From: Deltaproteobacteria bacterium
Lineage (GTDB): Bacteria > Myxococcota_A > Polyangia > JAAYKL01
Assembly: GCA_028713995.1 (NCBI GenBank)
Contig: JAQTNF010000003.1
Coordinates: 2,020-66,019, forward strand
Length of the DNA stretch: 64,000 nt
Direction of reading: 5' to 3'
Part shown: piece after piece, positions 1-64,000 of the stretch
Numbering within the stretch: the first letter of the stretch is position 1
How the letters are laid out: each line of letters starts with the position of its first letter
Program-made: the position numbers and the translations under genes
The notes under the pieces: generated by a model
What the model was told of the DNA's origin: nothing
What the model saw: only the letters and a program-made list of their open reading frames with translations
Database searches by the model: none

Positions 1-1021
1 TCTGACGCCGAAGAAGTGCCCAGAAGCGGCGCGATGCATCTTCGTGTTTACCTTGTAGCCAGTAGCCGAACGCGGCTGATGCATCATGCGTAACGTGAAG
101 TAAAGGCGGAAACAAGACGGCTACGCGACTGTCTTTCGCTTTGTATCCTTCGGCTCGCGGATGCGCCGATGCGTTGAAAGCATCAAGCCCGGCGTTGGCC
201 GCAAGCAATGGGTTGGTATCAAACGTCTTATCACTAAGGAGGCCATTTATAGCTTTTGCTGCTGCGGTTGGTGTGTCGACGATATCGATCGCCGCCGCCT
301 TCGATTGCAGGGCAATATCTCTCCACGCATTCGCAGCGTCCCGCCATTCCTCGCCGCCGTCCCACGTAGAGAACTGGGCAACAGCCTTTTCATACCCGAT
401 AAGCGTTTTGTCCCATGCATCGGCATCCGCGCACAGGTCGGCGATGTGTTTGATGATCAAGGCGTAGAGCGGCATGCTGAACGAAGTAAGCAATGGAGTA
501 ATTGCCTCCCAGAAGAAAGCAGGTGCGGAACTACTGAGATTGCCCTGGGCAGTTCGAAAAATGTCGAGGTACTTTTTAAAACCATCTTGAAGCTTTTCAC
601 TCGCATGGGCCAACTCGTACGGCGCATCTGGAGGTAGCCCGAAATCCGCCGATCCTACACGTACAATTGCATCTACCACCTGAGGATCGATCCCAGACAG
701 GACATCTTGTTTCACGGGGGCAGCCCATCCGGTGTCATCATTCTGCCACACAAGGGATTGCACAAGTCGTTGCAGATAGCTTTCGAAACGTCCCTTCACA
801 CTCCGCGGGCGTAGCATCCAACACTCGTTCCAAGGCGAAGTTCCAGAATGCACTTCCTCAAAAAGATGCCCAAGGGTGATCGTCCCACCGCTCGTCTGCT
901 CCACGATGATGTGTATTAGCTCCCGCAGCCTTCGCGAGGGAAGGAAATGCCGAAGTACGAGCCACGTCATCCAGTGCATGGTGAAACTGTCGTGCGGTTT
1001 CTCAACAATGTCAGTGCTCAT
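1..1021 (-). CDS. Hypothetical protein; 3' end runs off the left edge. Start ATG at 1021-1019 overlaps the upstream gene's TGA stop (ATGA coupling).
   Basis: Manual translation of the minus strand from 1021 gives an uninterrupted frame of about 340 codons (MSTDIVEKPHDSFTMHWMTW...). The plus-strand ORFs here (141..467, 161..637, 667..879, 876..1064) are short and fragmentary. Confidence 0.6.
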   Translation of the reverse strand, partial: MSTDIVEKPHDSFTMHWMTWLVLRHFLPSRRLRELIHIIVEQTSGGTITLGHLFEEVHSGTSPWNECWMLRPRSVKGRFESYLQRLVQSLVWQNDDTGWAAPVKQDVLSGIDPQVVDAIVRVGSADFGLPPDAPYELAHASEKLQDGFKKYLDIFRTAQGNLSSSAPAFFWEAITPLLTSFSMPLYALIIKHIADLCADADAWDKTLIGYEKAVAQFSTWDGGEEWRDAANAWRDIALQSKAAAIDIVDTPTAAAKAINGLLSDKTFDTNPLLAANAGLDAFNASAHPRAEGYKAKDSRVAVLFPPLLHVTHDASAAFGYWLQGKHEDASRRFWALLRRQ

Positions 1022-2591
1022 GGCTTGCCTCTTGAATGACTCGGAAAGAAGGCCCTTCGAGTGAAGAATCGGGAATCACATGAAATAGCTTCAAATTAAC
1101 AATTACCTGATCGCGGTTGAAGTGACTGGCCCACTGAGGAAGCTTGTCAATGTCCCAACTAATAATAGTTGCACGTGCATGGGGCCACGTTTTATTACGA
1201 TCAAGAGAGACAAGACATCCCAGAACCTGATCGCATTTCCCGATAGTCAAATATTCTGTATAGTTCATCCAGCTCATCTCCTCGCGTGAATTGTCGTTGC
1301 TTCGCGCATACACATCTAAAGCAGCGAATTGTGGGAACTTGTCTTTTATAAAAGGAGGGAAAGGGACAAACACCCCAGATAGTCCGGCGGGCCTGCGATC
1401 TCGACATCCTTCCATGGGCGGGAACCATAAATAGTTTGACAAGATGAACACCGCATTCCGATGTCGAAACAGGCGACCGCCTTTCGCTGCGCTCACGAAG
1501 GACTCACGGAATGCTTGGCGCCACTCGAAGCAATCCTCTGTCATTCCGTCCGGTGATTCCCTTTTTCTCGTCGGTGTTAATGTACATAGCGATACCACGT
1601 CGATGTGTTCTGGTGGGATAGGGTGAAAGCAATGTGCGTATGAGGCCATGGCTTCGAGCCCATTGCCATCTGGACGATCTGTGTCCTTCAAAAACACATC
1701 CGAGCAAATAAGCGGTTGAATCGTTATAGACGGAAATCTGTGATCCTGCGGATGGAGGGTGACAAGCGAAAGGAGATTGGCCTCTGCCATGTGTATGTCG
1801 GAAACAAGGCTCTTCTCATATCTTGATCGGACAAGCTTGGGATGAAGGCATATTCGAACGCGTAGGTCTGGTTCGATCAAAAAAAGGCAACCGATATTGA
1901 AATTGTCGTCTTCGGGTTGTTCCTCGAGCCACTGTGAAAAGGTATCCAGATCTTCCGAGACAACGTTGTCAAGCGAACGAAGACGATTGAGGAACTCAAC
2001 AAGTTCTCTGGTTACGAATAGGATAGTATCCTCAGTGTCCTCAGTTGCCGGCGGGCGGATTCCGACATGAATACATCCTATCAGACTCACCGATGACGGC
2101 AGTTTGTTTATATCTTCGATGAATTTTAAGAAAACATCAGAAGGGAGGAACGCCTCCGGAAAAATCACCAGATCGAAACGTTCGGGCGGCTGAACGGGTA
2201 GCCTTGGGGTCGGTGTGATATCGTCAATGAAATCACATGATGGATTTAAACCCAATAGATAGTTGAACGTCGCATAAAAAAGTCCTTCGTGGATTCTCGG
2301 GCTGTATTCGTGCGGCTCCACTACGTAGACCCGGAAGGGATGTTTCTTCCGCATAGTAGGCCATTTGAGCCAGTTCGGCTTGAACGGCGATTCTTTCTCA
2401 ATTGTTTTATTACTAAAATCATTCAACGATTCTGTGCCGCCGCCGTGTTGAAGAATTCGACGTAGAAAACGATTGACGCAGTCAATAAAGGTCATTTGAA
2501 TTTCTGTTCTCCCAATATCGGACCCAAACCCTTTCGTAGTCCTGCCACAAACCGGCATCATTAAGATATCGCCGAGTAAGGAGACTCGCAA
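1011..2591 (-). CDS. Large protein with a putative carbon-nitrogen hydrolase (nitrilase-superfamily) Glu-Lys-Cys arrangement
   Basis: 526 aa. FPEAF (Glu), LHPKLV (Lys) and PLICSDVF (Cys) occur in the order and approximate spacing of the CN-hydrolase triad. About 42 % GC. Translationally coupled to the downstream gene. Confidence 0.35.
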   Translation of the reverse strand: MRVSLLGDILMMPVCGRTTKGFGSDIGRTEIQMTFIDCVNRFLRRILQHGGGTESLNDFSNKTIEKESPFKPNWLKWPTMRKKHPFRVYVVEPHEYSPRIHEGLFYATFNYLLGLNPSCDFIDDITPTPRLPVQPPERFDLVIFPEAFLPSDVFLKFIEDINKLPSSVSLIGCIHVGIRPPATEDTEDTILFVTRELVEFLNRLRSLDNVVSEDLDTFSQWLEEQPEDDNFNIGCLFLIEPDLRVRICLHPKLVRSRYEKSLVSDIHMAEANLLSLVTLHPQDHRFPSITIQPLICSDVFLKDTDRPDGNGLEAMASYAHCFHPIPPEHIDVVSLCTLTPTRKRESPDGMTEDCFEWRQAFRESFVSAAKGGRLFRHRNAVFILSNYLWFPPMEGCRDRRPAGLSGVFVPFPPFIKDKFPQFAALDVYARSNDNSREEMSWMNYTEYLTIGKCDQVLGCLVSLDRNKTWPHARATIISWDIDKLPQWASHFNRDQVIVNLKLFHVIPDSSLEGPSFRVIQEASHEH

Positions 2592-3351
2592 TGTTTGTAT
2601 TCTTTTCTGAGTTCACGAGGAAGCCAAATCATTTTAGAGGACGACCCGACCGCGATCTCGTTTCAGTCACCGCTGTCCACATCATTTACGGCTTTGGGCC
2701 GAGAAAACACTTCCCATCCTACCGCGCTCCGCGCCGGCAGATCGTTCAAGGATTTGCCCCTGCGGGTTCCTCCTTGACCTTGCCGTCAGGGCGCGGTGTG
2801 GGATGGGTGTTTTATTCTTAACCCCAAACACCATGAATAATATGACTGTCAGAAAAGCGACGGAGAGCTGGGTCGGCCAGTTCAACCACGTCCCCGGCTC
2901 GGTCATCGAGAAGCTCGGCGAGATCGACGATTCTGTCATCCTCTCCAACAGCGACCTGTTCCGGCTCATCGCCAGCCCGACAGTCGATTGTCTCGGCTGC
3001 GGCCTACGCTACGAAGGCGACTTGTCGCTGGAAGAACTTGAGCAGGCGCACGCTGACGGCAGAGGCGTTGCCTGTGGGCACTGCTCGGACAACGACGGCA
3101 GTTGCTGGACACTCGGTCTTCCGGACACCTTCCCCTGCGGCTGGAGCACGCTGTTCGCGCCTAAAGACAGCTCCGACATCGACTGGCTCCGCGATCACGC
3201 AGAGGAAGTCGCGAAGCTCGGCTTCTACGTCTTTGACAGCGAAGACTTCGGCGTCCTGCTCGGCATCGACGCAGGCGGCTTCGACTTCTACGACGCCTAC
3301 TGGATGCCGCTCTACCGACTGCGCGGCCTCCGTTGGCATAACACTGAATGA
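2591..3351 (+). pseudogene. Gene with the conserved N-terminal YFLTP(N)TM module (2591..2821 frame) joined to a GC-rich body (2803..3351) through a 1-nt frameshift
   Basis: DNA and protein homology to the N-terminus of 6505..7179 (FSEF/FSEV, VTAVHIIYG/VAVHVLYG, GFAP, SSLxL, LFLTPNTMN/YFLTPKTMN), but split across two frames. A single-base length difference relative to the 6640-6665 copy explains the shift. Confidence 0.4.
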
Positions 3352-3357
3352 TCTAGT

Positions 3358-3380
3358 GTCAGTTTTCCCGCGCTGGCAAA
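3358..3380. repeat. Palindromic motif GTCAGTTTTCCCGCGCTGGCAAA, copy 1, 7 nt after the stop of 2803..3351
   Basis: 23 of 24 nt identical to 6455..6478. Related to the perfect palindrome at 16466..16483. Confidence 0.7.
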
Positions 3381-3509
3381 GCCGCTGGCACGGTCTAGTA
3401 GCGGGGTTCTTGGGTCATAGTTGGTTTTGGGGGTTATTTGGGTCTAGTCTACAGAATCAACGAATTTCATCAGTTTAGGCTATTATGCCTCTAATAGAAA
3501 GGAGTTTTC

Positions 3510-5222
3510 ATGACTACTTCATACACGTTCGCGCGGTCTTCATCGATAGTTGCTATCGCAATCTGCGCCTGGCCACAGTTGGTTGCCGCACAAGCGTCTC
3601 CCCAAACAGAACAGCCCGTTGAAACTGATCCTGCCCCCTCTACTCCCCCTGCGCAGTCTCCCCCTCCAAGTAATTGTCAACCCCAAGGCCAACCTCTCGG
3701 TGAGTCTGACGAATACGAACTCAAACCTTACAGTTGCGAAGCAATACCTGAATACCAACCGGAGCCGAAGATGGCAATCGAAGCAGCGGTTGTTTCCGCG
3801 ATTGGCGGTTTGGTCGCGAGCCGTGCTGAAAAGGAGCTCATGCAGTGGTTTGTTGATGCAATGCTGAACGACCTATGTGGAGAAGTGAAGGTCAGAAATC
3901 TTCTCCCCAAAGTATGTGCCCTTCACGACGCCATCAACACCATTTCAATTCCGTCGAAAACCGCCCTCGTAGCTGCGTTTCGCGATGACATCGAGCAGTT
4001 GCCTGAACGACTCCTTTTGGATTCAACTTTCTCTGGCGAGGACGGGAAGGCATCAGTAAAAATTTATATACAGGTCTTTGAGGGTATCCGACGTGGTTAT
4101 CCCCCATTGGAGATCGTAGCTGGCTTGGGGAGCGTCGAGAAATTGAAAAAACAAAAATGCGACTCGGTAAACACTGAATGCGTATTACTTTTAGTTGGTC
4201 TCACAGCGCAGGCATATTTAGACGTTGGAGGTAACGAGAGCGGGTATAATAAGGATAACTTTAAAAGGGTCTTAGAGAATAAGCTCGATATCGTTAAAGA
4301 CAAAGATATCAGAAACAGATTGGATGAAACGAACTCCCCCAATAACAATCTATTCGATGAACTGTCGCACGCCTTAGAGAGTGCCAAGATCGCCACATCG
4401 GCTTCCCAGGAAACGATGACAGCCGAAAGGTTTTCTCATCGCGCGTTGATAGTTCTGACCTTGATGGAGGATATAACGGAGAGTTATCAAAAAAGTAATC
4501 TGGTGAACCCTAGGGCACGCAACTATCTAATATACTCGGCAACGGCATTGAGCGCCGCCAAGGCGAAGCATTACTCTGATGCACTCGTCCCCATGCTCCA
4601 GATTATTAGTGAGGCCGAGAAGGGGAAGCCCTCTCAAGGCGCTGTCGTCAAATTGCTTCAGCGGTATTTACCGCTTGCCGTTGATATAGCTGCCGCCGAG
4701 ACGAGTGCAGACATACAGACCGCTCTTGAAGATGCTGCACAACCCGTAGGAGGATGGCGCCTGAAAAAGACGCGTCCTATAATATCGATTGGTGCACTTG
4801 TTGGGGTGTCTCCTGAATGGGAGTTCGGATTCAAAGACGATAGCCTTCGACAGACCGGATTTGTCGTAAGTGTGTTCGCGCCTGTGGGTGTTGACCTTTC
4901 ATGGCCGCTGGAAAAGGGTACAGGTGGTTTCTTTATTTCACTCATCGATGTCGGTAGTCTTGTGGGCATTCGTGTTGTAGGTAAGGCTGATGAAGACGTA
5001 AAGAGTGTCGAACAACTCCCGGAACCAGGCTTCGCCCAAGTATTTTCTCCTGGGTTGTATGGGCGTTTTGGTCTTGGACATACTCCTCTGGTTTTCAGTT
5101 TTGGCGGCGCGTATTCACCTGAGCTTCGACGAATGACGTTGCAGACAGGCGCAACAGAGATCGCTAATGTAGTCCGTCTGCAACTGGCGCTTGCTGTAGA
5201 CGTAATGCTTATCCCTTTTTAA
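3510..5222 (+). CDS. Secreted, possibly outer-membrane, protein
   Basis: 570 aa. Shine-Dalgarno aaaggag. N-terminal signal peptide (AIAICAWPQLVAAQA). Pro-rich linker. C-terminus ends ...DVMLIPF, consistent with an OMP beta-signal. About 45 % GC. Confidence 0.55.
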   Translation: MTTSYTFARSSSIVAIAICAWPQLVAAQASPQTEQPVETDPAPSTPPAQSPPPSNCQPQGQPLGESDEYELKPYSCEAIPEYQPEPKMAIEAAVVSAIGGLVASRAEKELMQWFVDAMLNDLCGEVKVRNLLPKVCALHDAINTISIPSKTALVAAFRDDIEQLPERLLLDSTFSGEDGKASVKIYIQVFEGIRRGYPPLEIVAGLGSVEKLKKQKCDSVNTECVLLLVGLTAQAYLDVGGNESGYNKDNFKRVLENKLDIVKDKDIRNRLDETNSPNNNLFDELSHALESAKIATSASQETMTAERFSHRALIVLTLMEDITESYQKSNLVNPRARNYLIYSATALSAAKAKHYSDALVPMLQIISEAEKGKPSQGAVVKLLQRYLPLAVDIAAAETSADIQTALEDAAQPVGGWRLKKTRPIISIGALVGVSPEWEFGFKDDSLRQTGFVVSVFAPVGVDLSWPLEKGTGGFFISLIDVGSLVGIRVVGKADEDVKSVEQLPEPGFAQVFSPGLYGRFGLGHTPLVFSFGGAYSPELRRMTLQTGATEIANVVRLQLALAVDVMLIPF

Positions 5223-5237
5223 AAAGGAGAACATCAC

Positions 5238-6380
5238 ATGAGAATCATGAGCGCGGTGCTGGTTGGGTCAGCATGGCTGGCAACAATGTCGACGTGTTCC
5301 GAACTGTCATCCCAATCAGTTACGCCACCTCGCCCCAAGCTCTCGTCATTTTCAACAACCGAGCTTATTGCCTATCTCGGTGGCGACATGGAGAAGTCGC
5401 GTCCAAAGAAGCCCCAACCTGTTGCACTTGTGGACAATAAAAGTAATGCCGATGTGGTCGCGTTAAATAAGCTTCGACTGTTTCGCGATCAAGAAATTAT
5501 CGATGAACTCCAGTCTCGTACGAAATCTATTTTTGGCGATGACGATAGGAAGGAGGTTGGGAATTCTATAGAAACACTGAGGTCACTCGCGAATTCTGTC
5601 ACCGCATTCATCGAAGCCGACAAAATAGTTCCTCAGGACGACGGTTGGTCCACGATTGAAACCGAACCGCTTACTGATTGGGTTAAACGACAAAAGTCCT
5701 ACCCTCTGTGTATGGAGGAACGATTTCGAACCCAGCCCAGAGCGGCATTTTGCTCTGGTGTTCTTTTGGGTACAAAGCTAGTACTCACGGCCGCCCATTG
5801 TGTGCAGCCGGATAATGGTGGTGAGAATAACGCCATCCGAATCAGCGACGCGCGTATCGTCTTCAACTTCAAAGATTTCCAGAAACCTCCGGTCCGTGTC
5901 CCTTCTAGCGATGTATACCGTGGTGTAGGATTCATTGGTAGGCGACACGAAGGAATTTTCGACTGGGCGCTCATTTTACTTGATAGAGATGTCGTCGGCC
6001 ACAGCCCAGCGCCACTAGCACCTGTTACTGGACCCAAGGAAAGCGACCCTGTACTCGTCATTGGGCATCCTTTAGGCTTACCGGAAAAAGTTGCAGGTGG
6101 TGGACGTGTAGTGCGAGTCGGAGCTAACTCGTTCCTGGCAACCGTTGACACATTCATGGGAAACTCAGGTTCTCCAATATATTCTGACGAGGGGAAAGTC
6201 GTGGGCATGTTTATCAGTGGCGACCAAGATTTCGTTCAAGATCGTCAAAGAAACTGCATGCGTTCAAGAAGATGGAATGATGACGGCTTAAAAGGCGAGG
6301 TTTGCATGAGAACAACCCCTTTCTACGACGAATTAGTACCTTTGCCTCCGACACCAGCGATAGTGGGCGGTCAACCCTGA
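5238..6380 (+). CDS. Secreted trypsin-like (S1 family, V8/glutamyl-endopeptidase-like) serine protease
   Basis: 380 aa. Shine-Dalgarno aaaggag. Signal peptide. LTAAHCV His motif. GNSGSPIY Ser motif. Lies 15 nt after the preceding gene, so likely an operon. Confidence 0.7.
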   Translation: MRIMSAVLVGSAWLATMSTCSELSSQSVTPPRPKLSSFSTTELIAYLGGDMEKSRPKKPQPVALVDNKSNADVVALNKLRLFRDQEIIDELQSRTKSIFGDDDRKEVGNSIETLRSLANSVTAFIEADKIVPQDDGWSTIETEPLTDWVKRQKSYPLCMEERFRTQPRAAFCSGVLLGTKLVLTAAHCVQPDNGGENNAIRISDARIVFNFKDFQKPPVRVPSSDVYRGVGFIGRRHEGIFDWALILLDRDVVGHSPAPLAPVTGPKESDPVLVIGHPLGLPEKVAGGGRVVRVGANSFLATVDTFMGNSGSPIYSDEGKVVGMFISGDQDFVQDRQRNCMRSRRWNDDGLKGEVCMRTTPFYDELVPLPPTPAIVGGQP

Positions 6381-6454
6381 TAAAAAACCCTGATAACAAC
6401 AACACCTCACGATTTCAGACGGAAAGCACGCCTGGGTTTGACTTCTTAGAAGGG

Positions 6455-6478
6455 GTCAGTTTTCCCGCGCTGGAAAAC
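6455..6478. repeat. Palindromic motif GTCAGTTTTCCCGCGCTGGAAAAC, copy 2, 75 nt after the stop of 5238..6380
   Basis: Near-identical to 3358..3380. Confidence 0.7.
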
Positions 6479-6504
6479 TCGCGGCGGTCCTGTCTGCTGG
6501 GGGC

Positions 6505-7179
6505 TTGCTGCACTTCTCGGAAGTCGCTGTTCATGTGCTCTACGGGGCGGAAACACGGCCTCCACTCTGCCATCGGCCCGCTCCGGCAAAAGGATTTGCC
6601 CCCGACGTGCGTCGGAGTTCCTCCTTGCGCCTTCGCTCTCCGGCACGACGGCGATTCACGGCCGTATATTTCCTAACCCCGAAAACCATGAACCGCCCTG
6701 ATACAATACCAGCTCCACAGCCCATCGAGCAGCCAACCATACCCAAAGTGCTCAACGGCAGGATCAACGACTGCGGTGTCATTATCCCGCGCAACGACAC
6801 GATGGACATCATCTACAACGGTGCCGAAGACAGCCTGCTCTTCCGGCAGTTCAGAAGCGGTAACGTTACCGCGGAGATCGATCTGGCCGAGTTCGACGAC
6901 GGGTTGGTAGCCTGTTCTGCCTCTGTGAACACTCCGTACAGCGGATGCTCATCTCCAATGACGCCGGACGACCGGGCAGACCGAGAGACCGCGATAGCGG
7001 ATGTGACAAGCAGGATAATCCGCTCCCTCGAAAACACCATCGCCGACACCAGCTCCGGCAAGCCGAAAACGGTGAACGACAACTGCCGCGCGCTCATCGG
7101 ACAGCTTCGCGCCTGGAACTTCCGCTCCAGCGGCATGACCAGAGAAGAAGAACCACCTGCACTACCACTCGCCTTCTGA
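6505..7179 (+). CDS. Hypothetical protein carrying an intact conserved N-terminal module (...AVYFLTPKTMN) fused to a unique GC-rich body
   Basis: 224 aa in a single frame. The first roughly 62 aa are homologous, at DNA and protein level, to 2591..2835 and to the YFLTPKQM segment at 19660..19690. Confidence 0.5.
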   Translation: MLHFSEVAVHVLYGAETRPPLCHRPAPAKGFAPDVRRSSSLRLRSPARRRFTAVYFLTPKTMNRPDTIPAPQPIEQPTIPKVLNGRINDCGVIIPRNDTMDIIYNGAEDSLLFRQFRSGNVTAEIDLAEFDDGLVACSASVNTPYSGCSSPMTPDDRADRETAIADVTSRIIRSLENTIADTSSGKPKTVNDNCRALIGQLRAWNFRSSGMTREEEPPALPLAF

Positions 7180-7297
7180 GTCGGTCAGGAAACTGGCCCA
7201 GATCACGGAATTGAGGATCTGTTATTTTCACTTCACCTTCCCCCATCGCCTGGCGTTATGGTAATATACAAACGTTAATATCCTTACATCTCACCTT

Positions 7298-9463
7298 ATG
7301 AAAACAAACACAAAAGGCTTCACCCTCGTGGAGCTGATAGTCGTCATCGTCATCATCGGCATCCTGAGCGGGGCGGCGTACATCGGTATACAGAAAGTGA
7401 AGTCCAAAAGCATGAACGACAAGGTCCTCGACGACCTCGTCGCCATCTCGAACGCGCTCGAGCAGTACAAGCGCGACCATTTCAACAAGTACCCTGTGCC
7501 GCAAACGAGAGACGAGAATCCCGACGCGAACATGAACATCAACTGCTTCTACGCGGACGCGACCTACGCGCACGACTGCGCCGCGGCGTCTTTCCGGCAG
7601 AGTATGATCGACAACAACCTCCTGACCAAACGGTACCTGCAAGAGGTTCCTACCGACCCGCGGACAGGCTCGCGCTATGTCTACGGCGTCTCAAACGACG
7701 GCTGGTACTTCCAGGTGGCGGGTATCGTCGAGGAATCGGATGGTACATGGAAAGCAATGTCCGTCAGCAATCTTGGCAAAGGGTTTCCTTTGCCAAGCAT
7801 CATCCGAGCTTACAACGGCCCGAACTTCGTCGTGGACGGCGGCACGAACCTGCCCTACAGCCCCGACTATCTTGCCATCTCGGCGGCGCTCGAGAACGTC
7901 AACGGAATGGTCCTTGTGAACGGCGGATCTAAAGCGGCCCGTGAAACACTGTATCCGGGCGATACGGTGGAGACCGGCGATGACGGGACCGTGGACATCT
8001 ACTTCTCAGATGGCTCGATCTCGCGTCTCGACCCTGGAAGCGAGTTCACAATCCTCGGCGACGGTGAAAGCACGGTCCAGGAAAACGACAAGGACAACAT
8101 CATCACCAGGATACGGCTCAAGCTCTTCTCCGGAAAGATCTGGAGCAAGGTCGCGAGGCTTGCGTCGAAGTCCGAGTTCAGCGTGGAGACGACCTCGGCG
8201 ATCGCGGGAGTCCGCGGCACCGAGTTCGGCGTATGGGCAGATGGCAACATCATCCTTGTCCGCTCCGGCTCCGTGTGGGTCGGCGAAGAGACAGAGGCGA
8301 ACACGGTCTCGGCAACAGACGTTCCCATGAAGGCCGTGATGACCGCCACCGGACCAACCGCCGTGGAAACCGTCACTGAGCCTGACCTCCTCGAGTACAT
8401 CGAAGAGCATAATAAAAGCACTGGGTTCTCCGCCGGCCTTTCGGAGATGGACGTGCCGTTCATCGTCGGCGCGCTTTTCAGGCCGTCCGGCACTTACGAT
8501 GTCTACGTCTCGTTCGGCGCCCCCTACATCGAGGACATCTACAGCTTCATCGACGGGTTCGAGATCTACAGCGGCGCGTGGACCGAGAAATTCAAGGTGA
8601 TGAAAGAAGGCTGGGAAGACAATCCGACCCACGAGGTGACAGGTGACGACATCACATACGACACGGTGAACAAAGTGTACGTATTCCCTCTCGACTACAC
8701 GGAGAGTGGCTCTGTCTGGGACGCGGAGAAGGGAAGGCCCGAGACCATCCTTGTCCGCGCGTTCGTCGAAGACGACGCCGGCGAGCGGACATACTCCGCC
8801 CTCTCCTGGCCGCCCATCGGATTTCTCGCGGTGCCTCCTGCCGCGGATCAACCGTGGAGCTATGCCGACATCTACAAGGAATTCGCCAGCCTCGAAAGCC
8901 TGGTGCCGCCTACTACAGAGTGCACGTTCGGAACTGAAGGAACCCAACCTTGCACGATCGCGCACGGCACAGGAACACAGAAGCGCGTGTGCACCGCCGA
9001 TGGCGTTTGGCCGACGAGTTGGAGCACATGCGGTCTTACCGGTTGTGACGCAGGCTATGAGCTCGTCGGCGGAACCTGCGAGCCCGCCGGTCCGACACTA
9101 GAGGGTCTCTGCAACGCCGGAACAGACACATGGTTCGACGCCACGAACGACGAGTGCTGGGTCATGGGCGCAGCGGGAGCGACCTGCACGGACGCCTGTA
9201 ACGCCGTCGACGGCTCCGCCGTCAACATTGGCATCGACTGCGACACGGGCTCGTGGAACGACACGAGCACGTGCTCGATCTGCGGGCAGTTCGGGGTAAC
9301 CGTGGCAGGGTGCATAAGCGGAACATCGGATACCAGTCCTAAGTATCAGCTCAGTGGTTTATATGCCAATAATTGCTTTTACAGAAGCTCGGGGGTATCG
9401 AGTTGCGCCGCCACAATCCCGACGACTTTAAAAAGAATCTGCAAGTGCATACTAATGCCGTGA
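7298..9463 (+). CDS. Fusion protein: type II secretion GspG-like pseudopilin N-terminal domain, a FecR-like domain, and a Cys-rich C-terminal region
   Basis: 721 aa. GFTLVELIVVIVIIGILSGAA prepilin cleavage/methylation motif. DLVAISNALEQYKRDHFNKYP is GspG-like. GDTVETGDDGTVDIYFSDGSISRLDPGSEF is FecR-like. Many Cys in the last 200 aa. Confidence 0.6.
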   Translation: MKTNTKGFTLVELIVVIVIIGILSGAAYIGIQKVKSKSMNDKVLDDLVAISNALEQYKRDHFNKYPVPQTRDENPDANMNINCFYADATYAHDCAAASFRQSMIDNNLLTKRYLQEVPTDPRTGSRYVYGVSNDGWYFQVAGIVEESDGTWKAMSVSNLGKGFPLPSIIRAYNGPNFVVDGGTNLPYSPDYLAISAALENVNGMVLVNGGSKAARETLYPGDTVETGDDGTVDIYFSDGSISRLDPGSEFTILGDGESTVQENDKDNIITRIRLKLFSGKIWSKVARLASKSEFSVETTSAIAGVRGTEFGVWADGNIILVRSGSVWVGEETEANTVSATDVPMKAVMTATGPTAVETVTEPDLLEYIEEHNKSTGFSAGLSEMDVPFIVGALFRPSGTYDVYVSFGAPYIEDIYSFIDGFEIYSGAWTEKFKVMKEGWEDNPTHEVTGDDITYDTVNKVYVFPLDYTESGSVWDAEKGRPETILVRAFVEDDAGERTYSALSWPPIGFLAVPPAADQPWSYADIYKEFASLESLVPPTTECTFGTEGTQPCTIAHGTGTQKRVCTADGVWPTSWSTCGLTGCDAGYELVGGTCEPAGPTLEGLCNAGTDTWFDATNDECWVMGAAGATCTDACNAVDGSAVNIGIDCDTGSWNDTSTCSICGQFGVTVAGCISGTSDTSPKYQLSGLYANNCFYRSSGVSSCAATIPTTLKRICKCILMP

Positions 9464-9556
9464 GCCCCCTTCATTCCTGGGTGTTACCGTAAAAGTGTGT
9501 ACCTCGGTGAACCGGCGTTTATTAATGATTTAAGATATGTAACTTCGCAGGTATTG

Positions 9557-10210
9557 TCACTTTGCATACGGCTGAAAATACCCGTCCTTCAAGCCTTGCT
9601 CATACCATCTGATGAAATCCCTATCCATGGAACCTTTTGAAATGCCGTATTTCTGTTTAACATCTGCCAGTTCTTTTTCCGTCAGCCATTCCAGCTCGAG
9701 TCTGAGGTTTTCAACCAGATCCTGCCTCTCCTGCTCAGCCTTCTCTTCCGGCGTCAGTTCCGGTTCGGGGATGTAGGGCGAATACGACCAGTTGATAGTG
9801 GGGTCGTCATGGTTGCCCTTTGACTTCTGGAACTGTCCGCAGTCCGCTTTGACCATCTTCACGAGTTCGGGGAAGGTGGTGTTATAGACGGTAGTGCCAC
9901 CTGTGTATGTAATTTGCCAATTCGAGGTGAATGGTAATCGATTTTCTATCTGGTAATATAATAGTTCATAATCCCTATTCCCATCTCCCAATATGTCTTC
10001 TTCTGTTATCAGCGCGTACTCAGGGGTTAGCACTCCAAAATGGCACGACTCAATATCATATTGAATCAATGTTTCCTTGTACCAATCGCTAGTATTTATT
10101 TCGGACTCGCTTTCAACTAAAGAAACGTGTTTCCCCTTGTAATAAAATATAGTCGACGCCAGCAACGAGAGTACGATCAATGCATATGTCATCAGTTTGT
10201 GTTTTTTCAT
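9557..10210 (-). CDS. Small secreted hypothetical protein
   Basis: 217 aa. Signal peptide (LIVLSLLASTIFYY). About 38 % GC. Lies 22 nt downstream of the lipase gene. Confidence 0.45.
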   Translation of the reverse strand: MKKHKLMTYALIVLSLLASTIFYYKGKHVSLVESESEINTSDWYKETLIQYDIESCHFGVLTPEYALITEEDILGDGNRDYELLYYQIENRLPFTSNWQITYTGGTTVYNTTFPELVKMVKADCGQFQKSKGNHDDPTINWSYSPYIPEPELTPEEKAEQERQDLVENLRLELEWLTEKELADVKQKYGISKGSMDRDFIRWYEQGLKDGYFQPYAK

Positions 10211-10231
10211 AAATAAACATTAAAAATATAG

Positions 10232-12712
10232 CTATTGTATCTGTACGGGGTTATCTTTCTTCTTGTTGGATGTTCCTTTTAAGGCCACCTTCACCCACCC
10301 CTGAACCGCCTCCAAGTTCCACGTCGTGTTCTCCAGAACAACATTCACGTACTTGTTGGTTCTGCCGAAATTGGATTTGTACGTGGCCGTGATCCTGATC
10401 GTCTTCGGAGCAGTCTGCACAGCCGTGATGTCCGAGAATCCGCCGTGTATGAAGACCTTGTCTCCGTCGTTCTCGTTTGCCTTGAAGTCCTCGACGTACA
10501 GGCTGTTCGGCTGGATTTTGTGGTAGAAACGGTCCTCTCCTCCGCCTCCGAACATCTCGCAGTCTTTTCCCTCGCTGCATTCAAGGATATTGGACTGCGT
10601 GTTGCCGTACAGGGTGTATCTTGGAGATCCGCTGGTTTTCAGTACCTTGAGGTATTTGATTTTGTAGGGGTTATCCTGTTCTGTGTAGATTATACCATTG
10701 GCTCCATTTTCGATAACAGCAAATGGAGCCGATCCGCCTTTCCGTGAAGCGAGATTCTGCGGGGAAAGGACATTGCCGGAAAACGGGTTGCTTATGATCG
10801 TGTCGTAGACCTTGTGGACATTGGCGTGATAGGTCACAAATCTGTCTTTTATCTTTTCAAGGCCGAATTCGCAGATATATGGAAGATATTTAAGTGCGGC
10901 ATCAACCGGTTCGCATGCTTTCTCTTTAAGATTTTCCACAAAGACTTCCACAAGTTTACCGTTCAGGATCTTGTACATCCTTACACCGCGTAGTCTTCCT
11001 TTTATGCTCCTGCCGACGGCTTTCTCGATTGTGTACGTGGCGCCTTGGTCCACAACGTATTCGAGCCCCTCGGCGACGGCCTCATCGATCACGAAATCAA
11101 CGTATTTATGAAGCTCTTCGAACAAAGGGAAATCGGGGTTGCCGCTGTAGTCGATAAGATACCCCTCGCGGCAGGTCTTCATCAGCGCCTCGCTTCCGGA
11201 CCAGCTCGCGTCCGCGACAAGGCAGGCTCCGCTTCCGCCAAAGCTGGCAAAACTGGTGTTGTCGAAATCTGTCTTGTAGGCAACCGGGGAAGCGGCGGGG
11301 TCGAGCGCGATGAGGTTTATTCCTCCGAGTTTTTCCGACAGCTTCTTCGTCAGCAGGCCTCCGAGCGAAAACCCGATGACAGTCGTCTTGTCCTTGTTGA
11401 TCCCCCACTTCTTCAGGGCATCGGCGATGACATCCGTTACGGGGCCGATCCATTTGGAGGCCTGAAGCGGGGTGGCGGTCTTCGCGATTGCGGACCAGTC
11501 CAACAGAAGTACCTGCGCTTTGGGATCGTTTATCAGGATATTTTCGGCCATCTGCTTTGTCCAGACCGCCCAGTTATTGTCGCCGGTAGCCTGTCCGTAA
11601 GGTGAATTCCAACCGTGAGAGATGATGTATGTATTATTGCCATTCGATTTCGCTGAATCTACAGGGCCTCCAGCCTTTATATAGAATTTCTGATCCAGTT
11701 TGTCCGACAGAAGCATGTTGGGAGCGATAGGTAGCCCGACCATTGTGCCGTTCGTATATACCTTGACCCAGTTCCCGCCTTTCCCCGTGACACTGTACTC
11801 GCCGGTAATGCTGAATGGCTTCTTCTCTTCGGTCCTTCTTGCAGAGGCTTTCCTTTTGACCTCCTTTGCGATGTCCTCCCCGCTTATGCCCCTTTTGTCG
11901 CACCAGTCCATTACAACCACATATTCGAGGTACGGCTTCTCATTGCCGTTGTCGTCTCTCGATGCCCAGACGCATGTTTCAAGTGCGGTCAGTCCATCGC
12001 CATGGGCTTTATTCATGTGTTCCAATATCTTGTCAGCCCTTGTACTGGAGATGCCCTGGGTGATTTTATCTGCTTTATTAAAAATCGCCGCACGTGAAAT
12101 GAAATCAGACAAGCCCGCGCTGGCAACCAAATAGCTGCCCGTATTCACTTTCTCTTTACATCCGGATGACGTCGGAATCCCTTTGCAGGGATTGGTGTAA
12201 CCGGCCTGTGAATCCCAACTGGAGGAAGGAGTGGAGGTCGCTGACGTTTCGGATGCACCGTCCAATTCGCCCACCGGCACGTAATAAGTCTTCCCGTTAT
12301 AGGTGACTTTCTGCCAGAGGGACACGCCGTTATATGAATCGCCGTAGACGGGTTCGCCTGTGGCGATAACACCGCTAGCCAGGCTGACGGTACATTCGGA
12401 ACGGGAAGCGTCTGCGCAAAGGACTGTAGTGCCGACAGTCTGCCCGTCCAGGCTCGGGTAGGCATCCTGCCGCAGGGATTCGTCATAGTCGCTCTCGGTA
12501 TCGTATGATGAGGCATCTCCTTCTGTGGCTGACGGGGGCAGCTTCTGGAATTCCGTTTCGGTGTTCTTATATGCAACTCCGTCGATTACTATCTCGTCGT
12601 TGCCAATGTATCCCTGTTCGGCATGCGCGAAACAGAAGCCGGCAAGTAAAACCAGGACAGCAGATAAAAATGTAATGAGGCGGGTGGCAACCTTCTTCAG
12701 CGAGGTCTTCAT
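10232..12712 (-). CDS. Secreted lipase of the pancreatic-lipase fold family (alpha/beta hydrolase)
   Basis: 826 aa. Signal peptide. The segment HGWNS...LLLDWSAIA...VIGFSLGGLL...LDPAASP matches the GxSxG / GLDPAGP arrangement of the PL family. Confidence 0.55.
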   Translation of the reverse strand: MKTSLKKVATRLITFLSAVLVLLAGFCFAHAEQGYIGNDEIVIDGVAYKNTETEFQKLPPSATEGDASSYDTESDYDESLRQDAYPSLDGQTVGTTVLCADASRSECTVSLASGVIATGEPVYGDSYNGVSLWQKVTYNGKTYYVPVGELDGASETSATSTPSSSWDSQAGYTNPCKGIPTSSGCKEKVNTGSYLVASAGLSDFISRAAIFNKADKITQGISSTRADKILEHMNKAHGDGLTALETCVWASRDDNGNEKPYLEYVVVMDWCDKRGISGEDIAKEVKRKASARRTEEKKPFSITGEYSVTGKGGNWVKVYTNGTMVGLPIAPNMLLSDKLDQKFYIKAGGPVDSAKSNGNNTYIISHGWNSPYGQATGDNNWAVWTKQMAENILINDPKAQVLLLDWSAIAKTATPLQASKWIGPVTDVIADALKKWGINKDKTTVIGFSLGGLLTKKLSEKLGGINLIALDPAASPVAYKTDFDNTSFASFGGSGACLVADASWSGSEALMKTCREGYLIDYSGNPDFPLFEELHKYVDFVIDEAVAEGLEYVVDQGATYTIEKAVGRSIKGRLRGVRMYKILNGKLVEVFVENLKEKACEPVDAALKYLPYICEFGLEKIKDRFVTYHANVHKVYDTIISNPFSGNVLSPQNLASRKGGSAPFAVIENGANGIIYTEQDNPYKIKYLKVLKTSGSPRYTLYGNTQSNILECSEGKDCEMFGGGGEDRFYHKIQPNSLYVEDFKANENDGDKVFIHGGFSDITAVQTAPKTIRITATYKSNFGRTNKYVNVVLENTTWNLEAVQGWVKVALKGTSNKKKDNPVQIQ

Positions 12713-12794
12713 GTGGAAGGTTGATTAACGGTAACATATAATAAATATTTCTATATAAAATGTCAAGCTTAATTAACTCATATTAAATCTCGTC

Positions 12795-12838
12795 ATGTTC
12801 AAGAACCCCGCTGTCCGTTTAAAGTGGACGCGGGGTTC
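12795..12838. terminator. Possible terminator hairpin between two minus-strand genes
   Basis: GAACCCCGCTGTCC-gtttaaagt-GGACGCGGGGTTC forms a roughly 12-bp stem just downstream (minus sense) of 12861..14852. T-rich flank is present on the plus side only. Confidence 0.3.
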
Positions 12839-12860
12839 TATGAGGCTTTTCTCCTTTCTT

Positions 12861-14852
12861 TCAGTAGGTCTCGACGTCGAGGGTGTCGGACGCGCAGCCG
12901 GTGACGTTGCACACCTCGATCTTGAGCGTGATGGGGCCGTCGCACACCCCGTCTGTGTAGCTGATGTTCATCGGTGAGCCGGTGACATCCCCGCTTTCCG
13001 GATCGAACGTCCCGTCGACACCGCAGTTCAGGACCTGTGACGCCGTGAACGTGTCCGCGTCAGTCGAAGTGAAGATGAGCGGATAGGTCTCTCCGATCAT
13101 GCACCATCCGGGAGCAGAACCACCCGAGCAGTCGAGCTCGACGATGGTGATGGTGGGGAGCGGCGGCACTTCGCAGTTGTCGCCGGTCCATCCGTCAGTG
13201 CAGTTGCACGAGCCCGAGGGCTCGGTGCAGGAGCCGTGATCGCCGCAGTCGACGTCGGGAGGGTTGGCACATCCCGTGAGGGCGTCACACGTCTCGGTAC
13301 CGTTACAGGCCAGGCCGTCGTCGCAGGTGAGCAGTGTTCCGGACTGGCAGCCGAGGACGGAGTCACAGGTCTCGATGCCGTTGCACACGTCGTTGTCGTC
13401 GCAGACAAGAGGAGTGCCGTTCTGGCAGCCGGCGACAGGATCGCAGGTTTCCAGTCCGTTGCACGCGTCGTTGTCATCACAGACGAGAGAATCGACGTGA
13501 ACGCAGTCGCCGGTTCCGGAGTCGCAGACTTCAGAGCCGTTGCACACGTTTCCGTCGTCGGGGCAGGACACTCCGTAGCAGAGATCGGCAACACAGGTCG
13601 GGTAACCGGTGTAACCGGCAGCGCACGAGGTGCAGTTGGTGGCGGGGTCGTAGCCGGTGTCGCAGGAGCACGAGCCGAAGGGCTCGGTACAATCGCCGTA
13701 GTCGCCGCAGTCGATGTCGGCAGGATTGATGCAACCCGTTTCGGGGATGCAGGTTTCCAGACCGTTGCAGGCAAGACCGTCGTCACACGTGAGCGGGTCG
13801 TAGTGCTTGCACTCGCCGTCGGAAGGATCGCAGTTCTCGTTGCCGTTGCAGAGGTCGCCGTCATCTTCGCAGACAACGCTTTCGCAAAGGTCGACCGTGA
13901 GGTCGATGGACTTCGCGTCCTCCGCATGGTGGCGGTAGGCGGGATCGATGTTGATGTCAGAGACTGAAAAGGTGAGATCGTGCTGACCGTTGAAGAGCGG
14001 CAGGCGGAACCGGTTGGGTTCGCTTTGCGGGATCAGGCAGATGGCGGTAGAGCCGTCTTTGATCTCGAAAGTAACCCAGGTCGGGAAAGCCGTTTGCTCT
14101 TCATCAGCGAGAGTGACCTCGATGAGGACTCCGTCCCCGTTCACGTCGTACCCGTTGGTATCGCCGGGAACGAAAGAGACGGAGAACCCGCCGAATGGTC
14201 GGTTCAGGACGGCGTAGGCTGAGAAGGTGTCTGTCAGGTACATGGCTCCCATGCTGTCGACAACCGTCGGCTGGACGATCTCGAAGTGAGGCGTGGAAGC
14301 CTCGGAGAGCCATTTCATGACAGAGCCGAACCATGAGGGGAAGGTAAGCGTGACGTCGAGCTTGGGCTCGATCTCGTTGTAGCCGCTGTCCCCGTAGGGG
14401 TTGGCGGCCGAGATGGCCTTGTACACGACGCCGTCAGCGCTGAGGATCTTGTTGTCGGGATTCTGGGCGTCGCACAGGGCGCCGTCCTCGTCCTCGACAA
14501 GAGCGTCGGCCGGGAAGTTGGCGCGGGCGATGATCGCGATGACGCATTCATCGAACGTGCCTTCCGTGTAAACGGCCTTGAGACCGTGAAGGGCCGACGC
14601 TTCGTCGGTGACCTCGAGGGTCTGCGCGCCGTCTCCTGGGCAGAAGCACTTTTCGGCGAGGAACGTGCCGAACTCGAAAGACGTGTTCTGGCAGTTCACC
14701 TCGTCGGTGTCGCTGTCGGAGTCCGAGTCGGAATCCGAGTCTGTGTCCGTGTCGGTGTTGCCACCGTCGGACGAGTCAGAGTCATTGCCGTCGCAGGCGA
14801 CGGCGAGAAGCGCCGCGAAAAGGGCGCACGAGAGCGTGAAGAGAATGCGCAT
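12861..14852 (-). CDS. Lipoprotein with Myxococcus cysteine-rich repeats and an Asp-Ser/Thr acidic linker
   Basis: 663 aa. Signal and lipobox LLAVAC. DTDTDSDSDSDSDSDTDE linker. Tandem CDDGLACNG(L/T)ETC repeats. About 60 % GC. Confidence 0.7.
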   Translation of the reverse strand: MRILFTLSCALFAALLAVACDGNDSDSSDGGNTDTDTDSDSDSDSDSDTDEVNCQNTSFEFGTFLAEKCFCPGDGAQTLEVTDEASALHGLKAVYTEGTFDECVIAIIARANFPADALVEDEDGALCDAQNPDNKILSADGVVYKAISAANPYGDSGYNEIEPKLDVTLTFPSWFGSVMKWLSEASTPHFEIVQPTVVDSMGAMYLTDTFSAYAVLNRPFGGFSVSFVPGDTNGYDVNGDGVLIEVTLADEEQTAFPTWVTFEIKDGSTAICLIPQSEPNRFRLPLFNGQHDLTFSVSDINIDPAYRHHAEDAKSIDLTVDLCESVVCEDDGDLCNGNENCDPSDGECKHYDPLTCDDGLACNGLETCIPETGCINPADIDCGDYGDCTEPFGSCSCDTGYDPATNCTSCAAGYTGYPTCVADLCYGVSCPDDGNVCNGSEVCDSGTGDCVHVDSLVCDDNDACNGLETCDPVAGCQNGTPLVCDDNDVCNGIETCDSVLGCQSGTLLTCDDGLACNGTETCDALTGCANPPDVDCGDHGSCTEPSGSCNCTDGWTGDNCEVPPLPTITIVELDCSGGSAPGWCMIGETYPLIFTSTDADTFTASQVLNCGVDGTFDPESGDVTGSPMNISYTDGVCDGPITLKIEVCNVTGCASDTLDVETY

Positions 14853-15709
14853 GGCGCAGCTCCTTTCTCCAGGTCCCGAGGGGACCGGTTTTTACGGGTT
14901 TGATTTCTGCCGGGCGGACCGGTGGCGATATGGCTCCGCTTCCATATTTCAGGAAAGGAGTCGCCCTCGATCTGCCCGTCAGGAATTGCCCGCCGGAGTC
15001 AGGGAGCTCGTTGCTTGTAGGACTGGTTCGGAGCGCTCATGGTTGCTGCCTTTCCACGCCCCTAAAAAAAAAGGGCGTGATGGACCCGCGCTCCGCGGAA
15101 GCCCATCCGCCCTCCCGAACGAACGGAGGTAGTCACTCCTCCGCCTTTCGGCAGCGGTGGTTGCGGAGCGCGTTTGTCCTGTGAAGCCGTCCCCGTCACG
15201 GGTGACAAATCCGTCAAGTCCGATGAACATCGGACAGGATCAGGCTTCACCATAAGGATGGTGTCGGTTAGGGCTTCGGGTCAAGAGAAACCAGAGCATA
15301 GAAACTGAAAGGATAATTAAAGCCTCATTGTTAAGGAGCAGCCGTTCCTCACTCCCATTGGGACGAGGACACGGCAAAGCGATGCCGGGCGTTTTTCACG
15401 CACGGTTCAACCGACTTGCTGTCGCAGGAACGGCCGATGGTGCAGTACCCGGCAGGAAACATAAAAACCGTTATTAAAGTGAAGTGTATTTATTTTATAC
15501 TATTTATTTGGATTTGTCAATTCAAGTGTATTTAATTATAGCATATTCTCACTACTTATTTAATCTGATTTTCCTGGGCGTGCCCCCCGAAGGACATCGG
15601 GGGTCGGGCTCTACGCTACTGCTTGCAACGCTGCGATCCCTCACGCGGAATACCTTGACATCTTCGTCCGCTCAGATAACCCTTCTAAAAACAAACAGGA
15701 GGTCCGATT

Positions 15710-16465
15710 ATGACGAAAGAAAAGAAGACGACTGCCCTGGCCAAGGTTGCTCCCGCCCGTGAATCGGCCGAGGAGGTCGCCCCGCCCGACCTCCCGGGCA
15801 TCGGGAACGTGGAGAAAAGCCTTCTCAACACGGCGGTAGGCGAGATCAACCGGCTGTATGCGGCCAAGAGCGTCGAGACGGCCTGCGCCGTGGGCGAGTA
15901 CATCCTCAAGACCTTCTTCAAGGGCGACATGGACAACTTCAACGAGTGGGGAAACAAACACGAGACCTTCGGAGAACTGCTCAGCATGGCGCAGGGGGAG
16001 GACAGCCCCCTGCACATCTCGTCCTCCGGGCTCTGGTACTCGGTGAGGATCCTCGAGCAGGTGAAAGCGCTACCCCAGGAAATCGCCATGGCCCTTCCCG
16101 GCACCCATCACAGGATGCTCGTGCCGGTGAAGGACGAGAAGAAAAAACTACAGCTCGCGAAGATGGCTGTGAGCAAGGGCTTGACCTCGCGAGCTTTCCA
16201 GGAGGAGGTCAGGGCAGTCCGTGAGGGAGAGATGCGGGAAGGGAACTCGCCCGGCCGCCCACCTCTCCCAGTCTGGGCGAAGGCCCTGAAGAAGTCGGTC
16301 AAGGCAATCAAGGACCTCACGGTGCAGGGCGTTACCAAGGACTCCTTCGGCAACTACAGCGCCGACGACGCCAATGAACTCCTCTCCGAGGTCAACGACG
16401 CCATTGACAAGATGAAGAAACTCCAGGAGAAAATCAGAACGCACGTCGAGAAGATGGCCGAGTAA
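15710..16465 (+). CDS. ParB/KorB-like DNA-binding protein (putative), orphan
   Basis: 251 aa. ALPGTHHRMLVPV ... GLTSRAFQEEV resembles the ParB LSxGHARALL...LSVRELE region. No parA partner nearby. Confidence 0.35.
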   Translation: MTKEKKTTALAKVAPARESAEEVAPPDLPGIGNVEKSLLNTAVGEINRLYAAKSVETACAVGEYILKTFFKGDMDNFNEWGNKHETFGELLSMAQGEDSPLHISSSGLWYSVRILEQVKALPQEIAMALPGTHHRMLVPVKDEKKKLQLAKMAVSKGLTSRAFQEEVRAVREGEMREGNSPGRPPLPVWAKALKKSVKAIKDLTVQGVTKDSFGNYSADDANELLSEVNDAIDKMKKLQEKIRTHVEKMAE

Positions 16466-16483
16466 TTTTCCAGCGCTGGAAAA
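16466..16483. repeat. Perfect 18-bp palindrome TTTTCCAGCGCTGGAAAA, immediately after the stop of 15710..16465
   Basis: Third member of the palindrome family (3358, 6455). Confidence 0.7.
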
Positions 16484-16605
16484 CTTCAACCTTTCTGTCC
16501 ACCAGCCGGAGCTCCACCATGGTCTGTGAGAGCTGATCTCCCAGCAGAACTCGTAGATGGACTTCGTCCCTGCCCGGCTCCCGTTTGTCCTGCCGATTTC
16601 GGATC

Positions 16606-18261
16606 TCACTCTGGCCGGTGGTCACACGATATTCCCGACTGATAATGCGCGTCTACGGTTATGTAGCCACTTTCCAATGGAATCAAACGCAGTGAGCGAA
16701 TCGTTTGTCCGTCTTTTAGTATTTCTTGAGACTCTTCGTTATTCACCGATATTCCCGGAGAACACCATCCCTCCTTGGGCTCGAATTCAATTTGATACTC
16801 ACCTCTTGGGACGAAAAGGGTTACTCCGCATTTGTTTTCGTGCTTTGAAAAAGTTCCTTCCCTGTGGTTATTACCGAAGACCTGTCGAAGCCGGTATTTG
16901 ATCCCCACGGGATTGGACCTTATGAATAGCTCAGCCACTTCGGGAGATGCGCCTATCGGAAGATACCGCCCTATGATGCTTTCCCCTTCTGACGGATCCA
17001 ACAGATCTTCCAGCCCTTCCGGCGGCGTTTCCAGGTTAAAATAGATGGGGGCTGGTGTGACAAAACCATCCACATCGTCGAATACGACCTTGTATCCGAT
17101 TCCAGGAAATGGTGCACTAGGAAGAACATGCTGAGATTCACATAACCCGTTCTTCACCTCTCTGCTCGGGCCGTCGCCCATTGGATTTCCATCAGCTGTA
17201 CGTCCAACAGTCCAACCCCCGTCTGGAATATTGGTTCTCACGACAACTGAATTCATAAGGGATTGGCCAACGCTCCTTTCAGAAACCTTTTCAGGAAGCT
17301 GCGCGTTAGGAGCGGGCGCTAGGCTCACGATATTATCTTCCTTTTGAAGACGCTCCTCACCATTTGCCACTGTTTGAGAAGGTAGGTTCGTACTACTTTT
17401 TAAGGCACTTTTAGAGTGGTCACTAAAATCAGGCGATTCGCTGTGTCTGTCTAATCGGACAGTAGCAGATTCTTTTCCCCGATCCCTTGGGGGGATGTAT
17501 CTATCTGATTGGATAGCAGCAGATTCTTCTCCCCGATCCCTTTGGGGGACTGGACTCTGCTCAGATACCAATGTCTTCACTCCTATAATAACGATGGCTA
17601 CAGTAACTGCAGTTACCCCCAGGGCAGCCACGTGTGAGAATTTTAAGGACAGCCATTTGTACGGGGGAAGAATAGCTCTAAACAGTTGTCTAAATTCAAT
17701 TCTTTTTTTACTATAAAATAGATTCAGAAGGGTTTCATCGTCCTCTTGAATCCCTTCTTCCTGTAGGGCCGCCTTGATTTTCGGAATTGCGTTTCTAATA
17801 CCTTGGGCGTAATTGGACTTACTCCACAGATGTTCCATTGCCTCCTGTGAGGCGTTGCTTTTTTTACCTGTTGGTTTTGCTAGTTCAAAAGGGCTACTGA
17901 TGGCTTCGCATGTCGAACTCAACTCGCTTGCTAGAATATAAATAGCCCAGCCATTTGTTTTCGTTTTCTTTTTCAGAACTCGTTCAAAATGTCTTAACGC
18001 GCTGTCTTCATTCCCCGTGGTATTACCCATTATTGGAATACGCTGAGGCTGTTTTAATGTTTTGTCTTGGCGCTTTCGGCCGTATCCCATTGCAAGAGCT
18101 AGTTTTTCTATTTTATTACTGGGTCTTATTGCTTTGTAGTTTGCAATGATTTCCCTGAATCTCTCCTCGGGCATACACCATTCCCAGGAATCGTCTTTTT
18201 TTAAACGACTAGCCGCCTCTTTCGCAAACTCATCATAATTCTTCTCGTCAATGGGTTTCAT
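16606..18261 (-). CDS. Single-pass membrane protein of unknown function, with a cytoplasmic N-terminal domain and an extracytoplasmic repeat and Cys domain
   Basis: 551 aa. TM segment VAALGVTAVTVAIVIIGV. RDRGEESA/RDRGKESA repeats. About 40 % GC. Confidence 0.5.
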   Translation of the reverse strand: MKPIDEKNYDEFAKEAASRLKKDDSWEWCMPEERFREIIANYKAIRPSNKIEKLALAMGYGRKRQDKTLKQPQRIPIMGNTTGNEDSALRHFERVLKKKTKTNGWAIYILASELSSTCEAISSPFELAKPTGKKSNASQEAMEHLWSKSNYAQGIRNAIPKIKAALQEEGIQEDDETLLNLFYSKKRIEFRQLFRAILPPYKWLSLKFSHVAALGVTAVTVAIVIIGVKTLVSEQSPVPQRDRGEESAAIQSDRYIPPRDRGKESATVRLDRHSESPDFSDHSKSALKSSTNLPSQTVANGEERLQKEDNIVSLAPAPNAQLPEKVSERSVGQSLMNSVVVRTNIPDGGWTVGRTADGNPMGDGPSREVKNGLCESQHVLPSAPFPGIGYKVVFDDVDGFVTPAPIYFNLETPPEGLEDLLDPSEGESIIGRYLPIGASPEVAELFIRSNPVGIKYRLRQVFGNNHREGTFSKHENKCGVTLFVPRGEYQIEFEPKEGWCSPGISVNNEESQEILKDGQTIRSLRLIPLESGYITVDAHYQSGISCDHRPE

Positions 18262-18490
18262 TTCCCCTCCGTAGTCTGATTTGCTCCTCGAATCTGGAAC
18301 CGTATCTTTCCGTAAAAACCTTTCGCATCAATTCACAGAAATCACTTCGAAAGGCTTCGGTCTCGCCCCGGTCTTCCCAGATAGACGCAAGGCTGGTTCT
18401 GCATTTGTTAACCAAGTTCTCGATGTGGCGTTCCACCTCCGCTTCGATAGGGAGGCCACTATCGGGTAATAGGTTAAATTTGTTCTCCAT
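18248..18490 (-). CDS. Small hypothetical protein translationally coupled to the downstream membrane protein
   Basis: 80 aa. 14-nt overlap with 16606..18261. Confidence 0.4.
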   Translation of the reverse strand: MENKFNLLPDSGLPIEAEVERHIENLVNKCRTSLASIWEDRGETEAFRSDFCELMRKVFTERYGSRFEEQIRLRRGNETH

Positions 18491-18676
18491 ACTATTATAT
18501 TGTTAGATGTGTATCTTAAACACTTAATATTATAGCATATAAAATAGCATTATACAATACATTAACGGGGAATTCATATTCAATTCGTGGGAAAATATGA
18601 GAAGAAAGAGCACCGTAAGGATTGTACAAGGGGAGAAGGTGCTCGTAGAGGAATACATGGCACACTGGCCGAGTAG

Positions 18677-19555
18677 TTGACAATCACCGCTCTCGATGGC
18701 CGCCACAAATTGCCTTTGTGGTGCTGTTTTCATCTATCTTATAATGTCATAGAAGTGTCCTCCTTACCCTCATGGGTTATCTTTAATAAAAAATACTTGG
18801 AGAATCGAGAAACCGAAAGACAGGATGATGCGCAGTACACGTTGAGGGTCTTCATCAGGTCCTCGGAAACAGGTGCGGAAGACAACCCGACAACGCTCAT
18901 CAAGGCAGTCAAACACCTCGGGACAAGGGACGTGGAACTTTTCCTGCCGGAGATAAGGGAGGTCGTGTCCCTAGGATGGGTGCCTGAGATAGTCTATAAG
19001 ATGGCCGAGGGCGGCGACCTCCTGGACATTATCATCAGACCAGATCCGAAAGCGCTCCTTGGTTGGCGAAAGGTGGACAAGGGCGACAGCCCCGACAGCC
19101 AACATGAAACGCCGGCAATGGCGTCGGAGACGGGCACGGTCGTCGACGAGAAACAGCACGAGCGAGAAGCCGGCGCGTCCTCGCCGGAAGCCCCGCGCCC
19201 GCACACACTGAACGATGAACTCTTGTACCGGGTAATCTATGAGAACCGCGAAATCCGTGTGAATGGGTTCGTCCTGTCCAAGCCCAACTACGATTCCGAG
19301 AATGACGTCGTGTTCGAACACGTGTTCCACAACGCCAACAGGAAAGTCGGCCTGGAAGAGATAGAGACGGCGATTCATAGGCCTCTCAAGAAGAGGCTCG
19401 GCGAAGTTGTCCGCGACCTCGGTTTCACGGGTGATCTCAAGGCCATCTTCTTCCCCGATGTCTCGAAGGCCGCCGTTCGCTTCGTGAACCCGGTGACGGC
19501 TGCCGACTTCGCGGCCCGTCGACTCAGGGCGCCTCGCCTCGGCACCGGCTTATAG
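18677..19555 (+). CDS. Hypothetical protein
   Basis: 292-aa ORF. Start uncertain. Confidence 0.4.
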   Translation: MTITALDGRHKLPLWCCFHLSYNVIEVSSLPSWVIFNKKYLENRETERQDDAQYTLRVFIRSSETGAEDNPTTLIKAVKHLGTRDVELFLPEIREVVSLGWVPEIVYKMAEGGDLLDIIIRPDPKALLGWRKVDKGDSPDSQHETPAMASETGTVVDEKQHEREAGASSPEAPRPHTLNDELLYRVIYENREIRVNGFVLSKPNYDSENDVVFEHVFHNANRKVGLEEIETAIHRPLKKRLGEVVRDLGFTGDLKAIFFPDVSKAAVRFVNPVTAADFAARRLRAPRLGTGL

Positions 19556-19581
19556 AGAACTGGTGTGGCCGAGGAGGATCG

Positions 19582-19929
19582 ATGTGGACAAGGGAGGGTC
19601 GAGCGGGTTCATTGGGCGCGGCCCGCTTTTTCGGTGCATCATGGGAAGCCCGTGCTTGCGGGGACTTGTATTTCCTAACACCCAAACAAATGGCCAACTA
19701 TTTCGTGACCGCGGATGTCGACCTCGCCGCGACGATCATTACTACCGCTGGTTCACCCATAGCCGACATCGACAGGTCCGACCCGTCTAGACCCAAGATT
19801 CGTTTCAACCGCGAAGACGTTATCGACGAGCTCGTGCAGGCGTACTACCGGGGCGACCTCCGTGTGGATCCGCTGGTGTTCGCGATGGTGCACCGGTTCC
19901 TCCGCTTTAAAATTAACCAGAAGAAGTAG
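19582..19929 (+). CDS. Small hypothetical protein with a degenerate copy of the YFLTPKQM module
   Basis: tatttcctaacacccaaacaaatg matches the module tail of 6665..6690. Confidence 0.4.
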   Translation: MWTREGRAGSLGAARFFGASWEARACGDLYFLTPKQMANYFVTADVDLAATIITTAGSPIADIDRSDPSRPKIRFNREDVIDELVQAYYRGDLRVDPLVFAMVHRFLRFKINQKK

Positions 19930-19931
19930 AC

Positions 19932-20300
19932 ATGAAGAATGGCGGATTCATTATGTTCAGGCGAACTCAGAACGCGCGGGAGATACTGAAGAAGCCCAAA
20001 GCGTTCACACTGCTCGCGCAGATCGCACAGCGCGCCCGGAGGAAGGGCGCGCTGACGCTGAACGGCCTTGGTGTGGGCGAGGCGCTCATCGGGGATCATG
20101 AGTCGATAGGTCTGTCAGAACAGAGCTACCGCTCGGCCAAGAAGCAACTCGCGGCCGCCGGATTGGCAACATTCCATCCAACGAGCCGAGGAACTGTCGC
20201 CCGCCTCGTCGATGACACGATATTCAACATCAACGGCGAAGACGTCAACGGGCGGAACAACAGACTGCTAACAGGCAGGCAACGGACAAACAACGACTAA
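19932..20300 (+). CDS. Putative winged-helix/HTH DNA-binding protein (replication or regulatory)
   Basis: 122 aa. ...SEQSYRSAKKQLAAAGLATF... Lies immediately upstream of the integrase. Confidence 0.35.
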   Translation: MKNGGFIMFRRTQNAREILKKPKAFTLLAQIAQRARRKGALTLNGLGVGEALIGDHESIGLSEQSYRSAKKQLAAAGLATFHPTSRGTVARLVDDTIFNINGEDVNGRNNRLLTGRQRTNND

Positions 20301-20448
20301 CAAGAATGGGAAAAAAGAGAAGAATGAGATATTAGTAGAACACAAATTGTTTGAAGATTATCCGTTAAAAAGTCGACACCGAAGCCTGCGCACGGGGAAC
20401 TGCCGCGCTTCCGGTCCCATTCCGACAAACAGTATTTATCAACAAATT

Positions 20449-21336
20449 ATGAACATCCTCGAGTTGCACCAACGGTTCCGGCGGTACTGCGCCATCGAAC
20501 AGGGGTTGTCCCCGCGCACGCTCCGCGCCATGGAATCCGCCGTGCGGACGTTCGTCCGTAGAACCGGCGCAATAGAGATGTCCGATGTCACCCTCGATCT
20601 CGTGCAGGGATTTTTTTACGAGGGGCGGGAAAAGCACCAGTGGGGGTTCTGGTGTTTTTCGAACTACCACAAGTACCTGAAAAAGTTCTTCGGGTGGTGC
20701 GTCTCGCAGGGGCACATGGCCGAAAACCCGCTCCTCGCCATCGGTCTTCCGGCCAGGCCACAGAAATTGCCGCGGCGCCTGTCGTTCGAGGAGGCGCAGC
20801 GCATCCTGTACTCGGCGTTCAACATCACCTGGCAGTACGAGTTCGAGCGGACGCGTAACCACGCCATCATCGCGATGCTTCTGTACACGGGACTGCGGGC
20901 ACAGGAACTCCTCAACCTCGAGGTCACTGACCTCGACCTTCGGTCCGGGTCTCTTCTGGTGCGCAGGGGCAAGGGAGCGAAGGACAGGTACGTGCCACTG
21001 CACTTCAAGCTCAGGTACGTCCTCAAACGCTACCTCGGCGACCGTCAGCGGCTCCGGAAGGAGAGCCCATTCCTGTTCACGGGCGTTAGGTCAGGGAAAC
21101 CGCTTGGGTACAAGGATCTGAGACGTGTGTGCCGCCGCGTCTCGAAAGAGACGCATGTCAGCTTCACGCCCCACCAACTCCGGCACACGTTCGCGAGCGT
21201 GTCGATCGATCAGGGCATGGGGCTCACGCAGGTGAAGGAGATCCTCGGGCACTCCAACATCGCTTCCACAATGATCTACGTGAGGCTGTCAACGCGAAGT
21301 CTGCGCGACGGATTAAATAAGATTGATTTATTTTAA
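20449..21336 (+). CDS. Tyrosine recombinase, XerC/XerD-like
   Basis: LSPRTLRAMESAVRTF N-terminal core-binding motif. RHTFAS...LGHSNIASTMIYVRL C-terminal catalytic motifs. ORF in the track starts at 20347; ATG at 20449 is preferred. Confidence 0.8.
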   Translation: MNILELHQRFRRYCAIEQGLSPRTLRAMESAVRTFVRRTGAIEMSDVTLDLVQGFFYEGREKHQWGFWCFSNYHKYLKKFFGWCVSQGHMAENPLLAIGLPARPQKLPRRLSFEEAQRILYSAFNITWQYEFERTRNHAIIAMLLYTGLRAQELLNLEVTDLDLRSGSLLVRRGKGAKDRYVPLHFKLRYVLKRYLGDRQRLRKESPFLFTGVRSGKPLGYKDLRRVCRRVSKETHVSFTPHQLRHTFASVSIDQGMGLTQVKEILGHSNIASTMIYVRLSTRSLRDGLNKIDLF

Positions 21337-21457
21337 ATCGGAGGTGTAGCCTGATATCAGGTTATAGGTCGTCGGAAAGAAGACCACTGACAGCAATCGA
21401 CTCTCGAAAAACGGCTTGAACAAGCCGTTAAGTCGAAATCGAAAAACGCGGTACCAC

Positions 21458-21502
21458 CTCTTAAGCTATTGGTCCTGGGTTCGAGTCCCAGAGCACCCAC
21501 CA
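21458..21502 (+). mobile_element. 3' fragment of a tRNA gene (T-arm, acceptor 3' strand and CCA only), a putative att site remnant
   Basis: cctgggttcgagtcccagagcacccacca. No complementary 5' acceptor strand (gggtgct) within 150 nt upstream. Confidence 0.55.
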
Positions 21503-21584
21503 AAATGGCTTACGGAAGCCGAAAAACGCGCGTCAGGGGTCGAGCCGAGGGTCTATAGCCGCAGGCTATTAACCCCCGGCACTT

Positions 21585-22484
21585 ATGTCTCAAGATATTT
21601 TACAGCTCCACGCGCTCTTCTGTCAGGAAGCGGTGCTCATCCGTAACTTTCGACCGGCCACCATCAAGTGGTACAGGACCGCGCTCAAGCAGTTCCTCAA
21701 GTTTTCGGGCGACAGGCTTTCGGGCATTCAGAGCATCACGACCGAGGTCTTGCGCACGTATCTCTACCACCACCGCCTCAACAATGGCTGGGCGTCGGAG
21801 ACATTTTTATCACATTACAAGGCGCTCAAATCGTTCCTGAAATGGTGTGTGAAGAACGACTACCTTTCATCGAACCCCATCGAGCCGATCGAGCGACCGA
21901 AGCTCGAGAAGAAGCTCCCCAAGCGCATCACCAAGCAGGACGCGCTCCGCGTCCTCGAGTACGCGTTCAACGCGCGGACGAGCTACAGGTTCGAACGGTA
22001 CAGGAACAGGGCCTTGCTCGCCGTGATGATCTTCGCCGGACTGCGCGCGAAGGAGACGCTCGACCTCCGGCTCGGCGACGTGGATCTGGCGAACAGCATC
22101 ATCCACGTGCAGCTCGGCAAGGGAGCTAAAGACCGCGTGGTCCCTATCTCCCCGCGGCTTCACCGCTATCTCGCGGAGTATCTCGATGACCGAAACCGCC
22201 TTCGGAAAGAGAGTGAGCTGTTCTTCGTCACGCTCCAGGGAAACGGGGCGTTCACGTACACCGGCCTGAAACGGGTCGTGGACAAGGCGCGAAAGGCGAC
22301 GGGGATAGCGTTCTCGCCGCACCGTCTTCGTCACACGTTCGCGACGCTCATGCTCGAAGGAGGGTGTGACTTGTTCAGCTTACAAAAAATGCTCGGGCAC
22401 TCGGACATCAAGACGACGACGATCTATCTGTCGGCCAGCGTGAGCATGTTGCAGGCGCAGATCGTGAAACACCCGTTGGGGTAA
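21585..22484 (+). CDS. Tyrosine recombinase, XerC/XerD-like; paralogue of 20449..21336
   Basis: 299 aa. RHTFATLMLEGG...LGHSDIKTTTIYL. Preceded by ttaacccccggcacttATG, which resembles the module tail. Confidence 0.8.
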   Translation: MSQDILQLHALFCQEAVLIRNFRPATIKWYRTALKQFLKFSGDRLSGIQSITTEVLRTYLYHHRLNNGWASETFLSHYKALKSFLKWCVKNDYLSSNPIEPIERPKLEKKLPKRITKQDALRVLEYAFNARTSYRFERYRNRALLAVMIFAGLRAKETLDLRLGDVDLANSIIHVQLGKGAKDRVVPISPRLHRYLAEYLDDRNRLRKESELFFVTLQGNGAFTYTGLKRVVDKARKATGIAFSPHRLRHTFATLMLEGGCDLFSLQKMLGHSDIKTTTIYLSASVSMLQAQIVKHPLG

Positions 22485-22616
22485 GAATTTATTCTGCGTC
22501 CCCGCCCTCCTGAATCATTAGTCAGTGGACCCCCCAAAGAGCCATGTCGGGTTTCGCCGTTTTCACGTCATTGCGGCAAAAAACTTAGTGTCCACAATAT
22601 ATTTAGAGGTGCAAAA

Positions 22617-23318
22617 ATGGTCTTTTGCCAGACTCCTTTTTCCCAAATACCGTCAGACCGGCCTTCCGACCAGAACAGGTGGGACTCAGCGATCCCCGTC
22701 ACCACAGGTGACGGCAGCAGGGACAGATTAATGTTGTGGGGAGACAACCCCGGCCACTGTGACCTCTGTCCGGGATCAACCCTTCCTACCGCCCTTCGTA
22801 GGAAACTTGGACGCCGTGCCCAGCGAGCGTGCTCGGTCTTCCAAGACAGTCAGTCAGATCTCACAGTCGGCGGCTTCAAGCCGATGTGCGCTCTTATGGG
22901 GCTGTCGCAGGCCCAGAAAGGCAAGTTTGTCATGAGCTCCGAAAAATGTCTCAACCCCCCGTTCAGCACCCCCACCGAGTCGGCGAAACGAGCCCTTGTG
23001 GCCAGGGCGATCGCCCAGCTCAAAGAACTCCGAATCGATGACTCTCCTGAAGGCTCGGTCAAAGTCCTGCAGCAGGCTCTTGCGGCCGTTCTCGTCGTCT
23101 CCGACGGCACGTCACAGCCATCCTATTCGGTGCTCGTCGATTTCCTCGTGGGAGAGCGTGGCCCTTTGCGCGGTATCTGCCGGGCCGATCGTGTCCCAAT
23201 CACCGACGATATCGACGGCGTGATCGCCGAGGTGCACGGCCGGTACCGCGGGCTCGCACTCACCGAAACCGACGCCTGCCTTCTCGATCTCGCCGGTTGG
23301 GAAAGGGAGAAGCAATGA
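22617..23318 (+). CDS. Hypothetical protein; first gene of the island-II operon
   Basis: 233-aa ORF. High GC. Start uncertain. Confidence 0.4.
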   Translation: MVFCQTPFSQIPSDRPSDQNRWDSAIPVTTGDGSRDRLMLWGDNPGHCDLCPGSTLPTALRRKLGRRAQRACSVFQDSQSDLTVGGFKPMCALMGLSQAQKGKFVMSSEKCLNPPFSTPTESAKRALVARAIAQLKELRIDDSPEGSVKVLQQALAAVLVVSDGTSQPSYSVLVDFLVGERGPLRGICRADRVPITDDIDGVIAEVHGRYRGLALTETDACLLDLAGWEREKQ

Positions 23319-24820
23319 CCAACACCGAAAAGACTCCCTCGCACGGCTTCGGAACACAGCTCGTCATTATTGGGGCAGGAGCCGCCGTCATCATCGTGGT
23401 CGTGAAGATCCTCCTCTTCCTACGAAACCTCCTGTACTCGGCGCTTCATTTCATCGGCAGCGTCCTCTCTTTCCTGTGGACCGCCGCGCTGGCAACCGGC
23501 TCCGCAGTCGTCACGGCGCTCCTCGTCGCGCTGTTGGGCGATGCGCTCGCACCCATTTTCCGTGCAGGTCGCTGGCGAGGTGAGGTTCGTCGTTCGATTG
23601 CGAGCTGTGCACTGCCCACCATCAGGACGTTCCGCGGGTCTGACAGCACCAGCGAGGTCGACATGTGGCTCGCCCACGTGGTCCTGCGCGGAAAATACGT
23701 CGAGCTGTTTGGCGAAGAACCCGGCGCGAACGCTTTCGCACGGGGCGAGGCGGATTTTGCGGAATTCGTTGCGAACGAGCTCCCGCGTGCTTTGAGAGGG
23801 CCGTTCAAATTCACGGTCGAAAGCCAGATATTTACCCCGATATTCGAGACCTACCGCGCGGGGGACGAGCGCACCGTGAAGTGGGTCAATGACACTATAA
23901 TCTCGAAACGCGTTCGTCATCCTGTTCGCGCGCTCGGTCGCGTGATCGGGACCATCACTCTCAAGAGATTTGGGTTCGGCGCCAACGAAGGCTACCTGCC
24001 CGAGACGGTCGAACGGCGCTGCGCGGATCGTCGTTTCATTTTCGACCAAGTCCTGTGGCCGCATTTTTGGGCTAACGCGCGCCTGGTCGAGAGCTGGGTT
24101 CCCTTCGATCTCGCCGTAGAGCGCGAACCAGCGCCCCTTCCTGGAAGCTCGCGTGAAGAACAGGTCGTTGAGCGCGTGCCAGTGGACGAGCTGCGTTACC
24201 TCCTGCCGCCCCACATCGAGGACTACGAGCTGCAGGACAGGGAGCCCGAAGACGACCCGCCCGATTATGATCTCGACATCGACGACGACTCCCCGGACCT
24301 GGCCGCAATCCGCGCCGAGGCGGAATCCGCGGTGCAGGCGGTGATGGAGCGGTGCAACACCGACGGCCCATGGTGGGAGTCTGATCGCGCCGCCAAGACG
24401 CTCGCGGAATGCGATGCGGTGTTTCTCGCGGCTCTCCCATACTTCCACGACGCGCAGTTTATCTACGAACAACTGGCGCGGAACGAAATGCGAAAACACC
24501 GACTCGCAGGCTTTACCGTCACGTTCGAAGCCGCCATGCGAGAAGAGGGCGCTGAAGATCCGTTCATTTTGCCCTGGCTCGCCGCCGCAGTGATGGAACT
24601 CGATGGCGACATCAATCTCAAGCGTTTCCGCAGGCTCGCCCTGCGCAACTATCTGAATCACCTCGAACCACCGAGCTCCGCGGTCGCGCCCGTGCCCTCG
24701 GCTACGCCTGAATCACCACCACCGCCTCCCGCAGCTCCCGCGACCGTGCATGCGGGCGACGAACAACCCAAACCGGAAACCGCCAGGCCGAGGCTTAGGC
24801 GTGTGCCGAGCTGTTTTTAA
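23297..24820 (+). CDS. Membrane protein of unknown function
   Basis: 507 aa. 2-3 N-terminal TM helices. Acidic, Pro-rich tail. Overlaps the previous gene. Confidence 0.5.
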   Translation: MGKGEAMTNTEKTPSHGFGTQLVIIGAGAAVIIVVVKILLFLRNLLYSALHFIGSVLSFLWTAALATGSAVVTALLVALLGDALAPIFRAGRWRGEVRRSIASCALPTIRTFRGSDSTSEVDMWLAHVVLRGKYVELFGEEPGANAFARGEADFAEFVANELPRALRGPFKFTVESQIFTPIFETYRAGDERTVKWVNDTIISKRVRHPVRALGRVIGTITLKRFGFGANEGYLPETVERRCADRRFIFDQVLWPHFWANARLVESWVPFDLAVEREPAPLPGSSREEQVVERVPVDELRYLLPPHIEDYELQDREPEDDPPDYDLDIDDDSPDLAAIRAEAESAVQAVMERCNTDGPWWESDRAAKTLAECDAVFLAALPYFHDAQFIYEQLARNEMRKHRLAGFTVTFEAAMREEGAEDPFILPWLAAAVMELDGDINLKRFRRLALRNYLNHLEPPSSAVAPVPSATPESPPPPPAAPATVHAGDEQPKPETARPRLRRVPSCF

Positions 24821-24832
24821 GGAGGTACTTCG

Positions 24833-26077
24833 ATGAACTATCCAATGTACACGATGTGGCGGCGAATCCTCATTGGTATCATCGGTGGGGGCGCGGCGGC
24901 AGGATTCATTGTCAGCGTACGGGGGTTCAGCTCCTACGGCTCCACAGGTTTCATCGACGGTACCATCATCCCAATCGTCTTCATGGGCGTTGCGGATGTC
25001 TTTATTTGGTTTGCGTGGAAATTTCTGCTCGACCACTTCCCCTTTTGTTCGGTGCAAAGACGGTGGCAGCTCCTTATAGTTGCGATGGTCCTGATCGCCT
25101 TCGTTGGCTGCACAAACATCTACTTCTCAATTTTCACATTAGGTGGAGAAAAAACCATGCAGAGGGACGCAACGCTCGTGCTCGCCCGCGCCGAGCAGAC
25201 GCTCCATGCGCTTTACCGGCAACGCGCAGCAGAACAAGGAATCGTCGGCCTCCTCGAGGATCAGGCGAATATCTACGCTGCGCACGTTCGTGGCGAGATG
25301 AACGGCGGGATCTGGTCGAGGGGCAAACGCGGAGTCGGGCCGATAAGCGAGACCATCCGCAGCCTCCAACGGGGTTTCGAAGACGCAGCCGCAGCGCTAC
25401 ATCAGGCGACCGCAGAGAACGAGCGCCGGTATAAGAAGGGGGCAACCATCCTCGCAGAGCTTCGAGACCTCGTTGGCAACGCCGAGGTGCCGATCACCGA
25501 ACGTTCGAACCGCGTCCAGAAACGCCTCTCGGATTTTACGGCCATCGCCGTCGACATGGAGCGCTCCGACCTTCCACGGATCGAGTCACTCGTAAGGCGT
25601 TTGGACTCGGTCGCGCTCGTCTCTAACAACAACGACACGCAGATGGCCCAGGCAGTCGAGAGCCTCCGCGGTGCGGTTGAGAAGTCGAAAGAGACCGTCC
25701 TTGAAAAAATCTCCGACTTGCAGAGCAACGCGCAACCCATTCCGCCGCAGCAGTACCTCCTCCTCGACCGATTTCAATCGATAACCGAGCACTGGTCTTA
25801 CATCGTCCCAATCATCGCCTGCACAACATGTATGGATGTTGCGATCCCGCTCGTTTCTATCTTCGTCCTCACATTCATCGTGTCGAGAGCCTCCCCAAAA
25901 ACCAAAAGCAAACCGGAAGGAATGGAGAACCGGCATGAGCGGACTCGACCTGAGCATCGGGAACTCACTGACATCGATGTTGCGCAACAACTCCGAACCC
26001 TGCGCCGGGCAGCGGCAGGCGCCGCGCAGCAATCTCGGGCGGATCGCGGAATCGGGGGAGAGCCTGTTTCTCGATGA
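24833..26077 (+). CDS. Membrane protein with a coiled-coil region
   Basis: 414 aa. TM helices at the N-terminus and near residue 320. Confidence 0.5.
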   Translation: MNYPMYTMWRRILIGIIGGGAAAGFIVSVRGFSSYGSTGFIDGTIIPIVFMGVADVFIWFAWKFLLDHFPFCSVQRRWQLLIVAMVLIAFVGCTNIYFSIFTLGGEKTMQRDATLVLARAEQTLHALYRQRAAEQGIVGLLEDQANIYAAHVRGEMNGGIWSRGKRGVGPISETIRSLQRGFEDAAAALHQATAENERRYKKGATILAELRDLVGNAEVPITERSNRVQKRLSDFTAIAVDMERSDLPRIESLVRRLDSVALVSNNNDTQMAQAVESLRGAVEKSKETVLEKISDLQSNAQPIPPQQYLLLDRFQSITEHWSYIVPIIACTTCMDVAIPLVSIFVLTFIVSRASPKTKSKPEGMENRHERTRPEHRELTDIDVAQQLRTLRRAAAGAAQQSRADRGIGGEPVSR

Positions 26078-26116
26078 CGCCATGAGACGACGCCTGATGA
26101 CGCATGGAGGCATTAT

Positions 26117-28540
26117 ATGACACTGGACCTGAGCATAGGCAGCTACCTCTCTTCGGAACTCCAGCGAGACGGCGTGAGTGGCCACGCTCGCAGAGTGCTT
26201 TCCGACGGCATCAACCTCGGGGCGGACACGGAGACCGGGAAGGACCTCTGGATCCCGGATTTCTACCGCTCCCGACACATGCTCTTCGTGGGCCGAAGTG
26301 GCAGTGGCAAGACTGGAGCTCTGGCTTCCATCGCATTCCAGGATATCGCACGGGGCTACCCGTTTATACTTCTTGACCCTATGCGCAGCCTCTACGAGAT
26401 GATACTGGGGTTCGCCGGACAACTCAATGAGCGCATGTCCCTGCTCGCGAGAACGCCGTACCCGAGACTCAATTCGAAGATCCGCGCCATCCGCGACGAG
26501 CTTCTCGGCAAGTTCGACTTCCTCGATTTCGAAGACCGGGACTGCAATGGCTTTCGTTACAACCCTCTCGAATGCGATGGCCTATCGCCCGCTGAGTGCG
26601 CTGGAGTTTTCCTTCGATCATACGAAAGATCAACTCAATCGGATCTAAATGAACAGATGAGACGTTCCTTGATTCTCCGCTCCGCATGCAGCCTGATCGC
26701 ATCGGCAAATGGTACACTGCTCGATGTCCCGACTCTCCTGAGCATGGATAGCGATGACATCATCTGCTTCATCGAAAGACTCGCCAACAAGACGGAGGCC
26801 GAAGGCGGCAGGATCGAGCTTTCTTACATCAGGGAGTATGTCCAGAAATTCCTATGCGAAACGAGCGGTAAAGAACGGCGTGACCTAGTTGCAAGCACAT
26901 GGACCGCTTTAACGATGTTTCTGGCGGACGAAAAAGTGCGGAAGTGGGTAGGAAGCCCCAAGGGGAACCTGAAAATCGATTCTGCCGTGAACGAAGGGCG
27001 CTACCTCGTTGTGAATCTTCCGAGGAACGACCTCAAATCGCAGAAAGTTCTTGGCTCGATCATCCTCGACCGTGCTCAGGTGGCCTTCGAACGCAGGAAT
27101 CACGAGCAATGCAAAAAGCCTGTCTCACTGATCATCGACGAATGGCATATTTTCATCGGAATTGAATTTGCACAGACGATTGCCACGATTCGTAACCGTG
27201 GCTGCAATCTCGTTTTATCGGGTCAACATTTTTCTCAAATGCTCGCCCAGGATGGCGGCACCCAGATACTGGATGCGGTGACCGCCAACACTTCCGTCCA
27301 CGTTTATTTCACACTGGACGCCCGTGACGCGTACGAGCAGGTCGTCCACCGCATCTTTCACCCCAAGGGGTTCATGCGTAAGCCCGAGGTCGAGGAAATC
27401 TCACGTTCTGCGTCCGTGTCGCATGGCCGGGGAAAATCGCGCTCCGTCACAAAAACCGTCAGCGAGTCGTTCGGAGAATCCGAAGGCGTGACGGTCTCTC
27501 TCGGAAACGGCATGCAGGTCTCGTTCAGCGAGTCGGAGGGCGTCTCCCGGGCGTTCGTAAAATCGCTCGGCCTCACAGTTTCCCAGGGCAGCAGCAGGAG
27601 CCATTGTGTGTCGAAGAGCCACGGTGTCTCCGTCACACGTACAGATTCGGAGACTATCGTCGAGGGATCGGGGACGGCCGAGGGCACGTCCCACGGCGAG
27701 GGCTCTTCCGAATCACAGGGCTCGGGAACGTCATTATCATCAGGCCACTCAGCGGGCGAAGGGATGTCGTTCAGCTTCTCCGATGGGCAGTCGCTGTCGG
27801 GCAGCGGTGTCGGCGCCGCGCTTGCCGGGATGAACGCTTCCACGCATGAAAACAGCGGCCACGGCATGAGTAGCAGCTCGTCCTCCAACCTCGGCAACTC
27901 GGACTCCACGTTCTCGTCCGTCGGCCGCAACCTGACAAACGCCGTCTCCAGCGTGATCAGCGGCACGCGCTCACTCGCGAAAGGCAGAAGTAAAAGTGTG
28001 GGCGCCAGCAAGTCCACATCGAAGTCCGTTTCCGAAGGCACGTCCGAGTCGGAGGCGCTCTCGCGTTCCGTGTCGCAGGGCCTGTCATTCATCGAGGGCT
28101 TCTGCCGCACGGCAGGCAAATCCATCTCCGAGTCGATCGCCGAGTCGCGCTCGAAGTCGCACACGGTCGGTTTTTCCGAATCGCACGGCACGTCGGAGTC
28201 GGAGCAAGAAGGCCACACCGAGGGCGAGACGAGGACTCGCAGGGCTCCTTATATGTCGGTAGACGATGAAGCACGCGTGAGAAGCTACGAGCTTGCAGAG
28301 CTGCCACCGCGGCACGCCTACGTGTTCACGCGCGAGGACGGCAAGGTCACGCGCATCGTCACTCACGACATCCCGTTCGAGTTCGATAACCACCTGGGCG
28401 GCGTCGACTACACCGCGCGGTTCCTCGAGAGCGTGCGCCCGGCGCCGGTGGAGATACCGGAGAAGAACGTGTTCGAGCGCCTGGAGGCCGAGGGGCGGAA
28501 GGACAAGCGCGCCAGCCTGAAGGCGCCGGAGGGGATGTAG
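26117..28540 (+). CDS. Type IV coupling-protein-like (VirD4/TraG/TraD family) P-loop ATPase with a long Ser/Gly-rich low-complexity region
   Basis: 807 aa. HMLFVGRSGSGKTG...PFILLDPMRS (Walker A and the DPKG-like segment). LIIDEWHIF (Walker B). Residues about 420-760 are SESEG/SxS repeats. Confidence 0.55.
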   Translation: MTLDLSIGSYLSSELQRDGVSGHARRVLSDGINLGADTETGKDLWIPDFYRSRHMLFVGRSGSGKTGALASIAFQDIARGYPFILLDPMRSLYEMILGFAGQLNERMSLLARTPYPRLNSKIRAIRDELLGKFDFLDFEDRDCNGFRYNPLECDGLSPAECAGVFLRSYERSTQSDLNEQMRRSLILRSACSLIASANGTLLDVPTLLSMDSDDIICFIERLANKTEAEGGRIELSYIREYVQKFLCETSGKERRDLVASTWTALTMFLADEKVRKWVGSPKGNLKIDSAVNEGRYLVVNLPRNDLKSQKVLGSIILDRAQVAFERRNHEQCKKPVSLIIDEWHIFIGIEFAQTIATIRNRGCNLVLSGQHFSQMLAQDGGTQILDAVTANTSVHVYFTLDARDAYEQVVHRIFHPKGFMRKPEVEEISRSASVSHGRGKSRSVTKTVSESFGESEGVTVSLGNGMQVSFSESEGVSRAFVKSLGLTVSQGSSRSHCVSKSHGVSVTRTDSETIVEGSGTAEGTSHGEGSSESQGSGTSLSSGHSAGEGMSFSFSDGQSLSGSGVGAALAGMNASTHENSGHGMSSSSSSNLGNSDSTFSSVGRNLTNAVSSVISGTRSLAKGRSKSVGASKSTSKSVSEGTSESEALSRSVSQGLSFIEGFCRTAGKSISESIAESRSKSHTVGFSESHGTSESEQEGHTEGETRTRRAPYMSVDDEARVRSYELAELPPRHAYVFTREDGKVTRIVTHDIPFEFDNHLGGVDYTARFLESVRPAPVEIPEKNVFERLEAEGRKDKRASLKAPEGM

Positions 28541-28542
28541 CC

Positions 28543-29463
28543 ATGTCGTACGCCAAGGGTGACGCAGAAATCTTGCTCGCACTCAACGAGTACCGCTACC
28601 TGCAGAGTAGTCAACTCTCGTGGCTCCTCTCGAGGAGCGCACAGGTTACCCGCAGACGCTGCCGCGAGCTCATCTCTCTTGGCTACGTCACGGGTATCGA
28701 GCGCACGCCCTTCAACGAGCGGGTTTTCGCGCTTGGGAGCAAGGGTTTCGAGTGGGTAGCGGCCGAGATCGGACGCAAAGGGAACCTGCCGTTCTCGAAA
28801 AAGGCCGCGCGCATCGAGACGCCGTTCCTCGCGCACGCGCTTCTCTCGAACGACTGCCGGATATCGTTCTCGCTGGCGACACGCGAGCACCCTCACGTCG
28901 CGCTCCTGCGCTCGGTAGGCGAGAGTGAAATGGCCGCCCCTGACGAGCGGGAGCCCTGGAAGAAGTATGTGCTCTATGAGCGGCTCACCTACGAGGCGAA
29001 CGGCAAGAAGAAACACACCAGCTTTCGCCCCGACGCTGCCGTGTTTCTTTACCCGAGGTCGCAGGGGCCGCGGCACCTCGGCGCGTTCTACATCGAAGCG
29101 GATCGCAACACGGAAAGTGTCTCTGCGAGGATAGCCGAGAAATTCACGGGGTACAGGCTCTACTACGATCGCGAGCTCTACTCCCGCCTATTCGGCGCGA
29201 GCGTCATGCGCGTACTGTTCGTACTCGACAACGGCAACTTCGGGCGCAGGGCGCGCACCATGCAGTCGCTCCTCCAGGCAACCGCGGAAAACCTCGGCGA
29301 CCCCAATCCCGTCGAGGGCGAGGGCTCTCCCGCCGACTTCGTACACATGTTCCGCTTCGCCGACGCGCGCGTGCTCACAGACAAGAACATCATCGACGAA
29401 CCGGTCTTCCAGGACTGGCGGGGCAACCCGATCAGCCTCTACAGGAGAACGGCGAATGCGTGA
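28543..29463 (+). CDS. Replication-relaxation family protein (mobilisation/relaxase-associated)
   Basis: 306 aa. N-terminal wHTH ILLALNEYRYLQSSQLSWLL...CRELISLGYV. FRPDAAVFLY...AFYIEADRNTES. Confidence 0.5.
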   Translation: MSYAKGDAEILLALNEYRYLQSSQLSWLLSRSAQVTRRRCRELISLGYVTGIERTPFNERVFALGSKGFEWVAAEIGRKGNLPFSKKAARIETPFLAHALLSNDCRISFSLATREHPHVALLRSVGESEMAAPDEREPWKKYVLYERLTYEANGKKKHTSFRPDAAVFLYPRSQGPRHLGAFYIEADRNTESVSARIAEKFTGYRLYYDRELYSRLFGASVMRVLFVLDNGNFGRRARTMQSLLQATAENLGDPNPVEGEGSPADFVHMFRFADARVLTDKNIIDEPVFQDWRGNPISLYRRTANA

Positions 29464-29636
29464 AAGACGACGTTCGCAGCCGTCTATAGGAACCGGCCGA
29501 CGAAGCCGATTCCCCCGAACACCGGACCTGTGCCGACCGCGCGGACAACGCCCGCGGACGGATTCTTCTGAGTACCTGTCCTACGCGACGACCAAAGAAA
29601 GGAGACGACTGGAGTCATATTTTAACAATCGTCGCT

Positions 29637-29819
29637 ATGATCACCACAACCACAACCTCGGAGTGCGTGTGCCAAGAGTGCGGCTCGATGAACTGTCTTG
29701 CGCACTGGTACGAGGGCGACATCTTCGGCCAGTGCGGAGACTGCGCGAGCTACGACACACTCTGGGTCACCCACTCCACACCGGCGAAAGCCGCCGATCC
29801 AGTGCCCACTCTTTCGTGA
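29637..29819 (+). CDS. Possible small Cys-rich zinc-ribbon protein
   Basis: 60 aa. CQECGSMNC...CGDC. Modest RBS. Confidence 0.25.
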   Translation: MITTTTTSECVCQECGSMNCLAHWYEGDIFGQCGDCASYDTLWVTHSTPAKAADPVPTLS

Positions 29820-30274
29820 GCGGGCGCCGCACAGGTCAGAAGAACGAGGGCGCGGTCTGCCAGTCCCGTGCCTTTCTGCGGTCGTACGCCTGGACCCGGT
29901 CCGGACGTTTCCGCCCACCGGCGTCTTCGCGCCGGCTCTCGCAAGAGCCTGACATGGCCTTGCCCTCGTTCCCCCTGAATGGTCCGCTTCTGACTGATAC
30001 GGCTATCGACCGTGGCCTTGTTGCGCGTTGCTGTATCCGCCGTTCTCGGAACGGATACTGGCACCTCGTTGAGGCACTGAGCGGGTGCATGGCTCGCTCG
30101 AAGCGTCGCGATACCGGAACAGCCACAAGCGGATCTGAAGAACCGCTTTCTAGAAACGGTTCACGAGGCACGTCACTCGGTTTGCCGTCGACGTGCGGAA
30201 CGAGGAGGCACTCCCTCCTCGTTCCAAACCATTTTCAATTCGCGCCGGACTCGGGCCGGCGCACGGAGCGCGCC

Positions 30275-30583
30275 ATGACACACGAAACCAGTTTCGAGTC
30301 AGAGGGAGTCGCGGTGCGAGGGGAGGGGGCGGCGCGTGAGCGCGATTTCGCCGAGCGCGACGACGGTGACGGTCTCGTGCGCCCCGACGAGCCGCCGCCG
30401 GTGGCGACGGTCGCCGAAATCGCGCGCTTCCTTCGCGTGCGCCCGAACCTCGTGTACGCCATGTACAGACGCGGAGAAATCCCAGGCGGGCAGCGCCTCG
30501 GTCGCACCATCCGCTTTTCCACCGGGGTCGTCGTCGAGTGGCTGAAGAGCGGCGAGCAACGGCGCACAAGGCGCGGGCACTAG
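30275..30583 (+). CDS. xis: Excisionase / MerR-AlpA-type HTH protein
   Basis: VATVAEIARFLRVRPNLVYAMYRRGEIPGGQRLGRTIRFSTGVVVEWL. Overlaps the integrase start. Confidence 0.6.
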   Translation: MTHETSFESEGVAVRGEGAARERDFAERDDGDGLVRPDEPPPVATVAEIARFLRVRPNLVYAMYRRGEIPGGQRLGRTIRFSTGVVVEWLKSGEQRRTRRGH

Positions 30584-30651
30584 AGTTCGATGTTCACGTC
30601 CTTGCCGAACGTGATATCTTGGCCTGGGGCGAGTCTCCGTCTCGCACGCGA

Positions 30652-31779
30652 ATGGAGGATTCCATGAGCGTGAGACGAGAGAAACGCAAGACCAAGGCCG
30701 GAACGCGAGAGGTATGGGTCGTGGACGTAGTCACCGCACAGCCTGACGGCAGCGAGCTTCGCGTGAAGAAGCAGTCGGCCCGCTGGACGAGGCAGGATGC
30801 GCTGTCCTACGAGCGCACGCTTCTCCGCTCGATCAGTTCCGGGGAGTACTCGAAGAGAAAGGAGGTAGAGGCGGTACCGACAGTGGCAGAGTTCGCCGAC
30901 GAGTTCATCAAGGGGTACGCGAAGGTCTACAACAAGCCGTCCGAGGTGATTGCGAAGCAGGGCAACCTGGCACGCTACATCCTGCCGGACCTCGCGGGGC
31001 GCAAGCTGAGCGACGTCAAGGTGCGCGACGTGGAGAAGCTCAAGGGTCGCCTGCTGGCGAAGGGGCTCAAGCCCAAGAGCGTCAACAACGCGCTCGGCAC
31101 GCTGGGGAAGCTCCTGCGCTACGCCGAGGAGATCGAGGTCATCGGGAGCGTGCCGCGCGTCCGCAAGCTGAAGGCTCCGCCGCCCGAGTTCGACTTCCTC
31201 ACGTTCGACGAGGCCGAGCGGTTGCTGAAGGCGGCTTCGTACAACCCCGAGTGGCACGCGATGATCTTCTTCGCGTTGCGCACCGGGGTCCGGTACGGGG
31301 AGCTTTCGGAGCTGCGGTGGCGGGACGTCGACCTGAGCGCCGGGCGCGTGCTGATCCGCCGGAGTTACTGCGTTGGCCAAGTGACGACGCCGAAGGGCGG
31401 ACGTCAGCGGGAGATCCCGTTGTCGCCGCGGACGGTGGAGTTGCTCAAGAAGCGGCGGCAGCTGCGCCACCTCCAGGGAGACGGATTGGTGTTCTGCAAG
31501 GAGGACGGCGGCAGGCACATCCACAGGCGTGCGGACGTAGCCCTCAAAAGGTGTTGCCGGTTCGCGGGGCTGAGGGAAATCGGCTGGCACAAGCTCCGGC
31601 ACACTTTCGCGTCTCACCTCGCGATGCGCGGCGTTTCGCTCAAGAGCGTCCAGGAGCTGCTTGGGCACGCGACGATGGAGATGACGATGCGGTACGCGCA
31701 CCTGTCTCCGGAGGTGAACAACACGGCGGTGGCGTTGCTCGACGGGGAGCGCGTCGGCGAAAAAGTTACGGCGACATAG
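30652..31779 (+). CDS. int: Phage-type tyrosine integrase
   Basis: HKLRHTFASHLAMRGVSLKSVQELLGHATMEMTMRYAHL. Adjacent to the tRNA genes. Confidence 0.85.
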   Translation: MEDSMSVRREKRKTKAGTREVWVVDVVTAQPDGSELRVKKQSARWTRQDALSYERTLLRSISSGEYSKRKEVEAVPTVAEFADEFIKGYAKVYNKPSEVIAKQGNLARYILPDLAGRKLSDVKVRDVEKLKGRLLAKGLKPKSVNNALGTLGKLLRYAEEIEVIGSVPRVRKLKAPPPEFDFLTFDEAERLLKAASYNPEWHAMIFFALRTGVRYGELSELRWRDVDLSAGRVLIRRSYCVGQVTTPKGGRQREIPLSPRTVELLKKRRQLRHLQGDGLVFCKEDGGRHIHRRADVALKRCCRFAGLREIGWHKLRHTFASHLAMRGVSLKSVQELLGHATMEMTMRYAHLSPEVNNTAVALLDGERVGEKVTAT

Positions 31780-31864
31780 CGGCGACTTCGTGAATTGAAA
31801 TGTTTTTCGGGAAGAAAAAAAGCTCTAAGTACACAAAAGCCCTCGGGAAACTCCCGAGGGCTTT

Positions 31865-31941
<77 letters not shown>

Positions 31942-31975
31942 TTTTCAAACAGCCAACTTCCCGATCAGCCATCCG

Positions 31976-32047
31976 TGGGCGGGACAGGGTTTGAACCTGC
32001 GACCCCCGGCTTGTAAGGCCGATGCTCTTCCGCTGAGCTACCCGCCC
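31976..32047 (-). tRNA. tRNA-Val (anticodon TAC), CCA not encoded
   Basis: Reverse complement GGGCGGGTAGCTCAGCGGAAGAGCATCGGCCTTACAAGCCGGGGGTCGCAGGTTCAAACCCTGTCCCGCCCA. Confidence 0.8.
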
Positions 32048-32110
32048 GCCCGAAGAGCGGCATTTTCTACCAGCGGCCCACCGAGTTGTCAATCTCGCGC
32101 TCGGCCGCGC

Positions 32111-32467
32111 TCAGCCGCCGCGGCGGTAGTGCTTGCGCCAGGGCTCGCGCATGACCTCGATGGCATCGTCGAGGGCAGCTTCCATGGCGTCCGCCACGAA
32201 CTCGGCACAGTGCATGAGCTCCGCGGGCAGGCCTCCGAGCGCCTCGCTCAGCCCCTGCGCCGACGCGGCTCTGCGGGCCTCGACAAGTGGCTTGCCGCGC
32301 ACGAGCAGACACGCGGCCCGGGCGCAGAGAATCGTGTTGGCGCAGCCCTCTGCGTCGGCGTGGGCATCGACGACCGCGCCACTCGCGATCGTGAGGAAGA
32401 ACTCCACCCGATCGCCGCACTCGGTCGCCGCCGCGCCGTACCCGTCAGCCTTGTGCGCGCCTTTCAT
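32111..32467 (-). CDS. NifU/IscU-like Fe-S cluster assembly scaffold protein
   Basis: 118 aa. CGD...GC...HC conserved cysteine pattern. Confidence 0.65.
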   Translation of the reverse strand: MKGAHKADGYGAAATECGDRVEFFLTIASGAVVDAHADAEGCANTILCARAACLLVRGKPLVEARRAASAQGLSEALGGLPAELMHCAEFVADAMEAALDDAIEVMREPWRKHYRRGG

Positions 32468-32540
32468 GTAGTGGATCTAATGGAACCGCCCAGGAAAACC
32501 AATTGATATCCTGTCGGTTTGTTCGATAAAGAGGACGGGC

Positions 32541-33305
32541 ATGTGTCGCATCATCGCAGTCGCCAACCAGAAGGGCGGGGTCGGCAAGACGACCACGGCG
32601 GTCAATATGGGCGCGTCGCTCGCGGCGGCCGAGAAGACCGTGCTCGTCATCGACTCCGACCCTCAGGCCAACGCCACGTCCGGACTCGGAGTGGACGCGG
32701 GCTCGCTCGCGCTCTCGGTCTACGACGTGATCATCGGCAGCGTGCCGGCGCGCGACGCGATCGTGCCCACCGAGCTGACCTACCTCGACCTGCTGCCGGC
32801 GCACCGCGATCTCACGGGCGCGGAGCTGGAGCTGGTGAGCGCCGAGCGCCGCGAGATGCGGCTCAAGGAGGCTCTCGATCCTTTACGTGCGAGCTACGAC
32901 TTCATCCTCATCGACTGTCCGCCGTCGCTCGGGCTCCTGACGCTCAACGCCCTGTGCGCCGCCGACGCGGTGATCGTGCCCTTGCAGTGCGAATACTACG
33001 CGCTCGAAGGGCTCGGGCGGCTGCTCGAGACGGTGGAGATGATCCGCGAGGGGATGAACCCCGCGCTCGCCGTGGACGGCATCCTGCTCACCATGTACGA
33101 CTCGCGCACGAGCCTGTCCGACCAGGTGGCGCGCGAGGTGCGCGAGAACTTCGCGGGCCGCGTGTTCAAGGCCGTCATCCCGCGCAACGTGCGGCTGTCC
33201 GAGTCGCCGTCGTTCGGCAAGCCGGCCATCCTGTACGACGTGCGTTCGCGCGGCTCGCAGGGCTACCTGGAGCTGGCGCGCGAATACCTGGAGACGGCCC
33301 CGTGA
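32541..33305 (+). CDS. parA: Chromosome partitioning ATPase ParA/Soj
   Basis: IIAVANQKGGVGKTTTAVNM deviant Walker A. Confidence 0.9.
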   Translation: MCRIIAVANQKGGVGKTTTAVNMGASLAAAEKTVLVIDSDPQANATSGLGVDAGSLALSVYDVIIGSVPARDAIVPTELTYLDLLPAHRDLTGAELELVSAERREMRLKEALDPLRASYDFILIDCPPSLGLLTLNALCAADAVIVPLQCEYYALEGLGRLLETVEMIREGMNPALAVDGILLTMYDSRTSLSDQVAREVRENFAGRVFKAVIPRNVRLSESPSFGKPAILYDVRSRGSQGYLELAREYLETAP

Positions 33306-34177
33306 ACGACAAGGACAAGGGGCGGCGCGTGCTCGGCCGTGGGCTCGGAGCGCTCATCCCGGGAGCGGGCGGCGGCGGCGTGCGCCCGGGCGGCACGGGG
33401 CGCGACTATTTCGTCTGCCCCGTGGAGCGCATCTCGCCCAACGCCGGGCAGCCGCGCAAGCGCATGAGCGATGCCGGGCTCAGCGAGATGGTCGACTCCA
33501 TCCGCGAGCAGGGCATCATCCAGCCGCTCGTGGTGCGGCGCAGCGGCGACGGGTTCGAGATCATCGCCGGCGAACGGCGCTGGCGCGCGGCCCAGCTGGC
33601 CGGGCTCAAGGAGGTGCCGGTCGTCATCAAGGAGGCGACCAGCGCCGAGGCGTTCGAGCTCGCCATCGTCGAGAACATCCAGCGCGAGGACCTGAACCCC
33701 GTCGAGCTGGCCCAGGCCTTCGAGCGTCTCATCGAGGAGCGCGGCTACACCCAGGCCGAGCTCGCGACGCGCGTCGGCCGCGACCGATCCACCGTGGCCA
33801 ACAGCCTGCGACTGCTCGGCCTGCCCGCGGAGATCCTGGGCATGGTCGCCGACGGGCGGCTCACAGAGGGCCACGCGCGTGCGATCCTGCAGGCGGGCAA
33901 CGCCCAGAACATGCTGGCAATCGCCCGCAAGGCGGCAGTCGGCGGCCTGTCGGTACGCGAGATCGAGCGCCGCGCGAGGCGCGCCTCCTCGGTCAAACCC
34001 CATGCCAGAGAGGAGCGCCCGGCAGCGTCCCCGCAGGTCCGCTCCCTCGTGGAGCGTCTCCAGCGCGCGCTGGGCGCCAGGGTGAAGCTCGTGGACGCGA
34101 AGGGCAAGGGGCGCATCGAGATCACGTACACGAGCTACGACGAGCTCGACCGCATCCTCAACAAGATCCTGAAGTGA
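33302..34177 (+). CDS. parB: Chromosome partitioning protein ParB/Spo0J
   Basis: GTG start overlapping the parA stop. GERRWRAAQLAGL. LTEGHARAIL. Confidence 0.85.
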   Translation: MNDKDKGRRVLGRGLGALIPGAGGGGVRPGGTGRDYFVCPVERISPNAGQPRKRMSDAGLSEMVDSIREQGIIQPLVVRRSGDGFEIIAGERRWRAAQLAGLKEVPVVIKEATSAEAFELAIVENIQREDLNPVELAQAFERLIEERGYTQAELATRVGRDRSTVANSLRLLGLPAEILGMVADGRLTEGHARAILQAGNAQNMLAIARKAAVGGLSVREIERRARRASSVKPHAREERPAASPQVRSLVERLQRALGARVKLVDAKGKGRIEITYTSYDELDRILNKILK

Positions 34178-34221
34178 CCTTCCCGGGGCGTTCGCCGCCC
34201 GCGCCCAATCGGGTTCGTGCT

Positions 34222-35802
34222 ATGAATGTGGTGATGGTCAAGAAGGCACTCATCGTTCTCGTGGTCCTCGTAGCGATCGGCGTGGCCGCGGGACTTGTCG
34301 AGAAGGCGGCGAGCTCGAGCGGGAAGGCGGGTGCACACGCGGGGGTTGGGGACAAGACCCGAGCGCCGGCCGGTGCGAAGCACGCGCCCGGGCCGAACGT
34401 TCTGCTCGTGGTCGTCGACACGGAGCGCGCGGACCACACGTCGGCCTACGGCAACGCGGAGCCCACCACGCCGTTCCTCGAGAAGCTGGCCAAGGAGGGC
34501 GTGCGCTTCACGAACGCGTTCTCCGCGGCCCCGTGGACCGTCCCGTCCATGTACTCCCTCTTCACAGGTGTGTACCCGAGCGAGCACGGCATCACCGAGA
34601 CCATGCGGCGCAAGAATGGCAACGTGGACCAGCCGGTGCTACCCGAGATGGCGACGACCCTCACGGAACGGCTCAAGGCGCAAGGCTACGGGACGTTCGG
34701 CGTGAACACGAACCTCCACCTCTCGGAGAAGTTCGGGTTCGCCCAAGGCTTCGACAAGTTCGCCGGCTCGTGGTTCCTGAACCTGCCGTTCGCCAACTCG
34801 GTCATCCACCACTGGAAGGACGACATTCGCGCCGCGCGGCCGCGCTTCGTGTGGATACACTACTTCGACCCGCATTTCGTGTACTACCTCAAGCACCCGT
34901 GGTTCGACGAGTGGAACAAGAGCCCTTACGCGAGCTACGAGGACTGCTTCGGCGACGCGGCGCTCGACGTGCTCGACAAGGAGGAGACCCAGACCGAGGC
35001 CGACGATCTCACGCCGTACGACAAGACCGCGCTCATCAAGAAGGCGTTGCAGAAGCTGTTCGACAAGCTCCGCAAGACCAAGGCCGTGATCAAGCCGAAC
35101 GAGATCATGGGCGAAGGGACGCTGGCCAGGATGAAGGATTTCCTCGGCGCGGCCTACAAGAGCGAAATCCGCGTGGTGGACGAGGCTCTGCCGGCCGTGT
35201 TCGACGACGTGGGCGTCGACGAGAACATGATCGTCATCTACACGGCTGATCACGGCGAGGAGCTCTTTGAGCACGACGACTTCGGCCACATCGGGCCGAA
35301 CCGGCACCTCTACCAGGAGCTCCTGAACGTGCCGCTCGTCATCGTGCTGCCGGGGCGCGAGGCCGCCGGGAAGGTCGTCGACACGCCCGTCTCCCTCATC
35401 GATATCATCCCCACACTGATGGAGCTCACGGGAACCCCCGTGCCGGCCGATCTGCCCGGTCGCAGCCTTGTGCCGCTCATCCGCGGCGACAAAGGCGCGT
35501 GGCCGGAGCGGGCGCTCTACGCCGAGGTAACCCACGAGGACAAGACCTCCCGCGCCATCATCCGGTCCCCCTGGAAGTACATCCACGACTTCGCGACAGG
35601 CATGGGCGAGCTCTACGACCTCGCGACCGACCCCGGGGAGAAACAGGACCTCTCGTCCGCGGAGCCTGAGCGGGCCGCAGCCATGAGGCTCGACCTGCTC
35701 AGGTGGGTCGACACCACCAAGCCGCGCTGGGCGCCGGCCAAGCCCATCCGCCTCGAACAGGATGACATGGACAAGCTGCGCGCGCTCGGGTACCTGCTCT
35801 AG
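34222..35802 (+). CDS. Sulfatase-like hydrolase/transferase (alkaline phosphatase superfamily)
   Basis: VVVDTERAD...FSAAPWTVPSMYSLFTG. N-terminal TM anchor. Confidence 0.7.
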   Translation: MNVVMVKKALIVLVVLVAIGVAAGLVEKAASSSGKAGAHAGVGDKTRAPAGAKHAPGPNVLLVVVDTERADHTSAYGNAEPTTPFLEKLAKEGVRFTNAFSAAPWTVPSMYSLFTGVYPSEHGITETMRRKNGNVDQPVLPEMATTLTERLKAQGYGTFGVNTNLHLSEKFGFAQGFDKFAGSWFLNLPFANSVIHHWKDDIRAARPRFVWIHYFDPHFVYYLKHPWFDEWNKSPYASYEDCFGDAALDVLDKEETQTEADDLTPYDKTALIKKALQKLFDKLRKTKAVIKPNEIMGEGTLARMKDFLGAAYKSEIRVVDEALPAVFDDVGVDENMIVIYTADHGEELFEHDDFGHIGPNRHLYQELLNVPLVIVLPGREAAGKVVDTPVSLIDIIPTLMELTGTPVPADLPGRSLVPLIRGDKGAWPERALYAEVTHEDKTSRAIIRSPWKYIHDFATGMGELYDLATDPGEKQDLSSAEPERAAAMRLDLLRWVDTTKPRWAPAKPIRLEQDDMDKLRALGYLL

Positions 35803-35829
35803 GCGGAGCCAAGCGAAGGAGGAGGGATT

Positions 35830-36888
35830 ATGGAAAGGACCCTGAGGACGGGGCTGCTCGGGCTCGGGCTCGGGCTCGCGGCGTGCGGGAGCTCGGGCAA
35901 CGAGAACGACGACAGCGACACGGACACGACGACGAGCACCGGCACGGACGGCGATGCTGACGGCGACGCCGACGGCGACGCGGACTCCGACACCGACACG
36001 GACACGGACTCCGACACCGACACGGACACGACCTGCACCGTGTTCCCGTCCGACAATCCGTGGAACCAGGATATCTCCCAGGCGCAGGTGCACCCCAACT
36101 CGGACGCCTTCATCGCCTCCATCGGCGCTGACGGGTTCGTGCACCCGGACTTCGGCACGGTGTGGGACGGGGCGCCCATCGGCATTCCGTTCGTGGAGGT
36201 CACCTCGGCCACGCCCAAGGTGGCGGTCGCGTTCGACTACGCCGACGAGAGCGACCCCGGGCCCTACCCTATCCCGGACAACGCGCCCATCGAGGGCGGC
36301 CCGAGCTCGGACGGCGACCGTCACATCCTCATGGTCGACTACGGAAGCTGCACGCTCTACGAGCTCTACTGGGCGTGGCCGCCGGGCGAGGGCGAGAATC
36401 CCTATACGGACCGCTGGTACGCGGGCTCGGGCGCGATCTTCGATCTCTCCTCCAATGATCTGCGGCCCGAGGGCTGGACCTCGGCCGACGCCGCCGGGCT
36501 GCCCATCTTCCCGGGGCTCGTGACCTACCACGAGGCGGTCGAAGAGGGCGTGATCGACCACGCGCTGCGCGTCACGGTGAGCGCGACCCAGCGCGGCTAC
36601 ATCCACCCGGCCACGCACTATGCCAGCGACTCGACCGATTCCAACCTGCCGCCCATGGGCCTGCGCCTGCGCATGAAGGGAGCTTTCGACTGCTCGGGCT
36701 ACTCGCAGGAGGCGCAGGTCGTGTGCGCGGCGCTCAAGACGTACGGCATGTTCGTGGCCGACAACGGTTCCGACTGGTACATCTCCGGCGCGCCGGACGA
36801 CCGCTGGAGCGACGACAACCTGGGCGACTTGAAGCAGATCCCGGGCTCCGCGTTCGAGGCGGTCTATACAGGGGACATCATCTATTGA
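35830..36888 (+). CDS. Lipoprotein with an Asp-Thr/Ser acidic linker
   Basis: Shine-Dalgarno. LGLGLAACGSSG lipobox. (DSDTDT)n linker. Confidence 0.6.
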   Translation: MERTLRTGLLGLGLGLAACGSSGNENDDSDTDTTTSTGTDGDADGDADGDADSDTDTDTDSDTDTDTTCTVFPSDNPWNQDISQAQVHPNSDAFIASIGADGFVHPDFGTVWDGAPIGIPFVEVTSATPKVAVAFDYADESDPGPYPIPDNAPIEGGPSSDGDRHILMVDYGSCTLYELYWAWPPGEGENPYTDRWYAGSGAIFDLSSNDLRPEGWTSADAAGLPIFPGLVTYHEAVEEGVIDHALRVTVSATQRGYIHPATHYASDSTDSNLPPMGLRLRMKGAFDCSGYSQEAQVVCAALKTYGMFVADNGSDWYISGAPDDRWSDDNLGDLKQIPGSAFEAVYTGDIIY

Positions 36889-36953
36889 TCGGGAATTGGG
36901 TCGTCGTGGTCGTCACGCGTACAAAAAATGCACATCGTAGGGAACGAGTGGCA

Positions 36954-37976
36954 ATGCGTGTTTCTCATTCCTTTCTACGCTGGAGCGGCGCGACCACTGC
37001 GCTCGTAGTCGTGTTTTACGGCGGCACAACCGCGTGCACGTGCACCAAAACGTTTCGGTCCGAACCTGGTGAGCCAATAGTCGCCCTTTCAACAGGGAGA
37101 AACAGCAGCGCAGATCCGGCCAGGTCATCCGACAGCAGCCGCAGATGCGCCGAGAAACCAGGGGATGCAGAGCATGGCTGCGGCGACGAAACGACAACGC
37201 GTTGGCTCGCGACCGCTCCTCATGTTCCGTTGGCATTCACTGACAGGCACGAGATCTACAATGTTGATTCGCACTGCTGCGAGCCATGGTCGAAAGCAAA
37301 GTCGCGCTGGCGCACCGTGGATGCATGGGGACAGGTCGTCGGTTCTGCGGAGATCGTGTCGCGTAGCTATTACGAATACGCCGAATGCTACGATACGACC
37401 TGGAAGCTCATTCAGGGCAGTTGGGGAGCGGGACTACTCGCATCCGAAGACGGCGACTGGCGCCCCCCGCCATCGGTCCAATGGACTCCATCGCCGTCGC
37501 AAATGGCTGCACTCAGTCGCATGGTGGACGACGTCTATCATGCATTCGTCTTCACGGATCTCAGCTTCATACGCCTTACCACCGGCCCGGGGCAGACCGA
37601 GGGGACGGACAAGCTTCTTCCTCTAGAGCGGCGGACTCTTCTGTTTACCATCCCTCCACGCAAACGCGACAGTGAGCCTGCGCCTCCGAACCCAACGCAG
37701 TTTGCGGTTGTGGGTGGCCCTGTTCTTCTTGTGGCGTTTCTACATCCGGACGAGCGGTGGATCGTGTCTGCGGAAAGGAATGAACTGACCGATGGCGATC
37801 GCACGCACCTGACGTATCAGCCTATTGCGGTCTTCGATGTTGATGAAGACGGATTCCCCGAGATCATCTACCGTTTCAGTGAGGGCGAGTGGTGGGGAGA
37901 GACCATCCTGAAACTGGACACTGCATTCGATCGTTGGAGGGAAGTGGCGACCAGCGTAATGGGGAGTATAGCGTAG
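36954..37976 (+). CDS. Hypothetical secreted protein or lipoprotein
   Basis: ORF with lower GC (about 55 %) and a signal-like N-terminus. Confidence 0.4.
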   Translation: MRVSHSFLRWSGATTALVVVFYGGTTACTCTKTFRSEPGEPIVALSTGRNSSADPARSSDSSRRCAEKPGDAEHGCGDETTTRWLATAPHVPLAFTDRHEIYNVDSHCCEPWSKAKSRWRTVDAWGQVVGSAEIVSRSYYEYAECYDTTWKLIQGSWGAGLLASEDGDWRPPPSVQWTPSPSQMAALSRMVDDVYHAFVFTDLSFIRLTTGPGQTEGTDKLLPLERRTLLFTIPPRKRDSEPAPPNPTQFAVVGGPVLLVAFLHPDERWIVSAERNELTDGDRTHLTYQPIAVFDVDEDGFPEIIYRFSEGEWWGETILKLDTAFDRWREVATSVMGSIA

Positions 37977-38039
37977 GGAAGTGCCACAGTGATACGGTGC
38001 TTCCTATCCCCAGCGTGAAAAATCTTTCAGGTGCGACGG

Positions 38040-38459
38040 CTACCGCGCGTACGTCATGATGAACAGCATGGCGCCCATGACGACCGCGGACGCCACCAGC
38101 AGGAGGACGAAGGTGCGCCGGCTCACCGACCTGCCGCGCGGTGGAGCGCTCGCGGCCAGGATCTCGTCGAAGCGCCTGACGAGCCGCTCGAGCTGCTCCT
38201 TGGCCATGGGATCTTCACCGCGCAGCCGGTAGCGGAACGCGGCGTACCCGGCGCAGCCCTGCGCGAGGGCCTGCTCCACGAAGAGCGCGTGACGCGCGCG
38301 ATCATCCCACGCCTCCTCCACGCGAAGCCACAGGGCCTTGAGCGCGTCGGGCACGCCCTCCTCGAGCACGGTCGGATCGAACTTCTCGAACACGAGGCCG
38401 CAGCGCGGGCATGACTCTCGGTCCCGCTGGGTCCCGCACTTCGGGCAGGCTGCGTCCAT
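38040..38459 (-). CDS. Zinc-ribbon plus TM hypothetical protein
   Basis: CPKCG...CPRCG. C-terminal TM segment. Confidence 0.45.
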   Translation of the reverse strand: MDAACPKCGTQRDRESCPRCGLVFEKFDPTVLEEGVPDALKALWLRVEEAWDDRARHALFVEQALAQGCAGYAAFRYRLRGEDPMAKEQLERLVRRFDEILAASAPPRGRSVSRRTFVLLLVASAVVMGAMLFIMTYAR

Positions 38460-38475
38460 GGACGCGTCCCTTCGG

Positions 38476-41424
38476 CTAGCGCTTGCCCTTCTTGGGCTTG
38501 GCCTTGAGCGTAGGCTTGACCGCGGGCCTGGCCTTGGACTTGGCCGCGAGCTTGGGCGTGAGCTTGATCTTGGTCACGGGCTTGGCCTTGGGTTTGGCCT
38601 TGGGTGCGGGCTTCGTGAGGACCCTGATCCTCGGCGCGGGCCTGGCCTTGGGCTTGGGCGCAGCCTTGACCTTGGGCTTGGGCTTGGCCTTGGGAGCCGG
38701 TGCGGCGGCCTTGCGTGCGGCGGCCTCGCGCAGGGCGGCCTGGGCCGCGGCCATGCGCGCGATGGGCACGCGGAACGGGGAGCACGACACGTAGTCGAGC
38801 CCCACCTCGTGGCAGAACTCCACGGAGGTCGGCTCGCCGCCATGCTCGCCGCAGATGCCGACCTTGAGCTTCGGCCGCGACGCGCGGCCCTTCTCGACGC
38901 CCATGCGCACGAGCTGGCCTACGCCCTCGCGGTCGAGCGCCTCGAATGGGTCGCGCTCGTAGATCTTGAGCTCGCGGTAGCGCGGCAGGAACGAGCCCGC
39001 GTCGTCGCGCGAGACGCCGAGCGTGGTCTGCGTGAGGTCGTTGGTGCCGAACGAGAAGAACTCGGCCTCCCTGGCGATGGCGTCCGCGGTGACCGCGGCC
39101 CGCGGCAGCTCGATCATAGTGCCCACCAGGTAGGGCACGCGCGTGCCGGTCTCGGCGAAGACCTTGTCGGCCGTGGCGCGCACGATTGCCGCCTGGAGCC
39201 TGAATTCCTCGACCTTGCCCACGAGCGGGATCATGACCTCGGGGTTCACGTCGATGCCGCGCTTCTTCACCTCGACCGCGGCCTCGAAGATGGCGCGCGC
39301 CTGCATCTCGGTGATCTCGGGGAACGAGATGCCGAGCCGGCAGCCGCGGTGGCCGAGCATGGGGTTGAACTCGGCGAGCGCGCGCGCCTTGGCCGAGATG
39401 GCCGACGCCGGGATGCCGCTCTCGCGCGACAGATCCGCGATCTCCTCCTCCGTGTGCGGCAAAAACTCGTGGAGCGGCGGATCGAGCGTGCGGATGGTGA
39501 CCGGGCGGCCGCCCATGGCCTCGAAGATCCCGGCGAAGTCCCTGCGCTGCAAGGGCAGGATCTTGGAGAGCGCGCGGCGCCTGTCTTCCTCGTTCTCGGC
39601 GATGATCATCTCGCGCATGGGGCCGATCTTGCCCGGCCCGAAGAACATGTGCTCGGTCCGGCACAGCCCGATGCCCTCGGCGCCGAAGGACACGGCCTTG
39701 GCGGCCTGGTCGGGCTGGTCCGCGTTGGTGCGCACCTTGAGCCTGCGGAAGCGGTCGGCGATGGCCATGATCTTGGCGTAGGTCTGATAGGTTGGCGCCT
39801 CATCGGGCCGAAGCGTCTTGTCGATGAGCACGCGCACGACCTCGGACGGCACCGTGGCCACCTGGCCCTCGAGCACCTCGCCCGCGGTCCCGTCGAGGGA
39901 CATGAAGTCGCCCTCCCTGAGCGTGACGCCGCCCATGCGCACCACGCCCGCGGCGTAGTCCACGTCGGCCGCGCCGCAGCCGGCCACGCACACCTTGCCC
40001 ATCTGCCGCGCCACGAGCGCCGCGTGGCTGGTCACGCCGCCGCGCGCGGTCAGGATGCCCTCGGCCGCGTTCATGCCCGCGATGTCCTCGGGCGAGGTCT
40101 CGTGGCGGACCAGGATCACCGGGCCGGTCGCGGCCATCTCCATGGCCTTCTCGGCGGTGAGCGCGATGCGGCCCGTGGCGGCTCCGGGTCCGGCCGCGAG
40201 GCCCTTTGCGAGCACCTTGGCCGTTCGCTTGGCGTTGGGATCGAACACCGGGCGCAAAAGCTGGTTCAGCTGCTCGGGCTCGATGCGCAGGAGCGCCTGC
40301 TTCTCGTCGATGAGGCCCTCGACGACCATGTCAGCGGCCATGCGCACCGCGGCGAACCCCGTGCGCTTGCCGGTGCGCGTCTGCAAGAGGTAGAGGCGCC
40401 CGCGCTCCACCGTGAACTCGAGATCCTGCATGTCGCGGTAGTGGTTCTCGAGCCGGCCGCGCACTTCCACGAGCTGACGGTAGACCTCGGGGAACTTGTG
40501 CTCGAGCGATTCGTCGCCGCTGTGCGCGTACGAGATCTTCTGCGGCGTGCGGATGCCGGCCACCACGTCCTCGCCCTGGGCGTTGCGCAGCCACTCGCCG
40601 AAGAACACGTGCTCGCCCGTGGCCGGGTCGCGGGTGAAGGCCACGCCCGTGGCGCAGTCGTCGCCCATGTTGCCGAAGACCATGGTCTGCACGTTGACGG
40701 CCGTGCCCCAGTGGGACGGAATATGGTTCAACTGCCTGTAGGTGACCGCGCGCGGGTTGTTCCAGGAGCCGAACACGGCGCCCACGGCGCCCCACAGCTG
40801 CTCCATGGCGTCATCGGGGAAGGTCTTGCCCTCTGCGCGGATGATCGCCTTGGACTCGCGCACGATCCTGCGCAGCTCCGGCCCCGGCACCTCGAAGTCC
40901 TGCGTGACGCCCAGGCGGCGCTTGGCCTCGTCCATGAGCTTCTCGCACTTGTGGCGGTGCACGCCGAGCACCACGTCGCCGTACATCATGACGAAGCGCC
41001 GGTACGCGTCGAACACGAAGCGCTCGTTCCCGAACAGGCGCACCATGCCCTCGGCCACCGCGTCGTTGATGCCCAGGTTCAAGATGGTGTCCATCATGCC
41101 CGGCATGGACGCGGGCGCGCCGGAGCGCACCGACATGAGCAGCGGGTTCTCGGGGTCGCCGAAGCGTTTTCCCGCGAGCCGGCTCACCTCGCGCAGGGCC
41201 GCCTCGACCTCTGCCGTGAGCGAAGGCGGCAGCTTGCCGCCGGTCTCGAAGTAGCGGTTGCACACCGCGGTGGTGATCGTGAAGCCGGGCGGCACGGGCA
41301 GGCCGAGCAGCACCATCTCGGCCAGGTTCGCTCCCTTGCCGCCGAGGAGCTCCTTCATCTTCGCGTTGCCGTCGGCCCTGCCGCCGCCGAACAGGTAGAC
41401 CATTTTCTCCGCGCGTTTTGCCAT
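38476..41424 (-). CDS. ppdK: Pyruvate phosphate dikinase with a roughly 90-aa Lys/Ala/Pro-rich C-terminal tail
   Basis: [15 protein letters not shown]...[10 protein letters not shown]. Shine-Dalgarno ggagaagga. Tail [20 protein letters not shown]...KAKPKKGKR. Confidence 0.85.
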
Positions 41425-41559
41425 CTTCCTTCTCCTCTCGAGTGAACGGTGCCCGAACGGTTCGAGCTTGCGGGCAAGCGTAGACGCGTTTATGACCGTA
41501 TTCAATAGCGCTCGCGCCCTTTTTTGCCGGAAATCGGCGAGACTCGGAGGTCCCCCAAG

Positions 41560-41730
41560 ATGCCCATCACCCCGGAGCTGAAAGCCATCCTGGCCTGTCC
41601 CAAGTGCAAAGGGCCCCTTGCGGAGCACAAGGACCCCGAGGGCTTCGCGTGCGAGGCCTGCAAGCTCCTCTACAAGGTGGAGGACGAGATCCCGAACTTC
41701 CTCATCGACGAGGCCGTGCCGCTCAAATGA
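41560..41730 (+). CDS. Trm112-like (UPF0434) small zinc-ribbon protein
   Basis: [11 protein letters not shown]...[17 protein letters not shown]. Confidence 0.7.
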
Positions 41731-41936
41731 CGAATAGAATGGTCTCGCGACGCAAGATCACCACCGCCGAGCGCTGGGCGCGACGGATACGGTTCTGGCA
41801 GGAGCGCCTCGCGCCCGAGCTCCCCGACATCCCGCCCGAGGATCTCGCGCTCATCCTGTCGTCGATCCTGCAGCCCAGGAGCGTGCCCCGGCGCTGGCTG
41901 CTCAGGAAGGTCACGGACGATGGCTATGCCCTCTGA
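41727..41936 (+). CDS. Small hypothetical protein
   Basis: ATGA overlap with the trm112-like stop. Confidence 0.3.
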
Positions 41937-42429
41937 GAAAGTCCTTCTGGCGGACATCGTCCGCGCCTGCAGGAGCGTGGGGCTCGACCCGATCCTGATC
42001 GGGAACGCGGCCGCCGCGCTCCAGGGCGCTCCCGTGACCACGCGCGACGTGGACTTCTTCGTGCGCGACTCGGAGGCGAACCGGCGGAGGATCGAGCGCC
42101 TCGCCGGGCTCCTCGGCGACCTGGCCGTGACCCACCCGGGAGAGCCGCTTTCCGACATGACGCGGCTCGTGGGAGGGCCGGTCGAAATCGATTTCGTGTT
42201 CCACCTGTCGAGCGGCGCCCGGTTCGAGTCGCTCCGGTCGCGCGCGGTGGACATCCGCTTTTCGGACGTGAACGTGCGCGTCGCCTCGCTCGCGGACATC
42301 ATCGCGTCCAAGCGCGCCACCGGCCGGCCCAAGGATCTCGCGGTGCTGCCGGTGCTCGAGCAGACCGCGCGCGTCCTCGAAAAGATGGAACAGGATGCAT
42401 GGGGCGCCCCCCCGAGGGGCCGGAGCTAA
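41920..42429 (+). CDS. Putative nucleotidyltransferase-fold protein
   Basis: 169 aa. GNAAAALQG...RDVDFFV. Confidence 0.4.
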   Translation: MAMPSEKVLLADIVRACRSVGLDPILIGNAAAALQGAPVTTRDVDFFVRDSEANRRRIERLAGLLGDLAVTHPGEPLSDMTRLVGGPVEIDFVFHLSSGARFESLRSRAVDIRFSDVNVRVASLADIIASKRATGRPKDLAVLPVLEQTARVLEKMEQDAWGAPPRGRS

Positions 42430-42459
42430 CGCAAGATCATCAGAGAGGTGAGTCGTAGC

Positions 42460-45400
42460 TCAGGCGCTCGCGGCCACGGCCAAGCGCGGGGCCAGGCGGA
42501 CAGAAATCATCTTGGAGACGCCGGCCTCCTCCATGGTCACGCCGTACAGGGTGTCGGACTTCTCCATGGTGACTTTGGAGTGCGTGATGATGATGAACTG
42601 CGAGCGGTCCGTCATGCCGCGCACCATGTCGACGAACCGGCCGATGTTGGCCTCGTCGAGGGGCGCGTCCACCTCGTCGAGCAGGCAGAACGGGCTCGGC
42701 CTGTGCCCGAAGATGGCGAACAGCAGGCTGACCGCGGTAAGGGCCTTCTCTCCGCCGCTCATGAGCTCGATGTTGCCGAGCCGCTTGCCCGGGGGCTGGG
42801 CCACGATGTCCACTCCGGACGCGAGGAGATCCTCGGGATCGGTGAGCATGAGCTCGGCCCGGCCACCCCTGAAGAGCTTGGGGAAGATGTCCTTGAACCT
42901 CGCGTTCACGTCCTCGAACGTCTCCTTGAAGCGCCGGCGCGAGTCCTTGTCCATGCGGGCGATGGCGCGCTCGAGATCCTCGAGGGCCTGCTCCAGGTCG
43001 GCCTTCTGCACCGTGAGCACGCTGTAGCGCTCCTCCTCCCGCTCGAACTCCTCGATGGCGCCCAGGTTGATGGGGCCCATGCGATCGATGAGGCCGCGCA
43101 GCTCGTCGATGCGCGCCTTGACGTCCGGGCCCGGCAGCGGGCGCAGGTGGTAATCGCCGAGCACGCGCGGAAGATCGATGCGGTGGCGCTCGAACACACC
43201 CTCGACGAGGTGGCCGGTCTCGATTTCGACCTGGTTCGCGTCGAGCCTGAGCGCCGCCACCTTCTCGGCGATCGCGTCGACCTGGCGCCGCCGCTCCTTG
43301 AGCCCGTGCTCGCCCTCGACCAGCCGCAAGGCCACGGCCTCGAGGCGTTCCTGGCACTCGGTCACGCGCGCCCGAGCCATCTTGCTCTCTGCGAGTCGGC
43401 CGAGCAGCACGTCGCGGTGACGGACCAGATCGCCGGCCGCGCGCCCCGTCTCGTCGGCCACCCGGCAGCGATCGCGCCGAATGCCTTCAAGCCGGCTCCT
43501 CACCTCTGCGAGGCTCTTCGCGATGTTCTCGCGCCGCGCGATGGCCGCGCCCACCTGCTGCTCGAGAGCCGCCTGCTCCACGCGCAGATCCGCCGTGGCG
43601 GCGGCCAATCTGTCGGTCTCGGCGCGCAGCGCCTCGATGGCCGGCGCATGCTCCGCGAGCCACGCCTCGAGAGCCGCGGCCTCGGCGGTCGCCTCGCTCA
43701 CTGCGAGGGACATTTCCGCGAGGTCGGCGCGCGCCTCGGCGAGCACCTCCTCGTGGCTCGAGATCTCGACCGCGAGAGCCTCCTTGCGCCGCACCACGGC
43801 CGCGAGCTCGTCCGCCGCGCGCGCCCGATCCTTGCGCGCCTCGGCGAGCTGGATGGCGTGCTCCTGCGCCTCGCGCAGCGCCCTCTCCGCGGCCTCCCGA
43901 CGCGCGCCGAGCTCTTCCTTGAGCGCGTTGAAGCGCTCCTCGAGCGCGTCGTGACGTCCGTGAAGTCGCTCCACCTCGCCCGCCAGCTCGCGGATCTCGC
44001 GCTTCTGAACGAGCAGGTCGGCCTCGGGCGAGCGCGAGCGCCCGCCGCGCATGACCCCGTCGGCCTCGATGAGCTGCCCGTCGAGCGTGACGAACGCGGC
44101 TTCGCCGCCGGTCGCCTCCCACAGGGCCATGGCGTCGGTCAGGTGCTCGACGACGAATACACCGTCAAGGAGACGCGACACGAGCTCCGCGGTCGCCTCG
44201 TCGGCCGCCTTCACGAAGTCGCCGAGCGCGCCCACGACGCGCGGGTCGGTCGGCGGGGTCGCCTGCGACGCCTTGCCCGCGGTCCGGGCGAGGACGGTCA
44301 CGCGTCCGAGATCACGCGCCTTGAGCTTCTCCAGGATCGCGAGGCCCGCGGCGCGGTCCTTCACGATGAGCGCCTCGAGCCGGTCGCCGAGCGCCGCCGC
44401 GAGCGCCACCTCCAGATGGGCCGGGCACTCCACCTCGTCGACAAGGAGGCTTAAGAGCGCCGGATCGTGCTCGTCGCGCAGGGTGACGACCGCCTCGCGA
44501 ACGCCCCGATCGTGGCGTTCGAGCCCCCTGTGCATCTCCTCGAGGGAGGCGAGGCGCGAGGCCTTGGAGTGAAGCTCGTCGCGGGTGCAGCGACGCTCTC
44601 CGTCGCACGCGTCGATTTCCTCGCGCAGACGGTTGAACGCCTCGCGCTCGCTCTGCTCGATTGTGCGCGCCGTGCAGAGCGCACCCTCCACCGACGCCGT
44701 GCGTCCGTCGATGCCGTCCACGGCCAGAGCCAGCTCACGCGCCCGTGCGTCGAGCCCCTCGTCCTCGGTGAGCGCGGTCTTGAGTCGATCTTCGGCCTCC
44801 CCGATGCGGCGCCCGAGGTTCGTCACCGCGCCCTCCGACGCGGCGAGCCTCGCCCGCGAGCGTCCCGCCTGGTCCTTCTTCTCCTCCTGGGTCGCCGTGA
44901 GGCTCTGCAGCCCGGCGCGCGCTTCCTCTGCCGCCGCGGCCATCCGCGCATGGCGTTCCACAACGGACGCGCGGTCCGCGTCGAGCGCGGCCACCTCGGC
45001 CGCCACGGACTCAAGGTCGCCCTCGAGAGATCGTCCCTGAGCCTCCACCGCGGTCTCCTGCTCCGTGAGGGCCGCCTGCTCCTTGGCCAGCCGGGTCAGG
45101 GCGTCGCCGAGGTGCCGGGCCTCGTTCTCGAGGACCTGGATGGCGTTGTCGATCTCGTACGCGGCGCCGCGCGCCTCGTCGGCCTGCCCCTTGACCGCCT
45201 GCTCGTCGAGGCGGGAAACCTCGACCTCGGCCTCGAGGGCGGTGAGCCCTCCACGCGCCTCCTGCTGGATGTCCTCGGACTCGGAGAGGGCCGCGGCCAC
45301 GGCCATCGCGCGCGCCCGAAGCTCCAGGTAGCGGTGGCTCGCCAGGTACATCTCGAGGTCGAGGCGCTCGGCGCTGTAGACCTTGTAGCGCTCGGCCTTC

Positions 45401-46038
45401 TTGGCCTGCCGCTTGAGGCTCGCCAGGTTGCGCTCGATCTCGCCCACGATGTCGGTCACGCGCGCCAGGTTCTGCCGCGTCTGCTCCATTCGCCGCTCGG
45501 CGGATCTGCGGCTGGCCTTGTACTTGGTGATGCCGGCCGCCTCCTCGATCATGGCGCGGCGATCTTCTGACCTCGAGCTCACGATGAGCCCGATGCGGCC
45601 CTGCTCGATGATCGAGTAGGCGCGCGCGCCCGCGCCGGTGCCCAGAAACAAATCGGTGACGTCCATCAGCCGGCACGGCACCTTGTTAATGAAGTACTCG
45701 CTCGTCCCGTCCCTGTGCAGGCGGCGAGTGGTGGAGACCTCGGAGTAGCCGACGAACTCCGGGTGCGACAGGCCGTCCGTATTGTCGAAGGTGATGGTGA
45801 CCTCGGCCATGGACTTGGGTCCGCGCGTCTCGGACCCGTTGAAAATGACGTCCTCCATACCCTTGCCGCGCAGGTTCTTGGCCGACTGTTCGCCAAGCGC
45901 CCAACGAATCGCGTCCACGATGTTGCTCTTTCCGCAGCCATTGGGCCCGACCACGGCCGTCACGGCATGGTCGAAAACGACCTTTGTCTCGTCATAAAAC
46001 GATTTGAATCCGCAGATATCGACTTGTTTGATTCTCAT
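42460..46038 (-). CDS. smc: Chromosome segregation protein SMC
   Basis: 1192 aa. N-terminal GPNGCGKSN. Long coiled coils. C-terminal LSGGEK...DEVDAPLD. Confidence 0.9.
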   Translation of the reverse strand: MRIKQVDICGFKSFYDETKVVFDHAVTAVVGPNGCGKSNIVDAIRWALGEQSAKNLRGKGMEDVIFNGSETRGPKSMAEVTITFDNTDGLSHPEFVGYSEVSTTRRLHRDGTSEYFINKVPCRLMDVTDLFLGTGAGARAYSIIEQGRIGLIVSSRSEDRRAMIEEAAGITKYKASRRSAERRMEQTRQNLARVTDIVGEIERNLASLKRQAKKAERYKVYSAERLDLEMYLASHRYLELRARAMAVAAALSESEDIQQEARGGLTALEAEVEVSRLDEQAVKGQADEARGAAYEIDNAIQVLENEARHLGDALTRLAKEQAALTEQETAVEAQGRSLEGDLESVAAEVAALDADRASVVERHARMAAAAEEARAGLQSLTATQEEKKDQAGRSRARLAASEGAVTNLGRRIGEAEDRLKTALTEDEGLDARARELALAVDGIDGRTASVEGALCTARTIEQSEREAFNRLREEIDACDGERRCTRDELHSKASRLASLEEMHRGLERHDRGVREAVVTLRDEHDPALLSLLVDEVECPAHLEVALAAALGDRLEALIVKDRAAGLAILEKLKARDLGRVTVLARTAGKASQATPPTDPRVVGALGDFVKAADEATAELVSRLLDGVFVVEHLTDAMALWEATGGEAAFVTLDGQLIEADGVMRGGRSRSPEADLLVQKREIRELAGEVERLHGRHDALEERFNALKEELGARREAAERALREAQEHAIQLAEARKDRARAADELAAVVRRKEALAVEISSHEEVLAEARADLAEMSLAVSEATAEAAALEAWLAEHAPAIEALRAETDRLAAATADLRVEQAALEQQVGAAIARRENIAKSLAEVRSRLEGIRRDRCRVADETGRAAGDLVRHRDVLLGRLAESKMARARVTECQERLEAVALRLVEGEHGLKERRRQVDAIAEKVAALRLDANQVEIETGHLVEGVFERHRIDLPRVLGDYHLRPLPGPDVKARIDELRGLIDRMGPINLGAIEEFEREEERYSVLTVQKADLEQALEDLERAIARMDKDSRRRFKETFEDVNARFKDIFPKLFRGGRAELMLTDPEDLLASGVDIVAQPPGKRLGNIELMSGGEKALTAVSLLFAIFGHRPSPFCLLDEVDAPLDEANIGRFVDMVRGMTDRSQFIIITHSKVTMEKSDTLYGVTMEEAGVSKMISVRLAPRLAVAASA

Positions 46039-46242
46039 GACCTACCCTCACCCTGAACCTGCCTGGGCAGGTCCGGGACGATCGACTCCCAGCCAGATTT
46101 TCGCGCCTCGGAACGGATTCACACTAGCAGATGGGAACTGACACCACAACACCTTTTAGTCCAATGCCATATATGCATGGTACTGCCATGAGCATACGAG
46201 CCTATTTGACATCGGAACCAGGGCTGCGGTACCTCGATCCCG

Positions 46243-47043
46243 ATGGTCATGACCCCGCACATTCCGCCGGATTCTCCGGATTTTCCCGGAGATCCCAGCC
46301 CGCAGCCGCCCTTTGGCGCCCCGGACGCGCTGCGCTCCATCGCCCTGTGGAGCCTGGGCCTGCCGCATTTGGCGGCCTGGGTGCTCGGCGTCCGGGCCGC
46401 GTCCGGGATCGTGGACCTCAAGCGTCACGACCGCTGGCTCAAGCTCATGGCGCGTTCGGTGACCACCCTGGCCGGCATCCGCGTGGAGACGCTCGGGCGC
46501 GAGGTCCTCGAAAAGGACCGGGCCTATGTCTATGTGGTCAATCACGTGAACATCTTCGACATGTTCGTCATCTACCAATCCATTCCGTCCTACACCCGTT
46601 CGCTCGAGGAGAAGAGCCATTTCTCGTGGCCTATCATCGGCTCGCTCATCACCGCCGCCGGGCAGATCCCCGTCGACCGCAAGGATCGGCGCGTCACGGC
46701 GCGCGGGCTCATGCGCGCGGCCGAGATGCTCCGCCGCGGCGAGTCGCTCACGGTGCTGCCGGAGGGAGCGCGCACGCTCGACGGAGGCGTGGGGCCGTTC
46801 TACGAAGGCGCGTTCCGGCTCGCGATCCAGGCCGGGGCGCCGGTCGCTCCGTTCGCCATGCGCGGCGGACGGGCGATCTCCAGGCGCGGCGACTTCCGCA
46901 TCCGCCCGGGCTCGGTGCAGGTCCTGTTCGCCGCTCCCGTGCCGACGGCGGGCATGAAGCCCACGGACGCCGGAGAGCTCGCACGCAGGTGCCGGACCAT
47001 CGTCATCGAGCTCTTGCAGGGAAGGAGGCGGCCCGGCGAATAG
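46243..47043 (+). CDS. plsC: 1-acyl-sn-glycerol-3-phosphate acyltransferase
   Basis: VVNHVNIFD (HX4D). VLPEGART. Confidence 0.75.
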   Translation: MVMTPHIPPDSPDFPGDPSPQPPFGAPDALRSIALWSLGLPHLAAWVLGVRAASGIVDLKRHDRWLKLMARSVTTLAGIRVETLGREVLEKDRAYVYVVNHVNIFDMFVIYQSIPSYTRSLEEKSHFSWPIIGSLITAAGQIPVDRKDRRVTARGLMRAAEMLRRGESLTVLPEGARTLDGGVGPFYEGAFRLAIQAGAPVAPFAMRGGRAISRRGDFRIRPGSVQVLFAAPVPTAGMKPTDAGELARRCRTIVIELLQGRRRPGE

Positions 47044-47136
47044 CCGGCCCGGATCGGAACCCGGATCGGAAGGTGGTTCCGGGAGCGACGAAATGGGTTA
47101 TAGTCGTCCACACAAGCACACAAGGGGGTGCCTGAC

Positions 47137-48036
47137 ATGAAGAAGAAAGCGATCACCATTCTCGTCATCGTCCTGCTCGCCGCCGGAATCGGAGGTTACC
47201 TGGTCTACAGCAGGTACCTGCGATTCATGGACGCGTTCACGGCGTGCCCGGTCTCCGCGTTCCGCACGGCGGCGTCCACGCCCGACACGGCCATCGCCTT
47301 CGTGAGCGAAGCCGCGCTCAAGTCGCTCGTGACCACCGAGAAGTGCAGCCTCGACTGCGACCACGGCAACACGGCGGCGTGCGTCCTGTACGCGGCCGCG
47401 CTTCGCAAGGGAGTGTTCCTGCTGGCGAACCCCGCCGACGCGGACGCGCTGCTCAAGGACACCTGCGCCAAGGGCGAGCAGCTCGCGTGCCAGGTTGAAA
47501 AGTCCATCGCCGACACGGCGGCGGCCGAAGCCAAGGCCAAAGTCGCGGCCGAGGAGGCCAAGGCGAGCGCCGAGGCACGCGAAGCGCTCGTTGCGTCCCG
47601 CACGGCGGTGCAGCGCATGAGTGAGGAGTCGCTCGACTACTTCAAGGGCAAGACCCTGCCCATGACCACCGAGGCCATGAACAAGTGGTACGAGGACACG
47701 ATCCGGTTCCTGCTCTACGACAAACCCAAGCTCTGCAAGCTGCACCATATCGAGGGGCACGACCCGATGAACGTCGGTCTCGAGGAGTTCGCGATCTCCA
47801 AGTACACGGGCGGCGCCGAAAAACCCGATCTCCCGACCATCATGGAGTTCTTCGGCGAGCTGAACCGCCTGGGCGTGGGGCAGATCCAGCTCGACGAGAG
47901 GGTGGAGAAGAAGCCCGAGAGCGAGATCCCCATCAACCACCCGTACTTCAAGGCCAAGCGCACCTTCCTGTGGCGTGTGGCCCAGGTGGAGCTCAAGGTT
48001 CTCGATCTGGTCGAGAAGTCCCTCTCCTCCAAGTAG
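47137..48036 (+). CDS. Membrane-anchored hypothetical protein
   Basis: N-terminal TM segment. Lys and Glu-rich. Confidence 0.45.
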   Translation: MKKKAITILVIVLLAAGIGGYLVYSRYLRFMDAFTACPVSAFRTAASTPDTAIAFVSEAALKSLVTTEKCSLDCDHGNTAACVLYAAALRKGVFLLANPADADALLKDTCAKGEQLACQVEKSIADTAAAEAKAKVAAEEAKASAEAREALVASRTAVQRMSEESLDYFKGKTLPMTTEAMNKWYEDTIRFLLYDKPKLCKLHHIEGHDPMNVGLEEFAISKYTGGAEKPDLPTIMEFFGELNRLGVGQIQLDERVEKKPESEIPINHPYFKAKRTFLWRVAQVELKVLDLVEKSLSSK

Positions 48037-48116
48037 AGCCGGTCGAAAGACCCAGCGTTCATTTTTTTCGCAACCCGCGCCCCCGAACGGCCGATAGAGG
48101 CGTTCGGAGGCGAGAG

Positions 48117-48998
48117 ATGACGCGCAACGAGCTTTCGGTGAGGGTTGCCGTTCCGGGTTCCAGGGAAGCCGTGTACCGCTTCGCGGAGCCGGTCGTCCGC
48201 GTGGGACGCTCGGACGCGTGCCACCTGTCCATCTGCCACGAGGCGGTGCCGCGCGAGTTGTGCCGGGCGTGGGTCGAGGAGGGCGGCGGCTCTGTGCGCG
48301 TGGAGGAGCGGCCCGGCCTTCGCAATCCGCTCATGAAGGGCAAAAGGCCGGTACGCGGCGGCGTCGCAGGGCCCGTGCTGCACCTCTCAATCGGGCCCGT
48401 ATCCCTCGTCTTCGAACCCGCCGACCCTATCCACAGGCCCGCCTCGTCCGCGAAGCCCGGCTTGAGGAGAGCCGCATTCGCCGGTCTCGCGCTCGCCACC
48501 GTTGCGTGCGCGGTCCTCCTTGCGTCCGATCGCTTGGACCGAACGCCGCTGTCGGGCCCTGTCGACACCCTCCCGGCCACCCCGTTCGCGTCCCCGACCC
48601 GCACCTCGTGCCCGGACGTCGGCGAATGTGTCGTTGAGGCCCGGCTCTCGGCGTCGCGTGCGCGGGAGCTCCTGTCGAGACCCGGCGCAACGCCCGGAAC
48701 CGGCGTCGCCGCGACGCGCCTGCTGCGGGACGCCGCGACGAAGCTCGCCCTGGCCGGCGCAAGCGATGCGACCGACGTGGCAACGCAGGCCGATGACCTC
48801 GAGCGCCGCACGCTCGCCGCGTACCGCCGGGAGGTCCTGGCGCTCGAGCGCGCTCTCGAGCGGGGCGACGAGCCTGCGAAGGGCGCGGCCGCGCGCAACC
48901 TGATCGAGTTCCTCGGAGCCGGCGACGACCCGGCCCGGACTTTCCTCTCTTCGCTGGCGCGAGCCGCAGGGCCCGTGCGAAAGGAGAAACGACCATGA
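48117..48998 (+). CDS. FHA-domain protein with a TM segment
   Basis: VVRVGRSDACHLSICHEAV...SVRVE is FHA-like. Confidence 0.5.
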   Translation: MTRNELSVRVAVPGSREAVYRFAEPVVRVGRSDACHLSICHEAVPRELCRAWVEEGGGSVRVEERPGLRNPLMKGKRPVRGGVAGPVLHLSIGPVSLVFEPADPIHRPASSAKPGLRRAAFAGLALATVACAVLLASDRLDRTPLSGPVDTLPATPFASPTRTSCPDVGECVVEARLSASRARELLSRPGATPGTGVAATRLLRDAATKLALAGASDATDVATQADDLERRTLAAYRREVLALERALERGDEPAKGAAARNLIEFLGAGDDPARTFLSSLARAAGPVRKEKRP

Positions 48999-49396
48999 GA
49001 ATCGCCGTTGCCGGAATCGCCTTGCTTGCCGCGGCCGCGGCATCCTGCGGCCAACCCGCGCCTCGCGACACGGCCCCGGATCCCGGAACTGGAACCGATG
49101 CCGTCGCGGCAGCGCAGATGGTGGCCGCGGCAGGAAGACTGGCCGCGACCGGGCGTCACCTCGAGGCGAGCTGGTACCTGGAGGCGGCCCTGACCGCGGG
49201 CGGCGACGAGCGGGCCGTCCTGCCCGCCCTGGCGATCGAGGAGGTGCGGGCCGGACGCCTGCGGGCCGCGCGCGAGAGCCTCGATCGGCTCGCGGTGATC
49301 ATGCCCGGGCATCCCGGGCTCGAGGAGCTCGCCGGAACGGTCTTACGGCTCACCGACGGCCGCGACGGGGCGGCGAGCAGGGAGGTGGCGCCATGA
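48995..49396 (+). CDS. Lipoprotein, hypothetical
   Basis: ATGA overlap. AAAAASCG lipobox. Confidence 0.45.
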   Translation: MRIAVAGIALLAAAAASCGQPAPRDTAPDPGTGTDAVAAAQMVAAAGRLAATGRHLEASWYLEAALTAGGDERAVLPALAIEEVRAGRLRAARESLDRLAVIMPGHPGLEELAGTVLRLTDGRDGAASREVAP

Positions 49397-50424
49397 TCCC
49401 GTCCGATGCGTTTCGCGAGTCGCTCGCCCTGTTCTTCGAGCCCATCGCGCCGTTCCTGGCGGACGGCGACGTGAGCGAGATCATGATCAACGGCTGCGAG
49501 GAGATCTGGGTCGAGCGGCGCGGCGTGCTGTCGCTTACGGACGCCGCGTTCCCGAGCCGCGAGGCGCTCGATGCGGCCCTCACGAACGTGGCCCAGTTCG
49601 AGGGTCGGCCCTTCGACGCGGCGCACCCGATCCTCGAGGCGCACCTGCCCGACGGCTCGCGGCTCGAAGCCGTGATCCCGCCGCTCGCGGCCGGCGGTCC
49701 GGCGGTCGCCATCCGCAGGTTCTCGCGCGCCGCCCTCACCACGGAGCAGCTCCTCAAGGGAGGCTCGCTCAGCCCGGACGCGGCCGGGTTCCTCGCCCGC
49801 GTGGTGGCCGCGCGCAAGAACATCCTGGTATCGGGCGGCACCGGCTCGGGGAAGACCTCGCTCCTCGCCGCGCTCTCGCGCTTCGTGCCCGACGGAGAGC
49901 GCATCGTGGTCATCGAGGACACGCGCGAGCTCAAGCTGCAGAAGCGGCACGTGGTCTACCTCACGGCCCGCGCCGCGGACGAGCGCGGCCGCGGCCAGGT
50001 TGCGATCCGCGATCTCTTACGGGCCACCTTGCGCCTGCGCCCGGATCGCATCGTGGTCGGCGAGGTGCGCGGCGCCGAGGCCATCGATCTCGTGCAGGCC
50101 ATGACCACGGGCCATGGCGGCTCCATGACCACCGTGCACGCGAGCTCCCCCGTCGGCGCGCTTCGGCGCCTCGAGACCATGGCGCTCATGGACGACACGG
50201 GGCTCCCGCTCAAGGCCCTGCGCGCCCAGATCGCCTCCGCCGTGGATCTGGTGGTGCAGGTCGCACGCGTATCTTCCGGACACAGGCTCGTCACGGCCGT
50301 GGGCCACGTCCGGGGGCTCACGCCCCAAGGCGACTACGCGGTGTGCGACCTCTTTTCGAGGGGCCGCGGCGGACCGCTCGAACGCGCCCGACGCGCGGAC
50401 AAGGCGAAAGGAGCGCAGGCATGA
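49393..50424 (+). CDS. CpaF/TadA-type secretion ATPase
   Basis: [15 protein letters not shown]. Confidence 0.8.
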
Positions 50425-51056
50425 CGCACTCGGATGGGTGGGCCGCGGACGTGACGCGCGTGGCCGTCGTCGATCCGAGAACAGGGGAAATCGTGGGACC
50501 CGCATCTCGCGATTCGAAGAACGATCCGGATCCCGCGGCCATGGGGACGCGCATCGCCATCCTGAGGCCCTCCGCGCGCCCTTCCACGGCCGAGTTCATG
50601 CCCGCGAGCGGCCGCAAGGCCACGGGCGAGGTCACCTCCTTGTGGTCGGCCCGAGGGTCCTCGCCGCTCGAGCGAGCGAGGGATGCGGCGTGCAGGCTCT
50701 CGGCCGTCCTGCGCCGCCGCCCCGCCGTGCTCGCCGTCGCGATGACGGGGATGGTCGCAATCGCGCTCACCGCGGCCTTGCACCCGCGCGGCGAACGCCC
50801 GGCGGACGCGGCCCGGACCCGTGAACAAGGAACCCCGGTGCCGGAACTGGCCGCGATCCCGGATGTCCCCGCGGCACTGGAGCCGAACGTCGCGCCCGGG
50901 CGCGCGACCTTGCGCGCGGCGGTCGACGCCGTGGCCGAGGGAAGACTCGACGAGGCCCGGGCGATCTACATCGTCCTCGCCCGCGAGAACCCGCAGGAAC
51001 GCTCCTTTCCCCTGGCCGCGGACATCCTCGGCCGCATGATCCCGGAGGCGCCATGA
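50421..51056 (+). CDS. Hypothetical protein
   Basis: ATGA overlap with the cpaF-like gene. Confidence 0.4.
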   Translation: MTHSDGWAADVTRVAVVDPRTGEIVGPASRDSKNDPDPAAMGTRIAILRPSARPSTAEFMPASGRKATGEVTSLWSARGSSPLERARDAACRLSAVLRRRPAVLAVAMTGMVAIALTAALHPRGERPADAARTREQGTPVPELAAIPDVPAALEPNVAPGRATLRAAVDAVAEGRLDEARAIYIVLARENPQERSFPLAADILGRMIPEAP

Positions 51057-51703
51057 GGATGCTCGCCACTGCCCTGCTCGCCGTCGCCTGCACCGCCGCG
51101 CCGGTCGCGGAGCCGATCCGTGTGATCGTGCGCGTCACCGACGGCGCCTACAGCCCGGTGCCCTTGGTACGCGTGTTCGTGGACGGCTCTTCGGCGGGTT
51201 CCACGGACCGCAATGGGCGCGCCTCGCTCGAGGTGCAAGGACCGGACGGACGGCGGATCGGCGTCGAGGTATTGTGCCCGCCCGGCTCCCGCGATCCGTC
51301 GTCGTTGCGTCGCGAGGTGCGGCTGCGGCCGCTGCGGACGGCCGGCAACGGATCGGAACCACGCGCCTGGATGGAGATCGATTTTGCATGCCTGCCCGCG
51401 ATCCGGCCCCACGTCCTCGTCGTGCGGACCGACCGGCGTGCCGGGCTTCCCGTTTGGGTGCTCGGTCGCCGCGTGGGCGCGACGGACGACGACGGCGTCC
51501 TGGAGACCGTGCTCACCGCGCGGCCCGGCGGCGAGATCGAGGTGATGATCGACACGGCCTCGCGTCCGGAGCTGAGGCCGGCCATGCCCGCCCGTCGCCT
51601 CGCCGTACCCGATCGCAGCCAGATCCTGCTCTTCGACCAGGTCTTCGAGACGCGTTCGACCCCGGCCGTCCGCAAGCGGCCGCGCGGTCCAAGGCGGCTG
51701 TGA
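51053..51703 (+). CDS. Lipoprotein, hypothetical
   Basis: ATGA overlap. LAVACTA lipobox. Confidence 0.4.
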   Translation: MRMLATALLAVACTAAPVAEPIRVIVRVTDGAYSPVPLVRVFVDGSSAGSTDRNGRASLEVQGPDGRRIGVEVLCPPGSRDPSSLRREVRLRPLRTAGNGSEPRAWMEIDFACLPAIRPHVLVVRTDRRAGLPVWVLGRRVGATDDDGVLETVLTARPGGEIEVMIDTASRPELRPAMPARRLAVPDRSQILLFDQVFETRSTPAVRKRPRGPRRL

Positions 51704-51709
51704 GCGCGA

Positions 51710-52114
51710 TCAGATGCCGGTTTCCATCCGAAGCCTGACGACCGCCTCCTCGAGCGCCGTTTCCAGGTCGTCCCCCGCCCCCCCCGCTGTCATGAACACC
51801 GTCAGGTAGTAGCCCCCGCCCACCTGCACGGTCACGGTCTCGTGGGTCGCGCCGATCGAGTCGAGCCGCGCGAGCTCCCCGCATCCCATCCACTGTAGCC
51901 GCTGCCGCGCCGACTCGAAAAGCACCACGCAGTGGGCCGCGACGAGGCGCGTCCGGAACGGGTCGAAAAACGAGTGATAGTCGATCGCCTCGCCTTCGAC
52001 GTCGAAGAAGACCGCGGCCACGGCGCCCGGGATCCGCGCGGACATGCCAGCCAGGATGTCCGCGAACGGCGAACGGGGAACGTCCCGTTCGGGCTCTCGG
52101 ATCTCTTCGCTCAT
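51710..52114 (-). CDS. Roadblock/LC7 (MglB-like) domain protein
   Basis: About 134 aa. ...AVFFDVEGEAIDY...VVLFESARQRL...YYLTVFMTAGG. Confidence 0.5.
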   Translation of the reverse strand: MSEEIREPERDVPRSPFADILAGMSARIPGAVAAVFFDVEGEAIDYHSFFDPFRTRLVAAHCVVLFESARQRLQWMGCGELARLDSIGATHETVTVQVGGGYYLTVFMTAGGAGDDLETALEEAVVRLRMETGI

Positions 52115-53205
52115 GGGGCCTCGCCCGCGCCGAGGAGGGCGCTCTCGTAAATGAAGATCCCGCCGGCCTTGGACAGGCGATCCATCAAGGACTCGGCCGC
52201 GGCGCGCTTCTCGACGGGAAGCAGGCCCTCGACCAGCTGCGCGCGCACCTCGCCGAAGGAGCGGTTCTCGGCCGGCAGCTCCTCGATGACGAAAATGACG
52301 TGCCACCCGTAGCGTGTGGACACGGGGCCGCCCGACTGCCCGGAACCGCCGATGGCGAATGTCGCCTTCACGAACGGCTGCACGAACGCGGTCGAGTCGG
52401 CCGGGAACGGCGGCAGCTCCTCGTACTTGATCTTGCCCCCCGTGCCCGAAGACTCCCGGTTCCCGAGCTCGCGGAAGCCTTCGAGGGTCGCCACGGAGCG
52501 GGCCGCGGCCGCGATGCGCTCGGCCTCCTTCTTGGCCTGTGCGTCGGGCAGGCCGTTCTTGCCGGCGAGGACGACCATGTGCGCCACCCGCCTCAACGGA
52601 CCGTGCACGAACGAGGAGATCCCCGCCTCGTAGATGCTCCGGAGCTTCTTCTCGTCGAGCGTGCGCGCATTGACGCCCCGGTCGATGCGCTGCACGAGCA
52701 GGGCGCGGGCCAGAGCCGCACGGCGCGCGTCCTCAACCTCGGCGAAGCTCCCGAAACCGCGGCGTCGGGCCTCGCCGGCGAGGAGCTCGAGCCGCACGAG
52801 ATCTTCGAGCGCCTCGTTGGCGGACGGCCAGTGGCGCAAAACATCCTCCGGGCCGCTCGTGCCGCCGTCCCCGGCTCCGGCGTCGGCAACCTTCTCGGGC
52901 ACACGCTCCTTGTCCCGCCCGCGCGCGTCCTCGAGCAGCGACGCGACGTCGTCCACCAGGATCGCCTCGCCGTCGACCCGCGCCACGACCCGGGACGGAT
53001 CCGGCGCGCGGGAGGAGCGCCCGGCGCGGTCTTCGTCAGCGTCCCCCTGGACGCTGCAGGCCGCGCAGAGCACTGCCACTGGCATTGCGACGACTGCGCC
53101 GGTTCGAAAAGTGGCGATCACAGGCCGATTGTACCCACGAACCCGTCCGCCGGGAAGCGACAAGGACGCGAAATCCTCCGTGGGAGCGCGCTTCGCCGGG
53201 CTCAT
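52111..53205 (-). CDS. PpiC-type peptidyl-prolyl isomerase (SurA/PrsA-like) lipoprotein
   Basis: Start uncertain. ATG at 53205 would overlap the upstream stop. Confidence 0.4.
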   Translation of the reverse strand: MSPAKRAPTEDFASLSLPGGRVRGYNRPVIATFRTGAVVAMPVAVLCAACSVQGDADEDRAGRSSRAPDPSRVVARVDGEAILVDDVASLLEDARGRDKERVPEKVADAGAGDGGTSGPEDVLRHWPSANEALEDLVRLELLAGEARRRGFGSFAEVEDARRAALARALLVQRIDRGVNARTLDEKKLRSIYEAGISSFVHGPLRRVAHMVVLAGKNGLPDAQAKKEAERIAAAARSVATLEGFRELGNRESSGTGGKIKYEELPPFPADSTAFVQPFVKATFAIGGSGQSGGPVSTRYGWHVIFVIEELPAENRSFGEVRAQLVEGLLPVEKRAAAESLMDRLSKAGGIFIYESALLGAGEAP

Positions 53206-54536
53206 CGGACCCGCACGAGCGTGCCCTGCTCGTTGGGGCTCGTGTGCACGGCCCAGAAACCGTCCGGGACCCGCGGCAGGGTCCACTCGTAGAACCACTT
53301 CGCGTCCCTGGGCGACAGGTTCACGCAGCCGTGGCTGCGCCGGTTGCCGAAGCCGTTGTGCCAGTACACGCCGTGCAGCGCGAAGTTTTCGTAGAAGAAC
53401 TGCGTCCAGGGGACGTCGTGCAGCGAGAAGAGCTTCGGCGCCTCGCCCGCGTCCGGCCCCCCGTCCGCTGGCCCGGTCTCCTCCGGCTCGTCCGTGTTGT
53501 CCATGGCGATGGCCGCGACCTTGACCCAGATCCGGAACGTCCCCTTGATCGTCGACGACGGGCCGCGCCTGCCCGACGAGATCAACGTGACGTACACCGG
53601 CGTCGCCCCCTCGTAGGCGGTCACGATCTGCTCCTCGGTGTCCACGTCGATCCAGCGCTGCCCCGGGCCGAGCCCCTCGGGCGGCGGTGCCGCGGTCGAG
53701 ACGCGCACGTCCGAGCCCGCGATCCAGGCGTTCTCGTCGAAGCGGACGAAGCGCTTGCGACCCTCACCCGTCTCCTCGAGGACCTGGAACGGAGTGAACC
53801 GCTGGGCCTTGCCGAGCCGGTCCGCCGTGCGCCGCGAGGGCTTCATGTAGGTTGAGGCCACCTTCGAATTGACGAAGCCCATCGGCCAGGGCTTTCCATC
53901 CACGAGGGCCACCCCTGCGAGCTCGCTCACGCGCCCGGTGATCCCCACGGCGCCCCTTGGGACCAGGTTGCCCTCGGCCGTGCGGTAGAACGCCTGCCCC
54001 CCGACGCTCACCGCGCCGTCGACGCCGAACCCGAACCCCTCGAGCACGTCGCGCACCTCGGACAGGTATCCACCACCCTCGAGCCGGTACTCCACCGTGG
54101 GCTCTCGCACGAAACCGTACGGCCACGGCGTGAGCTCCCCGTCCTTGACGATGGGGTAGCGCGGGGCCGACGGCGGCAGCCGGGAAGCCTTCACGTCCTC
54201 GCCGCAGATCCAGGAGTCGTCGTGGACCCGGTACCAGACCCGGCTGCACCCCGGGCCGGTCGAGGCGGCCAGGGCCGGCAGCCGCGCACCCTTCATGACC
54301 TCCCCCCGCCGCCGGGAGGCGTTGGTCGGTGAGAGCCGGACCAGGGAGTGCTCCTTCATCACCTCGACCGATGCCGGAAGCGTGGCAACGGATTCGTACG
54401 GCGATGGCGGAAGGGCGACGACCTCGGCGCTCGCCCGATCCGCGCCGATCAGGCAGACAAGAGCTCCGACCCAGGGTGTCAGAGTCGTTCCGAGGAAGGA
54501 TATCGAGCGCCTTTTTATACCGCAATACGATAGCAT
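53202..54536 (-). CDS. L,D-transpeptidase (YkuD domain)
   Basis: HGVYWHNGFGNRRSHGCVNLSPRDAKWFYEW. Confidence 0.75.
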   Translation of the reverse strand: MLSYCGIKRRSISFLGTTLTPWVGALVCLIGADRASAEVVALPPSPYESVATLPASVEVMKEHSLVRLSPTNASRRRGEVMKGARLPALAASTGPGCSRVWYRVHDDSWICGEDVKASRLPPSAPRYPIVKDGELTPWPYGFVREPTVEYRLEGGGYLSEVRDVLEGFGFGVDGAVSVGGQAFYRTAEGNLVPRGAVGITGRVSELAGVALVDGKPWPMGFVNSKVASTYMKPSRRTADRLGKAQRFTPFQVLEETGEGRKRFVRFDENAWIAGSDVRVSTAAPPPEGLGPGQRWIDVDTEEQIVTAYEGATPVYVTLISSGRRGPSSTIKGTFRIWVKVAAIAMDNTDEPEETGPADGGPDAGEAPKLFSLHDVPWTQFFYENFALHGVYWHNGFGNRRSHGCVNLSPRDAKWFYEWTLPRVPDGFWAVHTSPNEQGTLVRVR

Positions 54537-54813
54537 CGTTAGAAGATCACCTGTCCTTCCACAACCATACCCCAGGGGGCGGCCGGAGACCAGAAAAGCG
54601 GTGACTGGGCTGGATTTAGGTCCGGTGCGGCACGGTCATATCGCATATTGTATAATATATTTTCCAGATTACAAATGCCGCAACCAGACCAGCCGTAGAG
54701 ATATCCTTGACTTGAGGGTTCGCAGAAAGGTAACTTGAGGGAGCGCAGTCGGGCCGGTCGGCATGGAAACGCGACGGCAGGCGCCGGGTGCAGGAGGGGT
54801 CGTAGAGGATAAA

Positions 54814-55287
54814 ATGGACAGCCTCGTTACCGCTGTGGCGGCCTCGATCCTGTCGTTGCTTCCCCACTGGAAGTCCGAGCAGGCCCGGGAACGGGCCCAT
54901 GAGTACGCGTCCATCATCGTCGAAGAGTCCGCGATCGGGGAAACCAGGGACCCGGAGATCGATCCGTTCCTGGTGGTGGCCATCATCTTCCGGGAGAGCA
55001 GCTTCCGGGCCGAGGTCAAGGGCAAGCACGGCGAGGTCGGGCTGATGCAGGTCATGCCGCTCGGCACCCTCACCCGCACCATCACCAAGGACAGCAGCAC
55101 CGACGTCCGGGCGAACATCCGGGCCGGCATCGGCCATCTGCGCTACTGGCAGGCCGAGTGCGGCTCCGACATGCTCACCTGGGTCTCCGCCTACAACGCC
55201 GGAAAATGTATCAAGACAGGCTATGGACGCAGAATCATTAGCCTTTATTGCAACCTGCACCCAGGCGGATGCGGGGGCGTGTCTTGA
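54814..55287 (+). CDS. Lytic transglycosylase (SLT domain)
   Basis: EVGLMQVMP...AYNAG. Confidence 0.7.
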   Translation: MDSLVTAVAASILSLLPHWKSEQARERAHEYASIIVEESAIGETRDPEIDPFLVVAIIFRESSFRAEVKGKHGEVGLMQVMPLGTLTRTITKDSSTDVRANIRAGIGHLRYWQAECGSDMLTWVSAYNAGKCIKTGYGRRIISLYCNLHPGGCGGVS

Positions 55288-55955
55288 CGTTCAACGCGAT
55301 CGAGACCATCGGCGCGGCCTTCACCCTGTGGGCACGCGCCCTCGGACGCCTGATGCTCATCTTCCTCGTCCCCTGGGCGGTCGTGCTGCCGCTCGGCATC
55401 GTCACCGGCGTCCTGACCCACATGTGGTTGAGCAACGAGACCTATCTCCTGCCGATGGTCGCCATGGGCACCGTGACCATCCTCACGGCAATGCCCCTGT
55501 TCCTGGCCATGATCGCCGGTACGTTCCTGCTGCTCGCGGATCAGGCGCGCCACGAGGCCGGGCGCCGGGGCGTGGGCGAAGCGTTCGGTCTCGGATTCCG
55601 ATGCTTTTGGCGCTTCCTGGGCGCGACAGCCATTGCCGGCTTTGCATTCCTTGGGATCGCCCTGCTCCCTGTCCTCGTCTGGTTCCTGGCGTGGCCGATC
55701 GCGATCCCGCTCGCGCCCGTGTCTCTCCTTGCCGCGACCTTCCTGGGTGTCCGGTGGGCCGCGGTCGGGCCGCTCATCGCCGTCGACGACGCAGGGGCCC
55801 TCGAAGCTCTGCACCGTTCGGCCGCCCTGGTCCGCGGACGGTGGTGGCGTGTGTTTACCGTCCTGCTGCTCTGCCTGCCCGCGCTCGCGCTTGGCCCGCT
55901 GGCCCTGGCCGTGGTGTTCGCGATCGCCTCCGGCCTCAAGGACGGCACGCGCTAA
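55248..55955 (+). CDS. Polytopic membrane protein
   Basis: About 6 TM helices. Start uncertain. Confidence 0.45.
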   Translation: MQPAPRRMRGRVLTFNAIETIGAAFTLWARALGRLMLIFLVPWAVVLPLGIVTGVLTHMWLSNETYLLPMVAMGTVTILTAMPLFLAMIAGTFLLLADQARHEAGRRGVGEAFGLGFRCFWRFLGATAIAGFAFLGIALLPVLVWFLAWPIAIPLAPVSLLAATFLGVRWAAVGPLIAVDDAGALEALHRSAALVRGRWWRVFTVLLLCLPALALGPLALAVVFAIASGLKDGTR

Positions 55956-57076
55956 CCCCCGGAAGCGGACTCCCGTCGTTCTCTTCGTCTCGTGAAGAGG
56001 TACGCGACGAAGACCGAGAGGAAATAGAGCACGACGAGGGGGATGGCCATGCACAGCTGGCTGAAGACGTCGGGCCCCGGCGTGAGCACGGCCGCCACGA
56101 AAAACGCGATCACGATGAAGTACCGGGCGAAGCGCAACAGGTGCCGGTGCGTCACGATGCCGGCCATGGAGAGGAACGTGATGAAGATGGGCAGCTCGAA
56201 CACGACGCCGAAGCCGATGAGGAGCTGGACCGCGAGGGAGAGGTAGTCCTTCATCATGATGACCGGCGCGAGCTGCTGCGCGAGGCGCCCCCGGGATACG
56301 ACCAGCGCCCACGTGTGCGTTCCCGCCCCGGCCGTCGCGTCCGCCGTCGTGAGCACGTCGTAGCCCGGCGGACCCTGCGCCCGCGACCATTCGCGGACGA
56401 TGCGCCGGCCGTCGCGGGACAGGGCACCCACGGTGGGAGCCGGGCCGCAGCCCGACTCGTGCCAGCGGTACTCGAGGGTCACGCCCTTCGAGGCGCCCGC
56501 GGGGAGGGCGGAGAAGGTCTCGCACTTCCTCGTGAGCTTGCGCTTCATCCAGGCCAGGGCTTCGTCCGTCGCGTCCGCCGGCACGGGGCGCGCGGTCACG
56601 ACGCCGTCGCCGCTCACGGTCGAGGAGGTCTTCACCACGTAGCCGCCGATGGGCCCCGAGAACTCGAGGAAGTACTGGAAGGCGACCGGGAACACCAGGC
56701 TGTAGGCGAGCGCGGAGCCGCCCACGAAGAGCAGCGTGGACGAGAAGACGAACGGCAGGGCGAGGCGCTTCTCGCGCGGGTAGAGCCCGGGCGAGACGAA
56801 CGCCCACAGCTGGTAGAGGATGACCGGGCTCGCCACGAACACGCCGCCCACGGCCGCGAGCTTGAGGTAGGCCATGAACGGCTCGATGGGGCTCGCGAAG
56901 TTGAGCTGGGGGTCGGGCAGCCCGTCCACTTTTCCCCACGCCTCGAAGAACGGCGCGACCATGAATTCGAGCAGCTCCTCCTTGAACGCGTAACAGGCAA
57001 TGAAGCCCACCGCGAGGGCTATGGCGCACTTGATGAGCCTCGAGCGCAGCTCCTCGAGGTGCTCGAGGAACGTCAT
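55952..57076 (-). CDS. tatC: Twin-arginine translocase TatC with a roughly 140-aa insertion between TM4 and TM5
   Basis: MTFLEHLEELRSRL...PFVFSSTLLFVGG. Confidence 0.8.
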   Translation of the reverse strand: MTFLEHLEELRSRLIKCAIALAVGFIACYAFKEELLEFMVAPFFEAWGKVDGLPDPQLNFASPIEPFMAYLKLAAVGGVFVASPVILYQLWAFVSPGLYPREKRLALPFVFSSTLLFVGGSALAYSLVFPVAFQYFLEFSGPIGGYVVKTSSTVSGDGVVTARPVPADATDEALAWMKRKLTRKCETFSALPAGASKGVTLEYRWHESGCGPAPTVGALSRDGRRIVREWSRAQGPPGYDVLTTADATAGAGTHTWALVVSRGRLAQQLAPVIMMKDYLSLAVQLLIGFGVVFELPIFITFLSMAGIVTHRHLLRFARYFIVIAFFVAAVLTPGPDVFSQLCMAIPLVVLYFLSVFVAYLFTRRRERRESASGG

Positions 57077-57090
57077 GCGCGCCTCGCCGC

Positions 57091-57441
57091 TCAAGGCTCA
57101 CTCTTCTTGGGCCCCGGATCGCCGCCCTCGGGCGTTCCGTCCGCGCGCGGCTCGGCCTGAGTGGTGATCTTGCGCAGCGCCTCGTCGAGCCCGCGGGCCT
57201 CGTCGTAGGGCGAGGGGAGGTCCTTCATGATCTCGCGGCCGACCGACTTCGCGATCTCGCTCGGCGACTCAAGATCCGAGATCTCCACGTCGATCTGGTT
57301 GCGCAGCTCCCGCGCCGATTGCCTGAGCTCGGCCACGAGCTTCCCCAGCTTGCGCGCCATCCCCGGCAGTTGCTTGGGCCCCACCGCGACGAGCATCACG
57401 AAGAGGATGACGACGAGCTCCGTCCAGCCGATCCCGAACAC
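57091..57441 (-). CDS. tatB: TatA/TatB
   Basis: MFGIGWTELVVILFVMLVAVGPKQLP. Confidence 0.8.
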   Translation of the reverse strand: MFGIGWTELVVILFVMLVAVGPKQLPGMARKLGKLVAELRQSARELRNQIDVEISDLESPSEIAKSVGREIMKDLPSPYDEARGLDEALRKITTQAEPRADGTPEGGDPGPKKSEP

Positions 57442-57449
57442 GGCGCTCC

Positions 57450-59102
57450 CTACTCGGCCGGACCGGGCAGCTTGACGGCCTGCTTGAACGCGTTGACGGC
57501 GCCCCGGACCCGGGCGACGCTCTCCACCTGCGCCTCGGATACGCCGCCGATGCGGGCCGACATGTCGAGGATCTGCCGGATGGCCTCCTGCTGCTGCCTG
57601 TGCGCCACGTTGAGCTGGTTGACGCGCTTCGAGATGGACTCGATGGCCTGGCTCACCTGCCGGCCGCCCTTGGTCTGCTCCTGCGTGGAGCGCTCCACAT
57701 GCTGGGTGATGGAGCGCATCTTCTCGGCGCCCTTGATGATGAGCTCCGAGCCGCGCGCCTGCTCGGCCGTCGCCGCGGCGATCTGCTGCACGGTCTCGGC
57801 GATGCGTCCGAACGCGTCCGTGACCTGCTTGGAGCCGCGCGACTGCTCGACCGTGGCCCGCGCGATCGCGCGCATCATGCTCGTGGACTTCTGCGAGCTC
57901 TTGAGGATCTGCTTCAAGGCCTTCTCCGCGTCGGCCGACACCTCGACGCCCTTGTCCACGTTCAAGTTGCCCTGCTCCACCGCGGCGATGGCGTTGCGCG
58001 TCTCGGCCTGGATCGACTTGATGAGCTCGGCGATCTCCTTGGTGGACACGCCCGAGCGCTCGGCCAGCTCCTTGATCTCGTCGGCCACCACCGCGAAGCC
58101 CCTGCCGTGCTCGCCCGCCTGCGCGGCGATGATGGCCGCGTTCAGCGCGAGCAGGTTGGTCTGCTCGGCCACGTCGTCGATGACGTTCAGGATCTGCCCG
58201 ATGGCGCCGATCTTCCGGCCCAGGCTGGAGATGACCTCGACCGCCTCCTGGCTCGAAACCTTGATGCGCTTGATGGCCTCGATGGTCTTGGCGATGGCCT
58301 CTGCGCCGCTCTCCGCGTCCTTTGCCACGTCCTCGGAGATGACCGCGGTCTCGTTGGCGTTGGTCTGCACCTGGTCGATGGACACGTCCATCTCGTTCAT
58401 GGCCGACGACGTGTCCTCGGCCGTGGTCGACAGGGCGTCGATGTTGTTCGCGACCTCCTTTATGGAGTAGGCCATCTCCTCGATGGAGCTGACCGTGTCG
58501 CGCACCGAGCTGCCCATGGCCACCATGTTCTCGGCCACCTCCTCGTTGGTGGTGGTCATCTCCAGGATGGAAGACGAGCTCTCCTCGGCCGCCGTGGCGA
58601 GCGTCTCCACGTGCGAGGCGATCTCGGTGAGCGCGCTCGAGACCTCGGTGATGAGCGCCGTGGCGCCCTCGACCGTCTTGCGCTGCTCGGTCGCGCCTTT
58701 GGACAGGGCGCCCATGGCCTCCTCGGCCGAGCCGAGCAGCTCCTTCAGGGACTCCCCGAGGGCGCGCGCGGTGTGCCGCTCCGACGAGAGGCGCTGCGAG
58801 AGCCTTGCGAGCTCGTCGCGCAGATCCTCGAGCTCCGAAGGAACCCCCGGCAGGGCGGGCGCATCCCCGGCGCCTGCATTGCGCACAAAGGCGGTGAGCG
58901 CCCCGAGACCGCGTCGGATGCGGCCGTGTGACACGATCAGATAGGCGACGGCGGCCAGCGCGCCCAACGAGAGATAGTTGCCGGGATAGCCGAGGTCGAT
59001 TACCACGAACGCGCCCGCGACCAGCCCGGCGACCATGTCACCGATGCCCGGGAGCCCCTTGTCGCTTCTTCCTTCCATGGCCCTCCTCGCACACCCGACC
59101 AT
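57450..59102 (-). CDS. Methyl-accepting chemotaxis protein
   Basis: [34 protein letters not shown]. Confidence 0.85.
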
Positions 59103-59226
59103 GCGCTTCGCGTCTTAAAAAGGCCCGTGATGAAAGACTGTATCGGTGCGGCCGGGGCTGGTCAAGCGAGGCCAAGGCCAGAAAAAAGTACGCAACGCGC
59201 GAGGGCTTTCGGCCGATAGAAGAGGC

Positions 59227-59610
59227 ATGAACATCGATCCGAAAAAAGGCGCCATCGGGTTGCTCGTGCTTGCGGTGGCCGTCGCGACCGCGGCCGCGCG
59301 ATTTTCCGACACGCGCTCGCAAGGCGACGCCGCGGCCGATCCCTCCGTCCTGTGCGCGGACCCCGCGCGCCTGCCCGGCCCTCGCAGGCTCCTGTGCGGC
59401 GTGGGGCTCGACGTGAACCGCGACCCGGCGGTGGATCTCGAGCTCCTGCCCGGCATCGGCCCGGTCAAGGCGCGCCGTATCGTGGAGTCGCGCGAGCGCG
59501 AGGGCCCGTTCCGGTCCGTCGAGGATCTCGACCGCGTGCCCGGCGTCGGCACGTCCACCGTCGAGCGCCTGCGGCCATGGCTCGTGTTCGAGGGGCCACC
59601 GCGCATTTGA
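59227..59610 (+). CDS. ComEA-like HhH DNA-binding protein
   Basis: LELLPGIGPVKARRIVESRE...FRSVEDLDRVPGVG. Confidence 0.65.
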   Translation: MNIDPKKGAIGLLVLAVAVATAAARFSDTRSQGDAAADPSVLCADPARLPGPRRLLCGVGLDVNRDPAVDLELLPGIGPVKARRIVESREREGPFRSVEDLDRVPGVGTSTVERLRPWLVFEGPPRI

Positions 59611-59644
59611 CCCACGCGCGGGCCGTCGCTATCGTGGCGCGAGC

Positions 59645-62470
59645 ATGGCGCGACCGAGACTCAAGCCCGCGTGGCTCGCAGCGGCGATCCTGATCACGGC
59701 GTGGGCGGCGGGGCCGGCCCTGGCCGTTGAGCCGGCCGTGCATGCGACCGTGGACGCGGCCATCGACGAGGACGGCGCCGCGATCGAAGGGACGGTCCGC
59801 CTCGAGATCCGCAACGACACGCCCTCCCCGCTCGAATCAATCCCCCTGTGGCTCTACCCGAACCGGCTCGCCGAGCCGAACCCGGGCCTCGACGCGCGCA
59901 CGGTCAAGTGGGTCTATCCGGGCGGCGCGAGCCCCGCGTCCATGACCGTGGCGAGCCCGTCGTGGCAGGGCGTGCCGCTCGCAAAGGCGGCAATCGGGCT
60001 TTCGGGGATGCCCGTGCCGGGCACGCCTCCCCGGGCAAAGGACGTGCTCGCGACCGTGAGGCTGCCGCACCCGCTCGCGCCGGGCGAGACGGGCGAGCTC
60101 GGGCTGAAGTTCCGCACAAAGATTCCGCAGCGGGCAGGCCGCTTCGGGAGGTGGAACGGCGTGGCCGTGCTCGGCGGCGGCTGGTTCCCCGCACCGCTCA
60201 CCGACCTGACCGGCCGCGCGACCGGGCTTCCGCCGGACGTGATGCGGGTCGACGTGAGGCTGCGCCTGCCCGCTGGTCGCGGCGCCGTGATCCACGACCG
60301 GGTCTTCGAGCCGTCCGTTGCCGCGCGCACCCTGCGGGTCGACGGGATCGAGACCGAGTGCCTGACCGTGGTGATCATGGATCTCATGGACGTGGCCGAA
60401 CGCGACGTCGGAGGCGTGCGGGCCGCGTACGTGAGCCGGCACATGACCCGGCGCGAACCGACCTGGAAGGACACGCGGCGCGCGGCGTCCGGGCTGCCCG
60501 AGGGTTTGCCGGATCTGGGGTCGCGGGACGCGCACGCTCGCGCTCTCGGGGTGGTGGCGAACACGGTGCGCCTCCTGCGCGCCGCGGCGCCGGGGATCGT
60601 CCTTCCGGATCGCGTGGTGATCGTGGAGGCGTCCACCCGCGATTCACTCGTGCAGGACGGCGGCGGCCCGGTCATCGTCTCGGATCGCCTCTGGCGGCTC
60701 ATGCCCATCGACGTGGCCCTGTGGTTCCACGACCTCGCGCTCGCCCGCGTCGTGGGGAGCCGGCTCGTGCGCCCGACCGTGCGCGCGCTCGAGGGCCCTC
60801 GTATGCGGGACGTGGCCGCGGACGCGGTGGGCAGCCTGCTCGCGTCGCGCTACTCGGCGCAGGTGCACGGCAAGGCGAGGAGCGTGAGCGACATCCTCGG
60901 GTTCGCGGGTTTCCTGCCCGTCATCGACAACCTGCTCTACGCGCCCGAGGTGCCGTTCCGCGAGGTGTACTTCGGCGGAGTGGAGGAGCCCGACCCGTTG
61001 CGCGACGAGCCGTGGCGCTTCATGAACCGCCTGCCTCGGGGCAAGCGCATCCTCGGCAAGCTCGAGGATCTCCTGGGCGAGGACGCGGCGCGCGAGCTCT
61101 TCTTCTCCTACGTGCGAGGCGCGCAGAATCTCGAGGCCACCGTGACCTCGCGCCTCGGGGCGCAGGCGTCAGCCGCGTTCTTCGATGCCTGGCTCTCGGA
61201 CTACCCGCGCGTCAACTACCGGATCGGACGTGCGGACGACGCGCCGAGCGGCGCGCGCTTCGTGCACCGCGTGGAGGTGGTGCGCGACGGAGACATGGTG
61301 CACGAGCCGGTGCGGGTGCGCATCGAGGACGAGGACGGCAGGAGCGCGGACGTGACCTGGAACGGCGCGGGGCGCAGCGGCGTCGTGGAGTGGGAGTCGG
61401 CGGCGCCCCTCGAACGCGCCGAGATCGATCCCGAGCACAGGCTCACCGAGTCCGCTTTTCTCACGGACGAGCACCCGCTCGCGGACAACGCCACGAGCCT
61501 GCCCATGCGCCCGCCGGTGCTCACACAGCTCGTCGTCTGGTACGACGTGGTGGAGAACGAGCCCACGCTCGAGGTGGGCTTTGCCGTGAGGCGACGCTAC
61601 GATCTCACGAACACGTTCACCGTGGACGGCGGCGTGTCGCCGCGCGGGTACGACGGGTTCCTCGGCTACTACCGCTCGTTCGGCCCGAAGCGCACGCTGA
61701 ACGCACGCGAGTGGTACGCCGGGCCGAGCGCGGGCGCGGTCCGCTATCTGCCACAGGACGGGACGATCGTCGGCCTGCCCGAGAGCGCGTACGAGGGCGC
61801 CACCATGGGCTCCATCGGCCTTTTCCTCGGCCGCGACGACCGGACGTACATGTGGGATCCCATGAGCGGGATGGCGTTCTCGCTGAGCGCGACATACTCG
61901 GCCGGGCGATCCGACGACGGGGGCATCCTGCACGTGGGCAGCTTCGCGGGCAGGATCTTCGGGCTCCTGTCGCCGGGCGTGCACCACACCTTCGCCCTGT
62001 ACGGCGGCGCCGTGGGCCTCGTGGGCAACCCGGTCGCGGCCGATCTCGTCACCCTCTCCGACCGGCTCATGCTGCGCGCCTTCGACTCGGACGAGACCTA
62101 TGGGCGGCTCGGCTTCTACGCGGTGGCCGAGTGGCGCCACACGCTCGTCTCGCCGGGCGAGATCCAGATCTCGAGCCTCGCGTGGCTCGACAGACTGCAG
62201 GGCGCGCTCTTCGCCGCGGGCGGCACGGTCAGCGACCCGGGCGGCTACGGCGGGCTGTTCACCGCGGACCGGATGCTCGCCGAGGTCGGGTACGGGCTGC
62301 GCTTCCACTGGCTCGTGGCCGGGGTGGTGCAGTACTTGATTGCCGTGGACTTCGCCGTGCCCCTGCACCCGCTCGATCGCGAGCGCGTCTCGATCCTCGA
62401 CGACGGCTCGACCGAGACGACCCCGCGCACGCCCTTCAAGCTCACGCTCGGCATCACGCAGACGTACTGA
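59645..62470 (+). CDS. Large secreted hypothetical protein
   Basis: 941 aa. Signal peptide AAAILITAWAAGPALA. Confidence 0.55.
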   Translation: MARPRLKPAWLAAAILITAWAAGPALAVEPAVHATVDAAIDEDGAAIEGTVRLEIRNDTPSPLESIPLWLYPNRLAEPNPGLDARTVKWVYPGGASPASMTVASPSWQGVPLAKAAIGLSGMPVPGTPPRAKDVLATVRLPHPLAPGETGELGLKFRTKIPQRAGRFGRWNGVAVLGGGWFPAPLTDLTGRATGLPPDVMRVDVRLRLPAGRGAVIHDRVFEPSVAARTLRVDGIETECLTVVIMDLMDVAERDVGGVRAAYVSRHMTRREPTWKDTRRAASGLPEGLPDLGSRDAHARALGVVANTVRLLRAAAPGIVLPDRVVIVEASTRDSLVQDGGGPVIVSDRLWRLMPIDVALWFHDLALARVVGSRLVRPTVRALEGPRMRDVAADAVGSLLASRYSAQVHGKARSVSDILGFAGFLPVIDNLLYAPEVPFREVYFGGVEEPDPLRDEPWRFMNRLPRGKRILGKLEDLLGEDAARELFFSYVRGAQNLEATVTSRLGAQASAAFFDAWLSDYPRVNYRIGRADDAPSGARFVHRVEVVRDGDMVHEPVRVRIEDEDGRSADVTWNGAGRSGVVEWESAAPLERAEIDPEHRLTESAFLTDEHPLADNATSLPMRPPVLTQLVVWYDVVENEPTLEVGFAVRRRYDLTNTFTVDGGVSPRGYDGFLGYYRSFGPKRTLNAREWYAGPSAGAVRYLPQDGTIVGLPESAYEGATMGSIGLFLGRDDRTYMWDPMSGMAFSLSATYSAGRSDDGGILHVGSFAGRIFGLLSPGVHHTFALYGGAVGLVGNPVAADLVTLSDRLMLRAFDSDETYGRLGFYAVAEWRHTLVSPGEIQISSLAWLDRLQGALFAAGGTVSDPGGYGGLFTADRMLAEVGYGLRFHWLVAGVVQYLIAVDFAVPLHPLDRERVSILDDGSTETTPRTPFKLTLGITQTY

Positions 62471-62531
62471 CCAAGCCGCTTGCCGCGTCCTTCCCTTCGC
62501 GGACGGGCGTGAAGCCCGTCCCTACGTCAAC

Positions 62532-63560
62532 TCACTCCACGTCGAAGCACGCGATGGTCGTGGTCACCTTGAAGTTGGACTCGACCGTGTGGCGCTCGGC
62601 GTGGAAGAGCTCGATGTCGTAGACGTTCCCGGCCACGAGACCGAACGAGGACGCGATGTCGTCGAGCACCACCGTGCCCTCCACTGCCGGGTGGAGCCCG
62701 CCGAGGTCGAGCGCGAGGCGGCCGTCGATGAAGAGCCACAGATCGTCGTCCCCGCGGAACGTGAACGTCTCGCCGCCGTTGTACTTGAACCTCCCGTGCA
62801 CCTCGGTCGTGAAGTGGTAGTTGTGGATGTTGCCTTCGTTGCCGAACCCGTCGGTGTCGGAGAGTGGGAAGAAGGCCGAGTTGTCGTACGTCCACGTACC
62901 GGCGTCCGCCTCGTCGAGCGGCAGATCGACCGCAAACTCGTAATTCGTCCCGCTGATGGTGTTGTACCACTGCGCGAAGGTGTCGGCGCTCGTGATCTGC
63001 TGGCCGTACAGGCCGCTGCCGAAGGAGTCGAGGAACTGGGGCTTGCGGTCCGCGCCCAAATATTCCTGCACGAGGCCCGTGGTCGCACCGCTGCCGCCGT
63101 ACTTCTCGAAGTCCGCATGGGAGGACGAGAAGTCGCGGATCGTGGCCTTGAGGACCGGCAGGCACGACTCGGTGCCGCCCGTGTCCTCGGCCTCGTCGGT
63201 CAGTCCGTCGCAGTCCTCGTCCACGCCGCCGTCCTGGCGTTCGTCCGCGCCCGGGTGCACGTCCGGATTGTCATCGTCGCAGTCGAGGGATGCGCACCAG
63301 CCGTCGCTGTCCTCGTCCACGCACTCCCCGCCGTCGCCGTCGCCACCGTCCATGTCCGAGTCCCCGTCGCCGTCCGCGTCCGTATCCGTGTCCGTGTCCG
63401 TGTCCGCATCCGAGTCGGCATCCGCGTCGGCCGCGCCGTCCGGCCCCCCGTCCGTGCCCGACCCGTCGAGGCCGCCGTCGCCCACGCTTCCGCTCCAGGA
63501 AGAGTCGCCGCAACCGACGAGCAGAGCCGCCGCGGCCAGCACCCAAAGATGTCTCATCAC
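62532..63560 (-). CDS. Fibro-slime (PA14-like) domain lipoprotein with an Asp-Thr linker and a Cys/Asp putative metal-binding motif
   Basis: LLVGCGDS lipobox. [64 protein letters not shown]. Confidence 0.7.
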
Positions 63561-63567
63561 GCCCTCC

Positions 63568-64000
63568 CTACTTCCCTACCAGTATAACCACGCTGCGACC
63601 ATTGACGAGGTAATGCGTCTGCGGGTCGAGGCGCACCTCTCGGCCTTCGGGCAGCGCGTCCTCGCCATCCCCAAGGCTCGTGTCCACCGCGCGCCACCAC
63701 ACGAAGCCCTGCGAGGGGGGCGGCAGGTAGAACATCTTCAGGTTCCAGTGACAGTTCACGATGACGTAGAGATCGCGGGGGTCCGCGCCCGGCGCCGCGT
63801 CGCCCGAGACCTCGCAGCCCTGCATGCGGAAGGCCAGGCTGCGCACCTCGGGGTTCGGCCAGTCGGGCGCACCCAGGTTCTCGTCGAACCACGCGATGTC
63901 CGTGATGCCGTCCAGGTTGCGGTCGGCGCCCGAGAAGAACGCGCGCTTGCGCAGCACGGGGTGCCGCTTGCGCAGCGCGACGAGGTTTTGCGTCAGCTCG
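63568..64000 (-). CDS. C-terminal part of a glycogen debranching enzyme / isoamylase-like GH13 protein (partial)
   Basis: ...[20 protein letters not shown]...WWRAVDTSL resembles the GlgX C-terminus. Confidence 0.4.

Follow-up and report, generated by a model that had tools for sequence, protein, structure and literature searches.

The first 31,864 nucleotides of the 64,000-nucleotide window (the whole stretch of DNA that was analysed) probably represent the right-hand part of a single mobile genetic element, which has integrated at the 3' end of a tRNA-Asp(GTC) gene. The host is a deltaproteobacterial/myxobacterial MAG of ~69% GC, and the insertion adjoins its chromosomal parAB genes. Overall, this is an island of an ordinary kind that carries a less ordinary module of two recombinases.

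The element reaches a tRNA-Asp gene at 31.9 kb

A first-pass annotation had ended the island at 22490, with a GC jump to ~68% straight after 22484. We did not observe this jump: GC in 300-nt windows is 0.52 (22400-22699), 0.55 and 0.59, and stays at 0.57-0.65 from there to ~30 kb. Mean GC is 0.535 for 1-22490, 0.606 for 22491-31864 and 0.686 for 32048-64000, and the real step falls at ~31.9-32.0 kb, beside the genes for tRNA-Asp and tRNA-Val. GC is 52-60% past 22484, and host-level composition (~69% GC, GC3 0.93) first appears at 31.9-32.0 kb, so 22490 is not the end of the island; the stretch of patchy GC is just the cargo portion of a larger mobile element that extends to tRNA-Asp. The features around the junction are:

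30275..30583, + strand: HTH_17 protein, 102 aa, excisionase / AlpA type
30664..31779, + strand: third tyrosine integrase, 371 aa, 26% identical to Xer2 (described below)
31865-31941, - strand: intact tRNA-Asp(GTC), right-hand element/chromosome junction
31975-32047, - strand: intact tRNA-Val(TAC), beside tRNA-Asp at the right-hand junction
32541..34177, + strand: chromosomal parA-parB, GC3 0.93, first host genes past the island

The true chromosomal junction is the third integrase beside tRNA-Asp, at 31.8-31.9 kb, where 85 nt containing a terminator hairpin separate the integrase stop codon from the tRNA-Asp 3' end. To the right of this junction, the parA, parB, sulfatase, PPDK, SMC, PilT-like ATPase and MCP genes all have a GC3 of ~0.93. 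The element backbone has 58-62% GC and a GC3 of 0.7-0.85; the integrase and HTH_17 genes, at a GC3 of 0.81-0.88, come closer to the host than the remainder does and, by composition, could belong to a separate, older element.

Leftward, the island goes on for at least 1.9 kb past the window edge (L001 reaches window position -1921, with a GC of 0.48-0.60 in that extension), and its left end is off-window. The element thus measures at least 31.8 kb within the window and at least 33.8 kb including the 1.9 kb recovered leftward. Neither window positions 1-31700 nor the 1.9-kb left extension contained a direct repeat of the 3' end of tRNA-Asp. Integration via tRNA-Asp as a single unit is our candidate reading, with the left end placed outside the recovered sequence.

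Transfer and mobility genes between 22.6 and 31.8 kb

The region past the Xer genes encodes the following, in addition to the HTH_17 protein and the integrase:

22617..26077, + strand: three ORFs (233, 501 and 414 aa), of which two are membrane-type
26117..28540, + strand: VirD4/TrwB/TraD-like coupling ATPase, 807 aa, with a Ser-rich C-terminal region
28543..29463, + strand: Replication-relaxation family protein (Replic_Relax; PF13814, 68.5 bits), a putative DNA-processing protein

The coupling ATPase scores just over the cut-off for TrwB_AAD_bind, its P-loop region has TraD/VirD4 matches (NCBIfam), and its homologues (43-44% identical) have PF02534 or PF10412. The 233-, 501- and 414-aa ORFs had no family matches, and neither VirB4, other type IV secretion genes nor a canonical relaxase family was detected in the window. 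Judged by sequence, the integrase, HTH_17 protein, Replic_Relax protein, coupling ATPase and membrane proteins are the gene set of a predicted integrative mobilizable element, where we infer mobilization on the basis of two proteins. Given this gene content and the integrase at tRNA-Asp, at least 31.8 kb of the window belongs to a tRNA-integrated element of mobilizable type.

Xer1 and Xer2 resemble the unrecombined module of a tRNA-targeting system

The first-pass annotation correctly identified two same-strand paralogous Xer-like tyrosine recombinases; they are 36% identical (E=1e-69) and both match Pfam Phage_integrase. The module, in which 120 nt separate Xer1 from the tRNA fragment, reads:

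20449-21336, + strand: Xer1, tyrosine recombinase, distal-end partner in integrated relatives
21457-21502, + strand: tRNA-Lys(CTT) 3' fragment, 46 nt, anticodon loop through CCA, the putative attP core
21503..21584, + strand: leader, 82 nt, from the tRNA fragment to the Xer2 start codon, with two conserved hairpins
21585-22484, + strand: Xer2, tyrosine recombinase, of a widespread clade of integrases adjoining tRNA genes

The leader hairpins show 7 pairs with compensatory changes (5 sequences). Xer1, Xer2 and the third integrase all retain the catalytic R-K-H-R-H-Y residues and, by these residues, are putatively active. The identity of an integron integrase was considered and rejected (NCBIfam scores of 81-106 bits vs a cut-off of 265). 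As previously annotated, the island is not an integron: ORFs are not co-oriented, and we counted 0 attC-like R''..R' pairs in 1-32000 vs 4.5 in shuffles.

Relatives of Xer2 are tied to tRNA genes. An intact same-strand tRNA gene lies 24-206 nt upstream of the Xer2 relative in 35/80 GTDB loci, and a T-arm-bearing tRNA fragment is present at a further 23 of the 80 (~0.03 expected per locus by chance). By this family context, Xer2 is a predicted tRNA integrase. Complete mini-islands (L025, L034, L031 and L082) are bounded by 38-47-nt direct repeats starting around the tRNA anticodon arm. Those of more distant relatives have only the Xer2-like gene, without an Xer1-like one, and Xer1 is a putative partner in recombination. 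A Xer1-like and a Xer2-like protein appear to be encoded together on at least 20 contigs, as judged by equating the contigs of two match lists by size.

The JGI contig Ga0377233_001499 carries an 18-kb element in integrated form, in which the tRNA end bears the Xer2-like gene and the opposite end the Xer1-like gene. Its left part comprises tRNA-Arg, 82 nt, the Xer2-like gene (65% identical) and ~17 kb, followed on the right by the Xer1-like gene (61%), 154 nt and a perfect 47-nt tRNA-Arg repeat. Circularising this element reproduces the spacing seen in the window, which suggests that the Xer pair is an unrecombined attP module. The same tandem form is found in L024, L189, L190 and L191. We propose that this module represents a two-recombinase system in its attP form, one that targets the anticodon-loop-to-3'-end segment of tRNA genes. 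On integration through this site, Xer2 would land just downstream of the regenerated tRNA, and Xer1 would come to lie at the opposite end, immediately internal to the displaced tRNA fragment. Here, the module may have stayed unrecombined because another integrase, that at tRNA-Asp, holds the element in the chromosome.

In L024, another Deltaproteobacteria MAG, homologues flank both sides of the Xer pair on one contig. One side has the 266-aa and 79-aa genes kept beside Xer1 (56% identical), then the tRNA fragment; the other has Xer2 (54%), then an 80-aa gene (which in the window sits at another position) and the syntenic 501-aa, 414-aa and coupling-ATPase genes. The Xer pair is thus, by comparison with relatives, a predicted internal integration module of a conserved backbone and not an island end.

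It is unlikely, although we give it some weight, that the region arose by composite or tandem accretion, where at least two integrative elements lie side by side and Xer1-tRNA'-Xer2 is the junction between them and not a silent attP. The left element would end with Xer1, the right one would begin with the tRNA-Lys fragment and Xer2, and the integrase and HTH_17 genes at tRNA-Asp would be part of the right element or of a third, older remnant. On the Ga0377233_001499 model a tandem-copy junction would look identical to attP, tandem islands at a single tRNA are known from pipolins (PMC11551731), and attP-form pairs also occur within very large chromosomal contigs (L055, 1.04 Mb; L063, 817 kb). 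The richer low-GC cargo on the left and the raised GC3 of the integrase and HTH_17 genes fit as well. However, neither an intact tRNA-Lys nor a second tRNA-Lys fragment was found in the window or the 1.9-kb extension, the distal end of the right-hand part lacks an Xer1, and no tRNA-Asp fragment lies between the integrase and HTH_17 genes and the remaining element. In addition, L024 retains the genes on either side of the junction together, although their proteins have diverged by 35-55%.

Logan contigs assembled from two sequencing runs show 0 mismatches to the window and break at 21282-21284, 22577-22588 and 31914. In this sample, they thus support the sequence up to, but not across, the joins at 22.58 kb and at the tRNA. 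The last two breaks would accord with an assembly artefact, either an episome with an intact attP joined to the chromosome via sequence shared with tRNA-Asp or two unrelated pieces misjoined at ~22.58 kb; position 31914 falls 50 nt inside tRNA-Asp, a length close to that of an att identity block. An episome would also suit the attP form of the Xer module, the plasmid-like functions (ParB-like protein, Replic_Relax and coupling ATPase) and the presence of a RepB_primase gene on the 22-kb contig of the relative L191. We regard an artefact as improbable because an independent MAG (L024) likewise has Xer2 next to the 501-aa, 414-aa and coupling-ATPase genes, which argues against a chimera at 22.58 kb, and GC is continuous over 22.5 kb. 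Furthermore, the arrangement of integrase, terminator hairpin and intact tRNA is that of a standard integrated junction, and paired reads normally resolve a repeat of 50-77 nt.

We give almost no credence to a role of the pair in XerC/XerD-type multimer resolution during a plasmid stage, acting on a dif/cer-like site such as the palindromic 28-bp repeats of the island (listed below). The best NCBIfam and PDB matches are XerC, XerD and XerA, and Xer1 and Xer2 are paralogues, as are XerC and XerD. However, scores of 148-194 bits are far under the XerC/XerD equivalog cut-offs of 330-335 bits, and the palindromes lie 4-18 kb from the pair and are absent from the relatives compared. The family signature is instead a tRNA gene or fragment directly upstream, with tRNA-derived direct repeats bounding the islands.

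Cargo genes and the GC mosaic

Returning to the element inserted at tRNA-Asp, its part to the left of Xer1 contains:

2..2561, - strand: low/intermediate-GC two-gene operon
2640..3351, + strand: module 1, a leader and a 172-aa acidic ORF (2833-3351; GC3 0.79)
3358..3385: 28-bp repeat copy 1, including the 18-bp palindrome TTTTCCCGCGCTGGCAAA
3510..6380, + strand: low-GC two-gene cassette, 570-aa protein and 380-aa trypsin-like serine protease (GC3 0.47-0.48)
6455..6482: 28-bp repeat copy 2, 25/28 identical to copy 1, including the palindrome TTTTCCCGCGCTGGAAAA
6495..7179, + strand: module 2, a leader homologous to that of module 1 and a 163-aa ORF (6688-7179)
7298..9463, + strand: 721-aa protein with a prepilin-type N-terminus and a FecR domain, backbone GC class
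9557..12712, - strand: 217-aa and 826-aa ORFs (GC 44.5% and 51.8%)
12861..14852, - strand: Cys-rich repeat (EGF-like) secreted protein, 663 aa
15710..16483, + strand: ParB-HTH-like protein, 251 aa, below the Pfam cut-off
16466-16483: perfect 18-bp palindrome TTTTCCAGCGCTGGAAAA, directly 3' of the ParB-HTH-like gene
16606..18490, - strand: low-GC pair of 551-aa and 80-aa ORFs (GC3 0.42-0.54)
18755..20300, + strand: Xer1-proximal backbone genes of 266 aa, 79 aa (19690-19929) and 122 aa

The operon consists of the N-terminal 340 aa of a 915-aa ORF running off the window (2-1021) and a 516-aa ORF (1011-2561). These two and the 217-aa and 826-aa ORFs had no family matches, and module 1 had none in Pfam, PHROG or PDB. 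The conserved module 1 leader (~190 nt) forms a long hairpin (fold z = -5.2, 0/200 shuffles). Internal 78-81-nt repeats of the 663-aa Cys-rich gene break the Logan assembly.

The 28-bp direct repeats bracket an insert at 3386-6454, and the three copies of the 18-bp palindrome lie at high-GC/low-GC borders; none of the 97 loci compared from other genomes has the palindrome, its only matches being Logan contigs of the same element. Such features, with the mosaic GC, orientation switches and tandem recombinases, are real and could fit the earlier view of an island ending at 22490 at a XerC/D-like hotspot for cassette accretion, with host DNA beyond. That view is nonetheless very improbable: there is no GC step at 22490, the next 9.3 kb codes for the coupling ATPase, Replic_Relax, excisionase-like protein and integrase at non-host GC, L024 synteny crosses the Xer pair, and the Xer2 family is linked to tRNA genes and not to the palindrome. 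The description of horizontally acquired, mosaic accessory DNA with tyrosine recombinases is supported. Of the accretion idea, low-GC genes within a 58-62% GC backbone and one 3.1-kb two-gene cassette with 28-bp repeats give weak support, but nothing links the Xer-like proteins to the 28-bp sites.

Gene by gene, the compositional mosaic was confirmed, with low and high classes set apart by many times the error that sampling would give in genes of 650-2500 nt. The low class comprises the 516-aa, 570-aa, S1 protease, 217-aa, 551-aa and 80-aa genes (GC 44.5-50%, GC3 0.42-0.55); the 38-45% GC given previously was ~5-7 points too low. The 826-aa gene is intermediate (GC3 0.63), and the high class (GC 57-62%, GC3 0.71-0.83) includes the module ORFs, the pilin-FecR fusion, the Cys-repeat protein, and the ParB-like, 266-aa, 122-aa, Xer1 and Xer2 genes. 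The mosaic would arise because low-GC (44-52%) secreted/membrane-protein genes are interspersed in the element backbone. The hosts among which the element family appears to circulate span 38-62% GC, and these genes therefore probably came from modules exchanged between relatives. Repeated strand switching also held up. Two AT-rich spacers had been described, and spacers of 857 bp (14853-15709) and 264 bp (18491-18754, GC 37.5%) do exist; however, the longer one is 53% GC overall, with an AT-rich core of only ~120 bp.

Boundary and composition of the acquired region

The first-pass annotation had ended a mosaic accessory island at 22490, behind two tandem recombinases, with a jump to 68% GC right after 22484. 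Sliding-window analysis showed no such jump: the 300-nt windows after 22484 have GC contents of 0.52, 0.55 and 0.59, then 0.57-0.65 until ~30 kb. Mean GC is 0.535 over 1-22490, 0.606 over 22491-31864 and 0.686 beyond 32048, and third-position GC (GC3), which ranges from 0.42 to 0.88 within the island, steps to the 0.91-0.93 of the flanking core genes at 31.9-32.0 kb. The true junction is at 31.8-31.9 kb, where an integrase gene, Int, lies beside a tRNA-Asp gene, which shifts the island boundary by 9.4 kb relative to the first reading.

Features at the right-hand junction
30664-31779: Int, tyrosine integrase, 371 aa (Phage_integrase, 121 bits)
31865-31941, minus strand: tRNA-Asp(GTC), full-length, 73 bits (ARAGORN and Rfam)
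31975-32047, minus strand: tRNA-Val(TAC) (ARAGORN and Rfam)

An 85-nt gap, which holds the terminator hairpin of the tRNA, separates the Int stop codon from the tRNA-Asp 3' terminus. Upstream of Int are an HTH_17 excisionase-type gene, a Replic_Relax protein gene, a gene for an 807-aa VirD4/TrwB/TraD-like ATPase and three ORFs without assignment. The DNA to the right of the tRNAs is ordinary chromosome (parA, parB, sulfatase, PPDK, SMC, PilT-like ATPase, YkuD protein and MCP genes; GC3 ~0.93). To the left, a Logan extension showed that island-like GC continues for at least 1.9 kb outside the window. Given the tRNA/integrase junction at 31.9 kb and this leftward continuation, the acquired region comprises at least window positions 1-31864 plus at least 1.9 kb to the left. 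Composition judged by eye had put the junction in the wrong place; the combination of tRNA and integrase is the reliable marker.

We found no direct repeat of tRNA-Asp (a displaced 3' fragment) in 1-31700 or in the 1.9-kb leftward extension (23-mer with up to 3 mismatches; blastn-short). Because the left end lies outside the accessible sequence, beyond what was searched, integration at tRNA-Asp as a single unit stays putative. The Int and HTH_17 genes (GC3 0.81-0.88) are compositionally nearer the host than other backbone genes and could represent a separate, older module.

Per-gene values bore out a compositional mosaic of two classes. Genes of the high class (the two 'module' ORFs, which encode acidic proteins of 172 and 163 aa, and the genes for the pilin-FecR fusion, Cys-repeat protein, ParB-like protein, 266-aa and 122-aa proteins, Xer1 and Xer2) have GC of 57-62% and GC3 of 0.71-0.83. 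The low class (516-aa, 570-aa, S1 protease, 217-aa, 551-aa and 80-aa genes) is real, but its GC is 44.5-50% (GC3 0.42-0.55), 5-7 points above the 38-45% first reported; the 826-aa gene is intermediate. Genes of backbone composition (GC3 0.7-0.85) span 2.8 kb to 31.8 kb, with low-GC genes scattered among them. The repeated switches of gene orientation were confirmed, as were two intergenic spacers. The longer, of 857 bp, averages 53% GC and contains an AT-rich core; the shorter, of 264 bp, has 37.5% GC. Since relatives of the integration module sit in elements of 38-62% GC, we infer that module exchange among elements from hosts of differing composition is a sufficient source of the mosaic.

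In the chromosome, a 417-aa ORF at 36723-37976 has a GC3 of 0.60 amid values of 0.93, and GC dips occur at 45.5-46.5 kb and 54-55.5 kb. All three may be further small acquired segments.

Two Xer-like recombinases flank a tRNA-Lys fragment

The recombinase pair once taken to mark the island end is an internal module. Its members are true paralogues, as had been proposed (36% identity, each matching Phage_integrase), and a partial tRNA lies between them.

Features of the recombinase module
20449-21336: Xer1, Xer-like tyrosine recombinase
21457-21502: tRNA-Lys(CTT) 3' fragment, 46 nt, anticodon loop through CCA
21503-21584: 82-nt leader with two conserved hairpins
21585-22484: Xer2, Xer-like tyrosine recombinase

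The Xer1 stop codon is 120 nt from the fragment, and 82 nt separate the fragment from the Xer2 ATG; the gap between tRNA and Xer2-like gene is likewise 82 nt at three loci with relatives (L019, L023 and L025). A second copy of the fragment was not found within the window. At the gathering threshold Rfam reported only the two tRNAs, and on the fragment it matched the T-arm only. The equivalog cut-offs of the NCBIfam XerC and XerD models (335 and 330 bits) are far above the scores of Xer1 (167 and 148) and of Xer2 (194 and 185). Among solved structures, archaeal XerA and E. coli XerD are closest to the pair, and the catalytic residues of both recombinases are conserved. Both are predicted to act at the tRNA-fragment site.

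We compared the 82-nt leader with those of L013, L019, L023 and L025, and among these five sequences seven base pairs of the hairpins show compensatory changes. The leader may insulate the Xer2-like gene from tRNA read-through or control its translation. Four backbone genes including Xer2 carry a motif containing TAACCC(C) about 10-15 nt before the ATG, in place of a Shine-Dalgarno sequence (sites within 2820-2832, 6672-6687, 19672-19689 and 21566-21584), and the motif also stands upstream of the Xer2-like genes in L013, L019 and L190.

Integrated and contiguous forms of the module

An integrated relative of ~18 kb, in JGI contig Ga0377233_001499 (L019/L183), has the two genes apart.

Order of features in Ga0377233_001499
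Intact tRNA-Arg(TCT), followed after 82 nt by an Xer2-like gene (65% identical)
Cargo of ~17 kb after the Xer2-like gene, including a type I restriction-modification system
Xer1-like gene at the far end (61% identical), same strand, followed after 154 nt by a perfect 47-nt tRNA-Arg 3' repeat

Were this element excised, Xer1, the tRNA fragment and Xer2 would come together at the distances found in the window. The Xer1-like gene reads toward the att site that it shares with the Xer2-like gene, from the opposite end of the integrated element. Four relatives have the module in contiguous form.

Contiguous attP forms in relatives
L024: 45% GC, different tRNA fragment
L190: 62% GC, tRNA-Arg fragment
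L189: tRNA 5' half
L191: 38% GC, intact tRNA-Met; a RepB_primase gene adjoins the Xer1-like gene

Because the excised form predicted for the Ga0377233_001499 element and these contiguous forms match the arrangement in the window, we infer that the window's Xer1, tRNA fragment and Xer2 constitute an unrecombined attP module.

The Xer1 clade comprises ~60 proteins of 45-83% identity, at least 20 of which seem to lie on the same contig as an Xer2-like protein (contigs paired by equal length). A scan of metagenome contigs with a generic Xer1 peptide pattern returned relatives of 27-35% identity among the matches listed. Modules in which an attP of tRNA origin stands between two Xer-like paralogues recur, and are common to elements of candidate phyla and of high-GC myxobacteria. 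We searched the literature, not exhaustively, and found no description of paired recombinases at opposite ends of an element. One reading, which we offer with low confidence, is that the Xer1-like and Xer2-like proteins form a previously undescribed two-integrase system, whose genes flank a tRNA-mimicking attP and come to lie at opposite ends once integrated. Such a system would be portable across CPR/Patescibacteria, Myxococcota, Nitrospirota and Bacteroidota (element GC 38-62%); here it would be silent inside an element anchored at tRNA-Asp by another integrase, and the element would thus have two alternative chromosomal targets, tRNA-Asp and tRNA-Lys. If both proteins are required, or if they control directionality, the design would be distinct among tRNA-targeting integrases.

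Two tandem pairs have tRNA 5' parts rather than 3' parts between the recombinases, cut around the anticodon arm (Arg in L189, 10922-11220; Ile in L067, 5643-6000), and the simple attP model does not explain these. At L058, L073, L086, L090 and L191 the Xer2-like gene is separated from an upstream recombinase by a complete tRNA gene, for Thr or Met; the attP of some elements may thus include an entire tRNA gene.

Synteny and assembly of the joins

The tRNA fragment of L024, a contig from another Deltaproteobacteria MAG, has counterparts of the 266-aa and 79-aa genes and of Xer1 to one side, and to the other those of Xer2 and then of the 80-aa, 501-aa, 414-aa and coupling-ATPase genes. Genes from left and right of 22490 therefore travel together (35-55% diverged), and the pair is not an island end. 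The same co-occurrence argues against an assembly chimera at 22.58 kb. The 80-aa gene and an overlapping large gene form a two-gene unit both in the window (16606-18490) and in L024 (3657-5169); in L024 the unit is inverted and found across the Xer pair, with a large gene unrelated to that of the window.

The 86,137-bp contig that contains the window belongs to the GenBank MAG 'Deltaproteobacteria bacterium' (locus tags PHU25_011xx; proteins MDD5305906-931), and independent Logan assemblies from two runs matched the window with zero mismatches.

Logan contigs of the element, in window coordinates
-1921..13974: L001, run SRR22315509
14097..21284: L003, run SRR22315509
21282..22588: L002, run SRR22315509
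22577..31914: L005, run SRR22315509
14591..19578: L004, run SRR22315506

One break lies within the Cys-repeat gene, one close to the 3' terminus of Xer1, one 96 nt past Xer2 and one 50 nt into tRNA-Asp. The breaks at 21282-21284, 22577-22588 and 31914 are consistent with att repeats or coexisting forms that split the assemblies. Assembly could, with low probability, have linked an episomal form to the chromosome; the breaks at 22.58 kb and inside tRNA-Asp would fit such a mis-join, and the gene order of L024 speaks against a chimera at the first of these points. Contig L002 isolates Xer2 on 1307 bp.

Xer2 relatives are associated with tRNA genes

Xer2 has 2303 relatives at E<=1e-20, in CPR/Patescibacteria, Myxococcales, Nitrospirota and others, many of them on contigs of just 1.0-1.6 kb. 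We surveyed the tRNA context at 80 loci of GTDB species representatives. In 35 of the 80 the Xer2-like gene follows an intact tRNA gene on the same strand at a distance of 24-206 nt, most commonly tRNA-Thr(GGT), then Lys, Met, Arg, Ala, Val and Pro; in 23 further loci the gene is preceded by a tRNA fragment bearing the T-arm. Four small islands are complete, each framed by direct repeats (38-47 nt) that copy the 3' portion of the tRNA.

Small islands with Xer2-like integrases
L025, 1892-3653: 1.7 kb, Xer2-like integrase only plus ~0.7 kb
L034, 5808-7760: 1.9 kb, Xer2-like integrase only plus ~0.7 kb
L031: 3.4 kb, tRNA-derived direct repeats
L082: 6.4 kb, tRNA-derived direct repeats

The two smallest are bounded by 38-43-nt tRNA-Lys repeats and occur in Patescibacteria-type genomes. 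To our knowledge, at 1.7-1.9 kb they are among the smallest integrative elements. The recurrent integration module could provide compact tRNA-specific integration tools for uncultivated lineages. A regenerated tRNA with a displaced fragment is the signature of Islander-type islands (PMC4383910), and all four small islands match it.

Class of the element

The object is probably a tRNA-Asp-integrated, mobilizable-type element with an internal two-recombinase module, the latter a putative attP; the kind is known, and the integration module is moderately unusual. It is an ordinary type of island, probably mobilizable, of an uncultivated deltaproteobacterium. The coupling protein scores 21.2 bits for TrwB_AAD_bind (cut-off 20.5) with partial TraD/VirD4 matches in NCBIfam, and homologues of this ATPase at 43-44% identity carry PF02534 or PF10412. 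The Replic_Relax (PF13814) protein scores 68.5 bits and lacks NCBIfam or PDB support. No canonical MOB relaxase family was found among the ORFs of the window, and no island ORF in the window matched VirB4-type ATPase or mating-pore genes. The coupling-ATPase-like protein has a Ser/Gly-rich low-complexity insert of ~280 aa (27400-28200) that matches 'serine-rich protein' and ClfA-type models. Sequence searches of Pfam, PHROG, NCBIfam, PDB and PADLOC with the unassigned ORFs returned essentially nothing; the sole PADLOC matches were weak ones to protease domains, for the S1 protease.

The element shares with integrative and conjugative or mobilizable elements (ICEs and IMEs) an integrase, an excisionase-type HTH protein, a coupling protein of VirD4/TrwB type and, in Replic_Relax, a candidate for DNA processing, with no evident complete mating-pore set; it differs in having no canonical MOB relaxase family or VirB4 in the window. 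With part of it beyond the window, it may be either an ICE or an IME. As in Islander-type tRNA islands, the integrase adjoins an intact tRNA gene and atypical composition extends up to it; islands of the Xer2 relatives end, as described for Islander (PMC4383910), in a regenerated tRNA on one side and a displaced 3' fragment of 38-47 nt on the other. Unlike those islands, the element encodes three tyrosine recombinases, and a second att site, of tRNA origin, lies unrecombined in its interior. Pipolins and similar elements also target tRNA genes, some with two integrases and some in tandem at the same tRNA, and integrase exchange alters their target (PMC11551731). Here, in contrast, piPolB is absent, and the Xer-like genes flank attP and occupy opposite ends in the integrated relative.

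A paralogous Xer-like pair and palindromic 28-bp repeats around a gene module recall XerC/XerD-dif systems, IMEX and the pdif modules of Acinetobacter. However, the scores fall below the XerC/XerD cut-offs, the family is associated with tRNA genes, and no link between recombinase and palindrome was found. XerC/XerD resolvases act at a dif site at the replication terminus; the Xer pair here is in a mobile element next to parAB, which is usually origin-proximal.

We rejected an integron. A tyrosine recombinase does lie near an array of unrelated genes, but the recombinases of the window score only 81, 106 and 61 bits against the integron-integrase model TIGR02249 (cut-off 265), RYYYAAC(N40-130)GTTRRRY pairs in 1-32000 numbered 0 compared with 4.5 in shuffles (a crude regex, not HattCI), and gene orientations are mixed. 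These results uphold the first-pass statement that this is not a classical integron; its broader view of the region as accessory mobile DNA also stands, and its boundary and the role it gave the recombinases do not. We likewise rejected a prophage: there were no phage structural or PHROG matches, and Int is at most ~31% identical to phage integrases. For Xer2, viral contigs yielded only integrases of ~30% identity.

Palindromes, repeats and leaders

Repeated sequences of the island
3363-3380, 6460-6477 and 16466-16483: 18-bp palindrome in three copies (TTTTCCAGCGCTGGAAAA with variants)
3358-3385 and 6455-6482: 28-bp direct repeats, 25/28 identical, each containing the 18-bp palindrome
2640-2832 and 6495-6687: conserved leaders of ~190 nt before the 'module' ORFs; a weaker one at 19560-19689

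Three palindrome copies compare with 0.06 matches expected by chance, and every copy is at the border of a high-GC and a low-GC gene. The perfect copy lies directly 3' of the stop codon of the ParB-HTH-like gene. The 28-bp repeats (~7e-4 such pairs expected by chance in 33 kb, an estimate) bracket 3386-6454, a 3.1-kb low-GC pair encoding the 570-aa protein and a trypsin-like serine protease, and this segment looks like a discrete insertion. Palindromes and 28-bp repeats were absent from 97 fetched loci of other genomes, and we found no connection between these sites and any recombinase. Intrinsic terminators were rejected as an explanation of the palindromes (weak stems, no U-tract after them, fold z of -2.0 to +0.7).

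The palindromes could serve the ParB-HTH-like protein as operators or parS-like sites, or be insertion targets. ParB-type proteins with palindromic operators or sites include RK2 KorB and those of plasmid parS systems. The likeness lies in a small ParB-HTH-like protein, a perfect 18-bp palindrome directly after its gene and two more copies elsewhere; the differences are the sub-cut-off HTH_ParB score (17.8 bits for the 251-aa protein, Pfam cut-off 22.6) and the lack of a ParB N-terminal domain and of a ParA partner in the window. The protein had no relative in PDB, and none in the GTDB genome scan. We regard the operator or parS-like reading as equally good as that of recombination sites; that the 28-bp palindromic repeats are secondary sites capturing low-GC cassettes is more speculative.

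The first of the ~190-nt leaders folds as a long hairpin (z = -5.2; 0/200 shuffles), and it shares with the second a central hairpin, AAGGAUUUGCCCC...GUUCCUCCUU. The leaders are reminiscent of the single-strand promoters and leading-region elements of conjugative plasmids. Each of the two AT-rich spacers has one copy of ATTATAGCATAT, a sequence with no other occurrence in the 64 kb: upstream of the ParB-like gene (15537-15548) and between the divergent 80-aa and 266-aa genes (18531-18542). It may be a shared promoter or operator.

Follow-up and report, generated by a model that had tools for sequence, protein, structure and literature searches.

The closest described counterparts of the palindromes examined here are the recognition sites of ParB-family DNA-binding proteins. 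Noc-NBS and ParB-parS pairs have 16-bp palindromic sites, and the half-site GTTTTCC found at our locus resembles both NBS TATTTCCC and parS TGTTTCAC (PMC7383237). The OB site of KorB, encoded on the IncP plasmid RK2, is likewise a T-run/GC-core/A-run palindrome (OB oligo GGGATATTTTAGCGGCTAAAAGGA; PMC11790492). Our locus shares with Noc-NBS and ParB-parS a ParB/Noc HTH fold, T-rich and A-rich outer halves, and a site adjoining the gene, and with KorB-OB the pairing of a short palindrome with an HTH protein of the ParB family that a mobile element encodes. Other likenesses point to recombination systems: as for Xer/dif, pdif-module, and IMEX sites, inverted arms surround a 6-bp centre, two Xer-like recombinases are encoded in tandem in the same element, and a gene module of foreign composition is enclosed by direct copies. 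Terminators and REP elements are also short palindromes located just 3' of stop codons. Against this background, the palindrome and its associated 251-aa protein most likely represent a modest departure from a well-known theme rather than a system of a new type.

The window, the whole 64-kb stretch of DNA that was analysed, contained the pattern TTTTCC[A/C]GCGCTGG[A/C]AAA at three sites (3363-3380, 6460-6477, and 16466-16483) and nowhere else. The same three sites alone were recovered with TTTTCCMGCGCTGGMAAA at up to 3 mismatches (0.19 expected; reached in 0 of 100 shuffles) and with the 20-mer GTTTTCCNGCGCNGGAAAAC (0.05 expected by chance), and the complete unit of symmetry spans 22 bp, made up of AGTTTTCCAGC followed by GCTGGAAAACT. 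The three palindromes reported by the sequence-only reading are thus present where it had placed them, and their distances from the preceding stop codons are as it had given them: copy 1 starts 7 nt past the stop at 3351 (ORF 2842-3351) and 130 nt 5' of ORF 3510-5222, copy 2 starts 75 nt past the stop of the trypsin-like gene (6380) and is followed by a conserved leader, and copy 3, with a perfectly palindromic 18-bp core, starts 1 nt past the stop at 16465, abutting the stop codon of the ParB-HTH gene between convergent genes (Table 1). Copies 1 and 2 form direct repeats spaced 3097 bp from each other, each 130-210 bp upstream of co-directional genes, with a common asymmetric GTCAG extension and the centre CGCGCT; their common stretch reaches 28 nt at 89% identity. 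The earlier figure of 23 of 24 identical positions needs correction, as GTCAGTTTTCCCGCGCTGG(C/A)AAA is 23 nt long with 22 identical (22/24 for 3358-3381 vs 6455-6478). The surrounding DNA was also rightly described as compositionally different: GC3 was 0.47-0.48 for the genes between copies 1 and 2 and 0.42-0.54 just past copy 3, vs 0.7-0.83 in neighbouring genes. All three copies lie within a low-GC integrated mobile element adjoining tRNA-Asp, past which the host DNA has 65-73% GC.

Table 1. Features of the integrated element, with positions in the window.
Feature	Position	Strand	Details
Palindrome copy 1	3358..3385	.	GTCAG TTTTCC CGCGCT GGCAAA GCCGC; one right-arm mismatch
Low-GC3 two-gene module	3510..6380	+	570-aa orphan and 380-aa trypsin-like protease; lies between copies 1 and 2
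Palindrome copy 2	6455..6482	.	GTCAG TTTTCC CGCGCT GGAAAA CTCGC
Conserved non-coding leader	6480..6687	+	3' of palindrome here and in L130, L131, L138
Operon 3' of leader	6688..9463	+	163-aa protein and 721-aa N_methyl/FecR-domain protein
Gene for ParB/Noc-type HTH DNA-binding protein, 251 aa	15710..16465	+	AF2, Foldseek, profile searches, hhalign
Palindrome copy 3	16463..16487	.	TAA TTTTCC AGCGCT GGAAAA CTTC
Second low-GC3 module	16606..18490	-	551-aa and 80-aa ORFs, directly past copy 3
Tandem Xer-like tyrosine recombinases	20347..22484	+	329 aa (20347-21336), 299 aa (21585-22484)
Right end of integrated element	30538..31941	.	413-aa integrase (30538-31779, +) adjoining tRNA-Asp (31865-31941, -)

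A short intergenic palindrome of this kind could be a generic REP/MITE-like repeat, as the sequence-only reading had proposed among its options, or a chance recurrence. The host DNA in the window (32 kb) held zero copies, however, and the shuffles described above rule out chance recurrence. The genome and metagenome searches returned single matches at chance level, none of them beside a homologue of the protein. The 18-mer scan of 185,579 species genomes gave at least 119 singletons among the matches listed, scattered over all phyla at approximately the estimated chance level, many of them inside conserved coding sequence; none of the matches listed represented several distinct sites in one genomic stretch. 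The metagenome scan with the 20-mer gave 7 matches, about the rough chance estimate. Viral contigs gave no match to either the motif or the 251-aa protein, and neither did plasmid and phage collections (megablast, tblastn). When the protein family was searched by tblastn against all scan loci carrying the 18- or 20-mer, no homologue was found at any of them, which indicates that the motif is specific to the elements of this gene family. A literature search for the motif returned just one unrelated eukaryotic cDNA paper. Given this lack of dispersal in the 32 kb of host DNA and among the matches listed from other genomes, which sets the palindromes apart from REP elements, we regard a generic repeat or chance recurrence as extremely improbable.

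The protein encoded next to copy 3 had been called ParB-like, a description that holds for a ParB/Noc-type DNA-binding domain and not for the CTPase N-domain. Its AF2 model (pLDDT 83.8) is all-alpha with no beta strands, with residues 1-21 as a disordered tail and residues 188-250 forming long C-terminal helices. In Foldseek searches of this model against the PDB, 23 of the 27 top matches were DNA-binding domains or proteins of the Noc/ParB/Spo0J type, with the Noc-NBS complex 6y93 ranked first. Noc and ParB were also among the best matches of a profile search against PDB sequences, weak but consistent (E 0.05-0.44), and hhalign aligned the S-x-S-x-L-x3-V-R-I-L...LP...THHR region with the HTH region of a ParB that the window itself encodes. 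HTH_ParB matched 23/40 family members (best E 5e-5), while the protein from the window itself, at E 0.004, fell below the cut-off. The ParB/Noc matches are weak (E 7e-3 for structure, 0.05 for sequence) and cover the DNA-binding domain only; there was no ParB_N Pfam match, and the N-terminal ParB/Srx CTP-binding domain (GxxRxxA box) is absent. The predicted structure thus shows a ParB-type DNA-binding fold, and that domain only. Profile searches place the protein in a family of ~1,400 clusters at 50% identity, none of whose members is named or characterised in the literature found.

We compared seven loci encoding this protein on independent metagenome contigs and in the window (the window, L130, L131, L132, L133, L138, and L139/L140). 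Homologues shared 48-60% identity, and the palindrome was located 0-10 nt past the stop in 7/7 loci, with the stop codon abutting or overlapping its outer edge across the related loci. The consensus in these loci was AGTTTTCC-NGCGCN-GGAAAACT. Among six aligned loci, 16/18 core positions were invariant, while the 60-nt flanks had near-random identity. The arms did not vary and carried no compensatory change despite 40-50% protein divergence, and the two GCGC-flanking positions that did vary did not keep the symmetry, a pattern expected from sequence-specific recognition by a protein and not from an RNA stem. At the level of sequence comparison, these results show that the sites exist, are under strong sequence-specific constraint, and are linked to the 251-aa gene. 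Distant homologues (L134-L137; ~30% identity, short contigs) had no palindrome near the stop or upstream, and gave no evidence that site and protein have co-evolved.

Each related element has a single palindrome copy, vs three in the window, and what follows the site differs. A co-directional conserved leader and operon lie 3' of the palindrome in L130, L131, L138, and window copy 2, and a co-directional operon is also present 3' of copy 1; at copy 3 and in L132 and L133, the perfect site is kept with no co-directional downstream operon. Gene order is gene-palindrome-leader in L130, L131, and L138, and is divided in the window into palindrome-leader (copy 2) and gene-palindrome (copy 3). In the probable ancestral layout, the palindrome is located between the ParB-HTH gene and the conserved leader plus operon. 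A remnant or paralogue of the ParB-HTH gene upstream of copies 1 and 2 was looked for and none was found.

Because 9/9 sites (three in the window, six in relatives) are just 3' of a stop codon and a 6-7-bp stem can be drawn, the palindromes might act at the RNA level, as intrinsic terminators or mRNA 3' stabilising hairpins. However, both strands carry the U-run 5' and the A-run 3', opposite to the order in a terminator, and the terminator scan called 0/3 sites. Fold energies were no better than those of shuffles in 3/4 strand/site tests (z-scores of -0.5, +0.3, and -0.1), and the best fold of copy 1 does not use the palindrome. These tests agree with the earlier judgement that the hairpin is weak as an intrinsic terminator. 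With no 3' U-tract, a weak stem, and sequence-level conservation of the arms that lacks covariation, we rejected an intrinsic terminator or RNA hairpin, a role that we consider very unlikely.

Instead, AGTTTTCC-NGCGCN-GGAAAACT is probably the cognate dimer-binding site of the ParB-HTH-only protein, for which it is our candidate. A dimeric protein-binding site had been among the options that the sequence-only reading preferred to a terminator, and the retention of the palindrome 3' of the gene stop in all seven loci is consistent with this option. In the mechanism we propose, the C-terminal helices would probably dimerise the 251-aa protein, and each TTTTCC/GGAAAA half-site would be contacted by one HTH of the dimer. 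We infer that this protein rather than another is the binder, together with the dimer geometry and the regulatory outcome. Given that the protein has neither the CTP-binding N-domain nor a ParA partner, it may sit at its site as a simple repressor or roadblock that controls transcription from one module into the next, with a logic like that of KorB at an operator, and not be part of a partition centromere. The two extra copies could then exert the same control over the junctions from the 169-aa gene to the 570-aa/protease genes and from the protease gene to the leader and the 163-aa and 721-aa genes. An operator role is conjecture, because the scan for sigma-70-like promoters found none in the vicinity of copies 1 and 2 or within the leader.

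Partition systems offer another role for the same protein: the palindrome might be a parS-like centromere or nucleation site that segregates or positions the excised element and does not control transcription. The ParB-type HTH, the position of the site directly 3' of the gene (parS often follows parB), the several copies within 13 kb, and the similarity of the half-site to parS and NBS would all fit. Nevertheless, the ParB N-terminal CTPase/ParA-interaction domain is lacking from the all-alpha model, related elements have one copy only, and no ParA/CbiA/AAA_31 ATPase was detected by Pfam among ORFs of at least 150 aa in 1-31.8 kb, the left end of the element lying outside the window; no ParA partner was seen in L130-L133 either. 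We therefore consider a centromere role doubtful. Unlike Noc and ParB, the 251-aa protein is encoded by a mobile-element gene, its sequence matches are under the family thresholds, and it has no membrane-targeting or spreading apparatus. Its half-sites are 4 bp further apart than those of parS and NBS, and the 16-bp parS TGTTTCAC-GTGAAACA was not found in the window with up to 2 mismatches; the palindrome has no more than the T-rich style of the half-site in common with it. The likeness to KorB is limited in similar ways. KorB works as a CTP-dependent sliding clamp, has an N-terminal CTPase domain, is partnered by KorA, and also serves as the ParB of IncC/ParA. No such feature was found here, with no KorA-like gene recognised; the palindrome of KorB occurs at several operon boundaries/promoters, compared with three sites here and one in each relative.

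Two observations count against the binding-site reading: synteny breaks precisely where the site lies, and direct copies of it enclose a low-GC3 module. Both are accounted for more naturally by recombination at the site. The sequence-only reading had likewise offered a recombination site or a cassette-boundary marker, an idea that both observations fit. The palindrome could be a recombination core site used by the two tandem Xer-like enzymes, perhaps assisted by the ParB-HTH protein as an accessory factor, at which modules are inserted, excised, or exchanged as in dif/pdif or integron platforms. Its arm-6 bp-arm geometry (8-11-bp inverted arms, centre NGCGCN) is compatible with Xer/dif-type sites, and is equally that of a dimeric HTH site. 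Copies 1 and 2, with the same extension and centre, bracket exactly one two-gene module whose low GC3 stands amid values of 0.7-0.8, and copy 3 lies at the start of a further low-GC3 module. The gene order of the window relative to L130, L131, and L138 amounts to a circular permutation, which recombination of a circle at the palindrome would produce, and the right flank of the site varies among relatives, being the leader, the 3' end of a recombinase gene, or other sequence. The recombinase pair was present in every related contig that was long enough, and in L132 the end of a recombinase gene is 22 bp from the palindrome.

On the other hand, the link to the ParB-HTH gene is invariant, while the recombinase genes lie anywhere between 22 bp and 4 kb away and in either orientation, their conserved module in L130-L132 being inverted with respect to the ParB-HTH gene. 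A different plausible att site for these enzymes is a tRNA T-arm/acceptor-like fragment at ~21440-21495 between both genes, which shows compensatory changes among elements. No second palindrome was found to close the 551-aa module at its other end or to flank the inverted recombinase module, and the module between copies 1 and 2 had no terminal inverted repeats or transposon-like ends. We also sought alternative junctions via identical proteins in other assemblies, and the arrangement was the same throughout: contigs of two samples contained no empty site, circle junction, or alternative arrangement, and spanned every copy without interruption. The symmetric GCGC centre would be unusual for directional recombination, and the palindrome has no sequence similarity to dif, its constant neighbour being the ParB-HTH gene and not the recombinase genes. 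The 570-aa protein of the module is an orphan without useful homologues, so no information on module mobility was obtained from homologues. L130 and L131 also encode 570-aa proteins; these are unrelated to that of the window, and the same length is coincidental.

Taken with these points, a recombination core site is unlikely. Somewhat less probable again is the specific form in which AGTTTTCC-NGCGCN-GGAAAACT would be the crossover site of a cassette-exchange platform, with Xer-like recombinases guided or regulated by the bound ParB-HTH-only protein and capturing and shuffling foreign modules within an integrative element. If true, this would be an integron-/pdif-like system built from ParB-type site recognition and Xer-type recombinases, and the low-GC3 570-aa/protease module would be one captured cassette. 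Integron attC sites are 57-141 bp long with R''-L''/L'-R' boxes (GTTRRRY), and the integron integrase has an extra domain. An attC/attI site was rejected for our palindrome, which is 18-24 bp long and lacks GTTRRRY boxes, as was an integron integrase for both recombinases, which scored 81-106 bits vs a cut-off of 265.

If the palindrome is indeed the binding site of the 251-aa protein, a recognition site would be defined for a sizeable uncharacterised family, and the ParB DNA-binding module would have been reused alone on integrative mobile elements, without the CTP switch or ParA. The location of sites at compositional module boundaries also makes the locus a tractable case for learning whether such sites insulate newly acquired cargo genes or mediate their capture. 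Both parS and NBS are already used as orthogonal tags/operators, and the invariant gene-plus-site unit described here is a candidate protein-DNA pair that could serve as a further orthogonal tag or operator in synthetic biology. The leader next to copy 2 contains a long imperfect hairpin and terminates in TAACCCCnAAAACCATG, where the next gene begins.

The three palindromes proposed in a sequence-only reading of the window were all found where that reading had placed them, and a stop codon lies 5' of each (7, 75 and 1 nt away for copies 1, 2 and 3, respectively). Allowing up to 3 mismatches, TTTTCCMGCGCTGGMAAA matched the window only at these three copies, against 0.19 matches expected, a count that no shuffle reached, and the 20-mer GTTTTCCNGCGCNGGAAAAC returned the identical three sites with 0.05 expected. 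The full symmetric unit is a 22-bp palindrome (AGTTTTCCAGC/GCTGGAAAACT), and copies 1 and 2 also have in common an asymmetric left extension, GTCAG, with 89% identity over 28 nt. The near-identity claimed for these two copies was real, but amounted to 22 identical positions in a shared 23-mer rather than to 23 of 24. Copies 1 and 2 each separate a pair of co-directional genes; the genes on either side of copy 3 are convergent. A 13-nt inverted repeat with 85% complementarity (GACTTCTTAGAAG/CTTCTCGGAAGTC) encloses copy 2 together with the following 35 nt, and may be due to chance.

The palindrome is a real, non-random and evolutionarily conserved feature. We compared the window with close homologues of the ORF for the 251-aa protein that ends at copy 3 (48-60% identity), fetching every one on a usable contig, and the site recurred at the stop codon of the homologous gene or shortly behind it (Table). 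An alignment of six loci showed no change at 16 of the 18 positions of the core, while the 60 nt on each side of the core had near-random identity; the only variable core positions were the two flanking GCGC, where symmetry was not kept. The arms were invariant, without compensatory change, even though the proteins were 40-50% different, which is the signature of sequence-specific protein recognition. The palindrome was not found beside distant family members (L134-L137, ~30% identity), whose contigs are short. This distant subfamily, on high-GC contigs, has a different conserved neighbourhood: a convergent gene, at a guess from its sequence a histidine kinase, always follows 0-3 nt after the homologue, and the 3' end of this convergent gene is conserved in nucleotide sequence. 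In the related locus L133, there are tRNA-Arg and tRNA-Pro genes, with their 3' ends towards the homologue, at ~650 bp from the gene and palindrome, and this unit may be located right at the end of a tRNA-integrated element.

Table. Positions of the palindromes and associated features in the window and in related metagenome loci (L130-L140), with site and junction sequences.
Feature	Locus	Coordinates	Sequence
Palindrome copy 1	window	3363-3380
Palindrome copy 2	window	6460-6477
Palindrome copy 3	window	16466-16483
251-aa protein gene (+)	window	15710-16465
Stop and site	window		TAA, TTTTCCAGCGCTGGAAAACT
Stop and site	L130		TAG, TTTTTCCTGCGCGGGAAAATC
Stop and site	L131		TAG, TTTTCCAGCGCGGGAAAAATC
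Stop and site	L132		TAG, GTTTTCCAGCGCTGGAAAACA
Stop and site	L133		TAA, GTTTTCCTGCGCTGGAAAACC
Stop and site	L138		TAG, 10 nt gap, then TTTTCCCGCGCGGGAAAACT
Stop and site (perfect 24-bp palindrome)	L139/L140		TGA, T TAGTTTTCCAGCGCTGGAAAACTA
tRNA-Arg/tRNA-Pro genes and gene-palindrome unit	L133	1618-1788
Inverted repeat around copy 2	window	6440-6452 / 6513-6525
Helix of 251-aa protein considered for contact with TTTTCC			SASGLWYSVRILEQ
Leader	window	6480-6687
Leader	L130	8590-8774
Leader	L131	3960-4128
Leader	L138	1255-1435
Short leader version	window	19662-19692
Short leader version	L131	~5030-5061
Two-gene module	window	3510-6380
Predicted junction if 3.1-kb module excised			aatgatctagtGTCAGTTTTCCCGCGCTGGAAAACTCGCGGCGG
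Predicted circle junction of 3.1-kb module			cttagaaggGGTCAGTTTTCCCGCGCTGGCAAAGCCGCTGG
551-aa module	window	16606-18490
Tandem 54-bp units (minus strand)	window	17442-17549
Xer-like recombinase pair	window	20347-22484 (genes 20347-21336, 21585-22484)
Recombinase pair	L130	10134-11709
Recombinase pair	L131	6026-6922
Recombinase pair	L132	1654-2553
tRNA-like fragment	window	21440-21495	...GGTCCTGGGTTCGAGTCCCAGAGCACCCACCA
tRNA-like fragment	L130	~11090-11170
tRNA-like fragment	L132	~2560-2610
721-aa protein	window	7298-9463
663-aa ORF (minus strand)	window	12861-14852

We rejected an intrinsic terminator, as on either strand the stem is preceded by a T-run and followed by an A-run. A terminator scan called none of the three sites, and their folding was no better than that of shuffled sequence in three of four strand/site tests. 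The suggestion of a REP-like element was likewise not supported by genome, metagenome and viral-contig scans. Among the matches listed from 185,579 species genomes, there were only single occurrences, in every phylum and often inside conserved coding sequence. In metagenomes, the 20-mer had seven matches, about our rough chance estimate, and the viral-contig scan gave none; a homologue of the 251-aa protein was encoded at none of the genome and metagenome loci listed.

All Pfam, NCBIfam and PHROG models were below threshold for the window protein alone. Its family profile, compared with sequences of solved structures, had Noc and ParB among the best matches (E 0.05-0.44), and in hhalign the segment HISSSGLWYSVRILEQVKALP...LPGTHHRML aligned to the HTH region of the chromosomal ParB that the window also encodes. 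The AlphaFold model is all-helical (pLDDT 83.8), and 23 of its 27 top Foldseek matches in the PDB were Noc, ParB or Spo0J DNA-binding domains or proteins, the first being the Noc-NBS complex 6y93. PF17762 (HTH_ParB) was matched by 23 of 40 members of the wider family. These four lines of evidence all indicate a ParB/Noc-type DNA-binding domain. The protein lacks the CTP-binding N-domain, and the long helices at residues 188-250 could serve for dimerisation. The family comprises 1,401 clusters at 50% identity (E 0.001 or better), with no named or characterised members in the sources covered.

The best explanation is that this ParB-HTH-only protein recognises the palindrome as its cognate site. 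The dimeric binding site tied to a ParB-like protein, which the sequence-only reading had preferred, is supported by the conserved gene-site unit, the invariant arms and the ParB/Noc-type domain. The half-site GTTTTCC is similar to those of the Noc site NBS (TATTTCCC-GGGAAATA) and the ParB site parS (TGTTTCAC-GTGAAACA) (PMC7383237), but the halves here are 4 bp further apart; the OB site of KorB has the same style of T-run, GC-core and A-run (PMC11790492). The pair would be a new variant of the protein-plus-palindrome theme of ParB, Noc and KorB, in which the DNA-binding domain alone, the wider half-site spacing and the location on an integrative element are new.

Gene and palindrome are passed on together, as a single unit. 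Behind the site in L130, L131 and L138 come a conserved non-coding leader of ~200 nt and then a co-directional operon for small proteins, an orphan N6/N4 methyltransferase and HU, and the same leader also lies behind copy 2; this gives gene, site, leader, operon as the ancestral order. The element ORFs submitted to Pfam included no ParA, and its absence, with that of the clamp domain, points to a site-bound repressor or roadblock that would gate transcription across module boundaries, with a centromere role being a less likely sub-reading. Binding, dimer geometry and regulatory outcome are what we infer for the palindrome and its protein. A sigma-70-like promoter was found neither near copies 1 and 2 nor in the leader. 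The leader ends in TGTTTAnTTTyTAACCCCnAAAACCATGAA, and the first genes behind it are unrelated (163 aa, 74 aa, 75 aa, 79 aa and a DPPY-motif N6/N4 methyltransferase). It holds a long imperfect hairpin (fold z = -3.8 on both strands in L130 and -1.6 in the window), with 4 pairs showing compensatory change in RNAalifold. The leader could serve as a structured 5' UTR or else, for an early or leading region, as a single-strand (Frpo-like) promoter.

The serious rival is that the palindrome is instead a recombination site; this seems improbable to us, although some of the observations suit it better. Copies 1 and 2, direct repeats that share the centre CGCGCT, bracket exactly a module of two genes (a 570-aa orphan and a trypsin-like protease) with GC3 of 0.47-0.48 versus 0.7-0.8 on either side, and copy 3 stands at the start of another low-GC3 module. 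With palindrome-leader at copy 2 and gene-palindrome at copy 3, the window has the ancestral junction in circularly permuted form. The Xer-like tyrosine recombinases, in tandem in the window, are present as a pair on every related contig long enough to show them (64% identity). On the other side, the distance of the recombinases from the site varies from 22 bp to 4 kb, their orientation flips, and a tRNA T-arm/acceptor-like fragment that separates their genes, with compensatory changes among elements, is an alternative candidate att site for them. The 551-aa module is not closed by a second palindrome, nor is the inverted recombinase module flanked by one. Contigs from two samples run straight through all copies, the alternative junction not being seen. 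A combined model, with the ParB-HTH protein as accessory factor at a recombination site, would be improbable as well.

The recombinase pair of the window is inverted relative to the ParB-HTH gene when compared with L130, L131 and L132, where it converges on the palindrome, its end in L132 lying just 22 bp away. The 3' tRNA-like fragment occupies the same position in relatives, with compensatory T-stem changes; it was not called a tRNA by ARAGORN or Rfam, having only weak T-arm matches, and is probably attP-like or an att remnant of a tRNA-targeting integrase.

All three palindromes lie inside an integrated mobile element, the low-GC part of the window, and none in the window's host DNA. The first ~31,800 nt are mosaic (44-65% GC), and host DNA, mostly of 64-74% GC and with ParB, SMC, PPDK and a sulfatase, extends from ~32 kb onward. 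The left end of the element is beyond the window, and at its right end a 413-aa integrase and an excisionase-like HTH protein adjoin tRNA-Asp, with Replic_Relax and TraD/VirD4-like proteins upstream. The two-gene and 551-aa modules are compositionally foreign (GC3 0.42-0.54) and could be defence or other cargo; the protease module has weak PADLOC matches to LmuA and RT-protease models, and the other, with 551-aa and 80-aa ORFs, has no family matches. Within the 551-aa ORF, a 54-bp unit is present in two tandem copies with 85% identity. The 663-aa ORF holds several Cys-rich repeats of ~26 aa (DNA periodicity 78- to 81-bp) with EGF/teneurin-like Pfam matches, and Logan assemblies break within it. 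The 721-aa protein, in the operon behind the leader, combines an N-terminal prepilin-type methylation motif with a FecR domain and is unusual cargo for a mobile element.
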